A stretch of 64,000 nt of DNA from Spirochaetia bacterium (GCA_965203905.1 CBDBDQ010000005.1:3424001-3488000); one strand, 5' to 3'. Shown: positions 1 through 64,000, counted from the stretch's first letter. Notes: generated by a model from the letters alone, not told the origin. Program-made: numbers and translations.

Positions 1-1492
1 CCTTCCCCAGCTCCGCCTCCGACCGGAACACGTAATAGTCCGCGATACTCAGATAGGCGGCCAGGAATCCCTGGATGACCTTCTCTCCGGCGATGTAGTC
101 GCGAATCCCCGTCTGCGCCGCGATCGCCTCGCTCAGGAACTCCAGCACCGGCCGCCACTCGCCCTCGTTGGCCATCCCCAGCATCAATTGCTCGAACCGG
201 TGCAGGTCGACCTTGAACACCCCTACGTCCTGGTAGCCGTCGCGCAGGTAGCCGTACATCAGCCGCTTCACCGTCTGGTTCGGGATCGCCAGCGTCGGCG
301 TCACGCCCTGCGCGTCGCGGATGCTCAGCAGCCCGAAGTAGTGCAGCAGGGACAGGAAGTTCTCCCGCTCGGCGAGCCGCCCCAGCGGAAAGCTCGGCTG
401 GAGGCGGGCGTCAGCCTGCTCCTCACCGATGATCTTTCGCAGCAGGTCGAAGTTGCCGTTCAACTGCCGGCCCACCACCAGCAGGTGGCGCAGCTTGCCG
501 TAGTCGATGCGCACGTTGGTGTCGATCAGGTACGTCGGCACGCGCCGGTTCGGGATCGATTGGTCCAGGTAGTAGAGCACCATGTCGGTGTTGTAGAGGT
601 CGGTGTCGGCCTCCTCCGCGAACCGGTAGCCGTTGTACCACTGGCCCATGATGCCCATCGCGGTGTCGACGCCCTGATTGAACACGCCGAGGTCCTGGTA
701 GGTTTCGACCAGGCGCCGCACCTCCGCCTCGGTGAAGCCGACCATCTCGTTGAAGTCGGTGTGCAGGCTGATGTTCTTGCCGATGTTGAAGCCGCTGGTG
801 ACGTCGTCCATGGTCACCGGCGACACGCCGGTGATGAACAGGCGGTCGATGCCGCCGCCGCTGCGGTCGGTGCCACCCTTGAGGGTGGCGAAGAAGCTGC
901 GGAAGAAGCCGCCGCCGTGGGTGAAGGCGTGGTACGCCTCGGCGCCGTGGTGCGCCAGCACCGTGTTGGCGAAGTTGTCGTACTCGTCGATCAGCACGTA
1001 CAGCGGAATGCCGTGGTCGCCGACGTAGCGGAACAGCTCTCCCAGCTTCTCGGTGATCGACGGCGGCGCGAGAATCTCTCCCAGCGCCGCTTCGGGAAAC
1101 AGGTCGGGATGCCGGCGCAGCGTCCCCCGCAGCTCCGTGTGGCAATGCCCCTCGAAGCGTTGCTCCAGGGTCTCCAGCTTGTCGCTGACCATCGAGAAGT
1201 TGAAGCGCAGGGTGACGTAGCGGCTGTGTTCCCCGGTCGGTCTCCGCCCGATGTCGGTGCCGGCAAAGGTGGCGTCGAAGTCGCCGGCCCAGAAGCGGTC
1301 GTAGTAGTTCTCCAGCAGCGACACCCACACGGTCTTGCCGAACCGCCGCGGGCGGATCAGGAAGGCGTAGTGCTCCTGCTCCAGACGCCGCAGGAAGCGG
1401 GTCTTGTCCACGTACAGCCACTGGTTCAGGCGGATGCGCCGGAAGTCGCCTTGGCCGTAGGGAATGTGCGGGTACGCGGGCGTCTCGTCCAC
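1..1492 (-). CDS. AAA-ATPase-like protein, probably with a C-terminal PD-(D/E)XK nuclease domain (3' end outside window)
   Basis: Manual translation from GTG 1492: HIPYGQGDFRRIR..YVDKT..RPRRFGKT (Walker A)..LIDEYD (Walker B)..LFITGVSP..WYNGYRF. Frame stays open to the window edge. Confidence 0.9.
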   Translation of the reverse strand, partial: MDETPAYPHIPYGQGDFRRIRLNQWLYVDKTRFLRRLEQEHYAFLIRPRRFGKTVWVSLLENYYDRFWAGDFDATFAGTDIGRRPTGEHSRYVTLRFNFSMVSDKLETLEQRFEGHCHTELRGTLRRHPDLFPEAALGEILAPPSITEKLGELFRYVGDHGIPLYVLIDEYDNFANTVLAHHGAEAYHAFTHGGGFFRSFFATLKGGTDRSGGGIDRLFITGVSPVTMDDVTSGFNIGKNISLHTDFNEMVGFTEAEVRRLVETYQDLGVFNQGVDTAMGIMGQWYNGYRFAEEADTDLYNTDMVLYYLDQSIPNRRVPTYLIDTNVRIDYGKLRHLLVVGRQLNGNFDLLRKIIGEEQADARLQPSFPLGRLAERENFLSLLHYFGLLSIRDAQGVTPTLAIPNQTVKRLMYGYLRDGYQDVGVFKVDLHRFEQLMLGMANEGEWRPVLEFLSEAIAAQTGIRDYIAGEKVIQGFLAAYLSIADYYVFRSEAELGK

Positions 1493-1633
1493 TTGCAGAC
1501 CGTGCCGCCGACACTCTATCGCCCGTGCGACGGCCCCTCAAGCTCAGGTCGGCTCTTTCACCGCCCGCGGTTGCCGAAACGTCCCGCTGCCTGCGCGCGA
1601 CATGGCGCTCGTGTAGTTCGACTCTCCGTGCTG

Positions 1634-1830
1634 CTACCAGCGTAGCGTCGACTGCACCGAGAGCGCATGCTCCGGCTGTGCGGCGGTGGACTCGCGGCGG
1701 GTCACCAGCTCGATCAGGACACTACTATCCGACAGGTCGCTGGCGTGGAACGTGTAGCCCAGCCGGTGTGTGCGTTCGTGCTCGGAGAGGCCGATGCCGG
1801 CCCACGGCACCCCGACACCACCGGCCAGCG
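1634..1830 (-). pseudogene. C-terminal remnant of a large surface or autotransporter-like beta-barrel protein
   Basis: Ends ..GLSEHERTHRLGYTF..IELVTRRESTAAQPEHALSVQSTLRW*, with alternating beta-strand pattern and terminal aromatic residue. No credible N-terminus. Confidence 0.45.
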
Positions 1831-1945
1831 CCTGCTGCTGCCGCCCGGCCCAGGCCTTGGAGCGGCCCTCGACTGGCGCTCCGTCCAACGTCACGGCAGG
1901 ACCTGGACACCTTGAACCAACCCGAGCCGCGGCGGCCCGCCGTCC

Positions 1946-2506
1946 TCAATCGGATCGCGGCATCTGGCGCAGGAACTCTCGGCACTTGGCTACCAGACGC
2001 AGCAGTCCCGGATCCGTGGTGATCGACTCGACATCCTCGAACGGCACCCACCTGAGTGCGAGGGACTCGGCCGTTACCGTGAAGGTCTCGGAGTGCCGCG
2101 CCTGGAGCAGGAAGCGGACGTCGTAGTGGTAGTGGGCAGGGCTGCGGCCGCGGGGGGTGGAGGGCCCGTGGATGTCGAGATCGATGATGTCTTCCAGCAG
2201 CGGAGTCACCGCGAGGCCCGACTCCTCGGCCGCCTCCCGGCACGCGACCGCCAGCGGATCCGGGTCGCCGTCGGCGTGGCCGCCGAGTTGCAGCCACCTG
2301 CCGACCTTGGCGTGGTGGGTCAGCAGCACGCGCGTCGCGGTGCGGTCGACCACCAGGGCCGAGCCGGTGACGTGACCGTCGTCCCAGCAGTCGCGCTCGA
2401 AGCAGCGCGGCTGGCGCAGCACGAAGCCGCGGAAGCGGGTCTGGTCCTCGTCGGGATAGCGCGCCTGGTAGCCGTCGAGCGCGGCGAGCAGCCGGTTGCG
2501 GTGCAG
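1946..2506 (-). CDS. NUDIX hydrolase
   Basis: Nudix box GGHADGDPDPLAVACREAAEESGL, plus GHVTGSALVV and HYHYDVRF. Frame extends upstream to CTG 2506 (LHRNRLLAAL); start uncertain. Confidence 0.88.
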   Translation of the reverse strand: MHRNRLLAALDGYQARYPDEDQTRFRGFVLRQPRCFERDCWDDGHVTGSALVVDRTATRVLLTHHAKVGRWLQLGGHADGDPDPLAVACREAAEESGLAVTPLLEDIIDLDIHGPSTPRGRSPAHYHYDVRFLLQARHSETFTVTAESLALRWVPFEDVESITTDPGLLRLVAKCREFLRQMPRSD

Positions 2507-2515
2507 GGCGCTTGC

Positions 2516-3325
2516 TCAGGCGGCGGCCGGGACCGCGCGGCCGTCGTGATCGAAAATCAACGGGAACGGCTGGCGCCGGTGCGAGCGGGTGGCGGCGTCC
2601 ATGTAGCAGACGCTGAAGGCGCGCCGCGGGATGGCGACGGCGTTGGTGCCCGAGCGGTGCAGGGTCCAGTTGTGCAGCAGCACCGCCTCGCCGGCAGCCA
2701 ACTCCAGGTGCAGGGGGCGGTGCGCCGGGTCCCCGGCGGTTATCAGCCGTTCCAGATCGGCCCGTTGCCCGTCACTGAGGAAGCCGGACCCGTTGCTGGG
2801 GTTCCGCAGGCGGCGATGCGAGCCGGGGATGATCTGCATGCAACCGTTGGCAATCGACGCGGGGTCGAGCGCGGTCCACACGGTGATCTGTGGATCGCGA
2901 TCCAGGTCGACCCAGCGGTCCTGGTGCCACCGCAGGTCGGTGCCGGCCCCGGCCGGCTTGTTCATGAACATGGCCCGGAAACAGGAAATCGCCCGGCCAG
3001 CGCCATGGATCCGGCGACACAGCTCGGCGAACAGCGGCCGCTGCAGGTAGGAACGGAACAACGGGTCCAGTTCCAGGTCCTGGATCTTGCGGTAGGCGAG
3101 GGTGGCGCCCTTGTGCCCGGCCGATGCTCCCCTCTTGTGCTGCGGCGGATTGGTCGCCGGGTCGAGTTGCATCAGCATGCGGTCGTAGGGCACCGGCGCG
3201 GTGCCGAGCATGATCTCGTCGATGCGGACGCGCAGCGCTTCCAGCTCCTCGTCGCCCAGCAGCTTGCCGAGGCGGAGACAGCCCCGGCGGCGAAACTCCT
3301 GCAAGCGAGCGTCGGTCAACAGCAC
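2516..3325 (-). CDS. Phytanoyl-CoA dioxygenase (PhyH) family Fe(II)/2-OG enzyme
   Basis: WHQD, TVWTALD, NGCMQIIPGSH, LHRSGTN and RRA motifs. Confidence 0.92.
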   Translation of the reverse strand: MLLTDARLQEFRRRGCLRLGKLLGDEELEALRVRIDEIMLGTAPVPYDRMLMQLDPATNPPQHKRGASAGHKGATLAYRKIQDLELDPLFRSYLQRPLFAELCRRIHGAGRAISCFRAMFMNKPAGAGTDLRWHQDRWVDLDRDPQITVWTALDPASIANGCMQIIPGSHRRLRNPSNGSGFLSDGQRADLERLITAGDPAHRPLHLELAAGEAVLLHNWTLHRSGTNAVAIPRRAFSVCYMDAATRSHRRQPFPLIFDHDGRAVPAAA

Positions 3326-3337
3326 GTGCGGCTCCCG

Positions 3338-4447
3338 TCAGTCGTCGCCCAGCATGAGCGCGCGGCACACCTGCGCCAGGCGCTCCAGCTCGTCGAGCGG
3401 CATCGACTCCTGGTTGGTGTGGATGTCCAGGTAGCCCACCGAGATCACCACGGTGGGCAGCCCCTTGGCGTTGAACTCGTTGGCATCGCTGCCGCCGCAG
3501 GTGGTCGAGCGCCAAGGCTCCAGCCCGGCGGCGCGGATCGCGGCCTCGGCTCGCCGCACCACCGCATCGTCCTCGGTGAAGCGATAGCCGGCGGTTGCCG
3601 TGACCGGCGTTACCTCTATCTCGCCGCCGAACTCCTCGGCGCCGCGGCGGCAGCACTCCAGCAGGTGCTCCCGGTGAGCGCGGAAAGTGGCTTCGTCGAG
3701 ACTGCGCGTCTGCACCGTCAGCTCGGCGCACGGTGGGATGATGTTGGCGGCCTCGCCGCCGGAAAGCACGCCGGCGTTGGCCGTGGTCTGCCCGTCGACG
3801 CGGCCCAGACGCATGCGGTCGATGGCACGCGCCGCCATCTGCAGGGCGCTGCGGCCCGTCTCCGGCTCGGTGCCGGCGTGTGCCGCGCGGCCGTTGAAGG
3901 TGACGCGGAACGTCTCCGCCCACGGGCCGGCGAGGATGACGCCGCCGACCGGGCCGTCCACGTCCGGCACGAACGCCATCCGCGAGCGCACGCCGGCCAC
4001 GTCGAACGCCTTGGAGCCGATGTGTCCGACGTCCTCGCCCACGGTGAACAGCAACTCGACCGGCGGATGAGGCAGACCCTCGGCCGCGATCGCTTCCACC
4101 GCCTCCACCATGGCCGCGACCGCCGCCTTGTCGTCCGCGCCCAGCACGCTGGAGCCGTCGGTGTGCACCGCGCCGTCACGGACCACCGGCTCCATGCCCG
4201 GCGTGGGGCGGACGGTGTCGGTGTGGGCGCAGAGCAGGATCGGTTCCCGGTCCGCCTTGGCACCAGAGCCCCGCCACCAGCCGAGCACGTTGCGATGCGG
4301 GTCGGCCTGCAGACGCACCCCCGCCCGCTGCAGCCTGGGCCGCAGCGCCTCGATTACCGGGTCCTCGTTGGGATGGTAGCTGTCGATCCGCAGGATCTCC
4401 AGGAAGGTGTCGAGCAGACGGGCGGAGTCGATCATGGTCCCGCTCAT
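3338..4447 (-). CDS. M20 family metallopeptidase (peptidase T-like)
   Basis: AHTDTV, LGADDKA, TVGED, GRAAHAG, GGSDAN and IHTNQE motifs. Confidence 0.92.
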   Translation of the reverse strand: MSGTMIDSARLLDTFLEILRIDSYHPNEDPVIEALRPRLQRAGVRLQADPHRNVLGWWRGSGAKADREPILLCAHTDTVRPTPGMEPVVRDGAVHTDGSSVLGADDKAAVAAMVEAVEAIAAEGLPHPPVELLFTVGEDVGHIGSKAFDVAGVRSRMAFVPDVDGPVGGVILAGPWAETFRVTFNGRAAHAGTEPETGRSALQMAARAIDRMRLGRVDGQTTANAGVLSGGEAANIIPPCAELTVQTRSLDEATFRAHREHLLECCRRGAEEFGGEIEVTPVTATAGYRFTEDDAVVRRAEAAIRAAGLEPWRSTTCGGSDANEFNAKGLPTVVISVGYLDIHTNQESMPLDELERLAQVCRALMLGDD

Positions 4448-4477
4448 CTTAGCGCAGCCGGGACGGAGAATTCACGC

Positions 4478-4879
4478 GTCGACGTGCCCGGCTTCGGCGC
4501 GCGACTGAATCTTGGCGCTGCGCTGATGGCGCACACCTGCAAACCGCGAGCGGACGACGAGATGTTCGCGGTGAACCGGCCCCGACCCGGCAACCTCGCC
4601 ATGCCGGCGTATGAACTGTGCATGGCGGCGGACAGCGCCACCGGCGGCGCGCAACTGCACCTGCAGGAGTGTTCCGATTCTACGTTGCAGCGGTTCGCGC
4701 ACCACATCGGTGGTCTGCTCGTGTTGTCCGGTACCGAGCTGTGCCTGGCGGTGGCGCCGGAAGCGGGTCGCCCGACGGGCGGGCCGAGCCACCTGCGGCG
4801 CGACCTGTCGCTGCAGCCGTGTAGCACGACGGAGCCGGAACTGACAGGCTGGCTGTTTCCCGGACCGGCGCCCGAGTGA
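4478..4879 (+). pseudogene. 5'-truncated ricin-type beta-trefoil lectin domain protein
   Basis: VDVPGFG..AHTCKP..ELCMAA..LHLQECSDSTLQRF..ELCLAV..LSLQPC: three cysteine-paired trefoil repeats. No start codon or RBS. Its first 38 codons recur at 26081. Confidence 0.6.
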
Positions 4880-4912
4880 CCCGATCCCTCGGCAGACAGG
4901 GCCGCAGCGTGC

Positions 4913-6379
4913 TCAGCGCAGCGTGTCGTCGCCGCCTGCCAACTCGTTGGTAAAGCAGTCGAGGAGCCGATCGACGCGGAGCCGGTCGGTACGCTCGGGA
5001 TCGTCCCACAGGCGCTCGATCGCCTCCGCACCGGCCGGGGTGAACCGGACGCCCACGCCGGCCGCGAACTTGGCTCGCAGCAACGGCAGTGCCTCGGTCC
5101 GGCGCCGGGGATGGCCCAGCGGGTATGCCACCTCCACGGGCGGCGTGGCAGAGCCGTCCTTGAACCGCACCTGTATCCGGTTGGCGATGGCACGCCTGGC
5201 CGGGTCCAGGTAGTCGCGGGTGAAGCGCGGCTCCTCGCGTACCGTGGTCAGGCGCCGCAGGCGTTCGATGCGGGGGTCGGCGGCGGCCGCGTCGCGGTAG
5301 TGCTCGCTGCGCAGCTCGCCGTGCAGCAGCGCCACCGCCACCATGTACTGCAGGCAGTGGTCGCGGTCCGCGGGAGAGGAGAGCGGCCCGCGCTTGTCGA
5401 TGATGCGCACCGCCGACTCCTGCGTGGAGACCTCCACCTTGGCCACCTCTTCCAGCCGCCCCGCCACTTGCGCGTGCAGGGCAAAGGCCGCGTCGACCGC
5501 GGTCTGGCCGTGGAACTCGGCCGGAAACGAGACCTTGAACAGCACGTTCTCCACCACGTAACTGCCCAGCGGCCGCGCCAGGCGCAGTTCACCACCGCGC
5601 AGCACCACGTCGTGGAAGCCCCAGCGCGGCGCGCTCAGCGCGGCCGGGTAGCCCATCTCGCCGCGCTGCACGAGGTAGGCCAGCCACAGGCCGCGACTGG
5701 TGGCGTCACCGGCGGCCCACGACTTGCGCGAGCCGGTGGTGGCGCCGTGCCGGTACGTGCGCAACGCGCCGCCGTCGAGGAACGCGTGCGACAGCGCCGC
5801 CACCACCCGCTCGGCGTCGCCGCCCAGCAGCCGGGCGGCGACCGCTGCACTCGCCACCCGTACCAGCAGCACGTGGTCCAGCCCGAGCCGGTTGAAGCTA
5901 TTCTCCAGGGCCAGCACGCCCTGGATCTCGTAGGCCTGGATCTGCGCGTGGAGCAGGTCGCGCACGGTCATGGCGCCGGTCGCACCGGCGCCCGTAGCGC
6001 CGGCCGGGGCGCGGCAACGAGCATCGGCAAGTGCCAGCAAGGCGCCCAGGTTGTCGGAGGGATGCCCCCACTCGGCGGCCAGCCAGGTGTCGTTGTAGTC
6101 CAGCCAGCGGATCATGGCGCCGATGTTGAACGCGGCGCTGACGGGATCGAGCCGCAGTCCGGTGCCCGGCACCCGCACCGGCCCGGACTGGCCGTCGGCA
6201 CCGGCCGGAGGTCCGAGGAGGAGGCGGCATTCGGGAGCCTCCAGGGCCAGCAAGGCACAGCCCAGCGAATCGAGCAGGCTCAGGCGTGCCGTGTCGTATG
6301 CGCGGTCGCCGAACGGCGGGGGCGTGGTGACGTAGTCGGCGATCCGCGCCAGGACCGGATCGGCCGCTGCCGGAGCCAT
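4913..6379 (-). CDS. prpD: 2-methylcitrate dehydratase
   Basis: RWLDYNDTWLAAEWGHPSDN, GSRKSWAAGDA and FKVSFPAEFHGQTA. Start overlaps the prpC stop. Confidence 0.96.
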   Translation of the reverse strand: MAPAAADPVLARIADYVTTPPPFGDRAYDTARLSLLDSLGCALLALEAPECRLLLGPPAGADGQSGPVRVPGTGLRLDPVSAAFNIGAMIRWLDYNDTWLAAEWGHPSDNLGALLALADARCRAPAGATGAGATGAMTVRDLLHAQIQAYEIQGVLALENSFNRLGLDHVLLVRVASAAVAARLLGGDAERVVAALSHAFLDGGALRTYRHGATTGSRKSWAAGDATSRGLWLAYLVQRGEMGYPAALSAPRWGFHDVVLRGGELRLARPLGSYVVENVLFKVSFPAEFHGQTAVDAAFALHAQVAGRLEEVAKVEVSTQESAVRIIDKRGPLSSPADRDHCLQYMVAVALLHGELRSEHYRDAAAADPRIERLRRLTTVREEPRFTRDYLDPARRAIANRIQVRFKDGSATPPVEVAYPLGHPRRRTEALPLLRAKFAAGVGVRFTPAGAEAIERLWDDPERTDRLRVDRLLDCFTNELAGGDDTLR

Positions 6380-7524
6380 CACTCCCCGGCGCTGCCGGAC
6401 AGAGTCCGCGGCAGTGGCCTGGGTTGCGGGCCGGTATAGTCCGCGGTCGGACGGATCAGGCGGTTGTTCGCGCGCTGCTCGAGGTAGTGGGCCGCCCACC
6501 CGGCCACGCGGCTGATCACGAACACCGGCGTGAACAGCGTGGTGGGTATGCCGCAGTTGTGGAACAGCAGGGCGCTGTAGAAGTCGAGATTGGGAAACAG
6601 TCCCTTCTCGCGCCGCATCACCGCCTCGATGCGCTGCGCTACCGCGTACTGCCGCCGCTGCTCGTCGGTGGTCGCCAGCCGCTGCGCCCACTGCTGCGCA
6701 ATCGGGCTGCGGGGATCACCATGCCGATAGACGCGATGTCCGAAGCCCATGACCAACTCGCGCCGCGCAAGCATCTCCAGCAGCTCCCGCTCCGCCTCGT
6801 CCGGGGTGCGGAAGCGGGCGATCAGCTCCATCGCCGCCTCGTTGGCACCGCCGTGCAGCGGCCCGCGCAACGCCGCGATGCCGGCGACGATCGCCGAGTG
6901 GAAGTCGCTCAGCGTCGACGCCACGACGCGCGCCGCGAAGGTTGAGGCGTTGAACTCGTGCTCGGCGTACAGGATCAGCGCCGCATCCAGGGCCGCGACC
7001 TGCTCGGCGTGGACGCCGGCGGGTCCGTGAAGCAGGTGCAGGAAGTGCGCCGCCAGCGTGCTCGCGCCGGAGTCGGTGTCCAGCCGCTCGCCCCGCTCCG
7101 CGAAGGCATGCTGGTACAGCAGCGCCCCCGGCAGCACGGCGAGCAGCGCGTCGGCCTGCTCGCGGAACGTGGCGGAGTCGCCGGCGGCGGCATCGCCAGC
7201 AGCCGCGGTGGCGCCGATGAAGGAGCAGGCGCTGCGCAGCACGTCCATCGGGTGGCAGCGGGCGGGCAGCAACTCCAGCATGGCGCGCGCGCCGGCGCTA
7301 AGCGTGCGCCCTGCGGCCAGCCGCCGCCGATACGCCGCCAACTCGCCGGTGGCGGGAAGCGCGCCATGAATCAGCAGGTAGGCGCACTCCTCGAAGCTCG
7401 CACGCTCCGCCAACTCCTCAATCGCGTAGCCGCGATAGGTCAGTCCGGCGCCGCTCTTGCCGACCGTGCTGACCGCGGTCTCGCCCGCCACCACGCCGGC
7501 CAGGCCGCCATCGCTCTTGCTCAT
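6379..7524 (-). CDS. prpC: 2-methylcitrate synthase
   Basis: GLAGVVAGETAV, YAEHEFNASTF, GPLHGGANE, MGFGHRVY and FPNLDF. Lies between prpB and prpD. Confidence 0.95.
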   Translation of the reverse strand: MSKSDGGLAGVVAGETAVSTVGKSGAGLTYRGYAIEELAERASFEECAYLLIHGALPATGELAAYRRRLAAGRTLSAGARAMLELLPARCHPMDVLRSACSFIGATAAAGDAAAGDSATFREQADALLAVLPGALLYQHAFAERGERLDTDSGASTLAAHFLHLLHGPAGVHAEQVAALDAALILYAEHEFNASTFAARVVASTLSDFHSAIVAGIAALRGPLHGGANEAAMELIARFRTPDEAERELLEMLARRELVMGFGHRVYRHGDPRSPIAQQWAQRLATTDEQRRQYAVAQRIEAVMRREKGLFPNLDFYSALLFHNCGIPTTLFTPVFVISRVAGWAAHYLEQRANNRLIRPTADYTGPQPRPLPRTLSGSAGE

Positions 7525-8471
7525 CGGGATTCTCCTTTACTCAACTCCCCGGTGTCGTCCGCCGGCCGGTGTTCCGACCGCACCGCGGGGCGGTCCGGGC
7601 CATGCCGGCGCTGCAGCAGCGCGTCCATCCGCCGCTCGTACGCCTCGTAGTCCAGTATGCGGTACAACTCGCTCCGGCGCTGCAGCTCGGCCAGCAGCGA
7701 CTGCTGCGTGCCCTCCGCCCTGAGCACCCGGTACGCCCGCTGCGCGGCGTGGCTCATGGCCCGGAACGCGGTGAGCGGGTACAACACCATGGACACGCCA
7801 TGCGCGCGCAACTCGGCCCGAGTGAACAGCGGGCTCACCCCGAATTCGGTCATGTTGGCGAGCACCGGCACGCCGACCGCGGCGGCGACGCGCGCATACT
7901 GGCTCAGCTCGCCCGCGGCCTCGAAGAAGATGGCATCGGCCCCCGCCGCCGCGTAGGCGCGGGCGCGCTCCACGGCCCGCTCCAGCCCCTCCACCGCCAG
8001 CGCGTCGGTGCGCGCCATGATCAGCAGGTCACCGCGACCGCGCGCCGCCACCGCCGCCCGGATGCGGTCCACCATCTCGGCACCGCTCACCAGCGCCTTG
8101 CCCAGCCGGTGGCCGCAGCGCTTGGCCGCCACCTGGTCTTCCAGGTGCACCCCGGCGGCACCGGCGTGCATCATCTCCTGCACCGTGCGCCCAATGCCCA
8201 GCCCGTCGCCGAAGCCGGTGTCCACGTCCACGAGGAGCGGCAGATCGGTCGCCGCCGTGATGCGACGGGTTTCCGCAACGACTTCCGAGAGCGTGGTCAT
8301 GGCGAGGTCCGGCAGGCCGAACGACGCGCTCGCCACGCCGCTGCCGGACAGGTAGAGCGCCCGGAATCCGGCGTCCTGCGCCAGCAGCGCGGCGTAGGCG
8401 TTGATCGCGCCGGCGATCTGCAGCGGCCGCTCCCGTTCCAGCGCCGCGAGCAGCCGGTTCGGACCGCTCAT
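7521..8471 (-). CDS. prpB: Methylisocitrate lyase
   Basis: YLSGSGVASASFGLPDL, LLVDVDTGFG, EDQVAAKRCGHR and LANMTEFG. Confidence 0.95.
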   Translation of the reverse strand: MSGPNRLLAALERERPLQIAGAINAYAALLAQDAGFRALYLSGSGVASASFGLPDLAMTTLSEVVAETRRITAATDLPLLVDVDTGFGDGLGIGRTVQEMMHAGAAGVHLEDQVAAKRCGHRLGKALVSGAEMVDRIRAAVAARGRGDLLIMARTDALAVEGLERAVERARAYAAAGADAIFFEAAGELSQYARVAAAVGVPVLANMTEFGVSPLFTRAELRAHGVSMVLYPLTAFRAMSHAAQRAYRVLRAEGTQQSLLAELQRRSELYRILDYEAYERRMDALLQRRHGPDRPAVRSEHRPADDTGELSKGESR

Positions 8472-9307
8472 CCCATGCCCAGCAACGCCAGCGAATCGCG
8501 CTCCAGCATCGCATCCACGAAGCGCGCCGGGATCTCCGGCAGGCCGGTACGCCGGGCCACGGCGACCGCGTCGCGCAGATATTGCACGCTGTCCTCCACC
8601 GTGCAGAACGGATAGTCGGTGCCGAACAGCACCTTGTCCCCCACGTCGTACTCCACCGCGGTCGCCAGGCTGACGTAGAAGCGCCAGCGACGGAAGCCGA
8701 ACCCGGACATGTCGCCGTACACGTTGCGGTGCTTGCGCATCACCATCACCGCATCGGTGTACCAGGGATGTCCCAGGTGGCAGATCACCATGCGCAGCCT
8801 GGGGTGGCGTTGCGCGACCTGGTCCAGCAACGCCGGCTTGGACCAGCGCAGCGGCGTTTCCGCGTAGAAATTGGTGCTCTGATGCCAGAAGATGGGAATG
8901 TCCAGCCGTTCGGCGGTGCGGTACAGAGGATCGTAGCGGGTGTCGGCGGGATTGAAGTTCTGGTAGGCGCCGCTGAGCTTGAGCGCGCGGAATCCGAGGT
9001 TCTCGACCGCGTGCCGGAGCTGGGCGCAGCACTCGGGATCGTGCGGGTCGACGCTGGCCACGCCGACCAGCTTGGCGGGATGCCGGCTGACGTAGGCGTG
9101 GACGTACTCGTTGGGCACCACCAAACCGACGTGGCGCATCATCATGGCGTAGACCGCGGCGCGATCCACCTGCGTGGCGACCGCCGCCCAGTGTGCCTCC
9201 GGCGGGCAGTCGAGGTCGGCGCGCGCACCGTAGGTCTCCTCGTACTGGCGCTTGGCCGTGGCGCTGAAGTGCCCGTCCTCCCAGATGTGGCTGTGGATGT
9301 CGATCAC
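8468..9307 (-). CDS. Amidohydrolase-2 family metal-dependent hydrolase/decarboxylase
   Basis: IDIHSH, FWHQ, ICHLGHPW and LFGTDYP. Stop overlaps the prpB start; start approximate. Confidence 0.88.
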   Translation of the reverse strand: MIDIHSHIWEDGHFSATAKRQYEETYGARADLDCPPEAHWAAVATQVDRAAVYAMMMRHVGLVVPNEYVHAYVSRHPAKLVGVASVDPHDPECCAQLRHAVENLGFRALKLSGAYQNFNPADTRYDPLYRTAERLDIPIFWHQSTNFYAETPLRWSKPALLDQVAQRHPRLRMVICHLGHPWYTDAVMVMRKHRNVYGDMSGFGFRRWRFYVSLATAVEYDVGDKVLFGTDYPFCTVEDSVQYLRDAVAVARRTGLPEIPARFVDAMLERDSLALLGMG

Positions 9308-9424
9308 CGGCAGCCCGCGGCCGCTACGCTGCCACGATAGCGACGCCACGTCAACGCATACGTACCAACGCAACGACAAGCTCGGGTTGCTGAACCGAGG
9401 AATCGCGTGGCTCGCTCGCGCGCT

Positions 9425-10552
9425 TCAATCGAGCTCGAAGTGGTAGCCGACCACGTATTGCACGAACGGCTCCGACTCGGTCCATTCATGGTGCACCATG
9501 AACAACGATCCGTCCGCCAACTGGATCGTTACCGGGTAGCCGATATGATAGAAGCTCGGCACCGTCGGCGGGGCCACGCCGCCCTCACAGACAACGACTT
9601 CGTTGGCCACATCCCAGCTCAATCCGTCGTCGGACAGGCAGGCTCTCACTCCCCACGGAGACCGTCTGTAGCTGTAGGTGGCGAGCATCCGACCGTCCCG
9701 CAGAAGCAGGAGATTGGCTGGATATCCCCAGATGTTGGTTGCCTCGGGTCGGCTCCACGACTCCCCTTCGCTGGTGGAGACCGCCAGCCACAGGTGCTGA
9801 TGTCGCCAGCGCGGCTGGTGGGCCGTGCGCATGAGGCAGACCAGGTGTCCGTCTCTGGTTCTCGCCATGCCCGGCTCCATGAACGAGACGATCCCCGCCG
9901 GGTCGAAGGCCACCGTCGAGTAGTGTTCCCAATTCTCGCCACGGTCGTCAGATCTGAGCACGTAGGAGCGCATGGGCTCGGCCGCCGACAGCGGCGTCAC
10001 GATCGGCAGGCCGAGCATCCCCTGGCACGCCATCAATAGAATGCCGCTCGGCAGCTCGACCAGGGTTTCCGGAGCGTATCCGATTCTCATCGGCTCCGTA
10101 TTGGCGCGGTATGGGGTGCTCCAGCTACGGCCGTGATCGACAGACTTGATGAGATAGATGCCCTCCCAGTCGCGCAATCCCTTCATGTTCTCCGACTGCC
10201 GCACCGACTGGGGCCCCAGATCCTCGAGGATTCCCCTCTTGCCGACGAACGCGCATATCAGGAAATGGACGTACATCGTGCCGTCGGAGAGGCAAGTTAT
10301 TGCGGGATCGGTAGTTCCGGTGTGATCGGTGCAGCGCCACGGCGTCGTCCTGGTCGCTGGGTCCCAGGTGCCGCCGCCGTCCGTGGAGCGAATGAGACCG
10401 AGACTTCCGAAATCCGAGTGAGTCCTGCCCCGGTCTTCCGTAAACGTTACCAGGAGGTCGCCGTTGCCCGCCTGGGCGACTCCCGCTTCGTACGTATAGC
10501 GCTCCAGATCCTGGTAGATGACCACCCTCTCAACGTTCCTGATTCGACCCAT
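9425..10552 (-). CDS. BNR/Asp-box (sialidase-like) beta-propeller hydrolase
   Basis: Repeated Asp boxes: [39 protein letters not shown]. Confidence 0.85.
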
Positions 10553-10834
10553 TCACGATTCCTCCGGATGGGTGTGCTGCTGCGATCCACCCGTCTCGAC
10601 CGCGTTACGCTAATCCCGCATGCGACACCTGTCAAAGCGACGGCCTCAGGGGACCAGGACATGAGCAACAAGCTTGACGTGCCAGCCCGGTCGTGGTACG
10701 GGATAGGATGCATGATCGGTGCGGGGTTCTCACGCACTGAACCGATGGAGACGAACAGCGTGGCCACAGCGGCTACGTCGCTCGCCACTTGTTCGCCGGT
10801 CGATCTGGAGAGCAGCCGAAGCAAGGAGTCGGTA

Positions 10835-12805
10835 ATGGAAAAACGATGGTTTCCTATCGTGGTGCTACTGGTGGTGGCCGTATTCGCGGTTGTCGCCGGA
10901 GGCGAGCAAGAGGCGCCGGCAGCAGAACAGGCCGCCGCAGCTACCGGGGGCAACGAAGCGCCTTCACTGGCCGCAATGGTGGCGGCTGGGACACTGCCCC
11001 CGTTGAGCGAACGACTTCCGCACAATCCCGCGGTCGCTCGGGTGTCGGAAACAGGCCAGTACGGCGGTACCATGACTCACATGGAGAACCACTACCCTGA
11101 CAACTTCAATCTGGTCGCCAGAATGCTGGGGGCGTGGGGATTGCTCGCTCTGTGGTCCTGGGATGGCACCGAAATCTATCCGAATCTGGCCGAAAGTTGG
11201 GACATCAACGAGGATGCAACCGAGATGACCGTGCATCTGCGCGCGGGCACAAGGTGGTCCGATGGCGATCTCCTGACGGCAGATGATTACCTGTTCTGGT
11301 GGAACGACGTAGTGCTCTATCATCCGGAAGATATTGCGCCCACGGCACTGGCACCTTCACTGTATATACGATCTGGCGAAGTGATGACGATGGAGAAGGT
11401 CGATGACTACACTTTCAAGATTGCGTTCGTCGATCCGAATCCGGTGGTGATGCTGCGCCTGCTGGCCGAGCGGAACCTCCCGATCATGGCACTGCCCGAA
11501 CACTATCTGAAGCCCTTCCATCCGAAATACAATCGTGACGAGTCGATGACGTTGGAGGCGCAGTGGTCCGAGTTCGACACCAAGATGTATCCGCGTCGGG
11601 CCGGTCACTATCCTCCCAAGGCGCTCGAGGACTTCAGTTTTCCGACGCTGGCACCGTGGGTCATCTCCAGCCTGAAGACCGGACAGAAAATCGTCTTCGA
11701 TCGCAACCCGTACTACTGGAAAGTGGATCCCGAAGGCAACCAGCTACCTTACATCGAGCACGTCGAGGCAGTCTATGCGGGAGACAAGGAGCTCGAAATA
11801 CTGAAGACGGTATCCGGTGATATCCATTTCAGCATGTTCCCCCAGGACGATCCCATTTACTTCCAGAAGCAGGACGAAGGCAATTACGATATCATAAAGT
11901 GGGTCGGCTTGGACAATCCCCATAATTGGGCGGAGAACCATACCTTTCCGCACTATCTGAGGATGCAAGGGGCACGCCCCATCGATATCAGGATGGCCGA
12001 GACAGTGCTCGACCCGAAGTTCCTGTTGGCTCTGCAACTGACAATCGACAACCAGCGTTACAACGAAATCTACCTGCCGTTCGCCAACTTCGTTCGCTAC
12101 CGATGGCTCAGTCCCAACCTTCCGTCCAGTCAGTGGCCCGAGCTGGCTCCCTTGAAGGAGAAGATGGAGGCGGAGCTGTTCGTTCACGACGTGGAGCAGG
12201 CGAATCGCCTGCTGGATGAGCTGGGCCTGGCCAGGCGTGCCGATGGCTGGCGCTACCTGGACGACGAACGAGTGACCATCGAGGCGACCGGTATGGCCGG
12301 ATTTCAGTATGAGGAGATTGTTCTCAAGCTGGCCGAGGAATTCGAGCGCGACCTGGGGATCAAGGTGAATACCGTCCTGTTGGAGGCGGGAGCGTTCAAC
12401 GAGAAAATCAATTCCGGAAACTTTCAATTCCGGGCCCATGGCATATCCGCGCCCAGTCCGGCGTTCTTTCCCGAGTACGGAAGAAAGCACTTCTATCCGG
12501 AGTATGAGCGGTGGCGCAACACTGACGGCGCCCAGGGCGTGGAGCCCGAGGACCCGGTGTACCTGCGGCTGCTGGAGTTGGACGATGCCATATTGGTGGA
12601 GCCGGACGACTCCAAGCGGCGAGAGTTGATCATAGAGCGGATCACCTTGACCGCGGAAAACTACCGGGAGGCGCTGTTCGTGTACGGGGTTCCGTACTTC
12701 AAGCACATTCGCTCGCGCGACATCAGGAACCTTGCCGACGAGATTTTTCCGGTGCAGGCTCAGGGCTGGCCATTCGCGTTGCGCATCGAAGAGTGGTCAT
12801 TCTAG
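10835..12805 (+). CDS. ABC transporter substrate-binding protein, family 5
   Basis: Signal peptide followed by AGGEQE; [45 protein letters not shown] upstream. Confidence 0.92.
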
Positions 12806-13027
12806 CGCCCCGAAAACCGCCGCCTACCGGCGTCGCTTTCGGCCCAGCCCCGCCTACCGTACGGAGTCCTGTCGGAGCTGCCGCTCACGCGCCAATCCGA
12901 CAGACTCCTAGCGGCCCACTAAGGTGGCCGTCAGGCGGGTCACGAACAGATCCCCGTCGCGTACGGAATATGGAACTGTTCCAAACGCGACGGGGGTCTT
13001 GTCTCTCAGAGTTCCGGCTGTGGTATC

Positions 13028-13777
13028 GTGAAGCTGCTTGACTACGGTAGCTCCTACGTCTGCTTCAGCGGACCGGAGAACGCCGTGCGGTTCTGGATAG
13101 AGTCCCGTACCCGGATTGTCGATGAGAACGGCGAGAGGGCGGAAGACTATTATCAGTGCGGCGCCTGCAAGTCCGAGCATACCTGGACTACCAAGAAAAC
13201 CACCCGGTTTCTGTTCAGCGAGGACAATCACGATTTCACACCGGTCTTCGGACCCGATTATTCAGTCATCTTTCGACGCAAGGCCTACTTGAGTGACCGG
13301 TACCGGAAGGTGGTATCGTTGTCCAGCGAGTTCGCCGTCTTTGGGAGCCCTGCTGTGAGGGTGAGGGAAGCGCATGGCACGCATCGGCTCGATACCCCTG
13401 CAGCCGTCCGCGAAGCCACCCACGCTGCGCTCCCGCTCGTAGCCAGGGTCGAGATAGCGAACCAGGAGACCAACCTGAAAGCTGTCATCGAGTGTCCGAT
13501 AAAGACCATCAATATCAATGCGCAGCGGAATCTCTACCAGGTGGACACCGGGCCAGTTGCGTGGCCTGATCTGGCAACACCATCCAGCCGGCTGGCGGAT
13601 ACGATTTCGTTGGCGTTCGTCGCATTCAATTCCTTCTCGGCAGTCGATTTCATCGTGGAGGCGGCGACGCCGCTGGTGGCGGATGGACAGGAGACCGGCA
13701 GGGTGCACCACTACTCGGACATGTTGCGGTTGCCGGCCACGAATAGCATCTACTGCGTTACAGGACCAGCGTCATGA
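13028..13777 (+). CDS. Hypothetical protein with CxxC motif (YQCGACKSE)
   Basis: 249-aa ORF with protein-like composition. Stop overlaps the next gene (ATGA). Confidence 0.75.
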   Translation: MKLLDYGSSYVCFSGPENAVRFWIESRTRIVDENGERAEDYYQCGACKSEHTWTTKKTTRFLFSEDNHDFTPVFGPDYSVIFRRKAYLSDRYRKVVSLSSEFAVFGSPAVRVREAHGTHRLDTPAAVREATHAALPLVARVEIANQETNLKAVIECPIKTININAQRNLYQVDTGPVAWPDLATPSSRLADTISLAFVAFNSFSAVDFIVEAATPLVADGQETGRVHHYSDMLRLPATNSIYCVTGPAS

Positions 13778-14937
13778 AGATCACCAAGGTTGAGACGTTC
13801 CCGATCAATATTCGCTACCGGCATCCCGAGGTAAGCTCACTGATCGCGCGGCCGGGCATTACCGACATCATCGTCAAGGTCACTGCCGACAATGGGCTCG
13901 TGGGATGGGGCGAGAGCACCCGCGCAGGCGATGCCGCAGGAATCGAAAGCGCGATCAGGGCGATGACGCCAATGGTCCTGGGAAGGGATCCCTGGGACAA
14001 GGAGGCGATCGCCAACGACGTCCAAGTGAGCGGGCTGTGGTTCCTGCAGCCGATGACGGCCAACTTTGCATTTGCCGGCCTGGACATCGCGTTGTGGGAC
14101 CTGTGCGGCAAGCAATGCGGTCAGCCGCTGTATCGTATGTTTGGCGGTGCAATGCGCGAGGAGGTGAACTACTTCTACTACATGCGGTGGGGTACGGTGG
14201 ACGAGATCGAGACGCAGGCGCGTGACGGTGTGGACCGTGATTACACGGTGTTCTATCTCAAAGCCGGCGTCGACCGGAACCACGAGACGGCGATGCTTGA
14301 GGCCCTGCGGCACACCATCGGGCCTGACCGAAAGATCCGTGTCGACGCCAACATGGCGTGGCGAGTGGCCGAAGCGGCTGACATTCTCGGTGACTGGGAG
14401 CGACGCTTCGGCATCGACTTTGCGGAGGCGCCGGTGGCCATCGATCCCATCGAGAATATGCTGGACCTCAAGGCTCGCACGGCGTGCGCGCTGTGTGCCA
14501 ACGAGGGCCTCTGGCGAGACCATGACGTGGCGCGAATCATCCGCAGCCGGGTAGCCGACTACCTGTGCTACAGCGTGTACTCGGTCGGCTCACTGCGGCG
14601 CTTTCACACCACCTCTCATGCGGCGAACCTGGAGGGGCTGGCGGTGTGCAAGCACACGCACGGCGAATTCGGCATTGCCGCCGCCGTTGGACAGCACCTG
14701 ATGCTTGCCGCTCCCAACGCCTGTGACGGCAATCAGCAGACCGCCCAGTTCATGGCCGACGATATCCTCACGGCATCGATCCCCATCACTGACGGGCCGA
14801 ATTGGGGCCGCTTGGACGGCGCGGGACTCGGCGTCGACGTGGACGAGGACAAAGTGCTGACATACCATGAAGACTATCTGCGTAACGGGATGTTTCAACC
14901 ATACGGCGAGGCGTTCCCCGCCGCGCGCTTGCCCTGA
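13774..14937 (+). CDS. Mandelate racemase/muconate lactonizing enzyme (enolase superfamily)
   Basis: MKITKVE, GLVGWGE, AGLDIALWDLCGK, RVDAN, FAEAP, ANE and GLGVDVDE. Confidence 0.92.
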   Translation: MKITKVETFPINIRYRHPEVSSLIARPGITDIIVKVTADNGLVGWGESTRAGDAAGIESAIRAMTPMVLGRDPWDKEAIANDVQVSGLWFLQPMTANFAFAGLDIALWDLCGKQCGQPLYRMFGGAMREEVNYFYYMRWGTVDEIETQARDGVDRDYTVFYLKAGVDRNHETAMLEALRHTIGPDRKIRVDANMAWRVAEAADILGDWERRFGIDFAEAPVAIDPIENMLDLKARTACALCANEGLWRDHDVARIIRSRVADYLCYSVYSVGSLRRFHTTSHAANLEGLAVCKHTHGEFGIAAAVGQHLMLAAPNACDGNQQTAQFMADDILTASIPITDGPNWGRLDGAGLGVDVDEDKVLTYHEDYLRNGMFQPYGEAFPAARLP

Positions 14938-14940
14938 CGC

Positions 14941-15936
14941 TCAGTTCGCCCAGACTTCAGAGAAGAGGCGAAGCCAGTTGCCTCCCAAGAGCCGAGAGAT
15001 ATCAGCGGGCTGGTAGCCGCGTCTGGACAAGGCCTCAGCGAGATGGGGCAGCTTGTCCGGCGTCTCCAACCCGCTCGGGCTATGGGCCAGTGCGGCATAC
15101 CCCGGCGACTCCTGGAAGAATGCCGAAGGCAGCTTGGTACCCTGCTGGGATCCGATGTAGTTCCAGAACGACTGTGGTTGATCTTGTGTGAAGTCAGAGC
15201 CGAATCCTACATGATCGATGCCAATTCGTTGAACGAGATCGTCGATCGCATCCACAAAATCGTCAATTGAAGAGCCTCGACCGGAGGGCAAGAACATGTT
15301 GAATGCGGTCGCCCCTACGACCCCACCACGAGCCGCCAACAGCTGCAAGGCCTGGTCCGGCTTGTTCCGTGGATGGTGGTGGAAGCGTTGCGCATTCGCG
15401 TGTGTGCAAGCAACCGGGTGGGCGGACATCTCAATCGCATCCAGAGTAGTCCTTGGGCCGCAATGGGAGAGATCAATGAGTATCCCCAGACGGTTCATCT
15501 CCTTGACCACATCGACCCCAAAGTTGCTCAGTCCTGCGTCCCTCCGTTCCATGCATCCGTTGCCGACAAGATTGCGCTCGTGAAAGGTAAGCTGCATGAT
15601 GAGCACGCCCAGGGAGTGGAACAATTGGATACGCCTCAGGTCGTTCTCGATCGGGCTCATGTTCTGCCAGCCGAGAATGACACCGACCTTGTCAGTCCTC
15701 TTCGCCTGCAAGATGTCGTCAACTGTTGCAACCTGAATGAACCGTGAACTTCGCTGCTCGAATATGGATTGCCAGCGAACGATGTGATCCAGGGTCTGCT
15801 GGAAGTTCTCCCAGGTCACCAGGGTCGCATTGATGGCGGTGACACCACTGGCAGTCAGACTTTCAAAGACGGCGGGACTGTCCCAGTTGCTCGCGTTGAG
15901 GGCGTCGATTACGATTGCGTCACGATAGATGCTCAA
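14941..15936 (-). CDS. Membrane dipeptidase (peptidase M19) family protein
   Basis: IDALN, EMNRLGILIDLSHCG, THAN..HPRNK and DHVGFGSDF. Confidence 0.92.
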   Translation of the reverse strand: MSIYRDAIVIDALNASNWDSPAVFESLTASGVTAINATLVTWENFQQTLDHIVRWQSIFEQRSSRFIQVATVDDILQAKRTDKVGVILGWQNMSPIENDLRRIQLFHSLGVLIMQLTFHERNLVGNGCMERRDAGLSNFGVDVVKEMNRLGILIDLSHCGPRTTLDAIEMSAHPVACTHANAQRFHHHPRNKPDQALQLLAARGGVVGATAFNMFLPSGRGSSIDDFVDAIDDLVQRIGIDHVGFGSDFTQDQPQSFWNYIGSQQGTKLPSAFFQESPGYAALAHSPSGLETPDKLPHLAEALSRRGYQPADISRLLGGNWLRLFSEVWAN

Positions 15937-15955
15937 TTGCCTGCTCCTGGCGCCA

Positions 15956-17089
15956 TCACAGTAACTTCAAGCGCTTCAAGAAGTTGGCATACTCGACCCC
16001 GGACAGGTCAAGCTCCTCGGCGAAATGACAGGAGACGGAGTGCCCTTCGACTTCGCGCAGCTCTGGCTCCTGGTGGCGGCAGATGTCCTTGGCATAGCGG
16101 CAGCGAGGGTGAAACCGGCATCCGGATGGCGGATTGATGGGCGAGGGTACGCTACCTTCGAGCACGATGGTCTGCGAGACGTACAGTGGATCGGGTTGCG
16201 GCAACGCGGACAACAGCGCTTCGGTATAGGGATGGAGTGGACGCTGAAACAGGTCCTCGGCGGAGGCCAGCTCCACGATCTTTCCGAGATACATGATCGC
16301 CACCGTGGTGCTGATCTGGAAAATCACCGACAGATCGTGGGCGATGAAGATGTAGGTCAGGTGAAATCGATCCTGGAGCTCCTCGAACAGGTTGATCAAC
16401 TGGCCCTGAATCGAGACATCCAGCGCCGACACCGGTTCGTCCGCCAGCACCAGTCGCGGATTGAGGGCAAGAGCGCGCGCCACGCCGATCCGTTGCTTCT
16501 GACCGCCGCTGAACTCGTGGGGATAGCGATTCATGTGCTCCCGCTCCAGGCCCACCGCTTCGAGCAGCTCCGCGATACGATCCTCCAGGGCGCTCTTGGC
16601 AAGCGCCTTGTGAATGACGAACGGCTCCTCGAGGATGCTCTTTATGCTCAAGCGTGGATTGAGCGAAGAGTTGGGATCCTGGAACACGAGCTGGATTTCG
16701 CGGCGAATCAGCTTCAGCTCGTGGTGGCGCAACTCGGCCAGGTCGACCACTCGCTCGCCTTGACCGGCTGCCAGCACCTGGCTTCTGAGCAGCGCGGTGC
16801 CGGAGGTTGGGTCGGTCAGCCGGGTGATCGTCTGTGCCAGCGTCGTCTTGCCGCATCCACTCTCGCCCGCCACCCCCAAGGTCTCGCCCTTCTTGAGCAT
16901 GAAGCTCACCCCGTCGAGCGCCCGGACATCCGCTACCTTGCGGCGCAGGAGGCCGGCCCGTACCGGAAAGTACTTGCGCAGGTCGCGGACTGCGAGCAGC
17001 ACGTGGTCAGGAAGTGGGTCGTGTTCCATCACCTGGTTGGCAGACGGCCTGCCCGTGTGCGGCGGTGGTTGCTCGGCGTGGTCATGCAT
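15956..17089 (-). CDS. Oligopeptide-type ABC ATP-binding protein (AppF/DppF-like)
   Basis: GESGCGKTT, FSGGQKQR, DEPVSALD, HPYT and CRFHPRC. Confidence 0.93.
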   Translation of the reverse strand: MHDHAEQPPPHTGRPSANQVMEHDPLPDHVLLAVRDLRKYFPVRAGLLRRKVADVRALDGVSFMLKKGETLGVAGESGCGKTTLAQTITRLTDPTSGTALLRSQVLAAGQGERVVDLAELRHHELKLIRREIQLVFQDPNSSLNPRLSIKSILEEPFVIHKALAKSALEDRIAELLEAVGLEREHMNRYPHEFSGGQKQRIGVARALALNPRLVLADEPVSALDVSIQGQLINLFEELQDRFHLTYIFIAHDLSVIFQISTTVAIMYLGKIVELASAEDLFQRPLHPYTEALLSALPQPDPLYVSQTIVLEGSVPSPINPPSGCRFHPRCRYAKDICRHQEPELREVEGHSVSCHFAEELDLSGVEYANFLKRLKLL

Positions 17090-18080
17090 ACAGGCAGCAG
17101 CGTGCAAAGTGGCCCCTGTCCACTTCCAACAGAGGTTGAGTCTTGAGACACTTCTCGGCCATGAAGCGTTCGCATCGGGGATGAAACTGGCAGCCAGCGA
17201 TGCTGGTGAAGTCATGGGGTACGTTGCCATCGATCGGCTTCAGCTTGACTCGCTCCCGGCTGACGACGGGAATCGACCTGAGCAACCCTTCGGTGTAGGG
17301 ATGGAGGTGGCGGTAGAAGACCGCCTCAGTGCTGCCGAACTCCACTATCTGACCGCGATACATGGTGGCCACCTCCTCGCACATTGCGGCGATCACGCCC
17401 AGATCGTGAGTTATCATGACCACGGCCATCTGAAACTCGTCTCTGATCTGCCTGATGAGCTTCAATATCTGGGCCTGAGTGGTAACATCCAGCGCCGTGG
17501 TCGGCTCATCGGCAATGAGCAGGCGTGGCCGGCAGGACAGGGCAATTGCGATCATTACTCGCTGTGCCATGCCGCCGCTGAATTCGAACGGGTACTGATC
17601 GATACGCTTTTCGGCCTCCGGTATGCCGACCCGGTGGAACATCTCGATGGCATCCTGGCGGGCCTGGCGGTCGGTAAGTCCGCGGTGCAGCATGGTTACT
17701 TCCATGGTCTGATTGCCGCAGGTGTACACCGGGGACAAAGATGTCATTGGCTCCTGGAAGATCATCGCAATGTCGCCGCCGCGAATACTCCGGTACTCGT
17801 CACTCTGCCAGGGCAACGTGGCCAGATCGATGGTGCTGCCGTCGCTACCCGTATAGCGAATCTCCCCGGTCACATTGCCGATGCGCTGTGCGAGTCCCAT
17901 GATGGAGAGGGCGGTCACGCTCTTGCCACAGCCGGACTCGCCCATGATTCCCAGGGTCGCGTTCTCCCTGATCTCCAGGTCTACTCCGTTGACGGCGCGG
18001 ACGACACCTTCCTCCGTGTGAAACGAGACGCGCAGATCGTGTGTACTGATGATGTTCCGGTGCACCTGCGGCCCCTTCAT
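17082..18080 (-). CDS. Oligopeptide-type ABC ATP-binding protein (DppD-like)
   Basis: [24 protein letters not shown] and DEPTTALD. Confidence 0.93.
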
Positions 18081-19231
18081 TTCTCGGCAAACGGATCGGT
18101 GGCGTCTCTGATCCCGTCGCCAAGGAAGTTGAAAGCCAGGACGACCACCACCACGAATACCGCGGGGATGATATACCAGGGGTGGTTGAGGAGGCGATTC
18201 ACGCTTTGCGCCTCACTCAGCAGAGCTCCCCAGCTGGTCATCGGCGGCCTGATCCCCAGGCCGAGGAAGCTGAGCGCGGTTTCCCCCAGTATCATTCCCG
18301 GTACCGCCAAAGTCACCACGACAATGATGTAGGTGAGGCAGGAGGGTATGAGATGGACCCTGATGATGCGGCTGTGGCTGGCGCCCAGATTTCTCGCTGC
18401 CAGCACGAATTGACGTTCCCGCAAGGAGAGCACCATGCCGCGCAGCACCCTGGCGACGCTGGTCCATCCGGTGAACGACAGGATCACGGTGATGCCGAAG
18501 TACACCTGAATCGGCGACCACTCTGCGGGCAGTGCAATGCTCAGCGCCATCCACAGCGGAATGGTCGGCACCGATCGTACCACTTCGATTGCCCTCTGGA
18601 TCAGGTTGTCGGCGATACCGGCCGCATATCCTGAGGCGATACCGATGATCACCCCAAGGATGACGCTGATCATGACGCCTACCCAACCGACGGTGAGGCT
18701 GATCCTGCCCCCGAACAGCACCCGCGACAGCATGTCACGGCCAAACTTGTCGGTGCCGAACAACACCAGGTAGCCTTCCCGGACGCCTATCAGATGCAGA
18801 TTCGACTTGATCGGCAGAAATCCGAGGAGTCGGTAACTGACGTCACCCGCCACCAGAAAATGAATTGGATACTGCTCCTCGGAGAGTTCCACGAACTCTA
18901 TCGTATAGGTCTCCGTGTTGGTTCTCTTCTCGTGCCCGTACACGAAAGGACGCAGGTGGAAGCGGCCTTCTCTATCCACAAAGTGAATGCGCTGCGGAGG
19001 ATGGTTCTCGTATCCCTTCAGTTCATCGGTCAACAGGTAAGGGGCGAAAAACTCGGTGCCTGCCACCGAGACCACATAGATCGCGATAAGAAACCAGAGA
19101 GTAGCCCGGGCCATCCGATGGCGTTTGAAACGACGCCATATGAGCTGGCGGTAGCTGAGGCCGGTGGCTCGCTGCACGCTGTCCTGGAAGTGCACCGTAT
19201 CCGCTTCGTGGCGTTTGCTCGCTACTGCCAT
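18077..19231 (-). CDS. ABC permease (DppC-like)
   Basis: FGTDKFGRD, EAA-like loop (QFVLAARNLGAS), ETALSFLGLG and GDGIRDATDP. Confidence 0.92.
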   Translation of the reverse strand: MAVASKRHEADTVHFQDSVQRATGLSYRQLIWRRFKRHRMARATLWFLIAIYVVSVAGTEFFAPYLLTDELKGYENHPPQRIHFVDREGRFHLRPFVYGHEKRTNTETYTIEFVELSEEQYPIHFLVAGDVSYRLLGFLPIKSNLHLIGVREGYLVLFGTDKFGRDMLSRVLFGGRISLTVGWVGVMISVILGVIIGIASGYAAGIADNLIQRAIEVVRSVPTIPLWMALSIALPAEWSPIQVYFGITVILSFTGWTSVARVLRGMVLSLRERQFVLAARNLGASHSRIIRVHLIPSCLTYIIVVVTLAVPGMILGETALSFLGLGIRPPMTSWGALLSEAQSVNRLLNHPWYIIPAVFVVVVVLAFNFLGDGIRDATDPFAEK

Positions 19232-19266
19232 CAGTGCCGCCCCGCGTTCGCTCTCGGTATCGTTCC

Positions 19267-20250
19267 TCAGTCGAACTGGATGCGGGGATCGGTCCAGGCC
19301 AGCACGATATCGGCAAGCAGGTTACCGATAAGGAGCATGAACGACAGCACAATCAGCATGCTGCCGGCGAGAAACATGTCGCGCTGGCGCAAGGCTTGCA
19401 GCAGGAGCGGACCGGTGGTCGGCAATCCCAACACGATGGAAACGATGGTCGAGCCGCCAATAATTGTCGGCAGCTGCATGCCGAGGGAGGTGATGATCGG
19501 ATTGAGCGCCTCACGAACCACGTACTTTCGGACCACGCGCTTCTCCCGGAGTCCCTTGGCGCGGGCGACGTTGACATGCGCGCTGCCGATGATATCCAGG
19601 ACATTGCCCCGCATCACCCTCATCATCCCAGCCATTCCGGAGGTGCCGATGATGACGATCGGAACCCAGATATGGGCGAGCATGTCCAGCAGCTTGGCCA
19701 GGCTCCACGGTGCTTCGACGAACTGCGGCGAGAACAGTCCTCCGGGAGATATGCCGAACGCGTGCATGGACAGCATGATGAACAACAGCGCCAACAGAAA
19801 GTTCGGCGTGGCCAGCCCGATGAACCCCAGAAACGTAAATATCTGATCACTGAACCGGTACTGGTGGGTGGCCGAGTAGATGCCAATGGGTATGGCGAGC
19901 AGCACCGTGAAGACTATGGTCCCCACCGAAATGGCGGCCGTGAGCAGAAGCCGTTCGCCGACCAATTCCGCGACCGGTTTCTGGTAGAGGAACGATTCTC
20001 CCATGTCCCCACGGAGAAAGTTGACGGCCCAGATCAGGTAGCGTTCGAAGAACGACCGGTCGAGAGCGTAGCGCTCACGCAGGGTGTCCAGGCGGTGTTG
20101 AGCTACCTCCGTTCCTTCGTTGTCGAGCTGGGCCTGCAGCACGGACACGTAGTCCCCCGGTGGCAGCTCGATGACGAAGAAGACCAGGATCGAGACCACG
20201 ATCAGAGTGGGAATCATCCCCAGCAAGCGGCGAATGATGTGGACGATCAA
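19267..20250 (-). CDS. ABC permease (DppB-like)
   Basis: IIRRLLGMIPTL, LPPGD, ARAKGL and DPRI. TTG start after GAGGGAG. Confidence 0.92.
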   Translation of the reverse strand: MIVHIIRRLLGMIPTLIVVSILVFFVIELPPGDYVSVLQAQLDNEGTEVAQHRLDTLRERYALDRSFFERYLIWAVNFLRGDMGESFLYQKPVAELVGERLLLTAAISVGTIVFTVLLAIPIGIYSATHQYRFSDQIFTFLGFIGLATPNFLLALLFIMLSMHAFGISPGGLFSPQFVEAPWSLAKLLDMLAHIWVPIVIIGTSGMAGMMRVMRGNVLDIIGSAHVNVARAKGLREKRVVRKYVVREALNPIITSLGMQLPTIIGGSTIVSIVLGLPTTGPLLLQALRQRDMFLAGSMLIVLSFMLLIGNLLADIVLAWTDPRIQFD

Positions 20251-20426
20251 GGCAGCTCCCTCCCGGATCCGGATCGTCGGGGCAAATGCCCGCGAGAGGC
20301 GAGACGGTGCCCAGACGCTACCATTGATACCGCGGCCGCTCAAGTGCTGTGCGCGCATCACACCGATCACACCATCACACCCGCACGGATCGACGAACGG
20401 CGGCGCAACCGCTACGCTACGGCCCC

Positions 20427-22067
20427 GTGACTGGATACGACTACATCACGCAGATTCTCAAGTCCGAAGGGGTCGAGTGGCTGGCCTGCTTTCCCCAGAC
20501 CCCGATGATCGAAGCCGCGGCCGTGGCCGGGATACGGCCAATCGCGTTCCGCCATGAGCGCGGGGCGGTGATGGCCGCCGACGGCTACAGCCGCACCAGC
20601 GACCGGCGCCGGTTCGGCGTGGTGACGGTGCAGGCCCAGGCGGGGGCGGAGAACGCGCTCGGCGGGTTGGCCCAGGCCGGCGCCGACAACATCCCGGTGC
20701 TGCTGCTGCCCGCCGGCAACGCGCGCGACACCGTGACGCGGCCGAATTTCTCCGCCGCACGCACCTTCCAGGGCGTGGCCAAGCAGGTGGAGCCGATCCT
20801 GCGCCGCGACCAGATCGGGGCGGTGATGCGGCGCGCCTTCCACGGCCTGCGCAACGGCGCGCCCGGGCCGGTGGTGGTGGAGCTGACCCAGGACGTGTGC
20901 GCCGAGGAAGTGCCGCCCGCAGAACGCACCTACCGTTCACCGCGCGCGGCGCGCCAGGTGCCCGCGGCGGCCGACGTGGCCGCGGCCGCCGAATTGCTGC
21001 GCAGCGCCGTGAAGCCGTTGATCTGGGCCGGCGCCGGGGTGCTGGCGGCCGGTGCCAGCGCGGACCTGGCCCGCCTGGCCGAGCTGCTGGCGGCGCCGGT
21101 GTTCTGCACCATGCCCGGCAAGTCGGCGCTGCCCGAGACCCATCCCCTGTGCCTCGGCGCCGGCAGCGGCACCACCACCCTGGCTGCCCACCGCTGGCTG
21201 GGCGAGTGCGACGTGCTGCTGGCCCTCGGCACCAGCCTCACGCGCAGCCCCTACGGCCAGGCGGTGCGCCCCGAGATCCGGGTGATCCACAACAGCGTCA
21301 ACGTGGACGATATCAACAAGGACGAGGCCGCCGCGGTAGCTCTGCCGGGCGATGCCGGGCTCACCATCGAGGCACTGATCGAGGAGTTCCGGTCACGGCC
21401 GGCAGGTGCGGACGCCGTGGCGGATACCGCCGGCCGGGTCGCCTCCATCCGTGAGCAATGGCTGGCGGAGTGGACGCCGGCGCTGACCGGCGACGACGAG
21501 CCGTTGAGCTACTACCGCGTGGTGCACGCCCTGAACGAGGTGCTGGATCCCGATAGCAGCATGGTGACCCACGACGCCGGGGCGCCGCGCGACTGCATGG
21601 TGCCGTTCTATCGCGCCACCGTTCCGCACAGCTACGTCGGCTGGGGCAAGACCACCCACCTGGGGTTCGGCCTGCCGCTGATGATCGGAGCCAAGCTGGC
21701 GCATCCCGACAAGTTCTGCCTCAACGTGATGGGCGACGGCGCCTTCGGCATGTCCGGCCTCGACCTGGAGACCGCCGTGCGCGCCGGCGTCCCCATCACC
21801 ACCGTGCTGCTCAACAACGGCGCCATGGCCACCTACAGCGGCGCGCGGGACCTGATCGGACCGACCGCCCGCGCCGCCGGCGTGAGCACCATGGGCGGCA
21901 ACTACGCCGCCTTGGCGCAGTCGCTCGGCGCCCACGGCATCGAGGTGCGCAGCGCCGCCGAGCTGGAACGGGCGCTGGCCGAGGCGCAGCGCCTGAACGC
22001 CGCCGGCAGCACGGTCCTGATCGACGTCCACGTCAACGTCGAGTCGCGCCGGTCGCGTTTCGGGTGA
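20427..22067 (+). CDS. Thiamine diphosphate-dependent enzyme (acetolactate synthase-like family)
   Basis: RHERGAVMAADGYSR, GPVVVE, WGKTTHLGFG and the ThDP motif GDGAFGM..NN. Confidence 0.9.
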   Translation: MTGYDYITQILKSEGVEWLACFPQTPMIEAAAVAGIRPIAFRHERGAVMAADGYSRTSDRRRFGVVTVQAQAGAENALGGLAQAGADNIPVLLLPAGNARDTVTRPNFSAARTFQGVAKQVEPILRRDQIGAVMRRAFHGLRNGAPGPVVVELTQDVCAEEVPPAERTYRSPRAARQVPAAADVAAAAELLRSAVKPLIWAGAGVLAAGASADLARLAELLAAPVFCTMPGKSALPETHPLCLGAGSGTTTLAAHRWLGECDVLLALGTSLTRSPYGQAVRPEIRVIHNSVNVDDINKDEAAAVALPGDAGLTIEALIEEFRSRPAGADAVADTAGRVASIREQWLAEWTPALTGDDEPLSYYRVVHALNEVLDPDSSMVTHDAGAPRDCMVPFYRATVPHSYVGWGKTTHLGFGLPLMIGAKLAHPDKFCLNVMGDGAFGMSGLDLETAVRAGVPITTVLLNNGAMATYSGARDLIGPTARAAGVSTMGGNYAALAQSLGAHGIEVRSAAELERALAEAQRLNAAGSTVLIDVHVNVESRRSRFG

Positions 22068-22108
22068 TGCACTTGCCACCGGGGAGCCGGATTATTTTGG
22101 CTGCACCG

Positions 22109-22157
22109 AAAAACTTCCGTAAGTTTTTTTGACACCACCTAGAATTGCCCGTACCAT
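22109..22157 (+). promoter_or_regulatory. Sigma70-type promoter with upstream palindrome; probably a leaderless transcript
   Basis: TTGACA (22129-34), 17-bp spacer, TACCAT (22152-57), then GTG start 6 nt later. Inverted repeat AAAAACTT-ccgt-AAGTTTTT at 22109-22128. Confidence 0.75.
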
Positions 22158-22163
22158 GACGCG

Positions 22164-23270
22164 GTGGATCTACGCTACCTGGACGCGGTCGTGCGGGCCG
22201 ACCTGGAGGCCAAGATGGTGTTCGTGGCCGGGCCCCGCCAGGTCGGCAAGACGACGCTGGCGAAGCAGATACTGCCGGATCCGGCCGGTTACCTGAACTG
22301 GGATGTTCCCGCGCACCGCGAGGCGATCCTCACCCGCGAGCTGCCGCCGGTGCCGATGCTGGTGCTCGATGAATTGCACAAGTACCGGTCATGGCGCAAC
22401 TACCTGAAGGGCCTGTTCGACGGTGCCGGCCACCGCGTGCGCATCCTGGTGACCGGAAGCGCCCGGCTCGACGCCTACCGGCGCGGCGGTGACTCGCTGC
22501 AAGGTCGCTATCACCTGCATCGGCTGCATCCCTTGTCGCTGGCCGAGCTTGGCGACCCGGCGGCCTTGCGCGACCTGTTGCGGTTAGGCGGCTTTCCCGA
22601 GCCATTCTTGTCCGGCTCCGAGCGGACCGCGCGCCGCTGGTCACGCGAATATCGTACGCTGCTGATCCAGGAGGAGGTCACCTCCCTCGAACAAGTCGTC
22701 GATCTCGGCAACCTGGAGTTGCTGGCGTTACGCCTACCGGAGCTGGTCGGCGCCCCGCTGTCGCTCAACGCGCTACGCGAGGACCTCGGCGTGAGCCATG
22801 ACGCGGTGCGACGCTGGGTCGCGGTACTGGAGCGGCTCTACGCCGTGGTCCGGCTGAGTCCGTTCGGTGCGCCGGCCATTCGCGCCATCAAGAAGGCGCA
22901 AAAGCACTATCTGTTCGACTGGACCCAGGTGCCGGAGCTGCCGCAGCGGTTCGAGAACCTGGTCGCCATGGCGCTGCTCAAGTGGGTTCACCAGCAGCAG
23001 GATGCCGAGGGGCAGGACCTGGAGCTGCGCTATTTCCGCGATCTCGACGGCCGCGAAGTCGACTTCGTCGTCACCGAGCGCCGGGTGCCGGTCCTGCTGG
23101 TGGAGGCGAAGTGGGCCGACACCGGGGTCGACCGTAATCTGCGCTACCTGAAGCGGCGCTTCCCCACAGCCGACGCGTGGCAGCTCAGCGCAACCGGAAC
23201 CAAGGACGCGCACACCCCCGAAGGCATCCGCCTGGCCCCCGCCCCACGCCTGCTCAGCCGGCTGGCATGA
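22164..23270 (+). CDS. AAA_14/DUF4143 family ATPase
   Basis: GPRQVGKTT, LDELHK, LVTGS, SLQGR, GGFPE, FENLV and YFRDLDGREVDF..VEAK. Confidence 0.9.
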   Translation: MDLRYLDAVVRADLEAKMVFVAGPRQVGKTTLAKQILPDPAGYLNWDVPAHREAILTRELPPVPMLVLDELHKYRSWRNYLKGLFDGAGHRVRILVTGSARLDAYRRGGDSLQGRYHLHRLHPLSLAELGDPAALRDLLRLGGFPEPFLSGSERTARRWSREYRTLLIQEEVTSLEQVVDLGNLELLALRLPELVGAPLSLNALREDLGVSHDAVRRWVAVLERLYAVVRLSPFGAPAIRAIKKAQKHYLFDWTQVPELPQRFENLVAMALLKWVHQQQDAEGQDLELRYFRDLDGREVDFVVTERRVPVLLVEAKWADTGVDRNLRYLKRRFPTADAWQLSATGTKDAHTPEGIRLAPAPRLLSRLA

Positions 23271-23363
23271 CGAGCCCTGGACGGCAATCTCGTTTTGTTC
23301 CGCAGTGGAACACATTTGCTCGGTCCATGCGTCTTCAAGGGTTGAGCGGGCGCCGCGATCAGT

Positions 23364-23412
23364 CTCTTGACCGCGGCCAGCACCTGCCCTGGAGGTCGAT
23401 CGCGATGCAAGC
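23364..23412 (-). pseudogene. Micro-remnant of the PIN toxin locus that is intact at 30530-31240
   Basis: tcttgaccgcggccagcacctgccc matches 30869-30893 (PGQVLAAVK). It is followed by cgcgatgcaagc, similar to the -35 region near 31224-31237. Confidence 0.55.
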
Positions 23413-23435
23413 GGTGCGGGCACACCTCGGAGGAC

Positions 23436-23775
23436 TCATAACGCAAGGACCAGCCGGAGACCGGCATCCACGTCGGCAAGGTCGTCCGACGTCAACCGGC
23501 CGGCCCGCTCTACAAGCCTTCTTTGATCGAGGCAGCTTACTTGCGACACGACAAGGACTGAAATCCTTGCTCAGACCCGACACCTCCGCGGCCACGAAGG
23601 CATTGCCCGGAGCATCGCCGAGCCGGAGGTTGGTGGTGAACGGTGCGCAGAGTACCGAGCCGATTCTGCTACGATTGAGACTGTCGGCCTGGACGATCAG
23701 GACGGGACGGCGGAATCCGGGTTCGGTGCCGAATGGAACGCCAAGGTCCGCCCACCAGATGTCACCACGAGTCAT
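23436..23775 (-). pseudogene. mazF: MazF/PemK toxin, frameshifted
   Basis: MTRGDIWWADL..EPGFRRPVLIVQAD..TTNL..PGN. A 1-nt insertion near 23562; the alternative frame continues SVLVVSQVSCLD..DVDAGLRLVLAL*. Confidence 0.85.
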
Positions 23776-24020
23776 TTCTCGTAAACTCGCGAAGACTTTC
23801 CAGTCCCGCATTCAGGGCACCAGGTGCGGGTGCCGCGCGATGGTCGCGATACACTTCGTTCAGACGCTCAGTCACGTCCGCCTGCTGGCGATTGCGCAAG
23901 AACTCCTCAAGCGCCATCGCGAAAAGCCGGCTGCGGGCAACGCCAAGTTCAGCCGCCACCAGTCCCAGGACCCGCCTCGGACTCTGCCGGAAGGGAGTCT
24001 GCCACTCCCGTACTTCCGTA
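23762..24020 (-). pseudogene. Ribbon-helix-helix antitoxin partner of MazF, degenerate 5' end
   Basis: AAELGVARSRLFAMALEEFL..VTERLNEVY..W*; overlaps the mazF start. Confidence 0.65.
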
Positions 24021-24180
24021 GTCGTGCCTCCAGGGAAGCGAAACTCGCCCTCACACGTGCGGATGAGACTCGCGAAGTGCTCGTCAAAGTCATAGTGGAG
24101 GTTCCCGCTTGCCATGCGCGTAACTCGCCCGGGCACCTTGCGGCCTGGTAGGTCCGACTTTCGTATGAGCGGCCGCGGAG

Positions 24181-24411
24181 CTATGACGCATCCCGGTGGA
24201 TCTCCACCGGCGTCAGCTTGTACACCCGCGCCATTCGTGAGGCTGTGCGTATGTCGCCCCGTCGCAGGGCGTCCCGAATGTCATCCAGACGATACGCATC
24301 GTCGAGCGTCAGGTAGGGGCTCCAGCCTCCTTCGCCTTCCATAAGATCAACGGATACCTCAGCGACATAGTTGCCTTCCCGTACCAGACGGGTCGTCTCT
24401 CGGTGGCTCAT
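24181..24411 (-). CDS. Small protein, putative antitoxin paired with DUF4258
   Basis: MSHRETTRLVREGNYVAEVSVDL..GWSPYL..RVYKLTPV. Coupled to the upstream gene by TGATG. Confidence 0.7.
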   Translation of the reverse strand: MSHRETTRLVREGNYVAEVSVDLMEGEGGWSPYLTLDDAYRLDDIRDALRRGDIRTASRMARVYKLTPVEIHRDAS

Positions 24412-24731
24412 CAAACCCTCCGCAGGTAGTCTTCCGTCCACAATACCGGGTCGGGCCGGTACGCAGTCACGATGACGGCCGGACTGTCCGATCCAGCCGG
24501 TATTCCCCAGAGGACATGGATGAATTGATCCCCCTCATCGCTCTGCCGGACCAGCACGCATGGCCCCTTCGGATAGTCGGGATAGTCTTCGACAAGAACG
24601 GCGCGACCGATGCCCCGTATCAACTCCCGTGTGCGGAGGCCGTCAGCTGCCGCTTCATCATACCCGTGAGCAGATACTCGGACCTCGCCGGCTGTGACGA
24701 GGCTCTTTACTCTGGCAAGGGTCCTACTCAC
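24411..24731 (-). CDS. DUF4258 domain protein (putative toxin)
   Basis: SAHGYDE..VEDYPDYPKGPCVLV..IHVLWG..VTAYRPDP..W. Confidence 0.8.
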   Translation of the reverse strand: MSRTLARVKSLVTAGEVRVSAHGYDEAAADGLRTRELIRGIGRAVLVEDYPDYPKGPCVLVRQSDEGDQFIHVLWGIPAGSDSPAVIVTAYRPDPVLWTEDYLRRV

Positions 24732-24805
24732 CGTGACTCACGAACCCGTCCTGACTGTCACATCCTAATCATTCGCAGCAAGATCACCAACTACACTGCG
24801 TTCTG

Positions 24806-25075
24806 CTACTGCGCGTAGGGGGCGTCGGCGTCGCGCAGGCCGTCGCCGACGAAGTTGAAGGCCAGCACGGTGACCACGATCGCCACCCCGGGCAGGAACA
24901 GCCATGGCGCCAGCGCCACGGCGCGGATGTTCTGCACCCCGGTCAGCAGCACCCCCCAGCTTATCACCGGCTCGCGCAGCCCCAGGCCGAGGAAGCTGAG
25001 ACTGGTCTCGGCCAGGATCATCTCCGGCACGCGCAGCGTGAGCACGGCGATCAGGTGGCTGCTGAACGACGGCAC
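24806..25075 (-). pseudogene. 3' fragment of an ABC permease (copy of 33137-33405)
   Basis: PSFSSHLIAVLTLRVPEMILAETSLSFLGLG..GDGLRDADAPYAQ; near-identical DNA to the 33.1-33.4 kb copy. Confidence 0.85.
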
Positions 25076-25077
25076 TA

Positions 25078-25323
25078 ATCTCGTTCGGCAGGGTCGAGGC
25101 GCTGCGGCGGTACCTGGCGGACGAATTCGCCACCGGCACGTCGCCCGACGGCGGCTCGCCGCTCCACCACCTGCGCGACGACACCGACCACCTGGAACAG
25201 GTGATAGCCGCGCCCATCAAGGCGGGTGCGGACCTCACGGCCCGAGACTCGCACGGGCAGACGCCCCACGAGAGCGCCGTGCGCCGCGGGGAGGCCGCCG
25301 TCGCGGCCCTGCTGGCGCCCTGA
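25078..25323 (+). pseudogene. C-terminal fragment of an ankyrin-repeat protein
   Basis: Manual translation ISFGRVEALRRYL..GGSPLHHL..IKAGADLTARDSHGQTPHESAVRRGEAAVAALLAP*. No start codon. Confidence 0.75.
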
Positions 25324-25371
25324 CCCGCGGCCTTGGTCATGGTCATGGTGGCGGCGTGTTCATTCACGCAG

Positions 25372-25677
25372 TCAGGCGGCGATGTCGCGCCGGCCGTGCA
25401 GCACACGCCATACGTCGATGTGACCGTCATGCTCGACGTAGAACAACACGTAAGGGTAGCGCCGGAGGGCCCAGGAGCGTAGTTCCGGCACGTCCAGTTC
25501 CGAAGCATACCGGGATGACCCTGACGCGGGATACTGCGCTAGGTGCCGGTAGGCCCTTTCGAGTTCGTCGATGAAGCCAAGCGCAGCATGCGCCTCTCCT
25601 GTGCTGAGGTAGTGATCAAGCGCCTCGTCCACATCGCGAACGGCGCTCGCCCGTTGAACGACCGGCTTGGGGTTCAA
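25372..25677 (-). CDS. parE: ParE/RelE family toxin
   Basis: SAVRDVDEALDHY..FIDELERAYRHLAQYPASGS..YPYVLFY..RVLHGRRDI. Confidence 0.88.
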   Translation of the reverse strand: MNPKPVVQRASAVRDVDEALDHYLSTGEAHAALGFIDELERAYRHLAQYPASGSSRYASELDVPELRSWALRRYPYVLFYVEHDGHIDVWRVLHGRRDIAA

Positions 25678-25916
25678 CCGTGGGATCGTGAACGAACGCT
25701 GTCTCGCAGGTTGGCGAAGTCGGCGGCGTCCACCGGTTCCGACGCCGCCGACTCGGCCCCCTCCAACAGCAGCCGTCGCAGATGCTGCCGATCCTGATCG
25801 TGGCGGATCAGGGCGCGGACGTACTCGCTGCAGGTTCCGAAACCACGCCCGGAGACCTGTTCGTCCACGAACGACTTGAGCGTTGCCGGAAGCGAAATGT
25901 TCATCGTGGTATTCAC
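25674..25916 (-). CDS. parD: ParD-like antitoxin (CC2985 type)
   Basis: MNISLPATLKSFVDEQV..SEYVRALIRHDQ..LLLEG. Overlaps the toxin start. Confidence 0.88.
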   Translation of the reverse strand: MNTTMNISLPATLKSFVDEQVSGRGFGTCSEYVRALIRHDQDRQHLRRLLLEGAESAASEPVDAADFANLRDSVRSRSHG

Positions 25917-25923
25917 GTCGAGC

Positions 25924-25952
25924 AGGTTACGTAGAATGACAACAATTGGCAA
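25924..25952 (-). promoter_or_regulatory. Promoter of parDE
   Basis: On the minus strand TTGCCA, 17-bp spacer, TAACCT, then GTG start 7 nt downstream. Confidence 0.6.
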
Positions 25953-26077
25953 GACGCGAACGAGACGGGTGAGGCGGGACAGGCCGGGCACTACCGGGCC
26001 GGGAGCTAACCGTATTAGTAATGCCCCGGATGGTGGAATCGATGAAAGCGACGGCTTGGGGCCCGGTGCGATGAGGG

Positions 26078-26194
26078 GACGTGCCGGGGTTCGGCGCCCG
26101 GCTGAATCTCGGCGCCGCGCTCATGGCGCATACCTGCAAGCCGGGCGCCGCCGACGAGATGTTCGCCGTCAATCAGCCGGCCGCCGGCAACCTT
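26078..26194 (+). pseudogene. Short second fragment of the ricin-lectin gene
   Basis: VPGFGARLNLGAALMAHTCKP is identical in protein to 4484-4546. Confidence 0.75.
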
Positions 26195-26203
26195 TCGACT
26201 CTG

Positions 26204-27109
26204 TCATATGCCAGTTTGCCTGGCGCCCGCACCCAGACGACCACCACCACCCCGCAGCCGTGGGTCGAGCAGATCGCGCACCGCGTCGCCAAACATGTTG
26301 AGGCAGTACACGACGATCGTCAGGCACAGCCCCGGTAAGAGCGCCAGCCGCGGCGCCACCTCCATGTACTTGCGCCCTTCTCTGCTGAGCATGGCTCCCC
26401 AGCTCGGGATCTCCAGCGGCAGACCGAATCCCAGGAAACTCAAGCTGGCCTCGGCAATGATCACGCCTCCGATGTTGATCGAGAAGACGATGATGACGAC
26501 AGGTATGATATTGGGCAGCACATGGCGGATCAGGATGTGGCGCGTGGGGGTGCCCACCGCTTGGGCTGCCAGAAAGTAGTCATTCTCCTTGATGCCCATG
26601 ACGGCACCCCGGATGACTCTCGAGCCGCCGATGCCTCCGGCGATCCCCAAGACCAGGATGATCTGTGGCAAACCCTGCCCCACCACAGACATGATCGTCA
26701 GCAAGATCAGCAGCCCCGGAAAGGCCATCCAGGCATCGACAAAGCGCTGCACGGCCAGGTCCAGTTTCCCGCCAAAGTAGCCGGACGGTGCGCCTATCAG
26801 CACAGCCACCACGACATTGACCGTTGTCGCTGCCAGGCCGACGAAGAGCGAAATTCGGGCACCGTAGATCAGGCGGCTCAGGAGGTCCCGCCCCAGATGA
26901 TCGGTGCCCAGTAGATAGCGGCTCGATGGGCTGGTCAGCCGGTCTGCCAAATGGACTTCAGCCGGCTCATAGGGAGCCACTACACCGGCAAAAATGCTGA
27001 CGAAAACCAGGAACAGTACGACCACTCCCCCGCACGTGCCCAGCGGCTGCTCCTTCACCAGCCTTCGCAGCAACAGGCCCGGGAAAAACTGTCTCTTTGT
27101 CGGGTCCAT
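26204..27109 (-). CDS. ABC permease (DppC-like)
   Basis: LGTDHLGRD, EASLSFLGFG, PSWG and GDAVRDLLDPR. Confidence 0.92.
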   Translation of the reverse strand: MDPTKRQFFPGLLLRRLVKEQPLGTCGGVVVLFLVFVSIFAGVVAPYEPAEVHLADRLTSPSSRYLLGTDHLGRDLLSRLIYGARISLFVGLAATTVNVVVAVLIGAPSGYFGGKLDLAVQRFVDAWMAFPGLLILLTIMSVVGQGLPQIILVLGIAGGIGGSRVIRGAVMGIKENDYFLAAQAVGTPTRHILIRHVLPNIIPVVIIVFSINIGGVIIAEASLSFLGFGLPLEIPSWGAMLSREGRKYMEVAPRLALLPGLCLTIVVYCLNMFGDAVRDLLDPRLRGGGGRLGAGARQTGI

Positions 27110-27110
27110 G

Positions 27111-28073
27111 CTATCGATAACGAATCCGGGGATCCAAATAGGAATAGATGATATCGATCAACAGGTTGAACGTGAGCACGGCAGTGCCAAAAAACAGGTT
27201 GATGCCGGAGACTACCGGGTAATCTCTCTCCGTGAGGGCGATCAGCATCAGGCGTCCCAGCCCCGGAAGGTTGAAGATGTTCTCCATGATTACGGCGCCG
27301 CCTACTACGATAGGTAGCTGCAGGCCGACCAGGGTCACTACCGGAATGAGGGCGTTCTTGACGGCGTGCCTCACCACGACGACACGCTCCCTGAGACCCT
27401 TGGACCAGGCGGTGCGGATATAGTCCTGGCGGAGCACTTCCAGCATCATGGTGCGGGTCATGCGCATGGTGGCAGCAGACAAGGCCGTCCCCAGTATCAG
27501 GCTGGGAATGATGAGGATGCCGAGATTTCCCAGCGGGTCTTCGACAAGAGGGACATACTCCATCGGCGGCGACCAGCCCCACCAGATGGCCGGGAAGATC
27601 ATCACCATCAGCGCCAGCCAGAAGTTGGGCGTTGCCAAGCCGATGACGGCGAACGAACGCCCCACGTAGTCGGCGGCGGTGTTGCGGCGCATCGCCGAGT
27701 AGATGCCGACCGGCACTGCTATCAGCAACCCCATGACGACGGACAAAACGCCAAGCTCAATAGTCAGCGGTAATCTGTCCCAAATAGCCGCCTCCACCGA
27801 CCAGTCGCCTAAAAGTGAATTGCCAAGGGTGCCGCGCAGCAGGATACCTCCCATCCAGCGCCCATACTGCACGTACACGGGCTGGTCCAATCCCAACATC
27901 CGCGCGACAGCTTCACGGTCTATACTCGCACCCGCGCCCATGGCTTCCAGCCTACCCGCCATCGTATCTATTACATCACCCGGGATGAAACGGACCGAGA
28001 GAAAGACCAGTATGCTCAATATCAACAGCGTAGGGATGAGGAGCAATAGTCTCCTGATGACGTAGGCTCTCAT
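27111..28073 (-). CDS. ABC permease (DppB-like)
   Basis: MRAYVIRRLL, QDYIRTAWSKGL, RDYPV and DPRIRY. Confidence 0.92.
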   Translation of the reverse strand: MRAYVIRRLLLLIPTLLILSILVFLSVRFIPGDVIDTMAGRLEAMGAGASIDREAVARMLGLDQPVYVQYGRWMGGILLRGTLGNSLLGDWSVEAAIWDRLPLTIELGVLSVVMGLLIAVPVGIYSAMRRNTAADYVGRSFAVIGLATPNFWLALMVMIFPAIWWGWSPPMEYVPLVEDPLGNLGILIIPSLILGTALSAATMRMTRTMMLEVLRQDYIRTAWSKGLRERVVVVRHAVKNALIPVVTLVGLQLPIVVGGAVIMENIFNLPGLGRLMLIALTERDYPVVSGINLFFGTAVLTFNLLIDIIYSYLDPRIRYR

Positions 28074-28105
28074 TTCGGATGACTGCTCATCGTTCGACTG
28101 GAAGG

Positions 28106-28140
28106 AAAAAAAGCCCTCTCGCCGCGGGGCGGTGAGAGGG
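28106..28140 (-). terminator. Intrinsic terminator/attenuator between the SBP and permease genes
   Basis: Minus-strand hairpin CCCTCTCACCG..CGGCGAGAGGG followed by C and T7. Confidence 0.75.
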
Positions 28141-28160
28141 ACCAACGAGCTGGCTCGTGC

Positions 28161-29960
28161 TCAAAAACCCATTTCTTTCTTCAAATCCTGGTCAATCCAG
28201 AGGCGGGCGAAAAGGGAATACCAGTTAAGCCCCCCTAGGCCACCTTCCGAGTTGTACCCTTTGACCCACGGCTGGGTCACATTGAATTGTGGAACCTCAG
28301 GACCGGGAACACCCCAGACACTCTTCTTGAAGTACATGTCCATCTCCAGAATCGGCTCCCTCTGATCCTCAAAGGTGGTAGCGGCCTTGGCTCTCTCGAA
28401 CAACGCGTTAAAGACCGGGTCGTCGGATTTAGCTGGGTTCCCTACATATCCCGGAGTATATCTCAACATCGCATCGAATGAATCAGATAACGCACCAAAC
28501 GCGTAGTGCTGTAACCCCTGTTCCCTTTCAGGATCTTGGACAAATGCGGTCCATGTTGCATCAGCTGGCCGAGGATCGAGCCTCACATCGACGCCAATCT
28601 CACTCCAGTAGGCTGCGACCGCTTCTACCCAGCCAACATCCTCGGTGTCACGGAAGCTTGCCTTGGTCTTGAATCGAACGCCGTCCGCGCCGCGCGGATA
28701 GCCAGCTTCATCAAGCAGCTTCGCGGCCCCCTCGGGGTTATAGCTATAGGCATCCTTGACCTCCTGAGGCCACTCGTCAAACGGGACGTAGTAACCTGGC
28801 ACCCCTGTTTGCCCCCTAGGCGTTGTATCTCCATAGCCCTTGAAGTAGGTATTGTTGATGGTTTCGTGGTCCAGTGCCATGTTCATGGCCTTTCGCACCC
28901 GGATGTCGTCAAAGGGCGGCTCACTCACGTTGAAAATAAAACCATGATCCGCCCGTTCCGAATACTCGTTCAGCACGAGCTCGGGATTGGTTCTCTTGAG
29001 GCTCTCTGCCACGTCGATAGATCTTATCATGGCGCCGGAGCCGTGGTAACCACTGTAATCAATCTTACCGGAGCGTAGTGCCGCCAGACGGGTTGCTTCC
29101 TCCGGCATGAACAGGACCCTGAACTCGTCGACGTATGGCAGGCGGTTCTCCGAGAACTTCTCGTCGAAGCCCCAGTAATCAGGATTCTTGATATAGGTCA
29201 AGGAGCTACCATCGACAAAGTCAGTCAACTCAAAGGGCCCGGTACCGACAACATTTCGCCAATCGGAAACGTCACCGTGTTGCTGGATTACCTCGGGGGG
29301 CTGTATGGTCATAGTATACCAGTCCATAATCAGGATCGGGGCACGAAGGTATGGCTCCTTCAGCTTGAAAACTACGGTATATTCGTCGGTGGCCGTTATC
29401 GACTCGAATGGCACTGTGCCAAGCTCACCTGCTGTTGCGGCAATTTCAGTGAAGCCGCTGCCCAGACCCACCATACGGTGAAAGTTGTATTCGATATCCT
29501 CAGCAGTTAGCTCCCTACCGTTCATCGGCGCCTTGTTGTGCCACTGCACGCCCTTACGGATGTTGAAGACATACGTCAGTGGGTCGGGCTGCTCCCAGCT
29601 TTCAGCCAGCGCTCCCGTTATGACGTGGAGCGGCAAAGTGTAGCCACCCCTAAAGTGAAATTTGTCCCTATCTAGTGCCCAGTCCAGTTTGCCTAGCTTC
29701 TCCACGACGGCACCGCCAACATGAACAGGAAACCACGCCAAATAGGTGTCAAAAACCTTGTAATTCACTGCAGCGGCCTGGGTCAATGTTCCGCCATACT
29801 CTGGCGCGGTCACCATCTTGCCGGTGCTCGGGTCGAGCACCATCTCCTTTTCCGCGGCGGCTGCCGGCTGCTCTTCCGCGGGAGCGGCCGACAGGCCGGT
29901 CGCGGCCACAGCGAAGCCAATCAGTACCGCCAGATACTTCTTGAGCGTTGCGTAGCACAT
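28161..29960 (-). CDS. ABC transporter substrate-binding protein, family 5
   Basis: Signal peptide, PEYGGTL, LAESWEQPD, GTGPF, KNPDYW and LPYVD. RBS AGGAGG. Confidence 0.93.
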   Translation of the reverse strand: MCYATLKKYLAVLIGFAVAATGLSAAPAEEQPAAAAEKEMVLDPSTGKMVTAPEYGGTLTQAAAVNYKVFDTYLAWFPVHVGGAVVEKLGKLDWALDRDKFHFRGGYTLPLHVITGALAESWEQPDPLTYVFNIRKGVQWHNKAPMNGRELTAEDIEYNFHRMVGLGSGFTEIAATAGELGTVPFESITATDEYTVVFKLKEPYLRAPILIMDWYTMTIQPPEVIQQHGDVSDWRNVVGTGPFELTDFVDGSSLTYIKNPDYWGFDEKFSENRLPYVDEFRVLFMPEEATRLAALRSGKIDYSGYHGSGAMIRSIDVAESLKRTNPELVLNEYSERADHGFIFNVSEPPFDDIRVRKAMNMALDHETINNTYFKGYGDTTPRGQTGVPGYYVPFDEWPQEVKDAYSYNPEGAAKLLDEAGYPRGADGVRFKTKASFRDTEDVGWVEAVAAYWSEIGVDVRLDPRPADATWTAFVQDPEREQGLQHYAFGALSDSFDAMLRYTPGYVGNPAKSDDPVFNALFERAKAATTFEDQREPILEMDMYFKKSVWGVPGPEVPQFNVTQPWVKGYNSEGGLGGLNWYSLFARLWIDQDLKKEMGF

Positions 29961-30266
29961 GAATGCGCCTCCTGTTCCTCGAGAGCACGTAATTCAGTGC
30001 CGACCCCTCGCCTTCTCTCGAGGCATTCCTGCAGGTCGCAGGTTACGGAAGCGAGGGCGATACGTTCGCGTTCGAGCTGGCACGGTCACTCGACGTGAGC
30101 GGCGTTGGCTGCCGGGCTCCTGTCAGTCGTATCCTGTTAGTCGTATCCGGTCTTCGGTGGCATCCCGTTCCTCCTATGCGCCGGGTGAACCGCGACCGCT
30201 CGGCGGGCGTCGAGACCTGCATCCGAACGCCCCGCGGGTGGCCGGGACAGCGGCGAGAGTGGGGAA

Positions 30267-30282
30267 CCGGCAACGTTGCCGG
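30267..30282. promoter_or_regulatory. Perfect 16-bp palindrome, candidate LacI-type operator
   Basis: CCGGCAACGTTGCCGG upstream of the SBP operon. Confidence 0.4.
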
Positions 30283-30387
30283 CGGTGGTAGGCAGAGTGG
30301 CGGTAGTGGCGTAACGGCGAAGGTACGCGCGGGCGCGCGCGGCGCGGTCAGACGGAGCGGTTAAAGGTTTATCGTATAGATAATTGC

Positions 30388-30399
30388 GGGGGGGGGGGG
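30388..30399. repeat. G12 homopolymer next to an AT-rich promoter-like patch
   Basis: ttatcgtatagataattgc followed by G12. Confidence 0.8.
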
Positions 30400-30529
30400 C
30401 TCGCTGTGGGGACTACCGTGTCTGCCCATCGCCTTGATGTTCCGATCGTATTACGGCTCCGCAACTCAAGTCAACTTTGCCTCGGAAAGAAACGAGAGGT
30501 CACCTCGAAACGAGCGCGCACTCTTGTGC

Positions 30530-30955
30530 TTAGTCTTCCTTGCGTGCTCGGAGCCGGTCGGCCGCCTCGCGCGCGGTGATGATCGGGATGCCGTCCGCGG
30601 TCCCGATCGCCAGCATGTGATCCCGGTCACCGGACACGACCAGGTCGGCGTCACCCGCGATCGCGGCGGCGAGTATCGGATTGTCGTCCGGATCCGCCGA
30701 CAGGCTCACCTCCGGCAACTCCGCGACCACCACGGCGACAGCTTCCAGGTGGTAGAGGAGATCTTCCGCCTCCTCACGTCGGATGTACGGCTGCAGCCGA
30801 TCGCGCGCCAGAACTTCCCGCAGTTCGTCTATCTGGAACCGGGACGTGATCAACGTAATGCCCAGGCTCTTGACCGCCGCCAGCACCTGCCCCGGCGATC
30901 CTTCTCCGGAGATCAGGGCGCTCACGAGGATGTTGGTATCAAGGACGATCCGCAC
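30530..30955 (-). CDS. PIN-domain toxin (PIN_3-type)
   Basis: MRIVLDTNILVSAL..ADPDDNPILAAAIAGDADLVVSGDRDH. Confidence 0.9.
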   Translation of the reverse strand: MRIVLDTNILVSALISGEGSPGQVLAAVKSLGITLITSRFQIDELREVLARDRLQPYIRREEAEDLLYHLEAVAVVVAELPEVSLSADPDDNPILAAAIAGDADLVVSGDRDHMLAIGTADGIPIITAREAADRLRARKED

Positions 30956-31175
30956 GGGCCTCCGCTACCGCTTCGTCGGCAAGGCTCCGGACAGCCTCGC
31001 CCGACAGGTGCCGGTTGCGTTCCCAGATCGCCTCGACGGTCTCCCAGAAGATCGCTTGGCGTACCGCACGATCCACAAACCTGGACAGGTCGCCCTTCTT
31101 GCCGCCGGTGCGCGCCAGATAGCTCCGCACGCGACGGTTCGTGTCGTCGGAGATAACGAGATTCCATCGAGTCAT
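30939..31175 (-). CDS. Ribbon-helix-helix antitoxin
   Basis: MTRWNLVISDDTNRRVRSYLA..KKGDLSRFV. RBS AAGGAG; promoter TTGCAT-18-TATAGT at 31206-31235. Confidence 0.85.
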   Translation of the reverse strand: MTRWNLVISDDTNRRVRSYLARTGGKKGDLSRFVDRAVRQAIFWETVEAIWERNRHLSGEAVRSLADEAVAEARADRP

Positions 31176-31280
31176 CAGCGCTCCTTTGTGTGTATGTGTT
31201 TATGCACTATATCGTCGGCTCAGCGCGCTATGCAAGCTTGCCCCCGACTGCATGGCTCGGAAATCGACCAGTACCGCGGT

Positions 31281-32324
31281 TCATGCCTGAATGCCGAATG
31301 CCTCGGCGATGAAGGGCCAGACGCGTTCCTTGTAGTAGCGGTGGCCGCCGTCACCGATGTACAACTCGCATCGGTCCGGGACCTCGGCGGCCCGGTAGAC
31401 CGTGGCGAGTTGCTCGAAGGCAGCCCGAGCGTGGGCGACCGGGAAGATCGGGTCGTCGCGGCCGGCGACGGCGAGGAAGTGGCGTGGGGCGATCAGGCCG
31501 GCGACGTCGTGCATCTCGCCGAGGCGCAGGATGCCGGGCACGTAGTTGCAGTCGCAGTGGATGATCGAGCCGATGCTGCCGGCAAAGGTGTTGAAGTAGC
31601 AGCCGGGCACCGCCACCGAGATGCGGGTGTCGCAGGCCGCCGCGAACAGCGACACGGTGCCGCCGCCGGAGTTGCCGGTAATGGCGATCCGGGCCGGGTC
31701 CGCGCCCTGGTGCTCGATGGCCCAGTCGATGAGGCGTGACATGTCCCACACCCGGTCGCCGATCGGCGTGCGCCCGAGCAGCAGGTCGTGCATCAGTTGC
31801 AGCCGGCAGGAGGACACGGCGTTCTTGTCCTTGTCCGCCGGGGAGCGGGTCTCGCCGAAGGCGCGCGTGGTCGGTGCGATCACCAGGTAGCCCTGCTCCA
31901 CCGCCTGCACCGCGATGTCGCGCTCGCCCTCCCGGATCTGCGCCTCCTCCTCGGGACTGTCGAACAGGCCGACGTAGACGTGCGGATGGCCGTGACCGTG
32001 TGGGGTGAGCACCAGCGGCAGGTTGGGAGGCGCTGACTTGGGCCGCAGCAGGTAGCACGGCAGCGGCACGGTCGGCTCGGTGCGGATGCGCCACGACTCG
32101 CGGACGTAGGAGCCCAGGTCGATGCTGTCCAGCAGTTCCGCGTCGGGCACGAAGCCGGCAAGATCGCGCTCCATCGTCGCCAGACCGAGGGTTTCCCGCA
32201 GGCGGGCGCGGAACGGCGGCTGCCATGTCGGCACGCCGCCGGCGGTGGCGCGGTGGAAGGCAAACTCCGCCGGGCAGGACTCCTGCAAGCTTGCGAAGTG
32301 GCCGCGAAAGTCAAAGTCCTTCAT
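31281..32324 (-). CDS. Alpha/beta hydrolase (dienelactone hydrolase / acetyl esterase-like)
   Basis: PHGHG, nucleophile elbow GNSGGG, GRDDPIF and GGHRY. Confidence 0.9.
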   Translation of the reverse strand: MKDFDFRGHFASLQESCPAEFAFHRATAGGVPTWQPPFRARLRETLGLATMERDLAGFVPDAELLDSIDLGSYVRESWRIRTEPTVPLPCYLLRPKSAPPNLPLVLTPHGHGHPHVYVGLFDSPEEEAQIREGERDIAVQAVEQGYLVIAPTTRAFGETRSPADKDKNAVSSCRLQLMHDLLLGRTPIGDRVWDMSRLIDWAIEHQGADPARIAITGNSGGGTVSLFAAACDTRISVAVPGCYFNTFAGSIGSIIHCDCNYVPGILRLGEMHDVAGLIAPRHFLAVAGRDDPIFPVAHARAAFEQLATVYRAAEVPDRCELYIGDGGHRYYKERVWPFIAEAFGIQA

Positions 32325-32362
32325 GCCGTGTCTACTGGTCTATGGGGCCGGCGCCGCAATGG

Positions 32363-32430
32363 TTATGATGCGTCCAGTTGGTTCCCGACCGGCGTCGACT
32401 TGTACACCAGCACGGCCGTTTGATCTCCGC
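32363..32430 (-). pseudogene. 3' remnant of the small antitoxin-like gene intact at 24181-24411
   Basis: VYKSTPVGNQLDAS* versus VYKLTPVEIHRDAS*. Confidence 0.6.
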
Positions 32431-32490
32431 TTCTCACGCCATAAGCAGCACCCGGATCGAGCCGGGGCAGACGACCTTGGCACGCACACG

Positions 32491-32916
32491 CTACGGAATG
32501 AGGGTTGCCATGATCCGCTGCAGGATCGGGATCAGCACGGCCGCAGCTCCCATCACCACCAGAATCCACCTTGTCTGAATGGTGATCTCCTTGCGGACGT
32601 CGGCGATCTCCTTGCCGAGATCCTTGCGGACATCGGCGATCTCCTTGCCGAGATCCTTGCGGACGTCGGCGATCTCCTTGCCGAGTTCCGTGCGGACGTC
32701 GGCGATCTCCTTGCCGAGTTCCGTGCGGGTCCGGTGATCGGAATCGGCCACGTGGCGGAGGAACCGCTCCTCCAGAAGCTGGAACAGATGCTCCTTCTGT
32801 ACTTCCCGTCGTTCTTCCTGCTCCTCCTCCAACTGACGCAGCATTTCCACCAGCGACGCAGTCGCGTCGTCGCCCAAGCGGACCTGCAACGGGCGTGGTA
32901 CCGACACTACAGCCAT
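32491..32916 (-). CDS. Coiled-coil protein with C-terminal membrane anchor (DUF1640/LA_3696-like)
   Basis: MAVVSVPRPLQVRLGDD..EERF, 11-aa repeats, then QTRWILVVMG and a hydrophobic tail. Confidence 0.8.
   Translation of the reverse strand: MAVVSVPRPLQVRLGDDATASLVEMLRQLEEEQEERREVQKEHLFQLLEERFLRHVADSDHRTRTELGKEIADVRTELGKEIADVRKDLGKEIADVRKDLGKEIADVRKEITIQTRWILVVMGAAAVLIPILQRIMATLIP
32588..32727. repeat. 33-bp tandem repeat, about 4 units
   Basis: Encodes (T/K)(E/D)LGKEIADVR four times. Confidence 0.9.
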
Positions 32917-33136
32917 GAGGTGAAAGATACCTTACAACGAGCGCCGCGTACGGGTCGACAGGTCATGCCCGCGCAGCCCGCGCATCGACCGGCGGTGGCA
33001 TCGCGCCGCAGGGAATCCGGCGAACCCTACGTGCAGGCATGGCGCGAGATGCGAGTTTACAGCAGCGCAGGGATCGGCGGCGGCGCCCGCCCGGGGACCA
33101 GCCGCACGCTGCTTGAGGCATCGCGCCGATGCAGGT

Positions 33137-33800
33137 TCACTGCGCGTAGGGGTCGGCGGCGTCGCGGAGGCCGTCACCGACGAAGTTGAACGCCAGCACG
33201 GTTACCACGATCGCCACCCGGGCAGGAACAGCTACGGCGCCAGCGCCACGGCGCGGATGTTCTGCACCCCGGTCAGCAGCACGCCCCAGCTAATCACCGG
33301 CTCGCGCAGCCCCAGGCCCAGGAAGCTGAGACTGGTCTCGGCCAGGATCATCTCCGGCACGCGCAGCGTGAGCACGGCGATCAGGTGGCTGCTGAACGAC
33401 GGCACCATGTGCCGGATGATGATGCGCATCTCGCTGGCGCCCAGGTACTTGGCGGCCTGCGTGAAGTCCTCCTCGCGCAGCGCCAGGACCTTGCCACGCA
33501 CGGTGCGCGCCAGCCCGGTCCAGCCCAGCACCGACAGGATGATGGTGATGCCGAAGTACACTTCCACCGTGCCCCAGTCGCGCGGCAGGGCGGCCGACAG
33601 GGTGAGCCACAGCGGGATGCGCGGGATCGCCTGCAGCAGCTCGATGGCACGCTGGATCACCAGGTCGATGGTGCCGCCGAAGTAGCCGGAGATGCCGCCG
33701 AGCAGGATGCCGAGCACCAGGCTCACGATCACCCCCACGAACCCGATCGACAGTGACAGCCGCGCCCCGTACACGGTGCGCGAGAACAGGTCGCCCCCCT
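33137..33800 (-). pseudogene. 5'-truncated DppC-like ABC permease with nonsense and frameshift lesions
   Basis: DQGGDLFSRTVYGARLSLSIG..ETSLSFLGLG. TGG>TAG at 33232 and a 1-nt deletion relative to the 24806 copy. Confidence 0.85.
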
Positions 33801-33802
33801 GA

Positions 33803-33930
33803 TCATCGCCGCCGCCGCACCCGCATGCCTGGGACCTGGCCACACTTCTGCTCGACGCGGGCGCCGATCCGAACGACGCCCAGGGGCTGTACAACACCAT
33901 CTTCCGGCCGACAGCCGCTGGCTCAAGCTT
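33803..33930 (+). pseudogene. Internal fragment of an ankyrin-repeat protein
   Basis: PPHPHAWDLATLLLDAGADPNDAQGLYNTIF. Confidence 0.7.
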
Positions 33931-34042
33931 CGTGGGGCTGGCCTACGCTCGCCGGTGGTGAGCTGGGGCCGCTGCTTAAGGTGGCCCACTCCGTCGTCTG
34001 GATGCACCCCTCCCGCTGCCGGTGTCCTCGTCGCCCCCGAGC

Positions 34043-34074
34043 GGTCGTCTCTCGGTGGCTCATTCTACCCTCCG
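34043..34074 (-). pseudogene. Micro-remnant of the DUF4258/antitoxin junction
   Basis: ggtcgtctctcggtggctcat is a 21/21 match to 24391-24411, followed by accctccg as in the original. Confidence 0.7.
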
Positions 34075-34099
34075 ATCGTCAAGCGCCGCACAACAAGCC

Positions 34100-34175
34100 T
34101 GGACTGCAATCGCGTTCTGAGATACGTCATGTGCTCACGCACGCTGAGTACGACAAAGGCACCTGGAGGGATTAG
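34100..34175 (+). pseudogene. higB: C-terminal remnant of a HigB toxin
   Basis: IRHVLTHAEYDKGTWRD* immediately before higA. Confidence 0.7.
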
Positions 34176-34179
34176 CCGG

Positions 34180-34581
34180 ATGATAGCCGAGTTGGAACGA
34201 TTGTCCGTGGCGTGGACGCAGATGAGCGAAGTCTTGTCTGTGCGCCACACCGAAGCCGAATACCTTCGGATCAGCGGCCTCCTGGATCTTGTGGTCGACG
34301 AAGTAGGGGAGCATGACTCGCATCCGCTGGCCTCATTGATGGAGACGTTAGGCGCCCTGGTCGATGCCTACGAGCGGGAGCACGTCTTGGAGCTCCCTGG
34401 CAGTCCCGTTGCTGTCCTGCGATTCTTGATGGATGAACACGGGTTGACCCAATCCGATCTGCCGGAACTCGGCAGTCAGGGGGTAGTCTCGGAGATCCTC
34501 CGTGGGAGGCGGCAGATCAACGTCCGCCAGGTGCGAGCGCTCAGCGCGAGGTTCGGCGTCTCCCCGGCGGCGTTCATATAG
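34180..34581 (+). CDS. higA: HigA-type HTH antitoxin
   Basis: LVDAYEREH..LRFLMDEHGLTQSDLPELGSQGVVSEILRGRRQIN..FGVSPAAFI. Confidence 0.88.
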   Translation: MIAELERLSVAWTQMSEVLSVRHTEAEYLRISGLLDLVVDEVGEHDSHPLASLMETLGALVDAYEREHVLELPGSPVAVLRFLMDEHGLTQSDLPELGSQGVVSEILRGRRQINVRQVRALSARFGVSPAAFI

Positions 34582-35420
34582 AGCCGAATGCTTCGGCGAT
34601 GAAGGGCCAGACGCGTTCCTTGTAGTAGCGGTGGCCGCCATCGCCGGCGTACAGTTCGCAGCGGTGCGGAACGCCGGCTGCCCGGTAGATCTTCGCAAGT
34701 TGCTCGTAGGCAGCCCGAGTGTGGGCGACGGGGAAGATCGGGTCGTCGCGGCCGGCGACGGCCAGGAAGGGGCGCGGTGAGATGAGGCCGGCTACGTCGT
34801 GCATCTCGCCGAGGCGCAGGATGCCGGGCACGTAGTTGCAGTCGCAGTGGATGATCGAGCCGATGCTGCCGGCGAAGGTGTTGAAGTAGCAGCCGGGGAC
34901 CGCGACCGAGATACGGGTGTCGCAGGCCGCCGCGAACAGCGACACGGTGCCGCCGCCGGAGTTGCCGGTGATGGCGATCCGGGCCGGGTCCACGCCCTGG
35001 TGCTCGATGGACCAGTCGATGAGGCGCGACATGTCCCACACGCGGTCGCCGATCGGGGTGCGCCCGAGCAGCAGGTCGTGCATCAGTTGCAGCCGGCAGG
35101 AGGACACGGCGTTCTTGTCCTTGTCCGCCGGGGAGCGGGTCTCGCCGAAGGCGCGCGTGGTGGGCGCGATCACCAGGTAGCCCTGCTCCACCGCCTGTAC
35201 CGCGATGTCGCGCTCGCCCTCGCTGATCTGCGCCTCCTCCTCCGGGCTGTCGAACAGGACGACGTAGACGTGCGGATGGCCGTGTCCGTGCGGGGTCAGC
35301 ACCAGCGGCGGGTTGGTCGGCGCTCCCTTGGGCCGCAGCAGGTAGCACGGCAGCGGCACGGTCGGCTCGGTGCGGATGCGCCACGACTCGCGGAAATAGG
35401 AGCCCATGTCGACGCGGTCG
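34574..35420 (-). pseudogene. 5'-truncated second copy of the alpha/beta hydrolase
   Basis: Highly similar to 31281-32130; lacks about 65 N-terminal codons. Confidence 0.85.
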
Positions 35421-35600
35421 AGCATGTCCTGGGTCAGCAGCGCGCCCAGCATCAGCGGCCCGGTGGTGAGCAGGCTCAGCACCACCGACACGATGGCGGC
35501 GCCCGAGATCAGCTCCGGCAGCACCCCGCCGATGCTGCTCACGAACGGGCTGATGGCGATGCGCATCGGGTACTTGGCGATCAGCTTCATCTCGCGCGAC
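35421..35600 (-). pseudogene. Internal fragment of a DppB-like permease fused in frame to the hydrolase copy
   Basis: KYPMRIAISPFVS..LPELISGAAIVSVVLSLLTTGPLMLGALLTQDM. Confidence 0.8.
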
Positions 35601-35620
35601 CGCCACTCGCCAATTGACGG

Positions 35621-37465
35621 TCAGCGCGTTTGCCGGCGTTCCATGACCCGGCGGTGCTGCGCGCTGAGCGTGACCTTGCGCATACGCAGCGACTTTGGCG
35701 TGGCCTCGACCATCTCGTCGTCGCGAATGAATTGCAGCCCGGCCTCCAGTGCGAGCGGCGTTACCGGGGTAAGCGTAACCGCGTCATCCTTGCCGGCGGC
35801 GCGCATGTTGGTGAGCTTCTTGGTCCGGCACATGTTCACGTCCAGGTCGTGGTTACGATTGTGCTCGCCGACGATCATTCCCGCGTAGACCGGATCGCCC
35901 GGGCGAACGAACATCCGGCCGCGCGGCTCCAGGTTGAAGATTGCATACGGCACCGCCTGGCCCGACCGGTCGCACACCAGCGAGCCGGTGGGCCGCGGCG
36001 TGAAGTCGCCCTGGTACGGCTCGTATCCGGCCAGGTACGAGTTCATGATGCCGGTGCCGCGGGTGTCGGTCAGGAACTCGGGACGGTAGCCGATCAGCCC
36101 GCGGGTCGGAATGCGGAACTGGAGCTGCACGCGCCCGGTGGCGTGATTCGACATCCCCAGCAGGTGACCTTTCCTGCGCACCAGCTTCTCGGTAACGATG
36201 CCGGTGCAGGCGTCGCCGCAATCCACGGTGAGATGCTCGATCGGCTCCATGCGCTTGCCGTTCTCCATGCGCAAGATCACCTGCGGCCGGCCCACACACA
36301 GCTCGAACCCCTCGCGGCGCATCGTCTCGATCAGGATCGCGAGCTGGAATTCGCCGCGCCCCTTTACCAGCACGCTGTCGTCGTGCTCGGAGTCCTCCAT
36401 CTCGATTGACACGTTCTGCAGCGTCTCGCGGCGCAGGCGCTCGCGAATCCTGCTCATCTGCACGATGCGGCCCTCCGTGCCCGCCAGGGGAGACGTATTC
36501 TTGGCGAAGCGCATCGACACCGTCGGCTCGTCCACGGTGATGCGCGGCAACGGCAGCGGCGCTTCCGCGGTGCAGATGGTGTCGCCGATGTGGATCTCCT
36601 CGAGTCCCGACAGCACGGCAATGTCGCCCGCCGCCGCCGACTCGGCCCTGACCAGCGTCACCCCCTCGTAAACCTGGATGCGGGTAACGCGCAGCGATTG
36701 CATGGCGCTAGCGCCAATGCGGGTAAGTCGATCGCGCGACGCCACCTGCCCGGAGTAGATCTTGCCCACCGCCAGCCGTCCGAGGTGATCGGCGTACCCC
36801 AGGTCGGAGACCAGCATCCGGAACGGCTGCGTGCGGTCGGCGACCGGCGGCGGGATAGCGCGGACGATGGTGTCTAGCAGCGCGTCCAGGTTCTGCTCCG
36901 GCCCATCGACCGCGCTCCTGGCTATGCCGTCGCGGCCGACAGCGTACAGAATCGGCAGGTCGAGCTGGTCCTCGTGGGCGTCCAGGTCGATGAGCAGCGC
37001 CAGGACCTCGTCCACCACCTCGGCCGGGCGCGCGTCCGGCCGGTCGATCTTGTTGACGACCAGGATCAATTGCAGGCCGAGCTTGAGCGCCTTGCCGAGC
37101 ACGAAGCGGGTCTGCGGCAGTGGCCCCTCGGCCGCATCCACCAGCACGATGGCGCCGTCCACCATCGACAGCGCCCGTTCCACTTCGCCGCCGAAGTCGG
37201 CGTGGCCCGGCGTGTCGATAATGTTGATCTTGGTGTCGCGCCAGCGCACGGCGCAGTTCTTGGCGGTAATGGTGATGCCGCGCTCCCGTTCCAGGTCCAT
37301 GCGGTCCATCACCCGTTCGGCGACCACCTGCCCCTTGCGGAACATGCCGCAGCGGCGGAACAGGGCGTCTACGAGGGTGGTCTTGCCGTGGTCGACATGG
37401 GCGATGATGGCGGCGTTGCGAATGCGGTCGTTGCGAGGGTGGTCGCTGCGTTGGTGATGATCCAT
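35621..37465 (-). CDS. typA: Translational GTPase TypA/BipA
   Basis: IAHVDHGKTTLVD, ERERGITI, DTPGHADFGGEVER, GRGEFQL and KKLTNMRAAGKD. Confidence 0.97.
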   Translation of the reverse strand: MDHHQRSDHPRNDRIRNAAIIAHVDHGKTTLVDALFRRCGMFRKGQVVAERVMDRMDLERERGITITAKNCAVRWRDTKINIIDTPGHADFGGEVERALSMVDGAIVLVDAAEGPLPQTRFVLGKALKLGLQLILVVNKIDRPDARPAEVVDEVLALLIDLDAHEDQLDLPILYAVGRDGIARSAVDGPEQNLDALLDTIVRAIPPPVADRTQPFRMLVSDLGYADHLGRLAVGKIYSGQVASRDRLTRIGASAMQSLRVTRIQVYEGVTLVRAESAAAGDIAVLSGLEEIHIGDTICTAEAPLPLPRITVDEPTVSMRFAKNTSPLAGTEGRIVQMSRIRERLRRETLQNVSIEMEDSEHDDSVLVKGRGEFQLAILIETMRREGFELCVGRPQVILRMENGKRMEPIEHLTVDCGDACTGIVTEKLVRRKGHLLGMSNHATGRVQLQFRIPTRGLIGYRPEFLTDTRGTGIMNSYLAGYEPYQGDFTPRPTGSLVCDRSGQAVPYAIFNLEPRGRMFVRPGDPVYAGMIVGEHNRNHDLDVNMCRTKKLTNMRAAGKDDAVTLTPVTPLALEAGLQFIRDDEMVEATPKSLRMRKVTLSAQHRRVMERRQTR

Positions 37466-37543
37466 GCTGGCGGCGCGAAATGTGCTACCGCCGGCACCCT
37501 ACCGCCAAGCGCCGCACCAATCTCAGTCAGTCGTCGAAACGAT

Positions 37544-38755
37544 TCAATCGTCGAGAACGATCCAGTCGGACACCGGGTCCATGCGTCCGGTGGCGGAATT
37601 CCCCCGGTAGATGCGCCCCACCGGGATGGAGTTGTTGCGGAAGGTCACCGGCACGCCGATCAAGCCGCCGGTGTCCCAATCCTCGATCCCGTCGAGAGTG
37701 GCCTTCAGATTGTCGCCGCTCAGCTCCAGCCCCGCGTCCATGGTGCGCCCTATCACCTCGGTCAGGATCATGCCGGAGAACCACGCCTGCAGGGCGTACG
37801 TAGGCACGTATTCCTCCTGCGTGACCTGTGCAATCAACCGCAACGTCGCGGACTCCTCCTGCTCCCAGTAGTAGCGGTAGGGAAACACGCCCATGTAGCG
37901 GTCGGCGAGCGGCCCGAGCTGCCGGATGATCAGCGGCTCCATGGCCCAGAACGTGCCCATGAACATGGCATCGACGCCGGTCTGCGCCGCCTGCGCCATC
38001 ACCTCCGGCCAGACCGTTGCTACATAGCCTTGGAAGATCACGTAGTCGGGCTGCGCCCGGCGCAGCTTGAGCACCTCGGGGGCAACGTTGATGCCGGCCG
38101 GCTCGGTCTCGATCTCGACGACGATCTCGATGCCGAGTTCGGCGGCCCGCTCCCTGGCGTACGGGATCGGGTCGCGGCCGCCCTCCAGGTTGGTGTAGAA
38201 CAGCGCCACGCGCGGCGCCGCGCCATCGGTGCCGCCCTGCTCGGCGATGTACTGGAGCAGGATCCCGAACATCTCGGCGTAGGTGGGGCCGGCCAGGAAC
38301 TGGTAGGGAAACTTCCCCGGATCGGCGAGCGCGGTGGCCAGCGAGGCGCCGCCCATCAGCACCTTGTAGCGCTCGTTGACTTCCGGCGCGGACAGCAGCG
38401 CAAAGTCGGTGGAGTCGCCGTAGAACACCACCACGTCCTCTTCCTCGGCCATGATCCTCTTGAACACGGCCAGCGACTGCTCCGGCCGCGAGCCCGAGTC
38501 ATGGCTGGCCAGCCGCACGGGCCGGCCGTTGATACCGCCGGTGGCATTCAGGTAGCCGATGTAGGCTTGCATGCCGAGACTCGCGATCGCGCCCGCCTGG
38601 GCGTGGATACCGGTCAGCGGTATCGATGCGCCCCACACGATCTCGTGCTCGTCGGCCGCCAGCGGCAACGCCGCTCCGATCAACGCGACGGCCAACACCA
38701 CCGCTGCCAGGTTGCGGCCCATGCCGCGTCCGGGTCCTCTGCTTCCGTTCTTCAT
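37544..38755 (-). CDS. Branched-chain amino acid-type ABC substrate-binding protein
   Basis: Signal peptide, IPLTG, NATGGINGRPV and AGPTY. RBS AAGGAG. Confidence 0.88.
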   Translation of the reverse strand: MKNGSRGPGRGMGRNLAAVVLAVALIGAALPLAADEHEIVWGASIPLTGIHAQAGAIASLGMQAYIGYLNATGGINGRPVRLASHDSGSRPEQSLAVFKRIMAEEEDVVVFYGDSTDFALLSAPEVNERYKVLMGGASLATALADPGKFPYQFLAGPTYAEMFGILLQYIAEQGGTDGAAPRVALFYTNLEGGRDPIPYARERAAELGIEIVVEIETEPAGINVAPEVLKLRRAQPDYVIFQGYVATVWPEVMAQAAQTGVDAMFMGTFWAMEPLIIRQLGPLADRYMGVFPYRYYWEQEESATLRLIAQVTQEEYVPTYALQAWFSGMILTEVIGRTMDAGLELSGDNLKATLDGIEDWDTGGLIGVPVTFRNNSIPVGRIYRGNSATGRMDPVSDWIVLDD

Positions 38756-38808
38756 CCGATTGCTCCTTCGCCGGGTTGTCGGCCGATAATACCGTAGAGG
38801 AGGCAACG

Positions 38809-39438
38809 GTGGGTGTGACCCGGGTAGTGCTGACCGATCTGGATGGCGTGGTGCGCCGCTGGCCGGCCACCCAGTTCTCGTCGGTCGAATACGCGCATGG
38901 GCTGCCGCGAGGCTGCATGGCCCGCGCGGCATTCCACGAGTCGCTCCTGACCGACGCCATTTCCGGGATCGTGACCGACGCCGAGTGGCGCAGGCGAATA
39001 GCGGCCCGGCTCGGAACGCAGTTCGATCCCGCCGCCGCCGCTGCTGCCGTGGCGGCGTGGTCGGAAAGCGTCGGCGAGGTGGAGTCCGCCACTCTGGCCG
39101 TGCTGCAGGCCGCGCGGCCTGCCGTTGCCCTCGGCCTGGTTTCCAACGCCACCACGAGGCTTGCCGATGACCTCTCCCGCCTGGGCATTGCCGACGCATT
39201 CGACTTCATCGTCAACTCGTCGGCCATCGGCTGCGCCAAGCCCTCCGCGTGCTTCTACGAGCACGCCCTGCGCCGTAGCGGCTGTACCCGCGAACAGGTG
39301 TTCTTCGTCGACGACCGCCCCGAAAACGTCGCCGGCGCAGTCGCCTTCGGTTTCCACGGCCACCTCTACCGCGACGCCAAGACCCTGGAGCAGGCCCTCC
39401 GCCACGCCGGCGTCCGAGATCCTGCCTGCCGCAAGTGA
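38809..39438 (+). CDS. HAD-superfamily hydrolase (copy 1)
   Basis: DLDGV, SNAT, AKP and FVDDRPEN. RBS GAGGAGG. Confidence 0.88.
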   Translation: MGVTRVVLTDLDGVVRRWPATQFSSVEYAHGLPRGCMARAAFHESLLTDAISGIVTDAEWRRRIAARLGTQFDPAAAAAAVAAWSESVGEVESATLAVLQAARPAVALGLVSNATTRLADDLSRLGIADAFDFIVNSSAIGCAKPSACFYEHALRRSGCTREQVFFVDDRPENVAGAVAFGFHGHLYRDAKTLEQALRHAGVRDPACRK

Positions 39439-39449
39439 CAAGTCCAACC

Positions 39450-39600
39450 TGAGAGTGCGAGAGTGCGCAGGCTGGCTCGTCCAAAAGCGTATCGCAAGTC
39501 GTCCGAGCTGCTGCTCGCTTTCCGCGCTGGCTGAACACCGGAATTGGCCGGTACGGCCGCTTCCTGGGCTGCTCGAACTTCCCGGATTGCGACGAACGGC
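39450..39600 (+). pseudogene. Remnant of a topoisomerase-type C4 zinc ribbon
   Basis: GRYGRFLGCSNFPDCD readable at 39546-39593, with degenerate ECAGWLVQK upstream. Confidence 0.6.
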
Positions 39601-39613
39601 ACAGCACGGCTGC

Positions 39614-42600
39614 TCACCGATCCGGCTCGAACACCAGTTCGGGGACCACCACCTCCCAGGTGTCGCATTTCATGGCGTCGCGGTACTTCGGGTCCGACGC
39701 CTCGCGGCTCCAGCCCACCACGGAGAACACCTCCGCGGACCGGCACCGTGACCCGGACGGCGGCCTGAACGACCCGGCGAGGCGTCCCACGGTTCGGCCG
39801 GCCCGGTCCCGCAACGTCCAACGCCCGTCCGCTCCGACCCGCACGTCCAGGGGATCGCCGATCGACAGTGCTGTAATGGCGCCGTGCAATTGATCGCCGG
39901 CACGGCGCCGCCCGGCGAACCCCAGATCGACCTCCTGAAGGGTCGGCCGGACATGGCGGTACTCCACCGCCTCCGAGCACGGGGGAAGCTCGGCAGCCTC
40001 CCGGAGGATCGTGGCGGGATGGTCAACCAGTTCGGCATGGACGTCCAAAGAGCCGTCGAGCCTCGCCAGCGTCAGCGTGTGCCGCGCCCGCGTCATCGCC
40101 ACGTAGTACAGCCGGCGCGGCGCGCCGGGATCCTCGTCGCGGCCCACGCGGTCCCAGCCGCCGTCCAGGACCGCCACATGATCGAACTCCAGCCCCTTGG
40201 CGCGGTGGGCGGTGAGCAGCAGCAGTCCCCGCTGGCGGCGGCGTGTGTCCCGGCCCCACTCGGCCAGCCACTCGATGAAATGGTCCACCGGTGTTTCTCC
40301 GCCGCCGGTTTCCAGCGCATGTTCCTCCACCGACTGCCGCAGCAGGTCGTGCCAGGGATCGGAGGGCCTCGCGTCGGCCCACGCGCGCAGGGACGCGCCG
40401 TCGACCATCCGCGTTTGACGCCCGCGCAGCCATTCGAGGAACGCCCGAGTTTCCCGCAGGCGCCAGAAACTCGGGATCTCCTCGTTCGCCACCTGTACCG
40501 GGAGGTCATGCGTCTCGCAGAACGCCCGCACCGGAACCAGGTACTCCCACTCGCGCGCGATGACCGCGCACCGCGACCAGTCCCATTCCTGCGCCAGCCC
40601 CGAGAGGCGCAGCAGCTCCGCCATGACGGCCACCGCCTGGACGACCGGATCGCCTCCGGCCGGCAGAATCTGCACCCGCCCGCGCGAAACCGGGTCCAGC
40701 GCCGCCCACTCGCCGCCCGGCGGGTCCTTCTCGCGCGCGCGGTCGACACGGATGGGGTGCCCCGCCTTCATGCGGTTCCGCGCAGGCTCGATCACCGCAT
40801 TGGCCGCCGCCACGATACGGGCCGTCGACCGGTAGTTGGCGGCCAGGTAGGCGGGCTTCGGCCCGTAGTCGGCCTCGAAGCGACGGATGAACTCCACCGA
40901 CGCTCCGTTGAAGGCATAGATGTTCTGGTCGTCGTCGCCGACGGCGAACAGGGTGAGCTTGCCCGCATCGTCTTCCAGCGTCCGGCCGGCCAGCGCCGAT
41001 ATCAGCTCGTACTGCTCCCGACCGACATCCTGGTACTCGTCGACGAGAATCCACCGGAAGCCCGCGAGCAGACGCTCGCGGCGCTCGTCCGCCTCCTCCG
41101 GCGACAGCTCCTCGCCGCGGAGCAGCGCGACGGCACGGCGCATCACGTTCCTGAACGTCGCGTCGTCCGGGCGCTCCGACCGGCCGGTGAAGCTCTGGCC
41201 GGCCAGGCGCATGGCAAGCGCGTGGCAGGTGAGCACCGTCACGCCGCGCGCGTCGTCGCCGATCATCTCCGTCAGCCGGCGGCGGACATCGACGGCCGCG
41301 TGACGGTTGTAGGCCAGCGCGAGGATGCCCCGGGCGTTCTCCCGTCTGACACGGATCAGCCAGGCGATGCGGTGCACCAGCACGCGCGTCTTGCCCGAAC
41401 CGGGGCCTGCGAGGACCAGCACGTTGGTCCGTTCCCGCTCGTCCGCCACGATGCGCTGCTGGACCGGGTTCCCCAGGCTCTCGACGATGGCGCGCCAGGA
41501 CGCGGGCGTCGTCTGCCGGCCGATCTCCCGGTCGCGACCAGGCAGCCAGCGGGCGAGGAACTCCTCCTCCGTGAGTGCGAAGTAGTCCATCGCCAGACGC
41601 AGCGCCTCGCTCATGGCCGCGAGGCCGCGCTCGGCGAACTCCACCATGACGTGGATCTGCAGCACCTGCCCCTGGTAGTGAAGCGCCAGGGGCTCGAAGT
41701 CCGCCCTGGAGAAGCCGCGCCGGTCCCGCCGCTCCAGCCGGATCTTCATGGCAGGGCGGAACACCGCCAGCCCCTTGTTGAGGCGGATCACCTCCAGCTC
41801 GTGCAGCCAGAGCAGGGCCCGGTCCAGCAGTTTGGCCGGGTTCCTCACCGTGCTCTTGAGCACCAGGTCGGACTCGATCGCCTGCAGGAGTTTTCCGAGC
41901 GTGGTCTCGGCCAGGAGATCGGTGCCACGGATCCCGCTCGGCAGGCAGTCGAGCAGATGTTCGAGCAGGCGGCCGGCCGCCTCGCGGCGTAGTTCGGCGG
42001 TCTTCTTCAGTGCGCCCCACTCGCGCCTCAGCGTGATCCACGCGGTCTCCGCGTCCCGCTTGCGGACCGAGAGGCTGCCCGCGGCGCCGTCTTCCTCGCC
42101 GCGCCCGTCGAAGGCGATGCCCCGAACGATGCGGAACAACCGCTCCGGCAGCGGATCGGCCAGACCCTGGTCTCGCAACACCTGGGCGGCGACACGCAGA
42201 TGGAGTGACGAGCTGTCTCCCTTTCCGAGGTCGGGCGCGGCCTCCTGCATGTGGTCGATGAGAGCGGTCTCCAATGCAGCCGCCTCCCGGAGGCGTTTCC
42301 GCGACGAGCGGTCCACGCCGGTGTGGAGGAACGCGGTCAGCGCCGTGTCGTTGCTGGCGATGCCGAACCGCTCCAGGTCGTACAGGGCGCCGCGCACGCG
42401 TTCCGGACTCAGGCCCGAAATTTCCATCAGCTCGTCCGTGCTCACCCCCTCGTCGGCGTCCGCGCCGATCAGAGCTTCCGCGACCAGCAGGAGCTGCCTG
42501 CGATACGCAGCCGCGATCGTTGCGTTGGCGAGCCGCCGTTCGGCCTCGTCGACCGTGCTCACCCGGAGCGAGGAGGGGAACACCTGCACGACGTTCTCCT

Positions 42601-44722
42601 CGCGGGTGACGAGTTGCGACTCCTCCAGCCAGGCGACGGCGGTGCGCACCCGGGTGTCGTCGGTCGCGGAGTCGCGTTCGAATGCCTTCTCCTCGTCCTC
42701 CCCGAGGATCTCGCCGGCGGTCGCCACCACGTCCCCGTCGAAGCGCTTCTTCCGGTCGAGATTGCGCAGCGCTCTCAGGATCCCGTGGATCTCCGCACGG
42801 GTGAGACGCGAGCGTGCCGACATGCCGAACTGGCGCTCGACGTCGTCCGCCGCATAGAGAAGAACGCAACGCGCCGGATCGCGGTCTCGCCCCGCGCGGC
42901 CGGCTTCCTGCAGGTAATTCTCCAGCGAGCCCGGTATGTCGGCGTGGACGACCAGCCGCACGTCGGGCTTGTCGATACCCATCCCGAAGGCGTTGGTGGC
43001 CGCTATCGCGCGCAACTCGCCGGCGATGAAGCGCCGCTGCACCTCCTTCTTCGTCTCCGGAGGCAGGCCCGCGTGGAAACGGTCCGCGGCGACGCCCTTC
43101 AACTGAAGGTATTCCGCGACGTCCTCGCTCTGCTGCCGCGTGGCGCAGTAGACGATCGCGCCGCCCGGCGCGTCGGGCGGCAGATGGGACGTCAGGACCT
43201 GGAGGATGTCCGGGAACTTCTCTCCTCCCGTGGTCGGGATCACCTCGAAGGCGAGATTGGCGCGTTCCGCGCCGCCGTCGGACACGGCCAGTTCGATGTC
43301 GAGTTCGTCCCGAAAGTGCCGGGCGATGTCCCCGACGACATCGGGTTTGGCGGTCGCGGTCAGGCACAGGATCGGAGGTAGCGATCCGTCACCTGCTCTC
43401 TCGCGGATGAAACGTCCCACATAGCGGTAGTCGGGCCGGAAGTCGTGGCCCCAGCGCGACAGGCAGTGCGCCTCGTCCAGCACCCAGGTGCCGATCTCGC
43501 GCTGGTCCAGAACCCGCCGCAGGGAGCGCGAGCGCAACTGCTCCGGCGAGATCAACAGGATGCCGGCGTCTCCCAGCCGGATCCGGTCCAAAGCGTCGCT
43601 CCGCTCCGGCATCGACAGCAGCCCGTTGACGGTCACGCAGCAGCCGATGCCGCGCTGCTCCAGCCCAGCCACCTGGTCCGCCATCAGCGCGACCAGGGGC
43701 GATATCACGACCGTCAGCGCACCGGTCTTGTCGTAGCGCGACAGCGCGGGGATCTGGTAGCAGAGCGACTTCCCCGCCCCGGTGGGCAAGATGCCCAGAG
43801 CATGTCTTCCCGCCATCGCCTCCTCGACGATGGCCTGCTGCATGGGCCTGCCGTCGGCATCCGCCGGTTCGGGACGAAAACCGTCGTACCCGAACCAGCG
43901 TTTCAGCTCCCTGCCCGCGTCATGGCGCCACCGGCACCAGCCGCAGGCCGGATCCGTGCACGCGGTGTCCCTGAGGCGGCGCACCAGTCGCCCGGCTAGC
44001 GGAAACTGGTGGCGCACCCAGGGCGGCATCACCGAGTTGCCGCCCGCCACGGACAGCCATGCCAGGGCATAGGCCAGCGCCCAGCCGAGCCTCTCCGCAT
44101 TCGCGACGACCGCGCCCGCTTGGGTTGTGCAGGCGGCATTCACCAGTCTCCGGTCAATCGCCGCCATGGCCTCGGCCCGAGATGGACGGCGCGCTCGTCG
44201 AGCCTGCCGGAAGAATTCGTCCAGAGCGCGGTCCGTGCCGGTGGCATCCGGCGTGCACAACCAGTGCCATGCGGCGAGCAGATCCGGTGCGGCCTTCGCC
44301 AAGGCCTCGCGCTCGTCGCCGAAGAGTTTCAGCGCCATGCGGGAGTCGAGCTCGGGATCGTTCACCCGGCCGCGTTTGAGACCGCCGTCCTGATGATGTT
44401 TGACGAGGTTGTGATAGGGATTGCGGGGGAAGGCGAGCGGGCTGAGACGCAGCGTGTCCACCGCCGGCAGCTTCAGCAGCCGGAGGTCTGGCTTCGCCGC
44501 CATCAGGTGGGGCAGGTCGAAGGCAATCAGATTGTGTCCCAGCACGACGGACGCGCCCTCAGCGAAATCGTCGAGCCTCGCCAGAGCGGCGAGCAATTCG
44601 CCGCCGGAATGGACCATGCTCCGGCCGGTATCCGCTCGAATCGCCCCCAGGGCACGAATTCGGTTGTCCCTGCCGACTTCCAGATCCAGGGAGAGGCAAC
44701 TTGGCGGAGAAATCGAATCCAC
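39614..44722 (-). CDS. RecQ-family helicase fused to an N-terminal DEDD exonuclease-like domain and a C-terminal UvrD helicase (~1700 aa)
   Basis: N-terminal DLE..GHNLIAFD..DTL. RecQ motifs PTGAGKS, DEAH..WGHDFRPDY, ATNAFGMGIDK, QEAGRAGRD. UvrD motifs GPGSGKT, DEYQD, VGDDDQNIY, NYRS, TAHRAKGLEFD, YVAMTRAR. Confidence 0.92.
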   Translation of the reverse strand: MDSISPPSCLSLDLEVGRDNRIRALGAIRADTGRSMVHSGGELLAALARLDDFAEGASVVLGHNLIAFDLPHLMAAKPDLRLLKLPAVDTLRLSPLAFPRNPYHNLVKHHQDGGLKRGRVNDPELDSRMALKLFGDEREALAKAAPDLLAAWHWLCTPDATGTDRALDEFFRQARRARRPSRAEAMAAIDRRLVNAACTTQAGAVVANAERLGWALAYALAWLSVAGGNSVMPPWVRHQFPLAGRLVRRLRDTACTDPACGWCRWRHDAGRELKRWFGYDGFRPEPADADGRPMQQAIVEEAMAGRHALGILPTGAGKSLCYQIPALSRYDKTGALTVVISPLVALMADQVAGLEQRGIGCCVTVNGLLSMPERSDALDRIRLGDAGILLISPEQLRSRSLRRVLDQREIGTWVLDEAHCLSRWGHDFRPDYRYVGRFIRERAGDGSLPPILCLTATAKPDVVGDIARHFRDELDIELAVSDGGAERANLAFEVIPTTGGEKFPDILQVLTSHLPPDAPGGAIVYCATRQQSEDVAEYLQLKGVAADRFHAGLPPETKKEVQRRFIAGELRAIAATNAFGMGIDKPDVRLVVHADIPGSLENYLQEAGRAGRDRDPARCVLLYAADDVERQFGMSARSRLTRAEIHGILRALRNLDRKKRFDGDVVATAGEILGEDEEKAFERDSATDDTRVRTAVAWLEESQLVTREENVVQVFPSSLRVSTVDEAERRLANATIAAAYRRQLLLVAEALIGADADEGVSTDELMEISGLSPERVRGALYDLERFGIASNDTALTAFLHTGVDRSSRKRLREAAALETALIDHMQEAAPDLGKGDSSSLHLRVAAQVLRDQGLADPLPERLFRIVRGIAFDGRGEEDGAAGSLSVRKRDAETAWITLRREWGALKKTAELRREAAGRLLEHLLDCLPSGIRGTDLLAETTLGKLLQAIESDLVLKSTVRNPAKLLDRALLWLHELEVIRLNKGLAVFRPAMKIRLERRDRRGFSRADFEPLALHYQGQVLQIHVMVEFAERGLAAMSEALRLAMDYFALTEEEFLARWLPGRDREIGRQTTPASWRAIVESLGNPVQQRIVADERERTNVLVLAGPGSGKTRVLVHRIAWLIRVRRENARGILALAYNRHAAVDVRRRLTEMIGDDARGVTVLTCHALAMRLAGQSFTGRSERPDDATFRNVMRRAVALLRGEELSPEEADERRERLLAGFRWILVDEYQDVGREQYELISALAGRTLEDDAGKLTLFAVGDDDQNIYAFNGASVEFIRRFEADYGPKPAYLAANYRSTARIVAAANAVIEPARNRMKAGHPIRVDRAREKDPPGGEWAALDPVSRGRVQILPAGGDPVVQAVAVMAELLRLSGLAQEWDWSRCAVIAREWEYLVPVRAFCETHDLPVQVANEEIPSFWRLRETRAFLEWLRGRQTRMVDGASLRAWADARPSDPWHDLLRQSVEEHALETGGGETPVDHFIEWLAEWGRDTRRRQRGLLLLTAHRAKGLEFDHVAVLDGGWDRVGRDEDPGAPRRLYYVAMTRARHTLTLARLDGSLDVHAELVDHPATILREAAELPPCSEAVEYRHVRPTLQEVDLGFAGRRRAGDQLHGAITALSIGDPLDVRVGADGRWTLRDRAGRTVGRLAGSFRPPSGSRCRSAEVFSVVGWSREASDPKYRDAMKCDTWEVVVPELVFEPDR

Positions 44723-44732
44723 ACTTACCCAC

Positions 44733-44999
44733 TCAGGTTGCAGGCGCCAAGCGCTCAACCTTGATGCGGTACCTCCTTCTTTGCATGGGCCATGTATCCG
44801 CCCCCCGCGCCCCGCCGCACGCCTTGTCCAGGCGAATCGCCATCTGCGGGGAATCCCCGAACGGCAGTTGACAACATCCGACAGATGCTTGCGGCTTGAC
44901 CCCAAGCTCACGCGCCGCTTGAGTGACACCAAGCCCCAGGAGCTCCAGGTAATCGTGTCGCACCGACAGTCCGGGATGGGGTGGGTTTTTCATCGGCAC
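44733..44999 (-). pseudogene. higA: HigA (addiction module antidote), degenerate with compensating frameshifts
   Basis: MKNPPHPG..LGVTQAARELGV; alternative frame SRKHLSDVVN; then SPQMAIRLDKA..ADTW. Confidence 0.8.
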
Positions 45000-45012
45000 A
45001 GCTCGATCCTCC

Positions 45013-45170
45013 TATAGTAGTGATCGTCAATCAGATCCACATCTCTGACCTCGCTGCCGTCGAAACGGAAGACGATGCGCCAGTTGCCGGACACGCGGGA
45101 CCGCCCAGTACGCCGCGAAATCTCGCTTCGGGGGATACAGTCGGAACGCCGGAAGATTCCCTGCTCGACC
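45013..45170 (-). pseudogene. higB: HigB (plasmid maintenance killer type) remnant
   Basis: NLPAFRLYP..YWAV..RVSGNWRIVFRFDG..DVDLID, spread over frames. Confidence 0.75.
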
Positions 45171-45334
45171 CGCGGCTCAGAGATGCCGCAGGCGGCTCGA
45201 CGCGCACCGTGCCCAGCAGCAGGTCCATCGAGCCGTACGATTCTGACCGTGCAACGAGTCCGCGGGCGGCACGCGTCAAAGAGAGTGCTGGCGTCCCGGT
45301 TTCGTGCCGTCGCGCGGTGCGGTAGGATGCGCCG

Positions 45335-46883
45335 GTGACCAGGCGCAGACTGCCGATCGGCATTCAGACGTTCAGCAAGCTGCGGGAGCAGGACTGCTAC
45401 TACGTCGACAAGACGCACTTCATCGAACGTCTGCTCCACGAGGGCACCCACTACTTCCTGTCGCGTCCCCGCCGGTCGGCAAGAGCCTGTTCCTGGACAC
45501 GCTGAAGGAACTGTTCGAAGGCAACGAACCGCTGTTCAGGGATCTCCACGTGCACGACCGCTGGAACTGGTCGGAACGCTGCCCGGTGGTGCGGCTGGAC
45601 TTCGCCGGCGGCAGCTTCAAGGAACCGGGGAGTCTGAACGAGGACGTGATGCTCCAACTGGAGTACCTGGAAGAGACGGCGGGTGTTCCGGCGCGCGAGG
45701 TGGGCGCGCCGGGACGCTTTCGTCGACTTCTGCAAGCCATGCATCGGCCAGACCGGGCAGCGGGTCGCCGTGCTGGTTGACGAGTACGACAAGCCGATCC
45801 TCGATGCGCTCGCCAACCCGGAGATGGCAGTCGCCAACCGCGACTTCCTGCGCGGCTTCTACGGCATGATCAAGTCGAGCGACGCCCACGTACGGTTCAC
45901 GTTCGTGACGGGAGTGAGCAAATTCACCAAGGTGAGCCTGTTTTCGGACCTGAACAATCTCACCGACATCACACTTGATCCCGTGTACTCGTCGATCTGC
46001 GGTTACACGGAGGACGACCTGGACGTGGTGTTCGCGCCCGAGCTCGGCGGAGTGGACCGGGAGCGGGTGCGTGAATGGTACAACGGCTATAACTGGCGCG
46101 GTGCCGACAAGGTGTACAACCCGTACGACGTACTGCTGCTGTTGCGCCGGCGCGAATTCGATGCGCACTGGTTCGAGACTGGTACCCCGGCGTTCCTGGT
46201 GGACAAGCTGTTCGAACGCCGCGTCTCGTCAGTGTCACTCGACGGAATGCTGGGTACCGAGGATGTGCTGTCGGCGTTCGACGTAAACAAGATCGGGACG
46301 GAAGCATTGCTGTTCCAGACTGGCTACCTGACTATCATCGCCGAAGAGCGGCTGGGCGGCGCGGCGCTGTACCGGCTCGGCCATCCCAACCGCGAAGTGC
46401 GCGAAAGCCTGAACCGGGTGCTGCTGCGCCACCTGGTGCAGGACACGGCGCAGCAGACCGCCAACAGCATCCGCCTGGCGCGCCTGCTGGAGGCACCCGA
46501 CTGGGCGGGCATGAAGGAGCTGTTCCACGCCTTCTTCGCCAGCATTCCCTACCAATGGTACACGGGCAACCACATCGCCGATTACGAGGGCTTCCATGCC
46601 AGCGTGTTCTACTCCTACTTCGCCGCCCTCGGCTACGACATCGCGGTGGAGGAGTCGAGCAGCCACGGGCGCCTGGACATGGCCGTGCGCGCCGCCGGCC
46701 ACGTCTACCTGTTCGAGTTCAAAGTGGCCGAGATGGCCCCCCCCCGGCTCCGCCCTCGCCCAGCTGCAGCAGCGCCGCTACGCCGACAAGTACCGCGCCG
46801 CCGGCGCCCCCATCCATCTCATCGGCGTCGAGTTCAGCCGCGACACCCGCAACATCACCGCCTTCGAGACCGCCGACGCCTGA
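45335..46883 (+). pseudogene. AAA-ATPase-like / PD-(D/E)XK nuclease, frameshifted
   Basis: RRLPIGIQTF..YVDKT..SRPRR/GKS..VDEYDKP..TGVSKF..GRLDM..FEFK..ALAQL..YADKY. Frameshifts near 45475, 45745 and the C9 run at 46737-45. Confidence 0.88.
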
Positions 46884-46919
46884 CATCGGTTGCACGGCCG
46901 CGCAGGGGTGGGGGACTGT

Positions 46920-47535
46920 GTGGGCGTGATCAGGGTCGTGTTGACGGACCTCGATGGGGTGATTCGGCAGTGGCCGGCTCCTTTCGCACAGTCGATCGAG
47001 GACCGGTACGGACTGGGGCGGGGCAGTCTGGTTCGCGCGGCGTTCGATGAAACCATCCTGGGCGACGCGATCACCGGGCGCGTATCGGACTCCGAGTGGC
47101 GTGATCGCACGGCGGCTCGGATCGCACGCCGACCCGGCCACTGCCACCGCGGCGGTGAAGGCATGGTCGGCCAGCCCCGGGGTGGTGGAGCCGGCCGCTC
47201 TGGGTGTTCTTCAGAAGGCCCGGGCCGTGGCTGCTCTCGGCTTGGTCACCAATGCCACCAGCAGGCTTGCCGACGACCTCTCCCGGCTCGCCCTGGCCGA
47301 CGCGTTCGACTTCATCGTCAACTCTGCGGACATCGGCTGCGCCAAGCCATCGGCATGCTTCTACGAGCACGCGGCACGACGCTGCGGGTGTGACCGCGAC
47401 GAGGTTCTGTTCGTGGACGATCGTTTGGAGAACGTGGATGCCGCGACCCGGTTCGGATTCCGCGGACACCACTTCCGTGACCCTGTGACGTTGCAACGGG
47501 TGTTGCGCGAGTGCGGCGTGATCCGGGAGGCGTGA
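46920..47535 (+). pseudogene. HAD hydrolase copy 2, frameshifted by a small deletion
   Basis: Split between ORFs 46890-47393 and 47047-47535; highly similar to 58553-59167. Confidence 0.85.
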
Positions 47536-47555
47536 ACGGGGTTGCGAGAGGTGCC

Positions 47556-47878
47556 GCTACTTCACGGTGGACACCCATCTCCGCCACCTCGACGAGGTGC
47601 GGGCGGGCGAATCGATTCGGGTCACCACCCAGCTCCTGGGCGGCGAAGGCAGCAGGCTGTACCTGTTTCACCGCCTGGAGAACGGCACCGGCAAGCTCGC
47701 CGCCACCGGCGAGCACCTCCTGTTGCACGTGAACCTGCGGACCCGGCGGAGCTGCCCGCCGGAACCGGAGGTTCACGTCCGGCTGACCCGACTGAGTGCG
47801 TGCCACGCCGGCCTGCCGTACCCGGTAGGGGGAGGCGCTACATCGGGCACGCAACTCCCGCGCGGGATCGTTGAGCGT
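47556..47878 (+). pseudogene. 3' (thioesterase) fragment of carnitine dehydrogenase
   Basis: YFTVDTHLRHLDEVRAGE..ATGEHLLLHVNL; matches 62536-62857. Confidence 0.85.
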
Positions 47879-47968
47879 TGCCCGAGGCCGTAGCCGCGAC
47901 AACTGCCGCAACCGTGAGGCTACGCGGCGCGGCTACGACCCCGCGGCTCGGTGGAGTGGCCTTGCGTA

Positions 47969-48495
47969 CTACTCGGCCAACAACTGCCGCGCCACGCGCT
48001 TCCGAGCAGCGTGAGCCTCCGTGTTGTCTATCAGCTCGGCCAACGTGTTCCGCTGTACGACTTCCGTATGGAGGAGCGCCCGACACAGCTCGAAGTCCTT
48101 CGGCCTGGCCGCCAGGGCCTTGGCAACCCACAGGTCCGCCGGCGAGCGACACCAGGCAACGACCCCGCCAGTCGCAGGTGTCACGAACCGAACGAGTCGT
48201 TGCTCCCAGCCGCGTGGCAGGAGGGCCGTCGTAACCGATACGCCATGCGCGTAGAAGCCGAAGGTCTCCTGAAAAACAGCGATGCTTCGCCGATCGAACC
48301 ATCGATCAGATCGGCCTTGCTGCCGTCGGAATCCTGGCGCAGCGCGACGTCCGCCGCCACCGAACGCATCGCCGCCGTGGGAATCTCCTTCTCGGTCCAG
48401 GCATGAACGGCCTGAGAACCGATGACGATCACCTCATGCTCGCCGGCGACGGCGGCGGCCGCCCGGATCGCATGCTCAAACTGGGCGCGGTTCAT
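47969..48495 (-). pseudogene. Putative nucleotidyltransferase toxin (DUF6036-like), frameshifted
   Basis: MNRAQFEHAIRAA..VIGSQA..IDGSIGE; frameshift at an A5 run near 48272; then ETFGFYAHGV..DLWVAK..RPKD. Confidence 0.7.
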
Positions 48496-48995
48496 CGCCG
48501 CATCTCGTCGCGCCGGAACTCGAGGTACACGGCAGCGCGCTCCGCTGCACTCAGCACGCCGGCGAACGGAGTGACGTGACGCAGGTCGCGACCGTGCAGG
48601 CCTGGGTTGACCAGCGCATCCGCGAGTGCATCCGGCGAGCCCCGCAACAGGCGCTCCCACTCGTCGAGCAGCTCGGACGCGTGCGGGTGAATGCGGCGCA
48701 TGCGCGCGACATTCGCCCGCGCGCGGGCCAGCGTCTCGGCAGGAGCGACGCGCAGCCGATCGGCGATCCGTTCATGCAGGGCCAGGCTGCGGCGGTCTTC
48801 CCGCGTCAGGTGCGGAACGAACGCGACATGGACGCCGAGACCGGCGGCAGAGGCCAAGCGTTGCAGCGTGCGCAGGCTCGGACGCTTGGTTCCCGTCTCA
48901 TACGCAGCTATCGTTGGTTGCGAGGTGCCGGCCAACGCTGCCAGCGCGGCCTGCGTCAGACCGGTGATTCGCCGCAGCCGAGCGACCAGGTTCAT
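48492..48995 (-). CDS. XRE-type HTH protein (antitoxin-like), coupled to the NTase gene
   Basis: GLTQAALAALAGTSQPTIAAYETGTKRPSLRTL..RSLALH..LRHVTPFAGVLS. ATGA overlap. Confidence 0.85.
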   Translation of the reverse strand: MNLVARLRRITGLTQAALAALAGTSQPTIAAYETGTKRPSLRTLQRLASAAGLGVHVAFVPHLTREDRRSLALHERIADRLRVAPAETLARARANVARMRRIHPHASELLDEWERLLRGSPDALADALVNPGLHGRDLRHVTPFAGVLSAAERAAVYLEFRRDEMRR

Positions 48996-49003
48996 GCCAG
49001 TAG

Positions 49004-49021
49004 TATATCCACTTGGATATA
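49004..49021. promoter_or_regulatory. Palindromic operator overlapping the -10 of the HTH gene
   Basis: TATATCCA-ct-TGGATATA. Minus-strand TATACT lies 6 nt before the ATG. Confidence 0.7.
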
Positions 49022-49038
49022 ATCTGGGCCACCGCCTG

Positions 49039-49087
49039 GGCATCGGCGGAAGCCGCGTGATCAGAGGAGCCGTCATCGGCACCAAGG
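49039..49087 (+). pseudogene. 16-codon micro-fragment of a DppC-like permease
   Basis: GIGGSRVIRGAVIGTK versus GIGGSRVIRGAVMGIK in 26204-27109. Confidence 0.6.
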
Positions 49088-49185
49088 GCATCTCGGCGGC
49101 TGATCGCGTCGTTCGGCGGGCGTCATGCTACACTCCACGAAAGGCGCCGGGCCAACCCCAAGCGTCGTCAACGAGGGTCGCAACC

Positions 49186-50267
49186 ATGCGTTCGTTCAAC
49201 ACTGCCGGTCCCGTCAAGCCCGACAAGCACTATTGCATCCCGCCGCTTGAGCGCATCGATCTGGACGACGTTCTTCGGCTGGTGCGAGACGAGCAGTACT
49301 TCGTGCTGCACGCGCCGCGGCAGACCGGCAAGAGTCGGCGCTGCTGGCGCTGGCCGAGGTGCTGAACGGGGGCGGCTACCGGTGCGTGTACGTTACGTTC
49401 GAGACCGCCCGCACCGCGCGCGACGACGTGCAACGGGCAATGCGCTCAGTCCTCGTCAGGCTGGCGTCGCAGGCGCGGGCGACGCTGGACGACGGCTTTC
49501 TGGACGACATCTGGCCGGACATTCTGGCGCGGGTCGGTGCGGACGAAGCACTGGGTGAAGCGCTGTCTCGTTGGGCGCAGGCGTCGCCGGGACCGCTGGT
49601 GCTGCTGATCGACGAGATCGACACGCTGGTGGGCGATTCGCTGCTGTCGGTGCTTCAGCAGCTCCGCGCCGGCTACCCCGGGCGCCCGGAGCGCTTCCCG
49701 CACAGCGTGGTCCTGTGCGGCATGCGCGACCTGCGCGACTACCGCATGGGCGCTGCCGGCAGCCCGTTCAACATCGCCGCCGAGTCGCTGCGGCTGGGCG
49801 ACTTCACGCGCGAGCAGACGCAAGCGCTGCTGGGCCAGCACACGGAGCAGACCGGCCAGGCGTTCGCATCGGAGGCGCTGGAGGCGGTGTGGACACAGAC
49901 CCGCGGCCAGCCTTGGCTGGTGAACGCGCTCGCGCACGAGACCTGCTTCAAGAACAGGGCCATGCGGGAAGACCGCTCGCGCACGGTGACCGCCGACGAC
50001 ATCGCGGCGGCACGCGAGGAACTGATCGTGAACCGCGTGACGCACCTGGACTACCTGGCGGACAAGCTGCGCGAGGACCGCGTGCGGCGGGTGATCGAGC
50101 CGATGCTGAGCGGCACGGAGCGGCATACCTTCACGGACCGCGATGTAGGGTACGTGCGCGACCTCGGGCTGGTGGCCCGCGACGCGCCGCTGCGGGTGGC
50201 CAACCCGATCTACGCCGAAGTGCTGCCGCGCGAATTGACCATAGCACTCAGCGCTGCTACCAGTTGA
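49186..50267 (+). pseudogene. AAA ATPase (AAA_35-like), frameshifted in Walker A and apparently 3'-truncated
   Basis: MRSFNTAGP..HAPRQTGK, frameshift, ..LIDEID..SPFNI..GQPWLVNAL..ANPIYAEV. Confidence 0.85.
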
Positions 50268-50555
50268 CGCAACCGGTGCCCCGCCCCGGGCAGCCTAAGG
50301 AGCCTAAGTCTCGTAAATCTCTCAAACGTAAACAGTAACACCAACCACACGGCTCTGTCGCCGGGCTCCGCCGCGGGCGCCGGCCGGCGCAGCCCGCTAC
50401 CCGCCATCTCCAATCACCCGGCGTTGCCGGACATGGGAACCAGCTACCGGCGAGCCGCCGCCACGCCTGAGGTCGGCGTGCGCCCGCGACCGTCCGGATC
50501 GCGAACGAGGGGGCCCGTTGAGAGGTAACCCACGCCGCGGGCCGCGGTCGGCGCC

Positions 50556-51667
50556 GGGCGGCGCGCTTCCTCCTCAACGGCTGGGACGTGGCGGTGTTCG
50601 ATCCCGCGACCGATGCGGAACGGCGGCTGCGGGTGGTAGTGGACGATGCCGCCGCGGCCTGCCCGCGCTGTACGACCGCGCCTTGCCGGCGGAAGGTGCC
50701 CTAATGTGGTGCCCTAATGTGGTGCCCGACCGTGGCAGCCGCGGTCACCGACGCCGACTGGATCCAGGAGAGCGTGCCCGAGCGGCTGCCCGCCAAGCAC
50801 CGGGTGCTGGAAGAGATACAGCGCCATGCGCCTCGGCAGGCGCTGGTGGCGTCCTCTACCTCGGGCTTCACACCTACCGAGCTGCAGCGCGGCGCCCGCT
50901 TTCCGGAACAGATCCTGGTGTGTCACCCGTTCCACCCGGTGTACCTCCTGCCGCTGGTGGAGGTGGTGGCCTCGGCGGCGACGGCGGCGCCGCCTCTTGA
51001 CCGTGCCATCGAACTGCTGCGGGGGATCGGCATGCATCCGTTGCATATCCGCAAGGAGATCGCCGCCCACGTCGCCGACCGGCTGCTGGAGGCGGTGTGG
51101 CGCGAGTCGCTGTGGCTGGTTCGGGACGAGATCGCCACCACCGGCGAGATCGACGACGCGATCCGATATGGCTTCGGCTTGCGCTGGGCACAGATGGGAC
51201 TGTTCGAGAGCTATCGGATCGCCGGCGGCGCGGCCGGAATGAAGCACTTCATCGCGCAGTTCGGGCCGGCCCTGCAGTGGGACTGGTCACGGCTGACCGA
51301 CGTGCCGGAGTTGACCGACGAGCTGGTGGAGCGCATCGCGCAGCAGTCCGAGCGCCAGTCAGGCCGGTACGACCTGCGCCAACTGGAACGCATGCGGGAC
51401 GACAACCTGGTTGCCATCCTGCGTGCCCTGAAGCAGAACGGCCACGGTGCCGGCAGCGCGATCGCGTACCATGAGCGCGGCTTGGGGCAGCCCGAGTCCG
51501 GCGCCGGCGCGCTCCCGGTCACCGTAGCTAGGCAGATCCCACGGAGCTGGACCGACTACAACGGGCACATGAACGAAGCCCATTACCTGGAGCTGTTCGC
51601 ACAGGCCAGCGCCCGCCACTCCGCGCTGCCCTGGCCCGAAGGCGCCGGACGCTCCGTCGGACAGTAG
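50556..51667 (+). pseudogene. Degenerate copy of carnitine 3-dehydrogenase
   Basis: Matches 61438-62480. Lacks the GxGxxG start, has a short tandem duplication near 50700 and an in-frame 294-bp deletion in the thioesterase domain. Confidence 0.88.
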
Positions 51668-51945
51668 GGCCGACGAGGAGGCCATCAATGGCACACGCCA
51701 TTTCCCGACTGCCCACAACCGCCATGCCCGTTGCTCGTTGGGGCTACTGCTGTCCTGCGCTTGGATGATGGAACCGTGCGGCCGATCCGTTACCTCCCTT
51801 GGAAGCGCGGCGTACTTCTCAACTGGCCCTGAGCTTACCGGTCCGTGCCCCACGGGCTCTCGCTCACTGTCGTCAAACGCCTCCCAGAGCTGTTCCTCCG
51901 ACCGTTGCCGGTGGCGGTTAGGCCGATTGAGTACCGCTCGGGCTT

Positions 51946-52187
51946 CATGATTTGCCGTGCTGCCGGGGACGTACCTCGTTCCGGCGCTTCGTCGCAATCG
52001 CGCGATACACCGCGCTCGGATGAGACGCCCGCTGCACGCTCCCGGAGTTCTCGGAGAGGCGTTGCCGATACTTTGCCAGATCCTCGTCCGTTACGGCATC
52101 TGGCGGCACGAGCTGTTAGTGCTTCTCCGAAACGACGTTAATCTCGTCGCCATCCTGCTCAAACGCGAACAGCGCAACTGCTGTCAT
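51946..52187 (-). pseudogene. Degenerate ORF, possibly the C-terminus of an endonuclease-like protein
   Basis: VALFAFEQDGDEINVVSEKH*QLVPPDAVTDEDLAKYRQRL with an internal stop. Family assignment is from memory only. Confidence 0.3.
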
Positions 52188-52193
52188 TTTCAA

Positions 52194-53144
52194 TCAACCT
52201 CCTGTTGCCGACCCAACCCTACGCTTGTTCTTCGCCGTGCCAAAGCGCCCAATACCACCCCGCAGCCGTGGATCGAGCAGGTCGCGCATCGCGTCGCCGA
52301 ACATGTTGACCGCGTACACCACCGCGGCGATGCACAGACCGGGCCAGAACGCCAGCCCAGGAGCCTGCAGCATGTACTTGCGTCCCTCCAGGCTGAGCAT
52401 ACCGCCCCAACTCGGCGTGGGAGGTGGGATCCCGAAGCCGAGAAAGCTCACGGTTGCCTCGCCGATGATGTTCCCGCCGAGAGAGACGGTAAAGAGAACG
52501 ATTATCGGCGCCACGATCTGCGGCGCGATGTGCTGCCAGACTATTCTCCCGGCGCGCGACCCGATGGCCCGCGCCGCCTCGACGTACGCGTTCTCCTTGA
52601 CGCTCAACACGACGCTCCTGACGGTGCGTATGTTGACGATCCCCCACGGGACACCCAGGACGATGATTACCTGAAGAATACCCGGCCCCAGGATCGACAT
52701 GATGGTCAGCACCAGGAACAGCCACGGGAAGCTCTGCACAGCGTCGACGAACCGCTGCATGATCAGATCGAACCGGCCGCCCAGGTAGCCCGAGATCAGG
52801 CCGAGAATGGTCGCAACGACAACCGAGAGCGCGCTGGCAGCAACCCCGACGATCATCGAGATCCGAGCGCCGAAGATGATGCGGCTCAGTTGATCGCGCC
52901 CGAATTGGTCGGTCCCGAGCGGGAACTCGACGGATGGTCCCTGCAAACGCCGGCTGATGTCATGGTCGAGCATTCCGTGCGGTGCGAGGTAGTCGGCGAA
53001 GATGCCTACCAACAGAAACGTCAAGAGGACGAGCAGGCTCGCGGCACCCAACTTGCGCTCCCGGAACAGCCGCCTGAAGAAATCCCGTACCGATCCCCGC
53101 GTGATCGTTGTGGCCGTGCTCGGTGGTTGTTCCGTAGTCGACAT
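52194..53144 (-). CDS. ABC permease (DppC-like)
   Basis: LGTDQFGRD, YVEAARAIG and GDAMRDLLDPR. Confidence 0.92.
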   Translation of the reverse strand: MSTTEQPPSTATTITRGSVRDFFRRLFRERKLGAASLLVLLTFLLVGIFADYLAPHGMLDHDISRRLQGPSVEFPLGTDQFGRDQLSRIIFGARISMIVGVAASALSVVVATILGLISGYLGGRFDLIMQRFVDAVQSFPWLFLVLTIMSILGPGILQVIIVLGVPWGIVNIRTVRSVVLSVKENAYVEAARAIGSRAGRIVWQHIAPQIVAPIIVLFTVSLGGNIIGEATVSFLGFGIPPPTPSWGGMLSLEGRKYMLQAPGLAFWPGLCIAAVVYAVNMFGDAMRDLLDPRLRGGIGRFGTAKNKRRVGSATGG

Positions 53145-53167
53145 GCTCGCTTCCGTGCACGCGTGCT

Positions 53168-54127
53168 TTAGCGGTACCTGATGCGGGGGTCGAGCCAAGC
53201 GTAGCTGATATCTATTATCACGTTGACCAGCAACACAAAGCCTGCCATGAACAGATTGATTCCGGAGACAATCGGGTAGTCTCGTTTCTCGAGCGCCCTC
53301 ACCAGGTAGGAACCGAGCCCCGGGAGACCGAAGATTTCCTCCACAACCACCGCCCCACCGATCAATACCGGGAGCTGCAGTCCGAGCATCGTTATCAACG
53401 GTATGAGCGTGTTCTTGAGGACGTGCCGTATGATGACCACCTTCTCCGAGAGACCCTTCGCCCAGGACGTCCGGATGTAGTCCTGCCGCAGTACCTCAAG
53501 CATCATGGTGCGGGTGAATCTCATGGTGATACCCGAAAGCCACAGACCTTGCAGGATCGCCGGCACGATGACGATGTGGAGATTGGCGACCGGGTCGGCG
53601 AAGAACCGCACGTAGAACATGGGGGGCGACCACTTCCACCAGATTGCCGGATAGATCATGACCATGGTCCCCAGCCAGAAACTGGGAACGGCGATAGCCA
53701 GTATCGCGAAGCTGCGCAGTACGTAGTCGCCCCCTGTTTCCGGCCGCATCCCGGAGTAGATCCCGACCGGGACGGCGATCATCAACGAAATCAGTATGGC
53801 CAGGGAGCCAACCTCCAGGGACACGGGGAGTCTGGTGAGTATGCCCTCGGTTACCGACGTGGAGGTCCACAGAGACACCCCCAGGTCACCCTTTGCGATG
53901 CCCACCAGCCACCGGCCAAACTGGACGTGAAGTGGCACGTCCAGCCCCAGGTTCTGCCGGATTGCCTCCCGAGGGTCGCCCGCTCCGGTGCCGTACTGGT
54001 AGATCATCGTGGCCATGTAGTCGACCACGTCGCCCGGGATGAGGCGAATGCCGAGGAAGACTATCGTGCTCACGATGAGGATGGTGGGAATGATCAGCAG
54101 CAGTCTTCTGATGATATAGGAACGCAC
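53168..54127 (-). CDS. ABC permease (DppB-like)
   Basis: SYIIRRLL, QDYIRTSWAKGL and DPRIRY. Confidence 0.92.
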   Translation of the reverse strand: MRSYIIRRLLLIIPTILIVSTIVFLGIRLIPGDVVDYMATMIYQYGTGAGDPREAIRQNLGLDVPLHVQFGRWLVGIAKGDLGVSLWTSTSVTEGILTRLPVSLEVGSLAILISLMIAVPVGIYSGMRPETGGDYVLRSFAILAIAVPSFWLGTMVMIYPAIWWKWSPPMFYVRFFADPVANLHIVIVPAILQGLWLSGITMRFTRTMMLEVLRQDYIRTSWAKGLSEKVVIIRHVLKNTLIPLITMLGLQLPVLIGGAVVVEEIFGLPGLGSYLVRALEKRDYPIVSGINLFMAGFVLLVNVIIDISYAWLDPRIRYR

Positions 54128-54205
54128 TGGGCCCTACCGCTGCTCTCCGCGTGCCGCAACGCCCCTCGCTGCGCTCACACGGGAGGAGACGCCATGGATG
54201 AAGCC

Positions 54206-54247
54206 CAGGGGCAGGTCCGCGTTTCGCCAGCGCGAACCCCACCCCTG
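54206..54247. terminator. Intergenic stem-loop after the SBP gene
   Basis: CAGGGG..CGCG..CGCG..CCCCTG imperfect inverted repeat with no clear U-tract. Confidence 0.4.
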
Positions 54248-54278
54248 TGCGCCATAAAGACCTACGCTCGCCGCCTTA

Positions 54279-56084
54279 TCAACGGCTTCCGGTAATCCGC
54301 TCCCTCAGGTCCTGGTCGACCCAGACGTGCTTGGCGACGTCGTGCCAGCCCTGAATACCGGCGCCGATCAGCTCGCCGCTGTAACCCTTTACCCACGGCT
54401 GCCACAACTGCAAGTTAGTCTCGGGAACGCCGGCGATCACAACGGCATTCTCTATGATGTAGACCGCGGTCTCCTGGAACTGCCTTATCAACTCGTCCTG
54501 GTCCAGGGTTTGCGTGATCTTGCGGTAGGCATCGGTGACGCGTTCGTCGGTACCGCGGGAGTAGTTGGACGGATTGCCAGGGTCGTAGTACTGCTGCATC
54601 ACCGAGTAGGGATCCGCCCAGTTACCCCAGCTCGTGGCGATCATCGACTGATGCTCGCCCGCCGCGATACTCGACGAAAAGACCGTGGACTCCACCACGT
54701 TGAACTCGGCGTTGATTCCCACGTCGTCCCAGTAGCCGGCGTAGAGCTCGGCCCATTCCGCATCTGTCGGCTGAGTGAGCAATTCGAAGGTGAACCCGTC
54801 GGGATAGCCGGCTTGAGCAAGAAGCTCCCGGGCCTTGTCGGGATGGAATTCGAACAGCTCCCGGGCGCTGGCCCCTGAGCCGGGTATTTGCGGACTGGTG
54901 GGCAGCTCTTCAAACGGAACGTACAACGGAGCGTGGTGCGGGAAGTTGGGCCAGCCGAAGAGCAGAGCATTGCCCTGGTAGAACTCGTCGCGTATCTGAG
55001 CGTGCGGAATGGCGAGGTGAGCAGCCTGGCGAACGAGGAGGTTCTGCCAGGGGCTGCCTTCGATGTCCAGGCGCACGTTGAACACCCTTTGATTGATGAT
55101 GGCCGGACCCGACAGGATCTCGGGATTGGTCTCCTCAAGGCTCTCCTGCCACCTGGTGGCGATTCCCAGACCCGCCGTTCGGTCGAGCCTGCCGGCGCGT
55201 AGCGCCGCTATGACCCCTGCCTCATCCTCAAACGACACGATTCTCATCCCGTCCAGGTAGGGAAGCTGGTTCTCAGGATGAATGTGATCCGTTTGCCAGT
55301 AGTTCTCGTTCTTCTTGAAGGTTACGACACTGCCGGGGGTCATTTCCGTCGGTATGAACGCTCCCGTGCCGAGCGTGTTCCGCCAATCGGCCATGTTGAG
55401 ACCCTCGGTTTCCCGCGGCACCACGGCGGCGAACTGGGCGAAGAAGAACTGAGCCTGGGTCGCGTCCGGTTCGTCCAGAGTTATCTCCACGGTCATGTCA
55501 TCGACGGCCGTCCAGTGGTAGCCGAGGGTTTTGATGAAGTACTGGCCCCAGGAGAATACGAGGTCGTGGGCATCGACGTGGCGACCGTAGGCCGACTCCA
55601 GCGCATTGTTGGGCCGCGCCACGTCACTCCGCTCCCAGAACGGGACTCCGGGGCGAACGTGAAGAATGATGCGGGTCAGACTGGGTTGTTCCCAGCTCTC
55701 GACGAGCGCCCCCGTTTTCTTGTCGGGGGTGGGCGCCAGGAACACTCCATAGTCTCCGGTGCCGGAAGCTCCGCGCGCCCAGTCGACCTGGAGGAGTCGC
55801 TCATTGGTAACCTGGAGGGCCCAGGTCGTATGGGACGGGTCACCCGTTACCCAGGAGGACTCTGCCGGAAGCGCCAACTCGATGCTCTCGGTGTACATTC
55901 CACCGTATCGAGGCTTCTCTACTTCCTTGGTCATCATGGTTCCATCCGCGCGCATAAGCTCCACGGTCACCATTTCAGCCTCGGCGGCTGCGGATTCGGT
56001 TTCTCCCGTGGCCCAGAGGCCGGTCGCAGTCAGGACAAGGACCAACGCAACCGCGAAGGTCCTGGTAATGTGTACAATATTCAT
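54279..56084 (-). CDS. ABC transporter substrate-binding protein, family 5
   Basis: Signal peptide (WATGETE), PRYGG, LVESWEQP, GTGAF, NQLPYLD and QPWVKGY. Confidence 0.92.
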   Translation of the reverse strand: MNIVHITRTFAVALVLVLTATGLWATGETESAAAEAEMVTVELMRADGTMMTKEVEKPRYGGMYTESIELALPAESSWVTGDPSHTTWALQVTNERLLQVDWARGASGTGDYGVFLAPTPDKKTGALVESWEQPSLTRIILHVRPGVPFWERSDVARPNNALESAYGRHVDAHDLVFSWGQYFIKTLGYHWTAVDDMTVEITLDEPDATQAQFFFAQFAAVVPRETEGLNMADWRNTLGTGAFIPTEMTPGSVVTFKKNENYWQTDHIHPENQLPYLDGMRIVSFEDEAGVIAALRAGRLDRTAGLGIATRWQESLEETNPEILSGPAIINQRVFNVRLDIEGSPWQNLLVRQAAHLAIPHAQIRDEFYQGNALLFGWPNFPHHAPLYVPFEELPTSPQIPGSGASARELFEFHPDKARELLAQAGYPDGFTFELLTQPTDAEWAELYAGYWDDVGINAEFNVVESTVFSSSIAAGEHQSMIATSWGNWADPYSVMQQYYDPGNPSNYSRGTDERVTDAYRKITQTLDQDELIRQFQETAVYIIENAVVIAGVPETNLQLWQPWVKGYSGELIGAGIQGWHDVAKHVWVDQDLRERITGSR

Positions 56085-56450
56085 ACGTAACTCCCGTATG
56101 TTGATTCTTGAGAGTATTGCGGAGCGAATTGCCGCTCCCTGGCTACCCTCGCGCCCGCAACGCAGGAGGCCGGACCGAGTCAAATCCGTGAAGCGCGCGG
56201 CGTGTGACTCAGCGGGTTCACGTCGCGCGCGCGTGCGGTTCCTTGAGTATCATCTCGCACGTCCTCGTGCGCCGGCTGTTGTCGTGGCGCCTCATCGGCA
56301 TCCTTCCATCCCCGAACAGTGCAGGCCCTATCGTCACAGGCTCGCCTGACCATGTCAAGCGCGCGGACTCCGGCCGTTCCGGCCGGTTGCCCAGGGCGGT
56401 GCGCAGTAACCGGCTTGGGCAGCTCGTCCCGGGGCGCGCGGCCGAGGGCG

Positions 56451-57467
56451 CTACCGGGTCGGATCGTCACTCACCTGCACGAGCAGCTTGCCGAAGTTGG
56501 TGCCCTCCAGCATGCCGAGGAAGGCGGCCGGTGCGGTCTCCAGTCCGACGACCACCTGTTCCTTGTACTTGAGCGCGCCGCTGCGTACCCAGGTCGCCAG
56601 CAGCGCCAGCGCTTCCTCGTGGCGGTCGGCGAACTCGCCCTGGTTGAAGCCGCGCATGGTGGCCCGCCGGGAATGGATCAAGCGGCTCAGGTGAGGGCCG
56701 GTCCACTCGCTGCCTGGAGCGTCGTTGTATTCGGCGATGGCGCCACACAGGGACAGGCGGGCGCCCACGGCGAGGTGGGTAGCGACCGCGTCCATGACCC
56801 TGCCGCCGACGTTGTCGAAGTAGACGTCGATGCCGTCGGGACAGGCAGCGGCGAGTGCGGCCGGCAGGTCGTCCGTCTTGTAGTTGACGCACGCGTCGAA
56901 CTGCAGCTCGTCCACCACGTAGGCGCACTTCTCGGCCGTGCCGGCAATCCCGACGACGCGGCAGCCCTTCATCTTGGCGAGTTGGCCGACCACGGCGCCC
57001 ACCGCACCCGAGGCGGCGGATACCACCACGGTTTCCCCCGCGACCGGCTTGCCGACGTCCAGCAGACCGAAGTAGGCGGTGACGCCGGGCATGCCGACGA
57101 CGCCCAGGGCGGTGGTAATCGGCACCGGGCCCGGATCCAGCACCCGGAGCTGCGAACCGGAGACCGCGCCGTAACTCTGCCAACCGTAGCCGCCCACGTA
57201 TTGGCACACGATCTGCCCCGGCGCGAACCCGGCGGCGCGTGCGACCACCACCTCCCCGACCACCCCGCCGACCATGACCTCGCCGACCGCCCGGGGCGCG
57301 CTCATGCGGCCACGCATGTAGGGATCGAGCGAGACGTAGACGGTGCGCACCAGGACTTCGCCCGCCTGCGGTTGCGGTACCGGTCCCTCGACCAGCTCCA
57401 GGTCGTCGAGGCGCGGTCTGCCCGCCACCAGCCGGCGCAGCACCACCTGTTTGTTCGTTGCCTCCAT
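56451..57467 (-). CDS. NADP-dependent oxidoreductase (PGDH/CurA-like MDR family)
   Basis: SLDPYMRGRM, GMPGVTAYFG, SAASGAVG, DVYFDNVGG and NFGK. RBS AAGGAGG. Confidence 0.92.
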   Translation of the reverse strand: MEATNKQVVLRRLVAGRPRLDDLELVEGPVPQPQAGEVLVRTVYVSLDPYMRGRMSAPRAVGEVMVGGVVGEVVVARAAGFAPGQIVCQYVGGYGWQSYGAVSGSQLRVLDPGPVPITTALGVVGMPGVTAYFGLLDVGKPVAGETVVVSAASGAVGAVVGQLAKMKGCRVVGIAGTAEKCAYVVDELQFDACVNYKTDDLPAALAAACPDGIDVYFDNVGGRVMDAVATHLAVGARLSLCGAIAEYNDAPGSEWTGPHLSRLIHSRRATMRGFNQGEFADRHEEALALLATWVRSGALKYKEQVVVGLETAPAAFLGMLEGTNFGKLLVQVSDDPTR

Positions 57468-57487
57468 GGTTTCCTCCTTCTTTAACC

Positions 57488-57920
57488 TTAACGCGCGGAG
57501 TGACCGCCATCGACGGTGTAAATGGTGTAAATGCCGCCGGTGCAGTGGGCGCTGTCGTCGCTGGCCAGGAACAGCATCATCTTCGCCACGTCCGCGGCCT
57601 GGCCGTAGTGCCCCAGCGGGATCCCCGCGACCGCCCGTTCTTTCCACTTCTCACCCTCGCCGGGCACGTACTGGTCCTCGATCGAACGCATCATCCGGGT
57701 CTCGATCGGGCCGGGGTTCACCGTGTTCACGCGGATGCCATGCTTGCCTCCCTCCAAGGCCGCACATCGCATCAGGCCGATCACCGCATGCTTGCTGGTG
57801 TGATAGGGAGCCATGCCGGCCAGACCCTTCAGTCCCGCCAGAGAGGAGGTGATGACGATGCTGCCGCCGCGTTCCTGCATCACTGCCATCACGTACTTGA
57901 GGCCCAACCACACGCCACGG
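57488..57920 (-). pseudogene. 5'-truncated short-chain dehydrogenase (SDR)
   Basis: YHTSKHA, IRVNTVNPGPIET and VDGG are present but the NAD-binding N-terminus is missing. 9-bp duplication (IYTIYT). Confidence 0.85.
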
Positions 57921-58268
57921 ACAAGCTGTTCGAACGCCGCGTCTCGTCAGTGTCACTCGACGGAATGCTGGGTACCGAGGATCTGCTGTCGGCGTTCGAC
58001 GTGAACAAATTCGGCACCGAGGCGCTGCTGTTCCAGACCGGCTACCTGACCATCACGGAAGAACAGGAACTGGGCGGCAAGGCACTGTACCGGCTTGGTT
58101 GTCCCAACCGGGAGGTGCGGCAGAGCCTGAATGAGCATCTGCTGCGCCACCTGGTCCAGGATTCAGACCGGCAGACCGCCAACAGCATCCGCCTGGCCCG
58201 GCTGCTGGAGGCGCACGACTGCGCCGGCATGAAGGAGTTGTTCCACTACCAATGGTACACCAACAACA
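57919..58268 (+). pseudogene. Internal fragment of the AAA-ATPase/nuclease gene (copy of 46201-46570)
   Basis: DKLFERRVSSVSLDGMLGTED..ALLFQTGYLTI..QWYT. Confidence 0.88.
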
Positions 58269-58271
58269 CGC

Positions 58272-58354
58272 GGAATCCGCGTCACCGGAACCATCGGCAC
58301 CTCCAGGCGCTCTGCGCTGATCGCACCGTTTCCGCCGAGGAAGCTGACGGCATC
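58272..58354 (+). pseudogene. Fragment resembling the C-terminus of a DUF3368 PIN-domain protein
   Basis: GIRVTGTIG, frameshift, LQALCADRTVSAEEADGI. Confidence 0.4.
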
Positions 58355-58552
58355 GAGCGTCTGAGACGGAACCCAATGCGTGTCTTCGGATTCCACCGCC
58401 GCAGCGGTCTGCTGAGGATGGAGCATCGGCGGCTTGGCGGCGACGCGGTGGAGGAGAGCATCGCCCAGCCGCTGCCTTCTGGGTGGCCACCATGGTGATC
58501 GCGTTCGGCCACTCAGCGACCGTTGTACAGCCGTACAGGAGTGGGGGATTGT

Positions 58553-59167
58553 GTGGGCGTGATCAGGGTCGTGTTGACGGATTTCGATGGGGTGATTCGG
58601 CAGTGGCCGGCTCCTTTCGCACAATCGATCGAGGAACGGTACGGCCTGGAGCGGGGCAGCCTGGCTCGAACGGCGTTCGATGAATCGATCGTGGGCGACG
58701 CGATCACCGGGCGGGTAACGGACTCCGAGTGGCGTGAGCGGGTCGCACGGCGGCTCGGATCGCACACCGATCCGGCCACTGCCGCCGCGGCGGTGGCGGC
58801 ATGGTCGGCCAGCCCCGGGGTCGTGGATGCTGCCGCTCTGGATGTTCTCCAGTCAGTGCGCTCGGGGGCTGCCCTCGGTCTGGTCACGAATGCCACCACC
58901 AGGCTTGCCCGCGACCTGTCCCGGCTCGCTCTGGACAGTGCATTCGACTTCGTCGTCAGCTCCGCGGCGATCGGCTGCGCCAAGCCGTCGGGATGCTTCT
59001 ACGAGCATGCCGCGCGACGCTGCCGATGTCCCCGCGCGGAGGTGGTGTTCGTGGACGATCGTCCGGAGAACGTGGCTGCCGCGATCGACTTCGGATTCCG
59101 TGGACATCACTACCGCGATCCACGGACGCTGAAACGAGTGCTGCGTGAATGCGGCATGATTCGGTAG
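58553..59167 (+). CDS. HAD-superfamily hydrolase (copy 3, intact)
   Basis: DFDGV, TNAT, AKP and FVDDRPEN. Confidence 0.88.
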   Translation: MGVIRVVLTDFDGVIRQWPAPFAQSIEERYGLERGSLARTAFDESIVGDAITGRVTDSEWRERVARRLGSHTDPATAAAAVAAWSASPGVVDAAALDVLQSVRSGAALGLVTNATTRLARDLSRLALDSAFDFVVSSAAIGCAKPSGCFYEHAARRCRCPRAEVVFVDDRPENVAAAIDFGFRGHHYRDPRTLKRVLRECGMIR

Positions 59168-59242
59168 AGTCGGGGTTGTCAGGTGGGCGCCTGGTGGACT
59201 ATTACGGACTCGACAGCAGCGCCATGCTGGTCGGAGGGTGCC

Positions 59243-60469
59243 ATGACGGAGACGTTTTCGGTGCCGGACTACGATGCCTATCCCGTGGTGCGGGCGCTCG
59301 GTGGCGCGCGCATCGTGGATGGCGACGTGGAGGTCCGCTGGGATGACGGCAGCGCCAGCGCGCTGCCGGGGGTGTGGCTGCGCGAGTTCAGCCCGGACCT
59401 CGGCACCATTCACCCGGTGACCCGGGAGCAGGTGATCATGCTCGTGGACCTGCCGGAGGATCTGCGCGCCGCCGTTGCGCAGGTACTGCCGGACGGCCGG
59501 CTCGCGGTTACCTGGCAGCCGGAGGGCCTGGTGAGCCACTACCACCCCGGCTGGCTGTGGGCGCATCGCCCGGAGTCGCCGGATGCCGCGGCACTGCCGG
59601 AGCGCCGCCTATGGCAGACCGGACGCGCGCAGCAGACGCCGATCACGCGGGTGGAAGGCGCCGCCATCCGCGCCGGCGACGAGGCGGCGCTCGGCGCCTG
59701 GCTCACGGCGATCCACTTCGACGGACTGAGCATCGTCGAGCATCTCCCGGCCGACCCGGACATGGTGCCGGAGATTCCGTACCGCATCGGCTGCCTGCGC
59801 AACTCCAACTTCGGCGAGATCTGGGAGGTGGAGAGCCGCCCGGATGCGGACAGCAACGCCTTCACCAGCGTGGCCCTGGCGGCGCACAACGACCTCTGCA
59901 CCCGTGAGTACGTGCCCGGTTTGCAGTTCCTGTTCTGCCTGCACAACTCCTGCAGCGGCGGCGACAGCATATTCGTCGACGGCTACGCCGTGGCCGAGCA
60001 GCTCCGAGCCGCCTCTCCCGCCGACTTTGCCGTCCTGACCACGGTGGCGGTCCCGTTCGCCACCCGCAACCGGGACTCCGATCACCGCTGTTGCGCTCCG
60101 GTGCTGGAGCTCGACGCCGCCGGTGAAGTCGCAAACGTGCGCTACACCTGGTGGTTGCGCAACCCGATGCGGGGCGACAGCGCCACGATCAAGGCGTTCT
60201 ACGCCGCCTTCAAGCGATTTCAGCGCCTGGCGAACGACCCCGGCAACCAGCTCCGGCTGCGGCTGCAGGCGGGAGAAATGGCCTGCTTCGACAACCGCCG
60301 CCTGCTACATGGCCGCACCGCCTTCGATCCGTCGAGCGGCCGTCGCTGGTTGCGCGGCTGCTACGGCGAGCGGGAGGAGCTGGAGTCCCGGCTGCGGATG
60401 CTGGGGCGGGCCGAGCGGAGGCGCCAGGTGGAACGGGATTCGCGGCCGGCGACGCCGGCCGTCATCTGA
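59243..60469 (+). CDS. Gamma-butyrobetaine hydroxylase-like TauD family dioxygenase
   Basis: N-terminal GBBH-like domain (VWLRE..TREQ), HND, PGLQFL, GGDSIFVDG, FDNRRLLHGR and LRGCY. Sits next to carnitine genes. Confidence 0.85.
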   Translation: MTETFSVPDYDAYPVVRALGGARIVDGDVEVRWDDGSASALPGVWLREFSPDLGTIHPVTREQVIMLVDLPEDLRAAVAQVLPDGRLAVTWQPEGLVSHYHPGWLWAHRPESPDAAALPERRLWQTGRAQQTPITRVEGAAIRAGDEAALGAWLTAIHFDGLSIVEHLPADPDMVPEIPYRIGCLRNSNFGEIWEVESRPDADSNAFTSVALAAHNDLCTREYVPGLQFLFCLHNSCSGGDSIFVDGYAVAEQLRAASPADFAVLTTVAVPFATRNRDSDHRCCAPVLELDAAGEVANVRYTWWLRNPMRGDSATIKAFYAAFKRFQRLANDPGNQLRLRLQAGEMACFDNRRLLHGRTAFDPSSGRRWLRGCYGEREELESRLRMLGRAERRRQVERDSRPATPAVI

Positions 60470-60489
60470 GCGCGGCGCGGAGTCGGCCG

Positions 60490-61398
60490 GTGGCCCTGGC
60501 GATCGCACGAGAAGTATTCATCACCGCTGCCGTGACCGGGGCCGGCGCCACCGAGGAGCGCAGCCCTCACGTGCCGCGCAGTCCGCGCCAGGTCGCCGCC
60601 AGCGCGCTCGAGGCGGCGCGGGCGGGAGCCGCCGTGGTGCACTGCCACGTGCGCGATCCCGAGACCGGAGCCCCCAGCCGCAAGCTGGAGTATTACCGCG
60701 AGGTGACCGACCGGATCCGCGCCGCGGAGGTGGACGTGGTGCTCAACCTCACCACCGGCATGGGAGGCGACATGGTGTTCGGCAGCCCCGAGCGGCCGCT
60801 GCCCCTGCATCCGCGCACCGACATGGCCGGCGCCGCCGAGCGCATGGCCCACATCGCGGAGTGCCTGCCGGAGATCTGCACCCTCGACTGCGGCAGCATG
60901 AACTACGCCGAGGCGGAGTACGTGATGACCAACACGCCGGGCATGCTGCGGGCGATGGCCGGGATGATGCGGGAGCTGGGGGTGAAGCCGGAGATCGAGG
61001 CCTTCGACAGCGGCCACCTGTGGTTCGCCAGACGGCTGGTGGAGGAGGGACTGGTGGAACCGCCGCCGCTGGTCCAGCTCTGCATGGGGATTCCCTGGGG
61101 CGCGCCGGACGATCTGAGCACGTTCCTGGCGCTGGTCAACAACGTGCCCGAGGACTGGGTGTTCTCCGCCTTCGCGATAGGGCGCAACGAAATGCCCTAC
61201 GTCGCCGCCGCCGTGCTGGCGGGTGGCAACGTGCGCGTCGGCCTGGAGGACAACCTGTACCTCGAACGGGGGGTACTGGCGACCAACGCCCAGCTCGTGG
61301 AGCGCGCCGTCGCCATCATCGAGAGCCTGGGGGCGCGGGTGATCGGCCCGCAGCGCGTGCGCGAGCGGCTGGAGCTTACCAGGCGGGTTCCGCGGTGA
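60490..61398 (+). CDS. Beta-keto acid cleavage enzyme (BKACE/Kce family), probably 3-dehydrocarnitine cleavage
   Basis: ITAAVTGAG, VHCHVRDP, PEICTLDCG and RVGLEDN. Confidence 0.9.
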   Translation: MALAIAREVFITAAVTGAGATEERSPHVPRSPRQVAASALEAARAGAAVVHCHVRDPETGAPSRKLEYYREVTDRIRAAEVDVVLNLTTGMGGDMVFGSPERPLPLHPRTDMAGAAERMAHIAECLPEICTLDCGSMNYAEAEYVMTNTPGMLRAMAGMMRELGVKPEIEAFDSGHLWFARRLVEEGLVEPPPLVQLCMGIPWGAPDDLSTFLALVNNVPEDWVFSAFAIGRNEMPYVAAAVLAGGNVRVGLEDNLYLERGVLATNAQLVERAVAIIESLGARVIGPQRVRERLELTRRVPR

Positions 61399-62852
61399 AG
61401 GCCGCCATCGTCGGCGGCGGGGTGATCGGCAGCGGCTGGGCGGCGCGCTTCCTGCTCAACGGCTGGGACGTGGCGGTGTCCGATCCCGCGACCGATGCGG
61501 AACGGCGGCTGCGGGTGGTAGTGGCCGATGCCCGCCGCAGCCTGCCCGCGCTGTACGATCGCGCGTTGCCGGCGGAAGGTGCCCTAAAGTGGTGCCCGAC
61601 CGTGGCAGCCGCGGTTACCGACGCCGACTGGATCCAGGAGAGCGTGCCCGAACGGCTGTCCGCCAAGCACCGCGTGCTGGAAGAGATTCAGCGCCATGCG
61701 CCGCGCCAGGCGCTGGTGGCGTCCTCTACCTCGGGCTTCACACCTACCGAGCTGCAGCGCGGCTCCCGCTTTCCGGAACAGATCCTGGTGTGTCACCCGT
61801 TCCACCCGGTGTACCTCCTGCCGCTGGTGGAGGTGGTGGCCTCGGCGGCGACGGCGGCGCCCCCTCGTGACCGTGCCATCGAACTGCTGCGGGGGATCGG
61901 CATGCATCCGTTGCATATCCGCAAGGAGATAGGCGCCCACGTCGCGGACCGGCTGCTGGAGGCGGTGTGGCGCGAGTCGTTGTGGCTGGTTCGGGACGAG
62001 ATCGCCACCACCGGCGAGATCGACGACGCGATCCGCTACGGCTTCGGCTTGCGCTGGGCGCAGATGGGACTGTTCGAGAGCTATCGGATCGCCGGCGGCG
62101 CGGCCGGAATGAAGCACTTCATCGCGCAGTTCGGTCCGGCCTTGCAGTGGGACTGGTCGCGGCTGACCGACGTGCCCGAGTTGACCGACGAGCTGGTGGA
62201 GCGCATCGCGCAGCAGTCCGAGCGCCAGTCAGGCCGGTACGACCTGCGCCAACTGGAACGCATGCGGGACGACAACCTGGTTGCCATCCTGCGTGCCCTG
62301 AAGCAGAACGGCCACGGTGCCGGCAGCGCGATCGCGCTCCATGAGCGCGGCCTGAACCAGCCGCGGGCCGAAGCCGGGATCCTTCCGCTCACGGTGGCGC
62401 GGCAGGTCCCGCAGAGCTGGACCGACTACAACGGGCACATGAACGAAGCCCACTACCTGGAGCTGTTCGCACAGGCCAGCGACCGGCTCATGGAGCTGGT
62501 CGGCGCCGACGCCGACTACATCGCCGGCGGCAGGAGCTACTTCACGGTGGAGACCCACCTCCGCCACCTGGACGAGGTGCGGGCGGGCGAATCGATTCGG
62601 GTTACCACCCGGATCCTGGCCGGAAAAGGCAGCAAGCTGCACCTGTTTCACCGCCTGGAGAACGGCGGGAAGCTCGCCGCCACCGGCGAGCACCTCCTGC
62701 TGCACGTGAACCTGCAGACACGGCGCAGTTGCCCGCCGGAACCGGAGGTCGCGGCCCGGTTGGCCCGGCTGGGCGCCCGCCACGCCGGCCTGCCCTACCC
62801 GGAGGGGGCGGGTCGCTCCGTCGGGCAGGCAACTGCGGCGCGGGATCGGTGA
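61395..62852 (+). CDS. lcdH: L-carnitine 3-dehydrogenase fused to betainyl-CoA thioesterase
   Basis: GGGVIGSGWAARF, QESVPE, SSTSG, YLLPLVE and GLRWAQMG; C-terminal hot-dog domain WTDYNGHMNE. Confidence 0.92.
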   Translation: MKAAIVGGGVIGSGWAARFLLNGWDVAVSDPATDAERRLRVVVADARRSLPALYDRALPAEGALKWCPTVAAAVTDADWIQESVPERLSAKHRVLEEIQRHAPRQALVASSTSGFTPTELQRGSRFPEQILVCHPFHPVYLLPLVEVVASAATAAPPRDRAIELLRGIGMHPLHIRKEIGAHVADRLLEAVWRESLWLVRDEIATTGEIDDAIRYGFGLRWAQMGLFESYRIAGGAAGMKHFIAQFGPALQWDWSRLTDVPELTDELVERIAQQSERQSGRYDLRQLERMRDDNLVAILRALKQNGHGAGSAIALHERGLNQPRAEAGILPLTVARQVPQSWTDYNGHMNEAHYLELFAQASDRLMELVGADADYIAGGRSYFTVETHLRHLDEVRAGESIRVTTRILAGKGSKLHLFHRLENGGKLAATGEHLLLHVNLQTRRSCPPEPEVAARLARLGARHAGLPYPEGAGRSVGQATAARDR

Positions 62853-62868
62853 GCGTGGGGCAGCTCCG

Positions 62869-64000
62869 ATGAGGCGATCGTGGCGCGACCGTGCGGGGTC
62901 TACGTTCGACCTGTACAAGGGGGACACCGTGGCATCGCGCGCCATGGTCGCGTCCAATCATCCCCTGGCTTCGGCCGCCGGGGCCGAGATGCTGGCGCTC
63001 GGCGGCAATGCCATCGACGCGGCGGTGGCCACCGTGTTCGCACTGAGCGTCGTCGAGCCGATGATGGTGGGCCCGTTCGGAGCAGGTTTCATCAACATCC
63101 ATCATGGCTCTACGGGCGAGTCCACCGTGATCGACAACTACGCCACCGCCCCGCGCGGCGCCACGCCCGACATGTTCCAGCCCGTATCCGACGACTGGCC
63201 CGACTACATGGAGACGGCCGGCCGCAGGAACAAGCTCGGCCATCTCGCCGTCGGCGTGCCGGGCAATCTCAAGGCATGGTGCGAGATCGCGGGCAAGTAT
63301 GGCCGCCTGGGCCTGGACGCGGTCATGCAGCCGGCCATTCGCCGCGCGCGGCGGGGATTCCGCGCCAGCCGCTACCTGGTCGACTGCATACGGGACAACA
63401 GGGACGACCTCGCCACGTTCGCCGCCACCGCGGCCCTCTTCCTGCCGGCGGGCGCGGTGCCCTCACCCGGCGACCTCATCGTCATGGAGGAGCTTGCCAC
63501 AAGCCTGGAGCTGATCGCGGCGCACGGTCCCGATGCGCTCTACCACGGTCCCCTCGGCGCGGCCGTTGCCGCAGAGATGGCGGCTCACGGGGGCCTCATC
63601 ACCCTGAGAGACCTGCGCGAATACGAGATTCACTACCGGGCGCCCGTGCGCGGCACTTACCGTGGCTACGAGATCGTTTCGGCGCCCCCGACCAGCAGTG
63701 GCGGGACGCACATCGTGCAGATGCTCAACCTGCTGGAGACCTTCGACGTCGCCGCCCTGGGCTTCGGCACCGCCGCGTACCTCCACCTGCTCTCCGAGGT
63801 CCTGAAAATCGCCTACGCCGACCGGTTCGAGTACCTGGCCGATCCCGCCTTCACCAGGATGCCGATCGCCGGTCTCACCTCCAAGGAGTACGCGCGTGCC
63901 CGCCTTGGCGACATCGACCGGGCCGGCCCGTCCACGCACCGCGCCGGCGATCCGGCGGCGTACGGCGCCGAATCGGCCAACACCACGCATCTGACCGTCG
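62869..64000 (+). CDS. ggt: Gamma-glutamyltransferase (runs off the window)
   Basis: MVASNHPLA..GGNAIDAAVA..VVEP..GVPG..PPTSSGG..AYADR..NTTHLTV (autocleavage Thr). Confidence 0.92.
   Translation, partial: MRRSWRDRAGSTFDLYKGDTVASRAMVASNHPLASAAGAEMLALGGNAIDAAVATVFALSVVEPMMVGPFGAGFINIHHGSTGESTVIDNYATAPRGATPDMFQPVSDDWPDYMETAGRRNKLGHLAVGVPGNLKAWCEIAGKYGRLGLDAVMQPAIRRARRGFRASRYLVDCIRDNRDDLATFAATAALFLPAGAVPSPGDLIVMEELATSLELIAAHGPDALYHGPLGAAVAAEMAAHGGLITLRDLREYEIHYRAPVRGTYRGYEIVSAPPTSSGGTHIVQMLNLLETFDVAALGFGTAAYLHLLSEVLKIAYADRFEYLADPAFTRMPIAGLTSKEYARARLGDIDRAGPSTHRAGDPAAYGAESANTTHLTV

Follow-up and report, generated by a model that had tools for sequence, protein, structure and literature searches.

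Introduction

In T6SS effector-immunity, Rhs and CDI arrays, as described in the accessible part of PMC5361080, modules arrive horizontally without an integrase, by homology on one side and illegitimate joining on the other, and the resident 3' part is pushed downstream, leaving strings of truncated same-direction relics (displacement arrays). Experiments have demonstrated homology-facilitated illegitimate recombination (HFIR) in a small number of competent species, in which it is rare, according to the available portions of PMC5361080 and PMC3240628. Transformation-triggered merodiploidy, as set out in the accessible text of PMC3784515, yields direct tandem duplications with partial-repeat borders through RecA-type pairing without a site-specific enzyme. 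Toxin-antitoxin (TA) cassettes stabilise integron arrays, from which the idea of stabilisation by TA modules originates (PMC2654758, accessible part), and Cardinium cCpun carries at least 25 inter-recombining DUF1703 paralogs (PMC6387759, accessible part).

Here, a region of a Spirochaetia chromosome was analysed in a window, by which the whole 64 000-nucleotide stretch is meant. The region, a plasticity zone built by recombination, lies between a TPP-enzyme gene and the gamma-glutamyltranspeptidase (GGT)/MR_MLE backbone. It is a variable stretch of a symbiont-like chromosome, most likely shaped by ordinary homologous and illegitimate recombination rather than by a new mobile system. Related genomes are designated by G numbers.

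Composition of the region

The window was compared with itself by BLASTN, and all 22 non-self matches were direct, which agrees with the direct-orientation neighbourhood copies reported in the first-pass annotation. Six of its nine repeated gene families were upheld as copies or relics (PIN, DppC-like permease, alpha/beta hydrolase, HAD, AAA-nuclease and lcdH; table 1), with a third HAD copy (71%) at 38809-39375. The 'small antitoxin' repeat was weak, with matches of 32-48 bp only (E 1.6e-4 to 5.5e-4), and ankyrin and ricin-lectin gave no Pfam match among the 122 + 62 ORFs scanned. The two Dpp operons are not copies of one neighbourhood but old, ordinary paralogs, 65-73% alike, in a lineage and genome whose Dpp-like ABC operons number well above one hundred. 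The repeats are genuine.

The window holds three truncated units of ABC-permease 3' end plus alpha/beta hydrolase, and a segment of a carnitine cluster is present in three partial copies. Serial relics are C'' (89 codons), C' (about 220) and B' (58) for the permease, abh0', abh1 and abh2 for the hydrolase, and TE', TE'' and an intact end for the thioesterase. Serial truncated relics in the same direction, with new genes between them, are a feature of displacement arrays and HFIR; direct orientation and adjacency of copies, also found here, are a feature of in-situ tandem duplication. Between the repeats lie a DUF4258 pair, PIN-RHH and, as listed previously, ParDE, a MazF-like toxin, HTH-NTase, RecQ-UvrD, AAA+nuclease genes (among the window cargo an AAA_14/DUF4143 gene, by Pfam) and two whole ABC operons; MazE and HigB, named in the same list, were not identified in the window by Pfam ORF scans.

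Table 1. Features of the region, numbered from the first letter of the window.
Feature	Position	Strand	Evidence or remark
PemK/MazF-like toxin ORF	23359..23811	-	PF02452, E 1.2e-12
PIN gene relic, 38 bp	23360..23397	-	87% to 30863-30900
abh0', alpha/beta hydrolase N-terminal relic, allelic type II	23936..24106	-	44% aa to abh1 N-terminus (six-frame BLASTP)
DUF4258 toxin (24411-24731) and upstream small ORF, TA pair	24181..24731	-	PF14076, E 4.5e-12
C'', last 89 codons of DppC-like permease, relic	24806..25075	-	24808-25075 to 33139-33405, 95.5% (self-BLASTN)
ParE/ParD cassette	25079..25991	-	PF05016, PF03693
Dpp1 operon cassette (DppC, B, A)	26199..30226	-	Pfam
PIN_3 toxin and RHH_6 antitoxin	30530..31175	-	Pfam
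abh1, intact alpha/beta hydrolase, N-terminal type I	31281..32324	-	
825-bp insert, permease stop/hydrolase start spacer	32316..33140	-	holds repeat protein 32491-32916
C', 3' two-thirds of DppC-like permease	33139..33900	-	premature stop 33232, foreign N-terminus
HTH_3 protein (HTH34)	33955..34581	+	PD-Lambda-2_B-like (PADLOC)
abh2 (without N-terminus) and B', in-frame fusion	34574..35594	-	34583-35424 to abh1 31293-32134, 93.0% (self-BLASTN)
TypA/BipA, sole genome copy	35621..37465	-	occupies congener slot of DppA-D-F and DppB 5' part
Backbone pair: Peripla_BP_6 binding protein (-), HAD0 (+, 38770-39438)	37544..39438	.	Pfam
RecQ-UvrD fused helicase, 1771 aa, defence-like	39614..44932	-	Pfam
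Family ii gene (AAA-ATPase_like + PDDEXK_9), broken across three frames	45289..46889	+	
HAD', copy of cluster HAD	46889..47529	+	84.2% to 58522-59167 (self-BLASTN); dN/dS 0.34
TE', lcdH thioesterase end	47556..47878	+	86.8% to 62536-62856 (self-BLASTN)
X module: DUF6036 nucleotidyltransferase and HTH_3 protein	47969..49091	-	Pfam
AAA_22/AAA_35 + PDDEXK_9 gene, family iii, 646-bp internal deletion	49085..50556	+	92-93% to C5:4838134-4840253
lcdH' (50553-51615) and TE'' (51609-51664), 5'-truncated lcdH	50553..51664	+	50553-51615 to 61435-62485, 93.4% (self-BLASTN); dN/dS 0.25
Dpp2 operon cassette (DppC, B, A)	52177..56287	-	96.7% over 4116 bp to G005
Zinc-type alcohol dehydrogenase and 5'-truncated SDR fragment (57488-57913)	56451..57913	-	
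AAA-nuclease (family ii) internal fragment, abuts SDR fragment	57919..58246	+	84.5% to 46201-46528 (self-BLASTN)
Intact cluster HAD - GBBH/TauD - BKACE - lcdH-thioesterase	58522..62856	+	Pfam
GGT, right-hand backbone	62869..64000	+	85-87% to congeners

Congener locus L038 carries an intact operon in the order PBP6-DppA-D-F-B-C-hydrolase, which is shattered in the window; of an L038-type permease operon, B', C' and C'' are all that is retained. Homology of C'' starts with the stop codon and is cut off at 25075/25076, at the border with the ParDE block. Residues 29-221 of C' are 92-98% identical (aa) to congeners, in which the gene is intact at 381 aa, and B' (35420-35594) corresponds to codons ~275-333 of the DppB-like permease, is 92-97% identical to congeners and joins abh2 at 2-3 bp of microhomology. 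The ancestral TypA site (C5:2183468-2183591) is empty. Peripla_BP_6 and HAD0 are syntenic with congeners and 89-92% and 82-85% identical to them, and backbone genes are 81-90% identical.

Two types of hydrolase N-terminus, I and II, occur as alternatives in one slot after DppC in different congeners. The abh0' relic, next to the ancestral flank, is 65-72% identical to type II N-termini (G003, G004, G006) against 43-46% to type I, and differs in allelic type from intact abh1, the N-terminus of which is 66-71% identical to type I. In their shared cores (alignment columns 375-600) abh1 and abh2 are 96-97% alike; most congeners are more distant, with only G003 comparable, and the two hydrolase copies of G001 likewise group together. 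In congener G004 a PIN gene abuts the counterpart of abh0', PIN_3/RHH_6 adjoin the hydrolase in G006 as well, and HTH34 accompanies the hydrolase in G001, G003 and G004 by synteny. In G007 the permease/hydrolase spacer is an empty site of some 30 bp; different inserts occupy it in G004, G006 and G010, and 41-bp tandem units are present there in G001. The repeat protein of the insert in the window contains five overlapping 66-nt copies at 33 nt spacing, i.e. 33-nt tandem repeats.

Genes of the AAA + PD-(D/E)XK (DUF1703-like) kind occupy 70 loci of the genome in three families, family ii accounting for about 31. The DUF1703 domain pair, N-terminal PF09820 and C-terminal PF08011, was found at 45335-47050, PF09820 only in the AAA-nuclease gene at 2-1492, and AAA_35/AAA_22 in the intact 564-aa copy of family iii, in which PDDEXK_9 was weak (21.4 bits vs a cut-off of 25.5). 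The HAD'-TE' join is a 3.4-kb deletion with 3-5 bp of microhomology, and lcdH'/TE'' carries a 13-bp tandem duplication and an internal deletion of ~290 bp. The GBBH-to-lcdH part of the intact cluster is 78-87% identical to six congeners.

Several cargo blocks have counterparts elsewhere. The DUF4258 pair is 93-94% identical (aa) to a pair elsewhere in the G001 island, copies of ParE/ParD at 76% identity occur on contig C2 as well as at C5:2889646, and the zinc-type alcohol dehydrogenase/SDR has paralogs at C5:935210 (88%) and 944197 (78%). Dpp1 is 90-92% identical to G001, G004, G005 and G006, at an unrelated location in G001, and the X module comes after GGT in G004 and G006. The match of Dpp2 to G005, another species, has sharp ends and unrelated flanks. 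RecQ-UvrD is DpdF/PsyrT-like and GajB-like by PADLOC.

Age and genome-wide distribution of the repeats

Local repeat pairs were defined as at least 200 bp long, at least 80% identical and within 20 kb. Chromosome-wide, 210 were direct and 16 inverted, as against 1589 direct and 1712 inverted pairs beyond 200 kb; local direct repetition is thus a genome-wide trait. With 6 local pairs the window lies at the 93rd percentile of 966 sliding windows, enriched but below the hottest region (1.18-1.27 Mb, 28 pairs). Among the low-copy local direct pairs, 1/103 exceeded 98% identity and 0/103 reached 99.5%, while 58 distant pairs of at least 99.5% were retained in the assembly. The young pairs expected of continuing in-situ duplication were accordingly not found. 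Quick removal of near-identical tandem repeats, or a burst long ago, could account for their lack equally well, which counts against import.

The copies are old (84-95% identity) and diverged under purifying selection, with intact-versus-fragment dN/dS of 0.09-0.39 in 6/6 pairs. Since the fragments contain few indels, divergence preceded inactivation.

The seven junctions inspected are abrupt switches with 2-7 bp of microhomology, mutually unrelated in sequence, and are illegitimate joins. Homologous ends are masked by later deletions, so that one homologous and one illegitimate end cannot be assigned to any single event, a further point against import.

Origin of the repeats

The reading that we prefer, tentatively, is that homology-anchored illegitimate recombination placed diverged allelic DNA next to the resident copy, in a stack that was then eroded. 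DNA from a related genome, carrying a diverged allele of the resident block together with other genes, would have gone in alongside the resident copy without replacing it. Homology would have anchored one of its ends, and the other would have been joined illegitimately through microhomology of 2-7 bp, either by HFIR or by displacement as in T6SS effector-immunity and Rhs arrays. Direct repeats would then arise already 5-15% diverged, which would make RecA-dependent collapse poor; TA modules between them may penalise loss, and microhomology-mediated deletions would trim redundant copies to the present relics.

The stacked type I and type II N-termini and the 96.7% identity of Dpp2 to G005 may point to copies from different donors; yet the abh1 and abh2 cores are mutually nearest, which fits in-situ duplication or gene conversion and counts against import. 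So does the rarity of HFIR, put at orders of magnitude below ordinary homologous recombination in the accessible part of PMC5361080. Synteny with relatives, proposed earlier as a source of matching blocks, gave other states of the locus and the Dpp2 match, but for no fragment a donor above 97%, and for lcdH', HAD', TE' and abh2 no relative (sets of n=20 and n=12) was closer than the window's own second copy. A survey of competence genes had been suggested at first, and the genome encodes one Ku, one ComEC and two DprA, a content permissive for import; ComEC and DprA were also detected in 10/14 and 11/14 control genomes, and being so common they say little on competence. Uptake of DNA may nonetheless have supplied the second copies. 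The initial proposal of integrase-independent build-up of diverged copies followed by erosion thus holds in part: the lack of recombinases, the microhomology joints, the other states of the locus in congeners, the allele types, Dpp2, the purifying selection on the fragments and the scarcity of young duplicates argue for it, and the missing donor and a possible in-situ origin against it.

Such an in-situ origin, which is a close rival even if we consider it somewhat unlikely, would be tandem segmental duplication by unequal crossing-over between ABC or AAA-nuclease paralogs that lie close together, or by FoSTeS/MMBIR template switching, with both copies long functional under occasional gene conversion and then subject to recent microhomology deletions and cargo insertions. 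Direct orientation is its default product, the genome-wide excess of direct local pairs (13:1) points to tandem duplication as a general process, and the pairing of hydrolase copies within this genome and within G001 is as it predicts; the genome, at 8.0 Mb the largest of the genus (others 2.9-7.0 Mb), has huge paralog families, joint microhomology also fits template switching, and low dN/dS is compatible if both copies were long kept. Continuing births should, however, leave young copies, abh0' and abh1 represent different trans-specific N-terminal types, and Dpp2 in its unrelated flanks indicates that foreign blocks do enter.

A mobile agent, unrecognised or since lost, is improbable, whether composed of IS or integrase elements or of an unknown element, for which the 70-locus AAA + PD-(D/E)XK families are the candidate. 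Such genes lie at three block borders (2-1492, 45289-46889 and 49085-50556), family (i) members lie in the permease/hydrolase spacer of G006 and beside the relic in G004, and Dpp1, Dpp2, TypA and ParDE act as sharp-ended cassettes. AAA-nuclease loci were, however, not enriched at repeat-bearing spans (7/96 vs 7.4 +/- 2.4 in 300 shuffles) and only weakly near DppC 3' ends (25/70 within 5 kb vs 16 on average and at most 26 in 200 shuffles), their homology stops at gene borders with no terminal repeats seen, and transposition yields both orientations rather than a direct excess.

The earlier statement that the window lacks an integrase, transposase, reverse transcriptase and att/attC-like repeat was borne out by profile searches, a tRNA scan and analysis of direct-repeat families. 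Phage_integrase (PF00589), rve and DDE_Tnp_1 gave no match in the window, and no integrase, rve or DDE transposase was found among the 32 ORFs of the flanks (20 kb each side), so that integron intI is absent from the ORFs of window and flanks; other transposase families were covered by the ORF-wise Pfam scans, and no reverse transcriptase was matched among the scanned ORFs. Genome-wide there were 28 Phage_integrase, 12 rve and 12 DDE_Tnp_1 matches, the nearest rve about 180 kb away. No tRNA or tmRNA was detected in the 64 kb, and the borders are gene fragments, unlike those of an integrative island, prophage or ICE. At least 60 repeat families were present, the 20 largest of which contained no recurrent junction motif, and the direct-repeat families in 22000-64000 were all gene-derived, none being attC-like. 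In relatives, for which bounding by IS or integrase had been raised, the expanded islands of G001 (2 rve) and G004 (1 integrase and 3 rve) carry recombinases mid-island, which favours a mobile agent; all three families are absent from the islands of G007 and G010, and as in the window no IS-bounded composite with rve or DDE_Tnp_1 is present.

An assembly artefact is unlikely. Contigs of X20, possibly the source sample and hence a different algorithm rather than independent data, were assembled from k-mers and cross 46961-47620 (HAD'/TE'), 47593-48263 (TE'/X), 51553-56058 (lcdH' end into Dpp2) and 58029-58579 with 100% match and even depth (7.1-10) across both copies, at least four junctions being crossed, and contigs of X21 and X22, which represent another sample and another study, span 51544-52233 and 51553-51942 without differences; contigs of all three cross the left end of Dpp2, and several of the junctions for which support was sought in the first-pass annotation are in this way supported. 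That a long-read metagenome assembler strung together allelic stretches of co-occurring strains or species is very improbable: although the assembly is of MAG type with a marker 'contamination' of 7.9%, related variants at 95-99% are present in the same runs and close congener genomes are labelled MAG, making a class-wide artefact conceivable, it is contradicted by these contigs, by copies that, at 0.3-1 kb and 84-95% identity, are far too short and divergent for overlap assembly to be misled, by more than 10 junctions in about 40 kb, probably within reach of a few long reads, and by the differently arranged versions held by congeners.

Comparison with known systems

Stacking beside a resident copy, the reading preferred here, has precedents, and the view that the layout has none was not sustained: in the accessible parts of the sources, the same picture results from HFIR, from displacement arrays (PMC5361080) and from tandem duplication triggered by transformation (PMC3784515).

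The duplications of merodiploidy are 100-900 kb long, identical at birth and unstable in the available text of PMC3784515, whereas the units of the window are 1-7 kb, 84-95% alike and decayed. The window resembles chromosomal integron arrays in its one-direction stockpile of cargo with interspersed TA modules, but is without intI and attC-like repeats, and its units are whole operons and gene fragments rather than promoter-less cassettes. As in the DUF1703 expansion in symbionts, the AAA-nuclease genes of the window share AAA-ATPase_like and PDDEXK_9 domains; this likeness covers the cargo and not the stacking, concerns another lineage, and shows no link to the repeats.

With HFIR in natural transformation, a process that the first-pass annotation had left open, the window shares freedom from integrases and short microhomology at the illegitimate end (2-7 bp at its joints), but HFIR usually replaces where the window stacks. 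Displacement arrays have their match in the row of 3' relics left by one permease gene, with a hydrolase copy after each, and in the three thioesterase ends. In contrast to them, the window lacks polymorphic toxin/immunity logic, and the end of an ABC operon, a hydrolase and a catabolic cluster are what is displaced. This genome retains no intact 'main' permease, a homologous anchor is not demonstrable for any single event, and the cargo consists of TA and defence genes and whole operons. The processes at work are of known kinds and do not constitute a new system.

Gene map of the window

This locus is a genuine field of recombination scars, unusually easy to read and free of recombinases, and scarring of this kind is genus-wide and genome-wide. 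Genes were mapped with Pfam on 122 + 29 + 62 ORFs, supplemented by six-frame BLASTP, and repeats by self-BLASTN of the window, in which all 22 non-self matches were in direct orientation, as the first-pass annotation had held. Three truncated units, each made of a DppC-like permease 3' end and an alpha/beta hydrolase (abh), lie in series, and a segment of a carnitine-type cluster likewise recurs three times in series, as partial copies. Between copies were located toxin–antitoxin (TA) genes (ParDE, PIN-RHH, a DUF4258 pair and a MazF-like ORF), an HTH + DUF6036 nucleotidyltransferase pair, a RecQ-UvrD fusion, two AAA + nuclease genes and two whole Dpp (ABC) operons, which bears out the earlier description of new TA, defence and ABC cargo between successive copies. 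The ankyrin and ricin-lectin copies also listed there had no Pfam match among the ORFs scanned, and the copied small antitoxin comes down to matches of 32–48 bp.

Positions of copied units, block-border genes and other features of the window (nt unless marked kb)
Feature	Content	Position
Hydrolase/permease unit 1	abh0'	23936–24106
	C'', permease 3' piece	24806–25075
Hydrolase/permease unit 2	abh1	31281–32324
	C', permease 3' piece	33139–33900
Hydrolase/permease unit 3	abh2	34583–35424
	B', 58-codon upstream-permease piece fused to abh2	35420–35594
Carnitine segment 1	AAA-nuclease, HAD', thioesterase end	45.3–47.9 kb
Carnitine segment 2	lcdH', second thioesterase end	50.55–51.66 kb
Carnitine segment 3	AAA-nuclease fragment, then intact HAD-GBBH-BKACE-lcdH cluster	57.9–62.9 kb
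AAA + PD-(D/E)XK genes	members at block borders	2–1492
		45289–46889
		49085–50556
Non-coding repeat		12802–12914
ParDE cassette		25079–25952
Spacer insert	small repeat protein	32491–32916
HTH34	HTH_3 protein	33955–34581
typA/bipA		35621–37465
RecQ-UvrD fusion		39614–44932
X module	DUF6036 nucleotidyltransferase, HTH_3 protein	47969–49091
Tandem duplication	within lcdH fragment	50649–50735
Dpp2	ABC operon	52177–56287
Repeated region	around Dpp2 binding-protein gene start	55964–56276

The Dpp1 and Dpp2 operons share 65–73% identity, and their family numbers 168 near-full permease-C loci in the genome; the 59 fragmentary permease-C loci include 39 C-terminal and 13 N-terminal parts. The region around the Dpp2 binding-protein gene start is 68–87% identical to about 28 other places and resembles a leader or upstream region shared by these operons. 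The helicase fusion (1771 aa, RecQ-like + UvrD-like) is matched by PADLOC to DpdF/PsyrT-like and GajB-like entries and has a 51% paralog at C5:2778327–2783453 on the chromosome contig. Copies of the ParDE cassette at 76% were found at C2:16172–17028, on a small contig of 18.9 kb, and at C5:2889646–2890502. The non-coding repeat (~110 bp, MITE- or REP-like) has 17 further chromosomal copies of 83–96% identity in both orientations. The duplication in the lcdH fragment, of 13 bp and absent from the intact gene, looks like slippage-type decay.

Genes combining an AAA ATPase with a PD-(D/E)XK nuclease (DUF1703-like) form three families with 70 loci genome-wide, of which 44 are near full length and 26 fragmentary. 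These loci lie dispersed through the genome, with tandem arrays at 1.20–1.25 Mb, and the families are multi-copy in every congener searched. A role as break-maker or driver was rejected, their presence at 7 of 96 repeat-bearing spans against 7.4 ± 2.4 being no enrichment; near DppC 3' ends enrichment was weak. They are treated as cargo. A comparable DUF1703 expansion in a Cardinium symbiont is described in PMC6387759.

Ancestral locus and insertions

At a congener locus (L038) an intact co-directional operon runs Peripla_BP_6-DppA-DppD-DppF-DppB-DppC (381 aa)-hydrolase, and in G010 the hydrolase adjoins the TPP gene. Compared with this intact operon, the window has typA in place of DppA-D-F and most of DppB, and HTH34-abh2 in place of the DppB/DppC junction (~600 bp); C' carries a premature stop, and the TPP-proximal unit is cut to abh0' and C''. 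The typA gene is the sole copy in the genome and stands as a single-gene cassette in the island, where a congener has DppA-D-F-B; its ancestral site, as judged from a congener, is a clean, empty 123-bp gap at C5:2183468–2183591.

The spacer of about 30 bp between permease stop and hydrolase start is an insertion hot spot with differing inserts in five genomes, yet the inserts have no ends in common, and the DppC stop codon as a site-specific target was set aside. A short conserved stretch before that stop in three of the five resembles serial 3'-end relics. Congener G001 has, in the corresponding spacer at two loci (L010 and L009), two to four tandem units of 41 bp, each combining the terminal ~20 bp of the permease gene with a further ~20 bp from the spacer, so that the stutter recurs on a small scale. 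The insert in the window's own spacer encodes a small protein built of 33-nt (11-residue) tandem repeats, paralogs of which adjoin the AAA-nuclease arrays at 1.235–1.248 Mb.

Mobility genes and junctions

Across the genome Phage_integrase was matched 28 times and rve and DDE_Tnp_1 12 times each, in no case within the window, and none of 32 flank ORFs encoded a recombinase. A tRNA or tmRNA target was rejected, none being present in the window. All repeat families in 22–64 kb were gene pieces and shared no junction motif, so that an attC/REP-like motif was also dropped as an explanation; for the families searched, the annotated lack of integrase, transposase and attC-like repeats was confirmed. 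At the seven junctions inspected the sequence switched abruptly, with microhomology of 2–7 bp. The same three domains were missing from the islands of G007 and G010, and the much larger islands of G001 and G004 carry a few rve and integrase genes mid-island, away from the stacked units. A silent-cassette or antigenic-variation reading was rejected because the fragments are of metabolic enzymes.

Genome-wide repeat profile

Repeat pairs of at least 200 bp and at least 80% identity were counted on the chromosome. Pairs at most 20 kb apart were direct in 210 cases and inverted in 16 (13:1), against 1589 direct and 1712 inverted for pairs more than 200 kb apart. The local pairs group into 96 spans totalling 0.81 Mb, and among 966 sliding windows the repeat content of the window falls at the 93rd percentile. 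Low-copy local direct pairs (n = 103) numbered 17 at 80–85%, 27 at 85–90%, 38 at 90–95% and 20 at 95–98% identity, with a single pair exceeding 98% and no pair reaching 99.5%; the assembly retains 58 distant pairs of at least 99.5%.

Origin of the second copies

Four results favour copies whose divergence predated their juxtaposition, one of them being the near-absence of young pairs among the 103 local direct pairs. The N-terminus of abh0' is of type II (65–72% to G003, G004 and G006; 43–46% to type I) and that of abh1 is of type I, and the two types fill the same slot in different congeners. Between intact copy and fragment dN/dS was 0.09–0.39 in all six pairs, with few indels, which implies that most divergence accumulated while both copies were working genes. 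The Dpp2 operon matches an operon of G005 at 96.7% identity, and the match ends sharply amid flanks that are unrelated; backbone genes are 81–90% identical to congeners. Over the island as a whole, identity exceeds that of the backbone by a modest margin (85–97% against 81–90%), and for that reason Dpp2 alone was used as evidence.

These observations tentatively favour the import of diverged alleles beside resident copies, and with it the first-pass proposal that homologous, cargo-bearing DNA was added next to the resident allele and then eroded. Against import, the abh1 and abh2 cores are each other's nearest, as are the two copies in G001; the scarcity of young copies could stem from their instability; and the relatives that were searched yielded no donor. 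For these reasons import is held as a tentative leading reading, short of even odds, and duplication in situ with late decay as a close rival of slightly lower probability. The suggested survey of competence genes found ComEC and DprA, as well as Ku, but since ComEC and DprA are common in control genomes this content is permissive only.

A wider proposal, which we regard as doubtful, is that in these host-associated bacteria a recombinase-free engine of 'allele stacking' routinely joins diverged blocks of congeners beside the resident copy and drives both island and genome growth. Allelic blocks of co-resident congeners would be set next to resident alleles through illegitimate joining anchored by homology; being 5–15% diverged at birth, the copies would escape RecA-mediated collapse, and TA cargo between them would penalize loss. 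If true, allele stacking would be a main driver both of the assembly of defence/TA islands and of the growth of genomes (in one genus, from ~4.6 to 8 Mb); even single housekeeping genes, typA among them, would travel by it as cassettes, as would whole operons.

Assembly support and lineage

Contig support was judged among the contigs listed, and stretches without a listed long contig were not taken as absence. Logan contigs of run X20, possibly the source sample itself and with a share of 0.84 of the sampled words, cross four junction regions at 100% identity: HAD'/TE' (46961–47620), TE'/X (47593–48263), the lcdH' end into Dpp2 (51553–56058) and the AAA fragment into HAD (58029–58579). Their depth is even (7.1–10) across both copies. 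Runs X21 and X22, from another sample and another study, cross 51544–52233 and 51553–51942 with zero differences. The junctions that these contigs cross, a point raised at first pass, are supported. Short 'joints' with 20–27 letters on the shorter side (e.g. 51518>60442 in four runs) were discarded as paralogs or other organisms. Related stacks, otherwise arranged, occur in congeners: in G001, duplicated TPP fragments occur together with two units of hydrolase + permease end separated by 25 kb, and G004 carries a PIN gene fused to the hydrolase relic that corresponds to abh0', along with two hydrolase fragments and one and a half Dpp1 operons. As the copies are short and 84–95% alike, an overlap assembler could not have been misled, and an assembly artefact is highly improbable.

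The window occupies bases 3,424,001–3,488,000 of a contig of 7.79 Mb, in an assembly of 7.99 Mb (five contigs, 66% G+C, one 16S gene; marker completeness 98.7%, 'contamination' 7.9%). One window protein is 94–98% identical (aa) to proteins in long single-contig MAG records titled 'Spirochaetia bacterium', the nearest among the records found, and the next nearest are titled 'Chloroflexota' (88%) and 'Caldilineaceae' (69–72%). Judged from this protein, the lineage is probably Chloroflexota-like and the 'Spirochaetia' title a taxonomic mislabel. Runs labelled sponge or coral metagenome contain 0.10–0.26 of the window's sampled words, a hint of habitat.

Comparison with known systems

How TA and defence genes accumulate in chromosomal islands without mobility genes is a standing question. 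The literature search found no paper on this locus in this lineage. The locus combines stacked allelic relics, microhomology joints and a cross-species operon cassette, can be examined with a complete assembly and several congeners, and is a well-resolved natural example beyond polymorphic-toxin loci, the known home of displacement arrays. The 13:1 direct bias, near-absence of young copies and low dN/dS of relics make a signature that can be tested in other genomes and could tell import and stacking from duplication and decay; if ordinary duplication and decay acted alone, the locus amounts to the routine scarring of a large genome rich in paralogs.

The processes proposed for the locus are of known kinds, a qualification to the novelty suggested at first pass. 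In the stabilization model, as reviewed in PMC2654758, TA genes oppose deletion of dispensable regions, and some chromosomal TA pairs tested negative for stabilization. The nearest in-situ mechanism is transformation-triggered tandem duplication, as outlined in PMC3784515. The layout of the window matches the sequential displacement of T6SS effector–immunity and Rhs/CDI modules, which, according to PMC5361080, enter without an integrase, one side through homology and the opposite side through an illegitimate joint, with orphaned 3' ends left strung in series.
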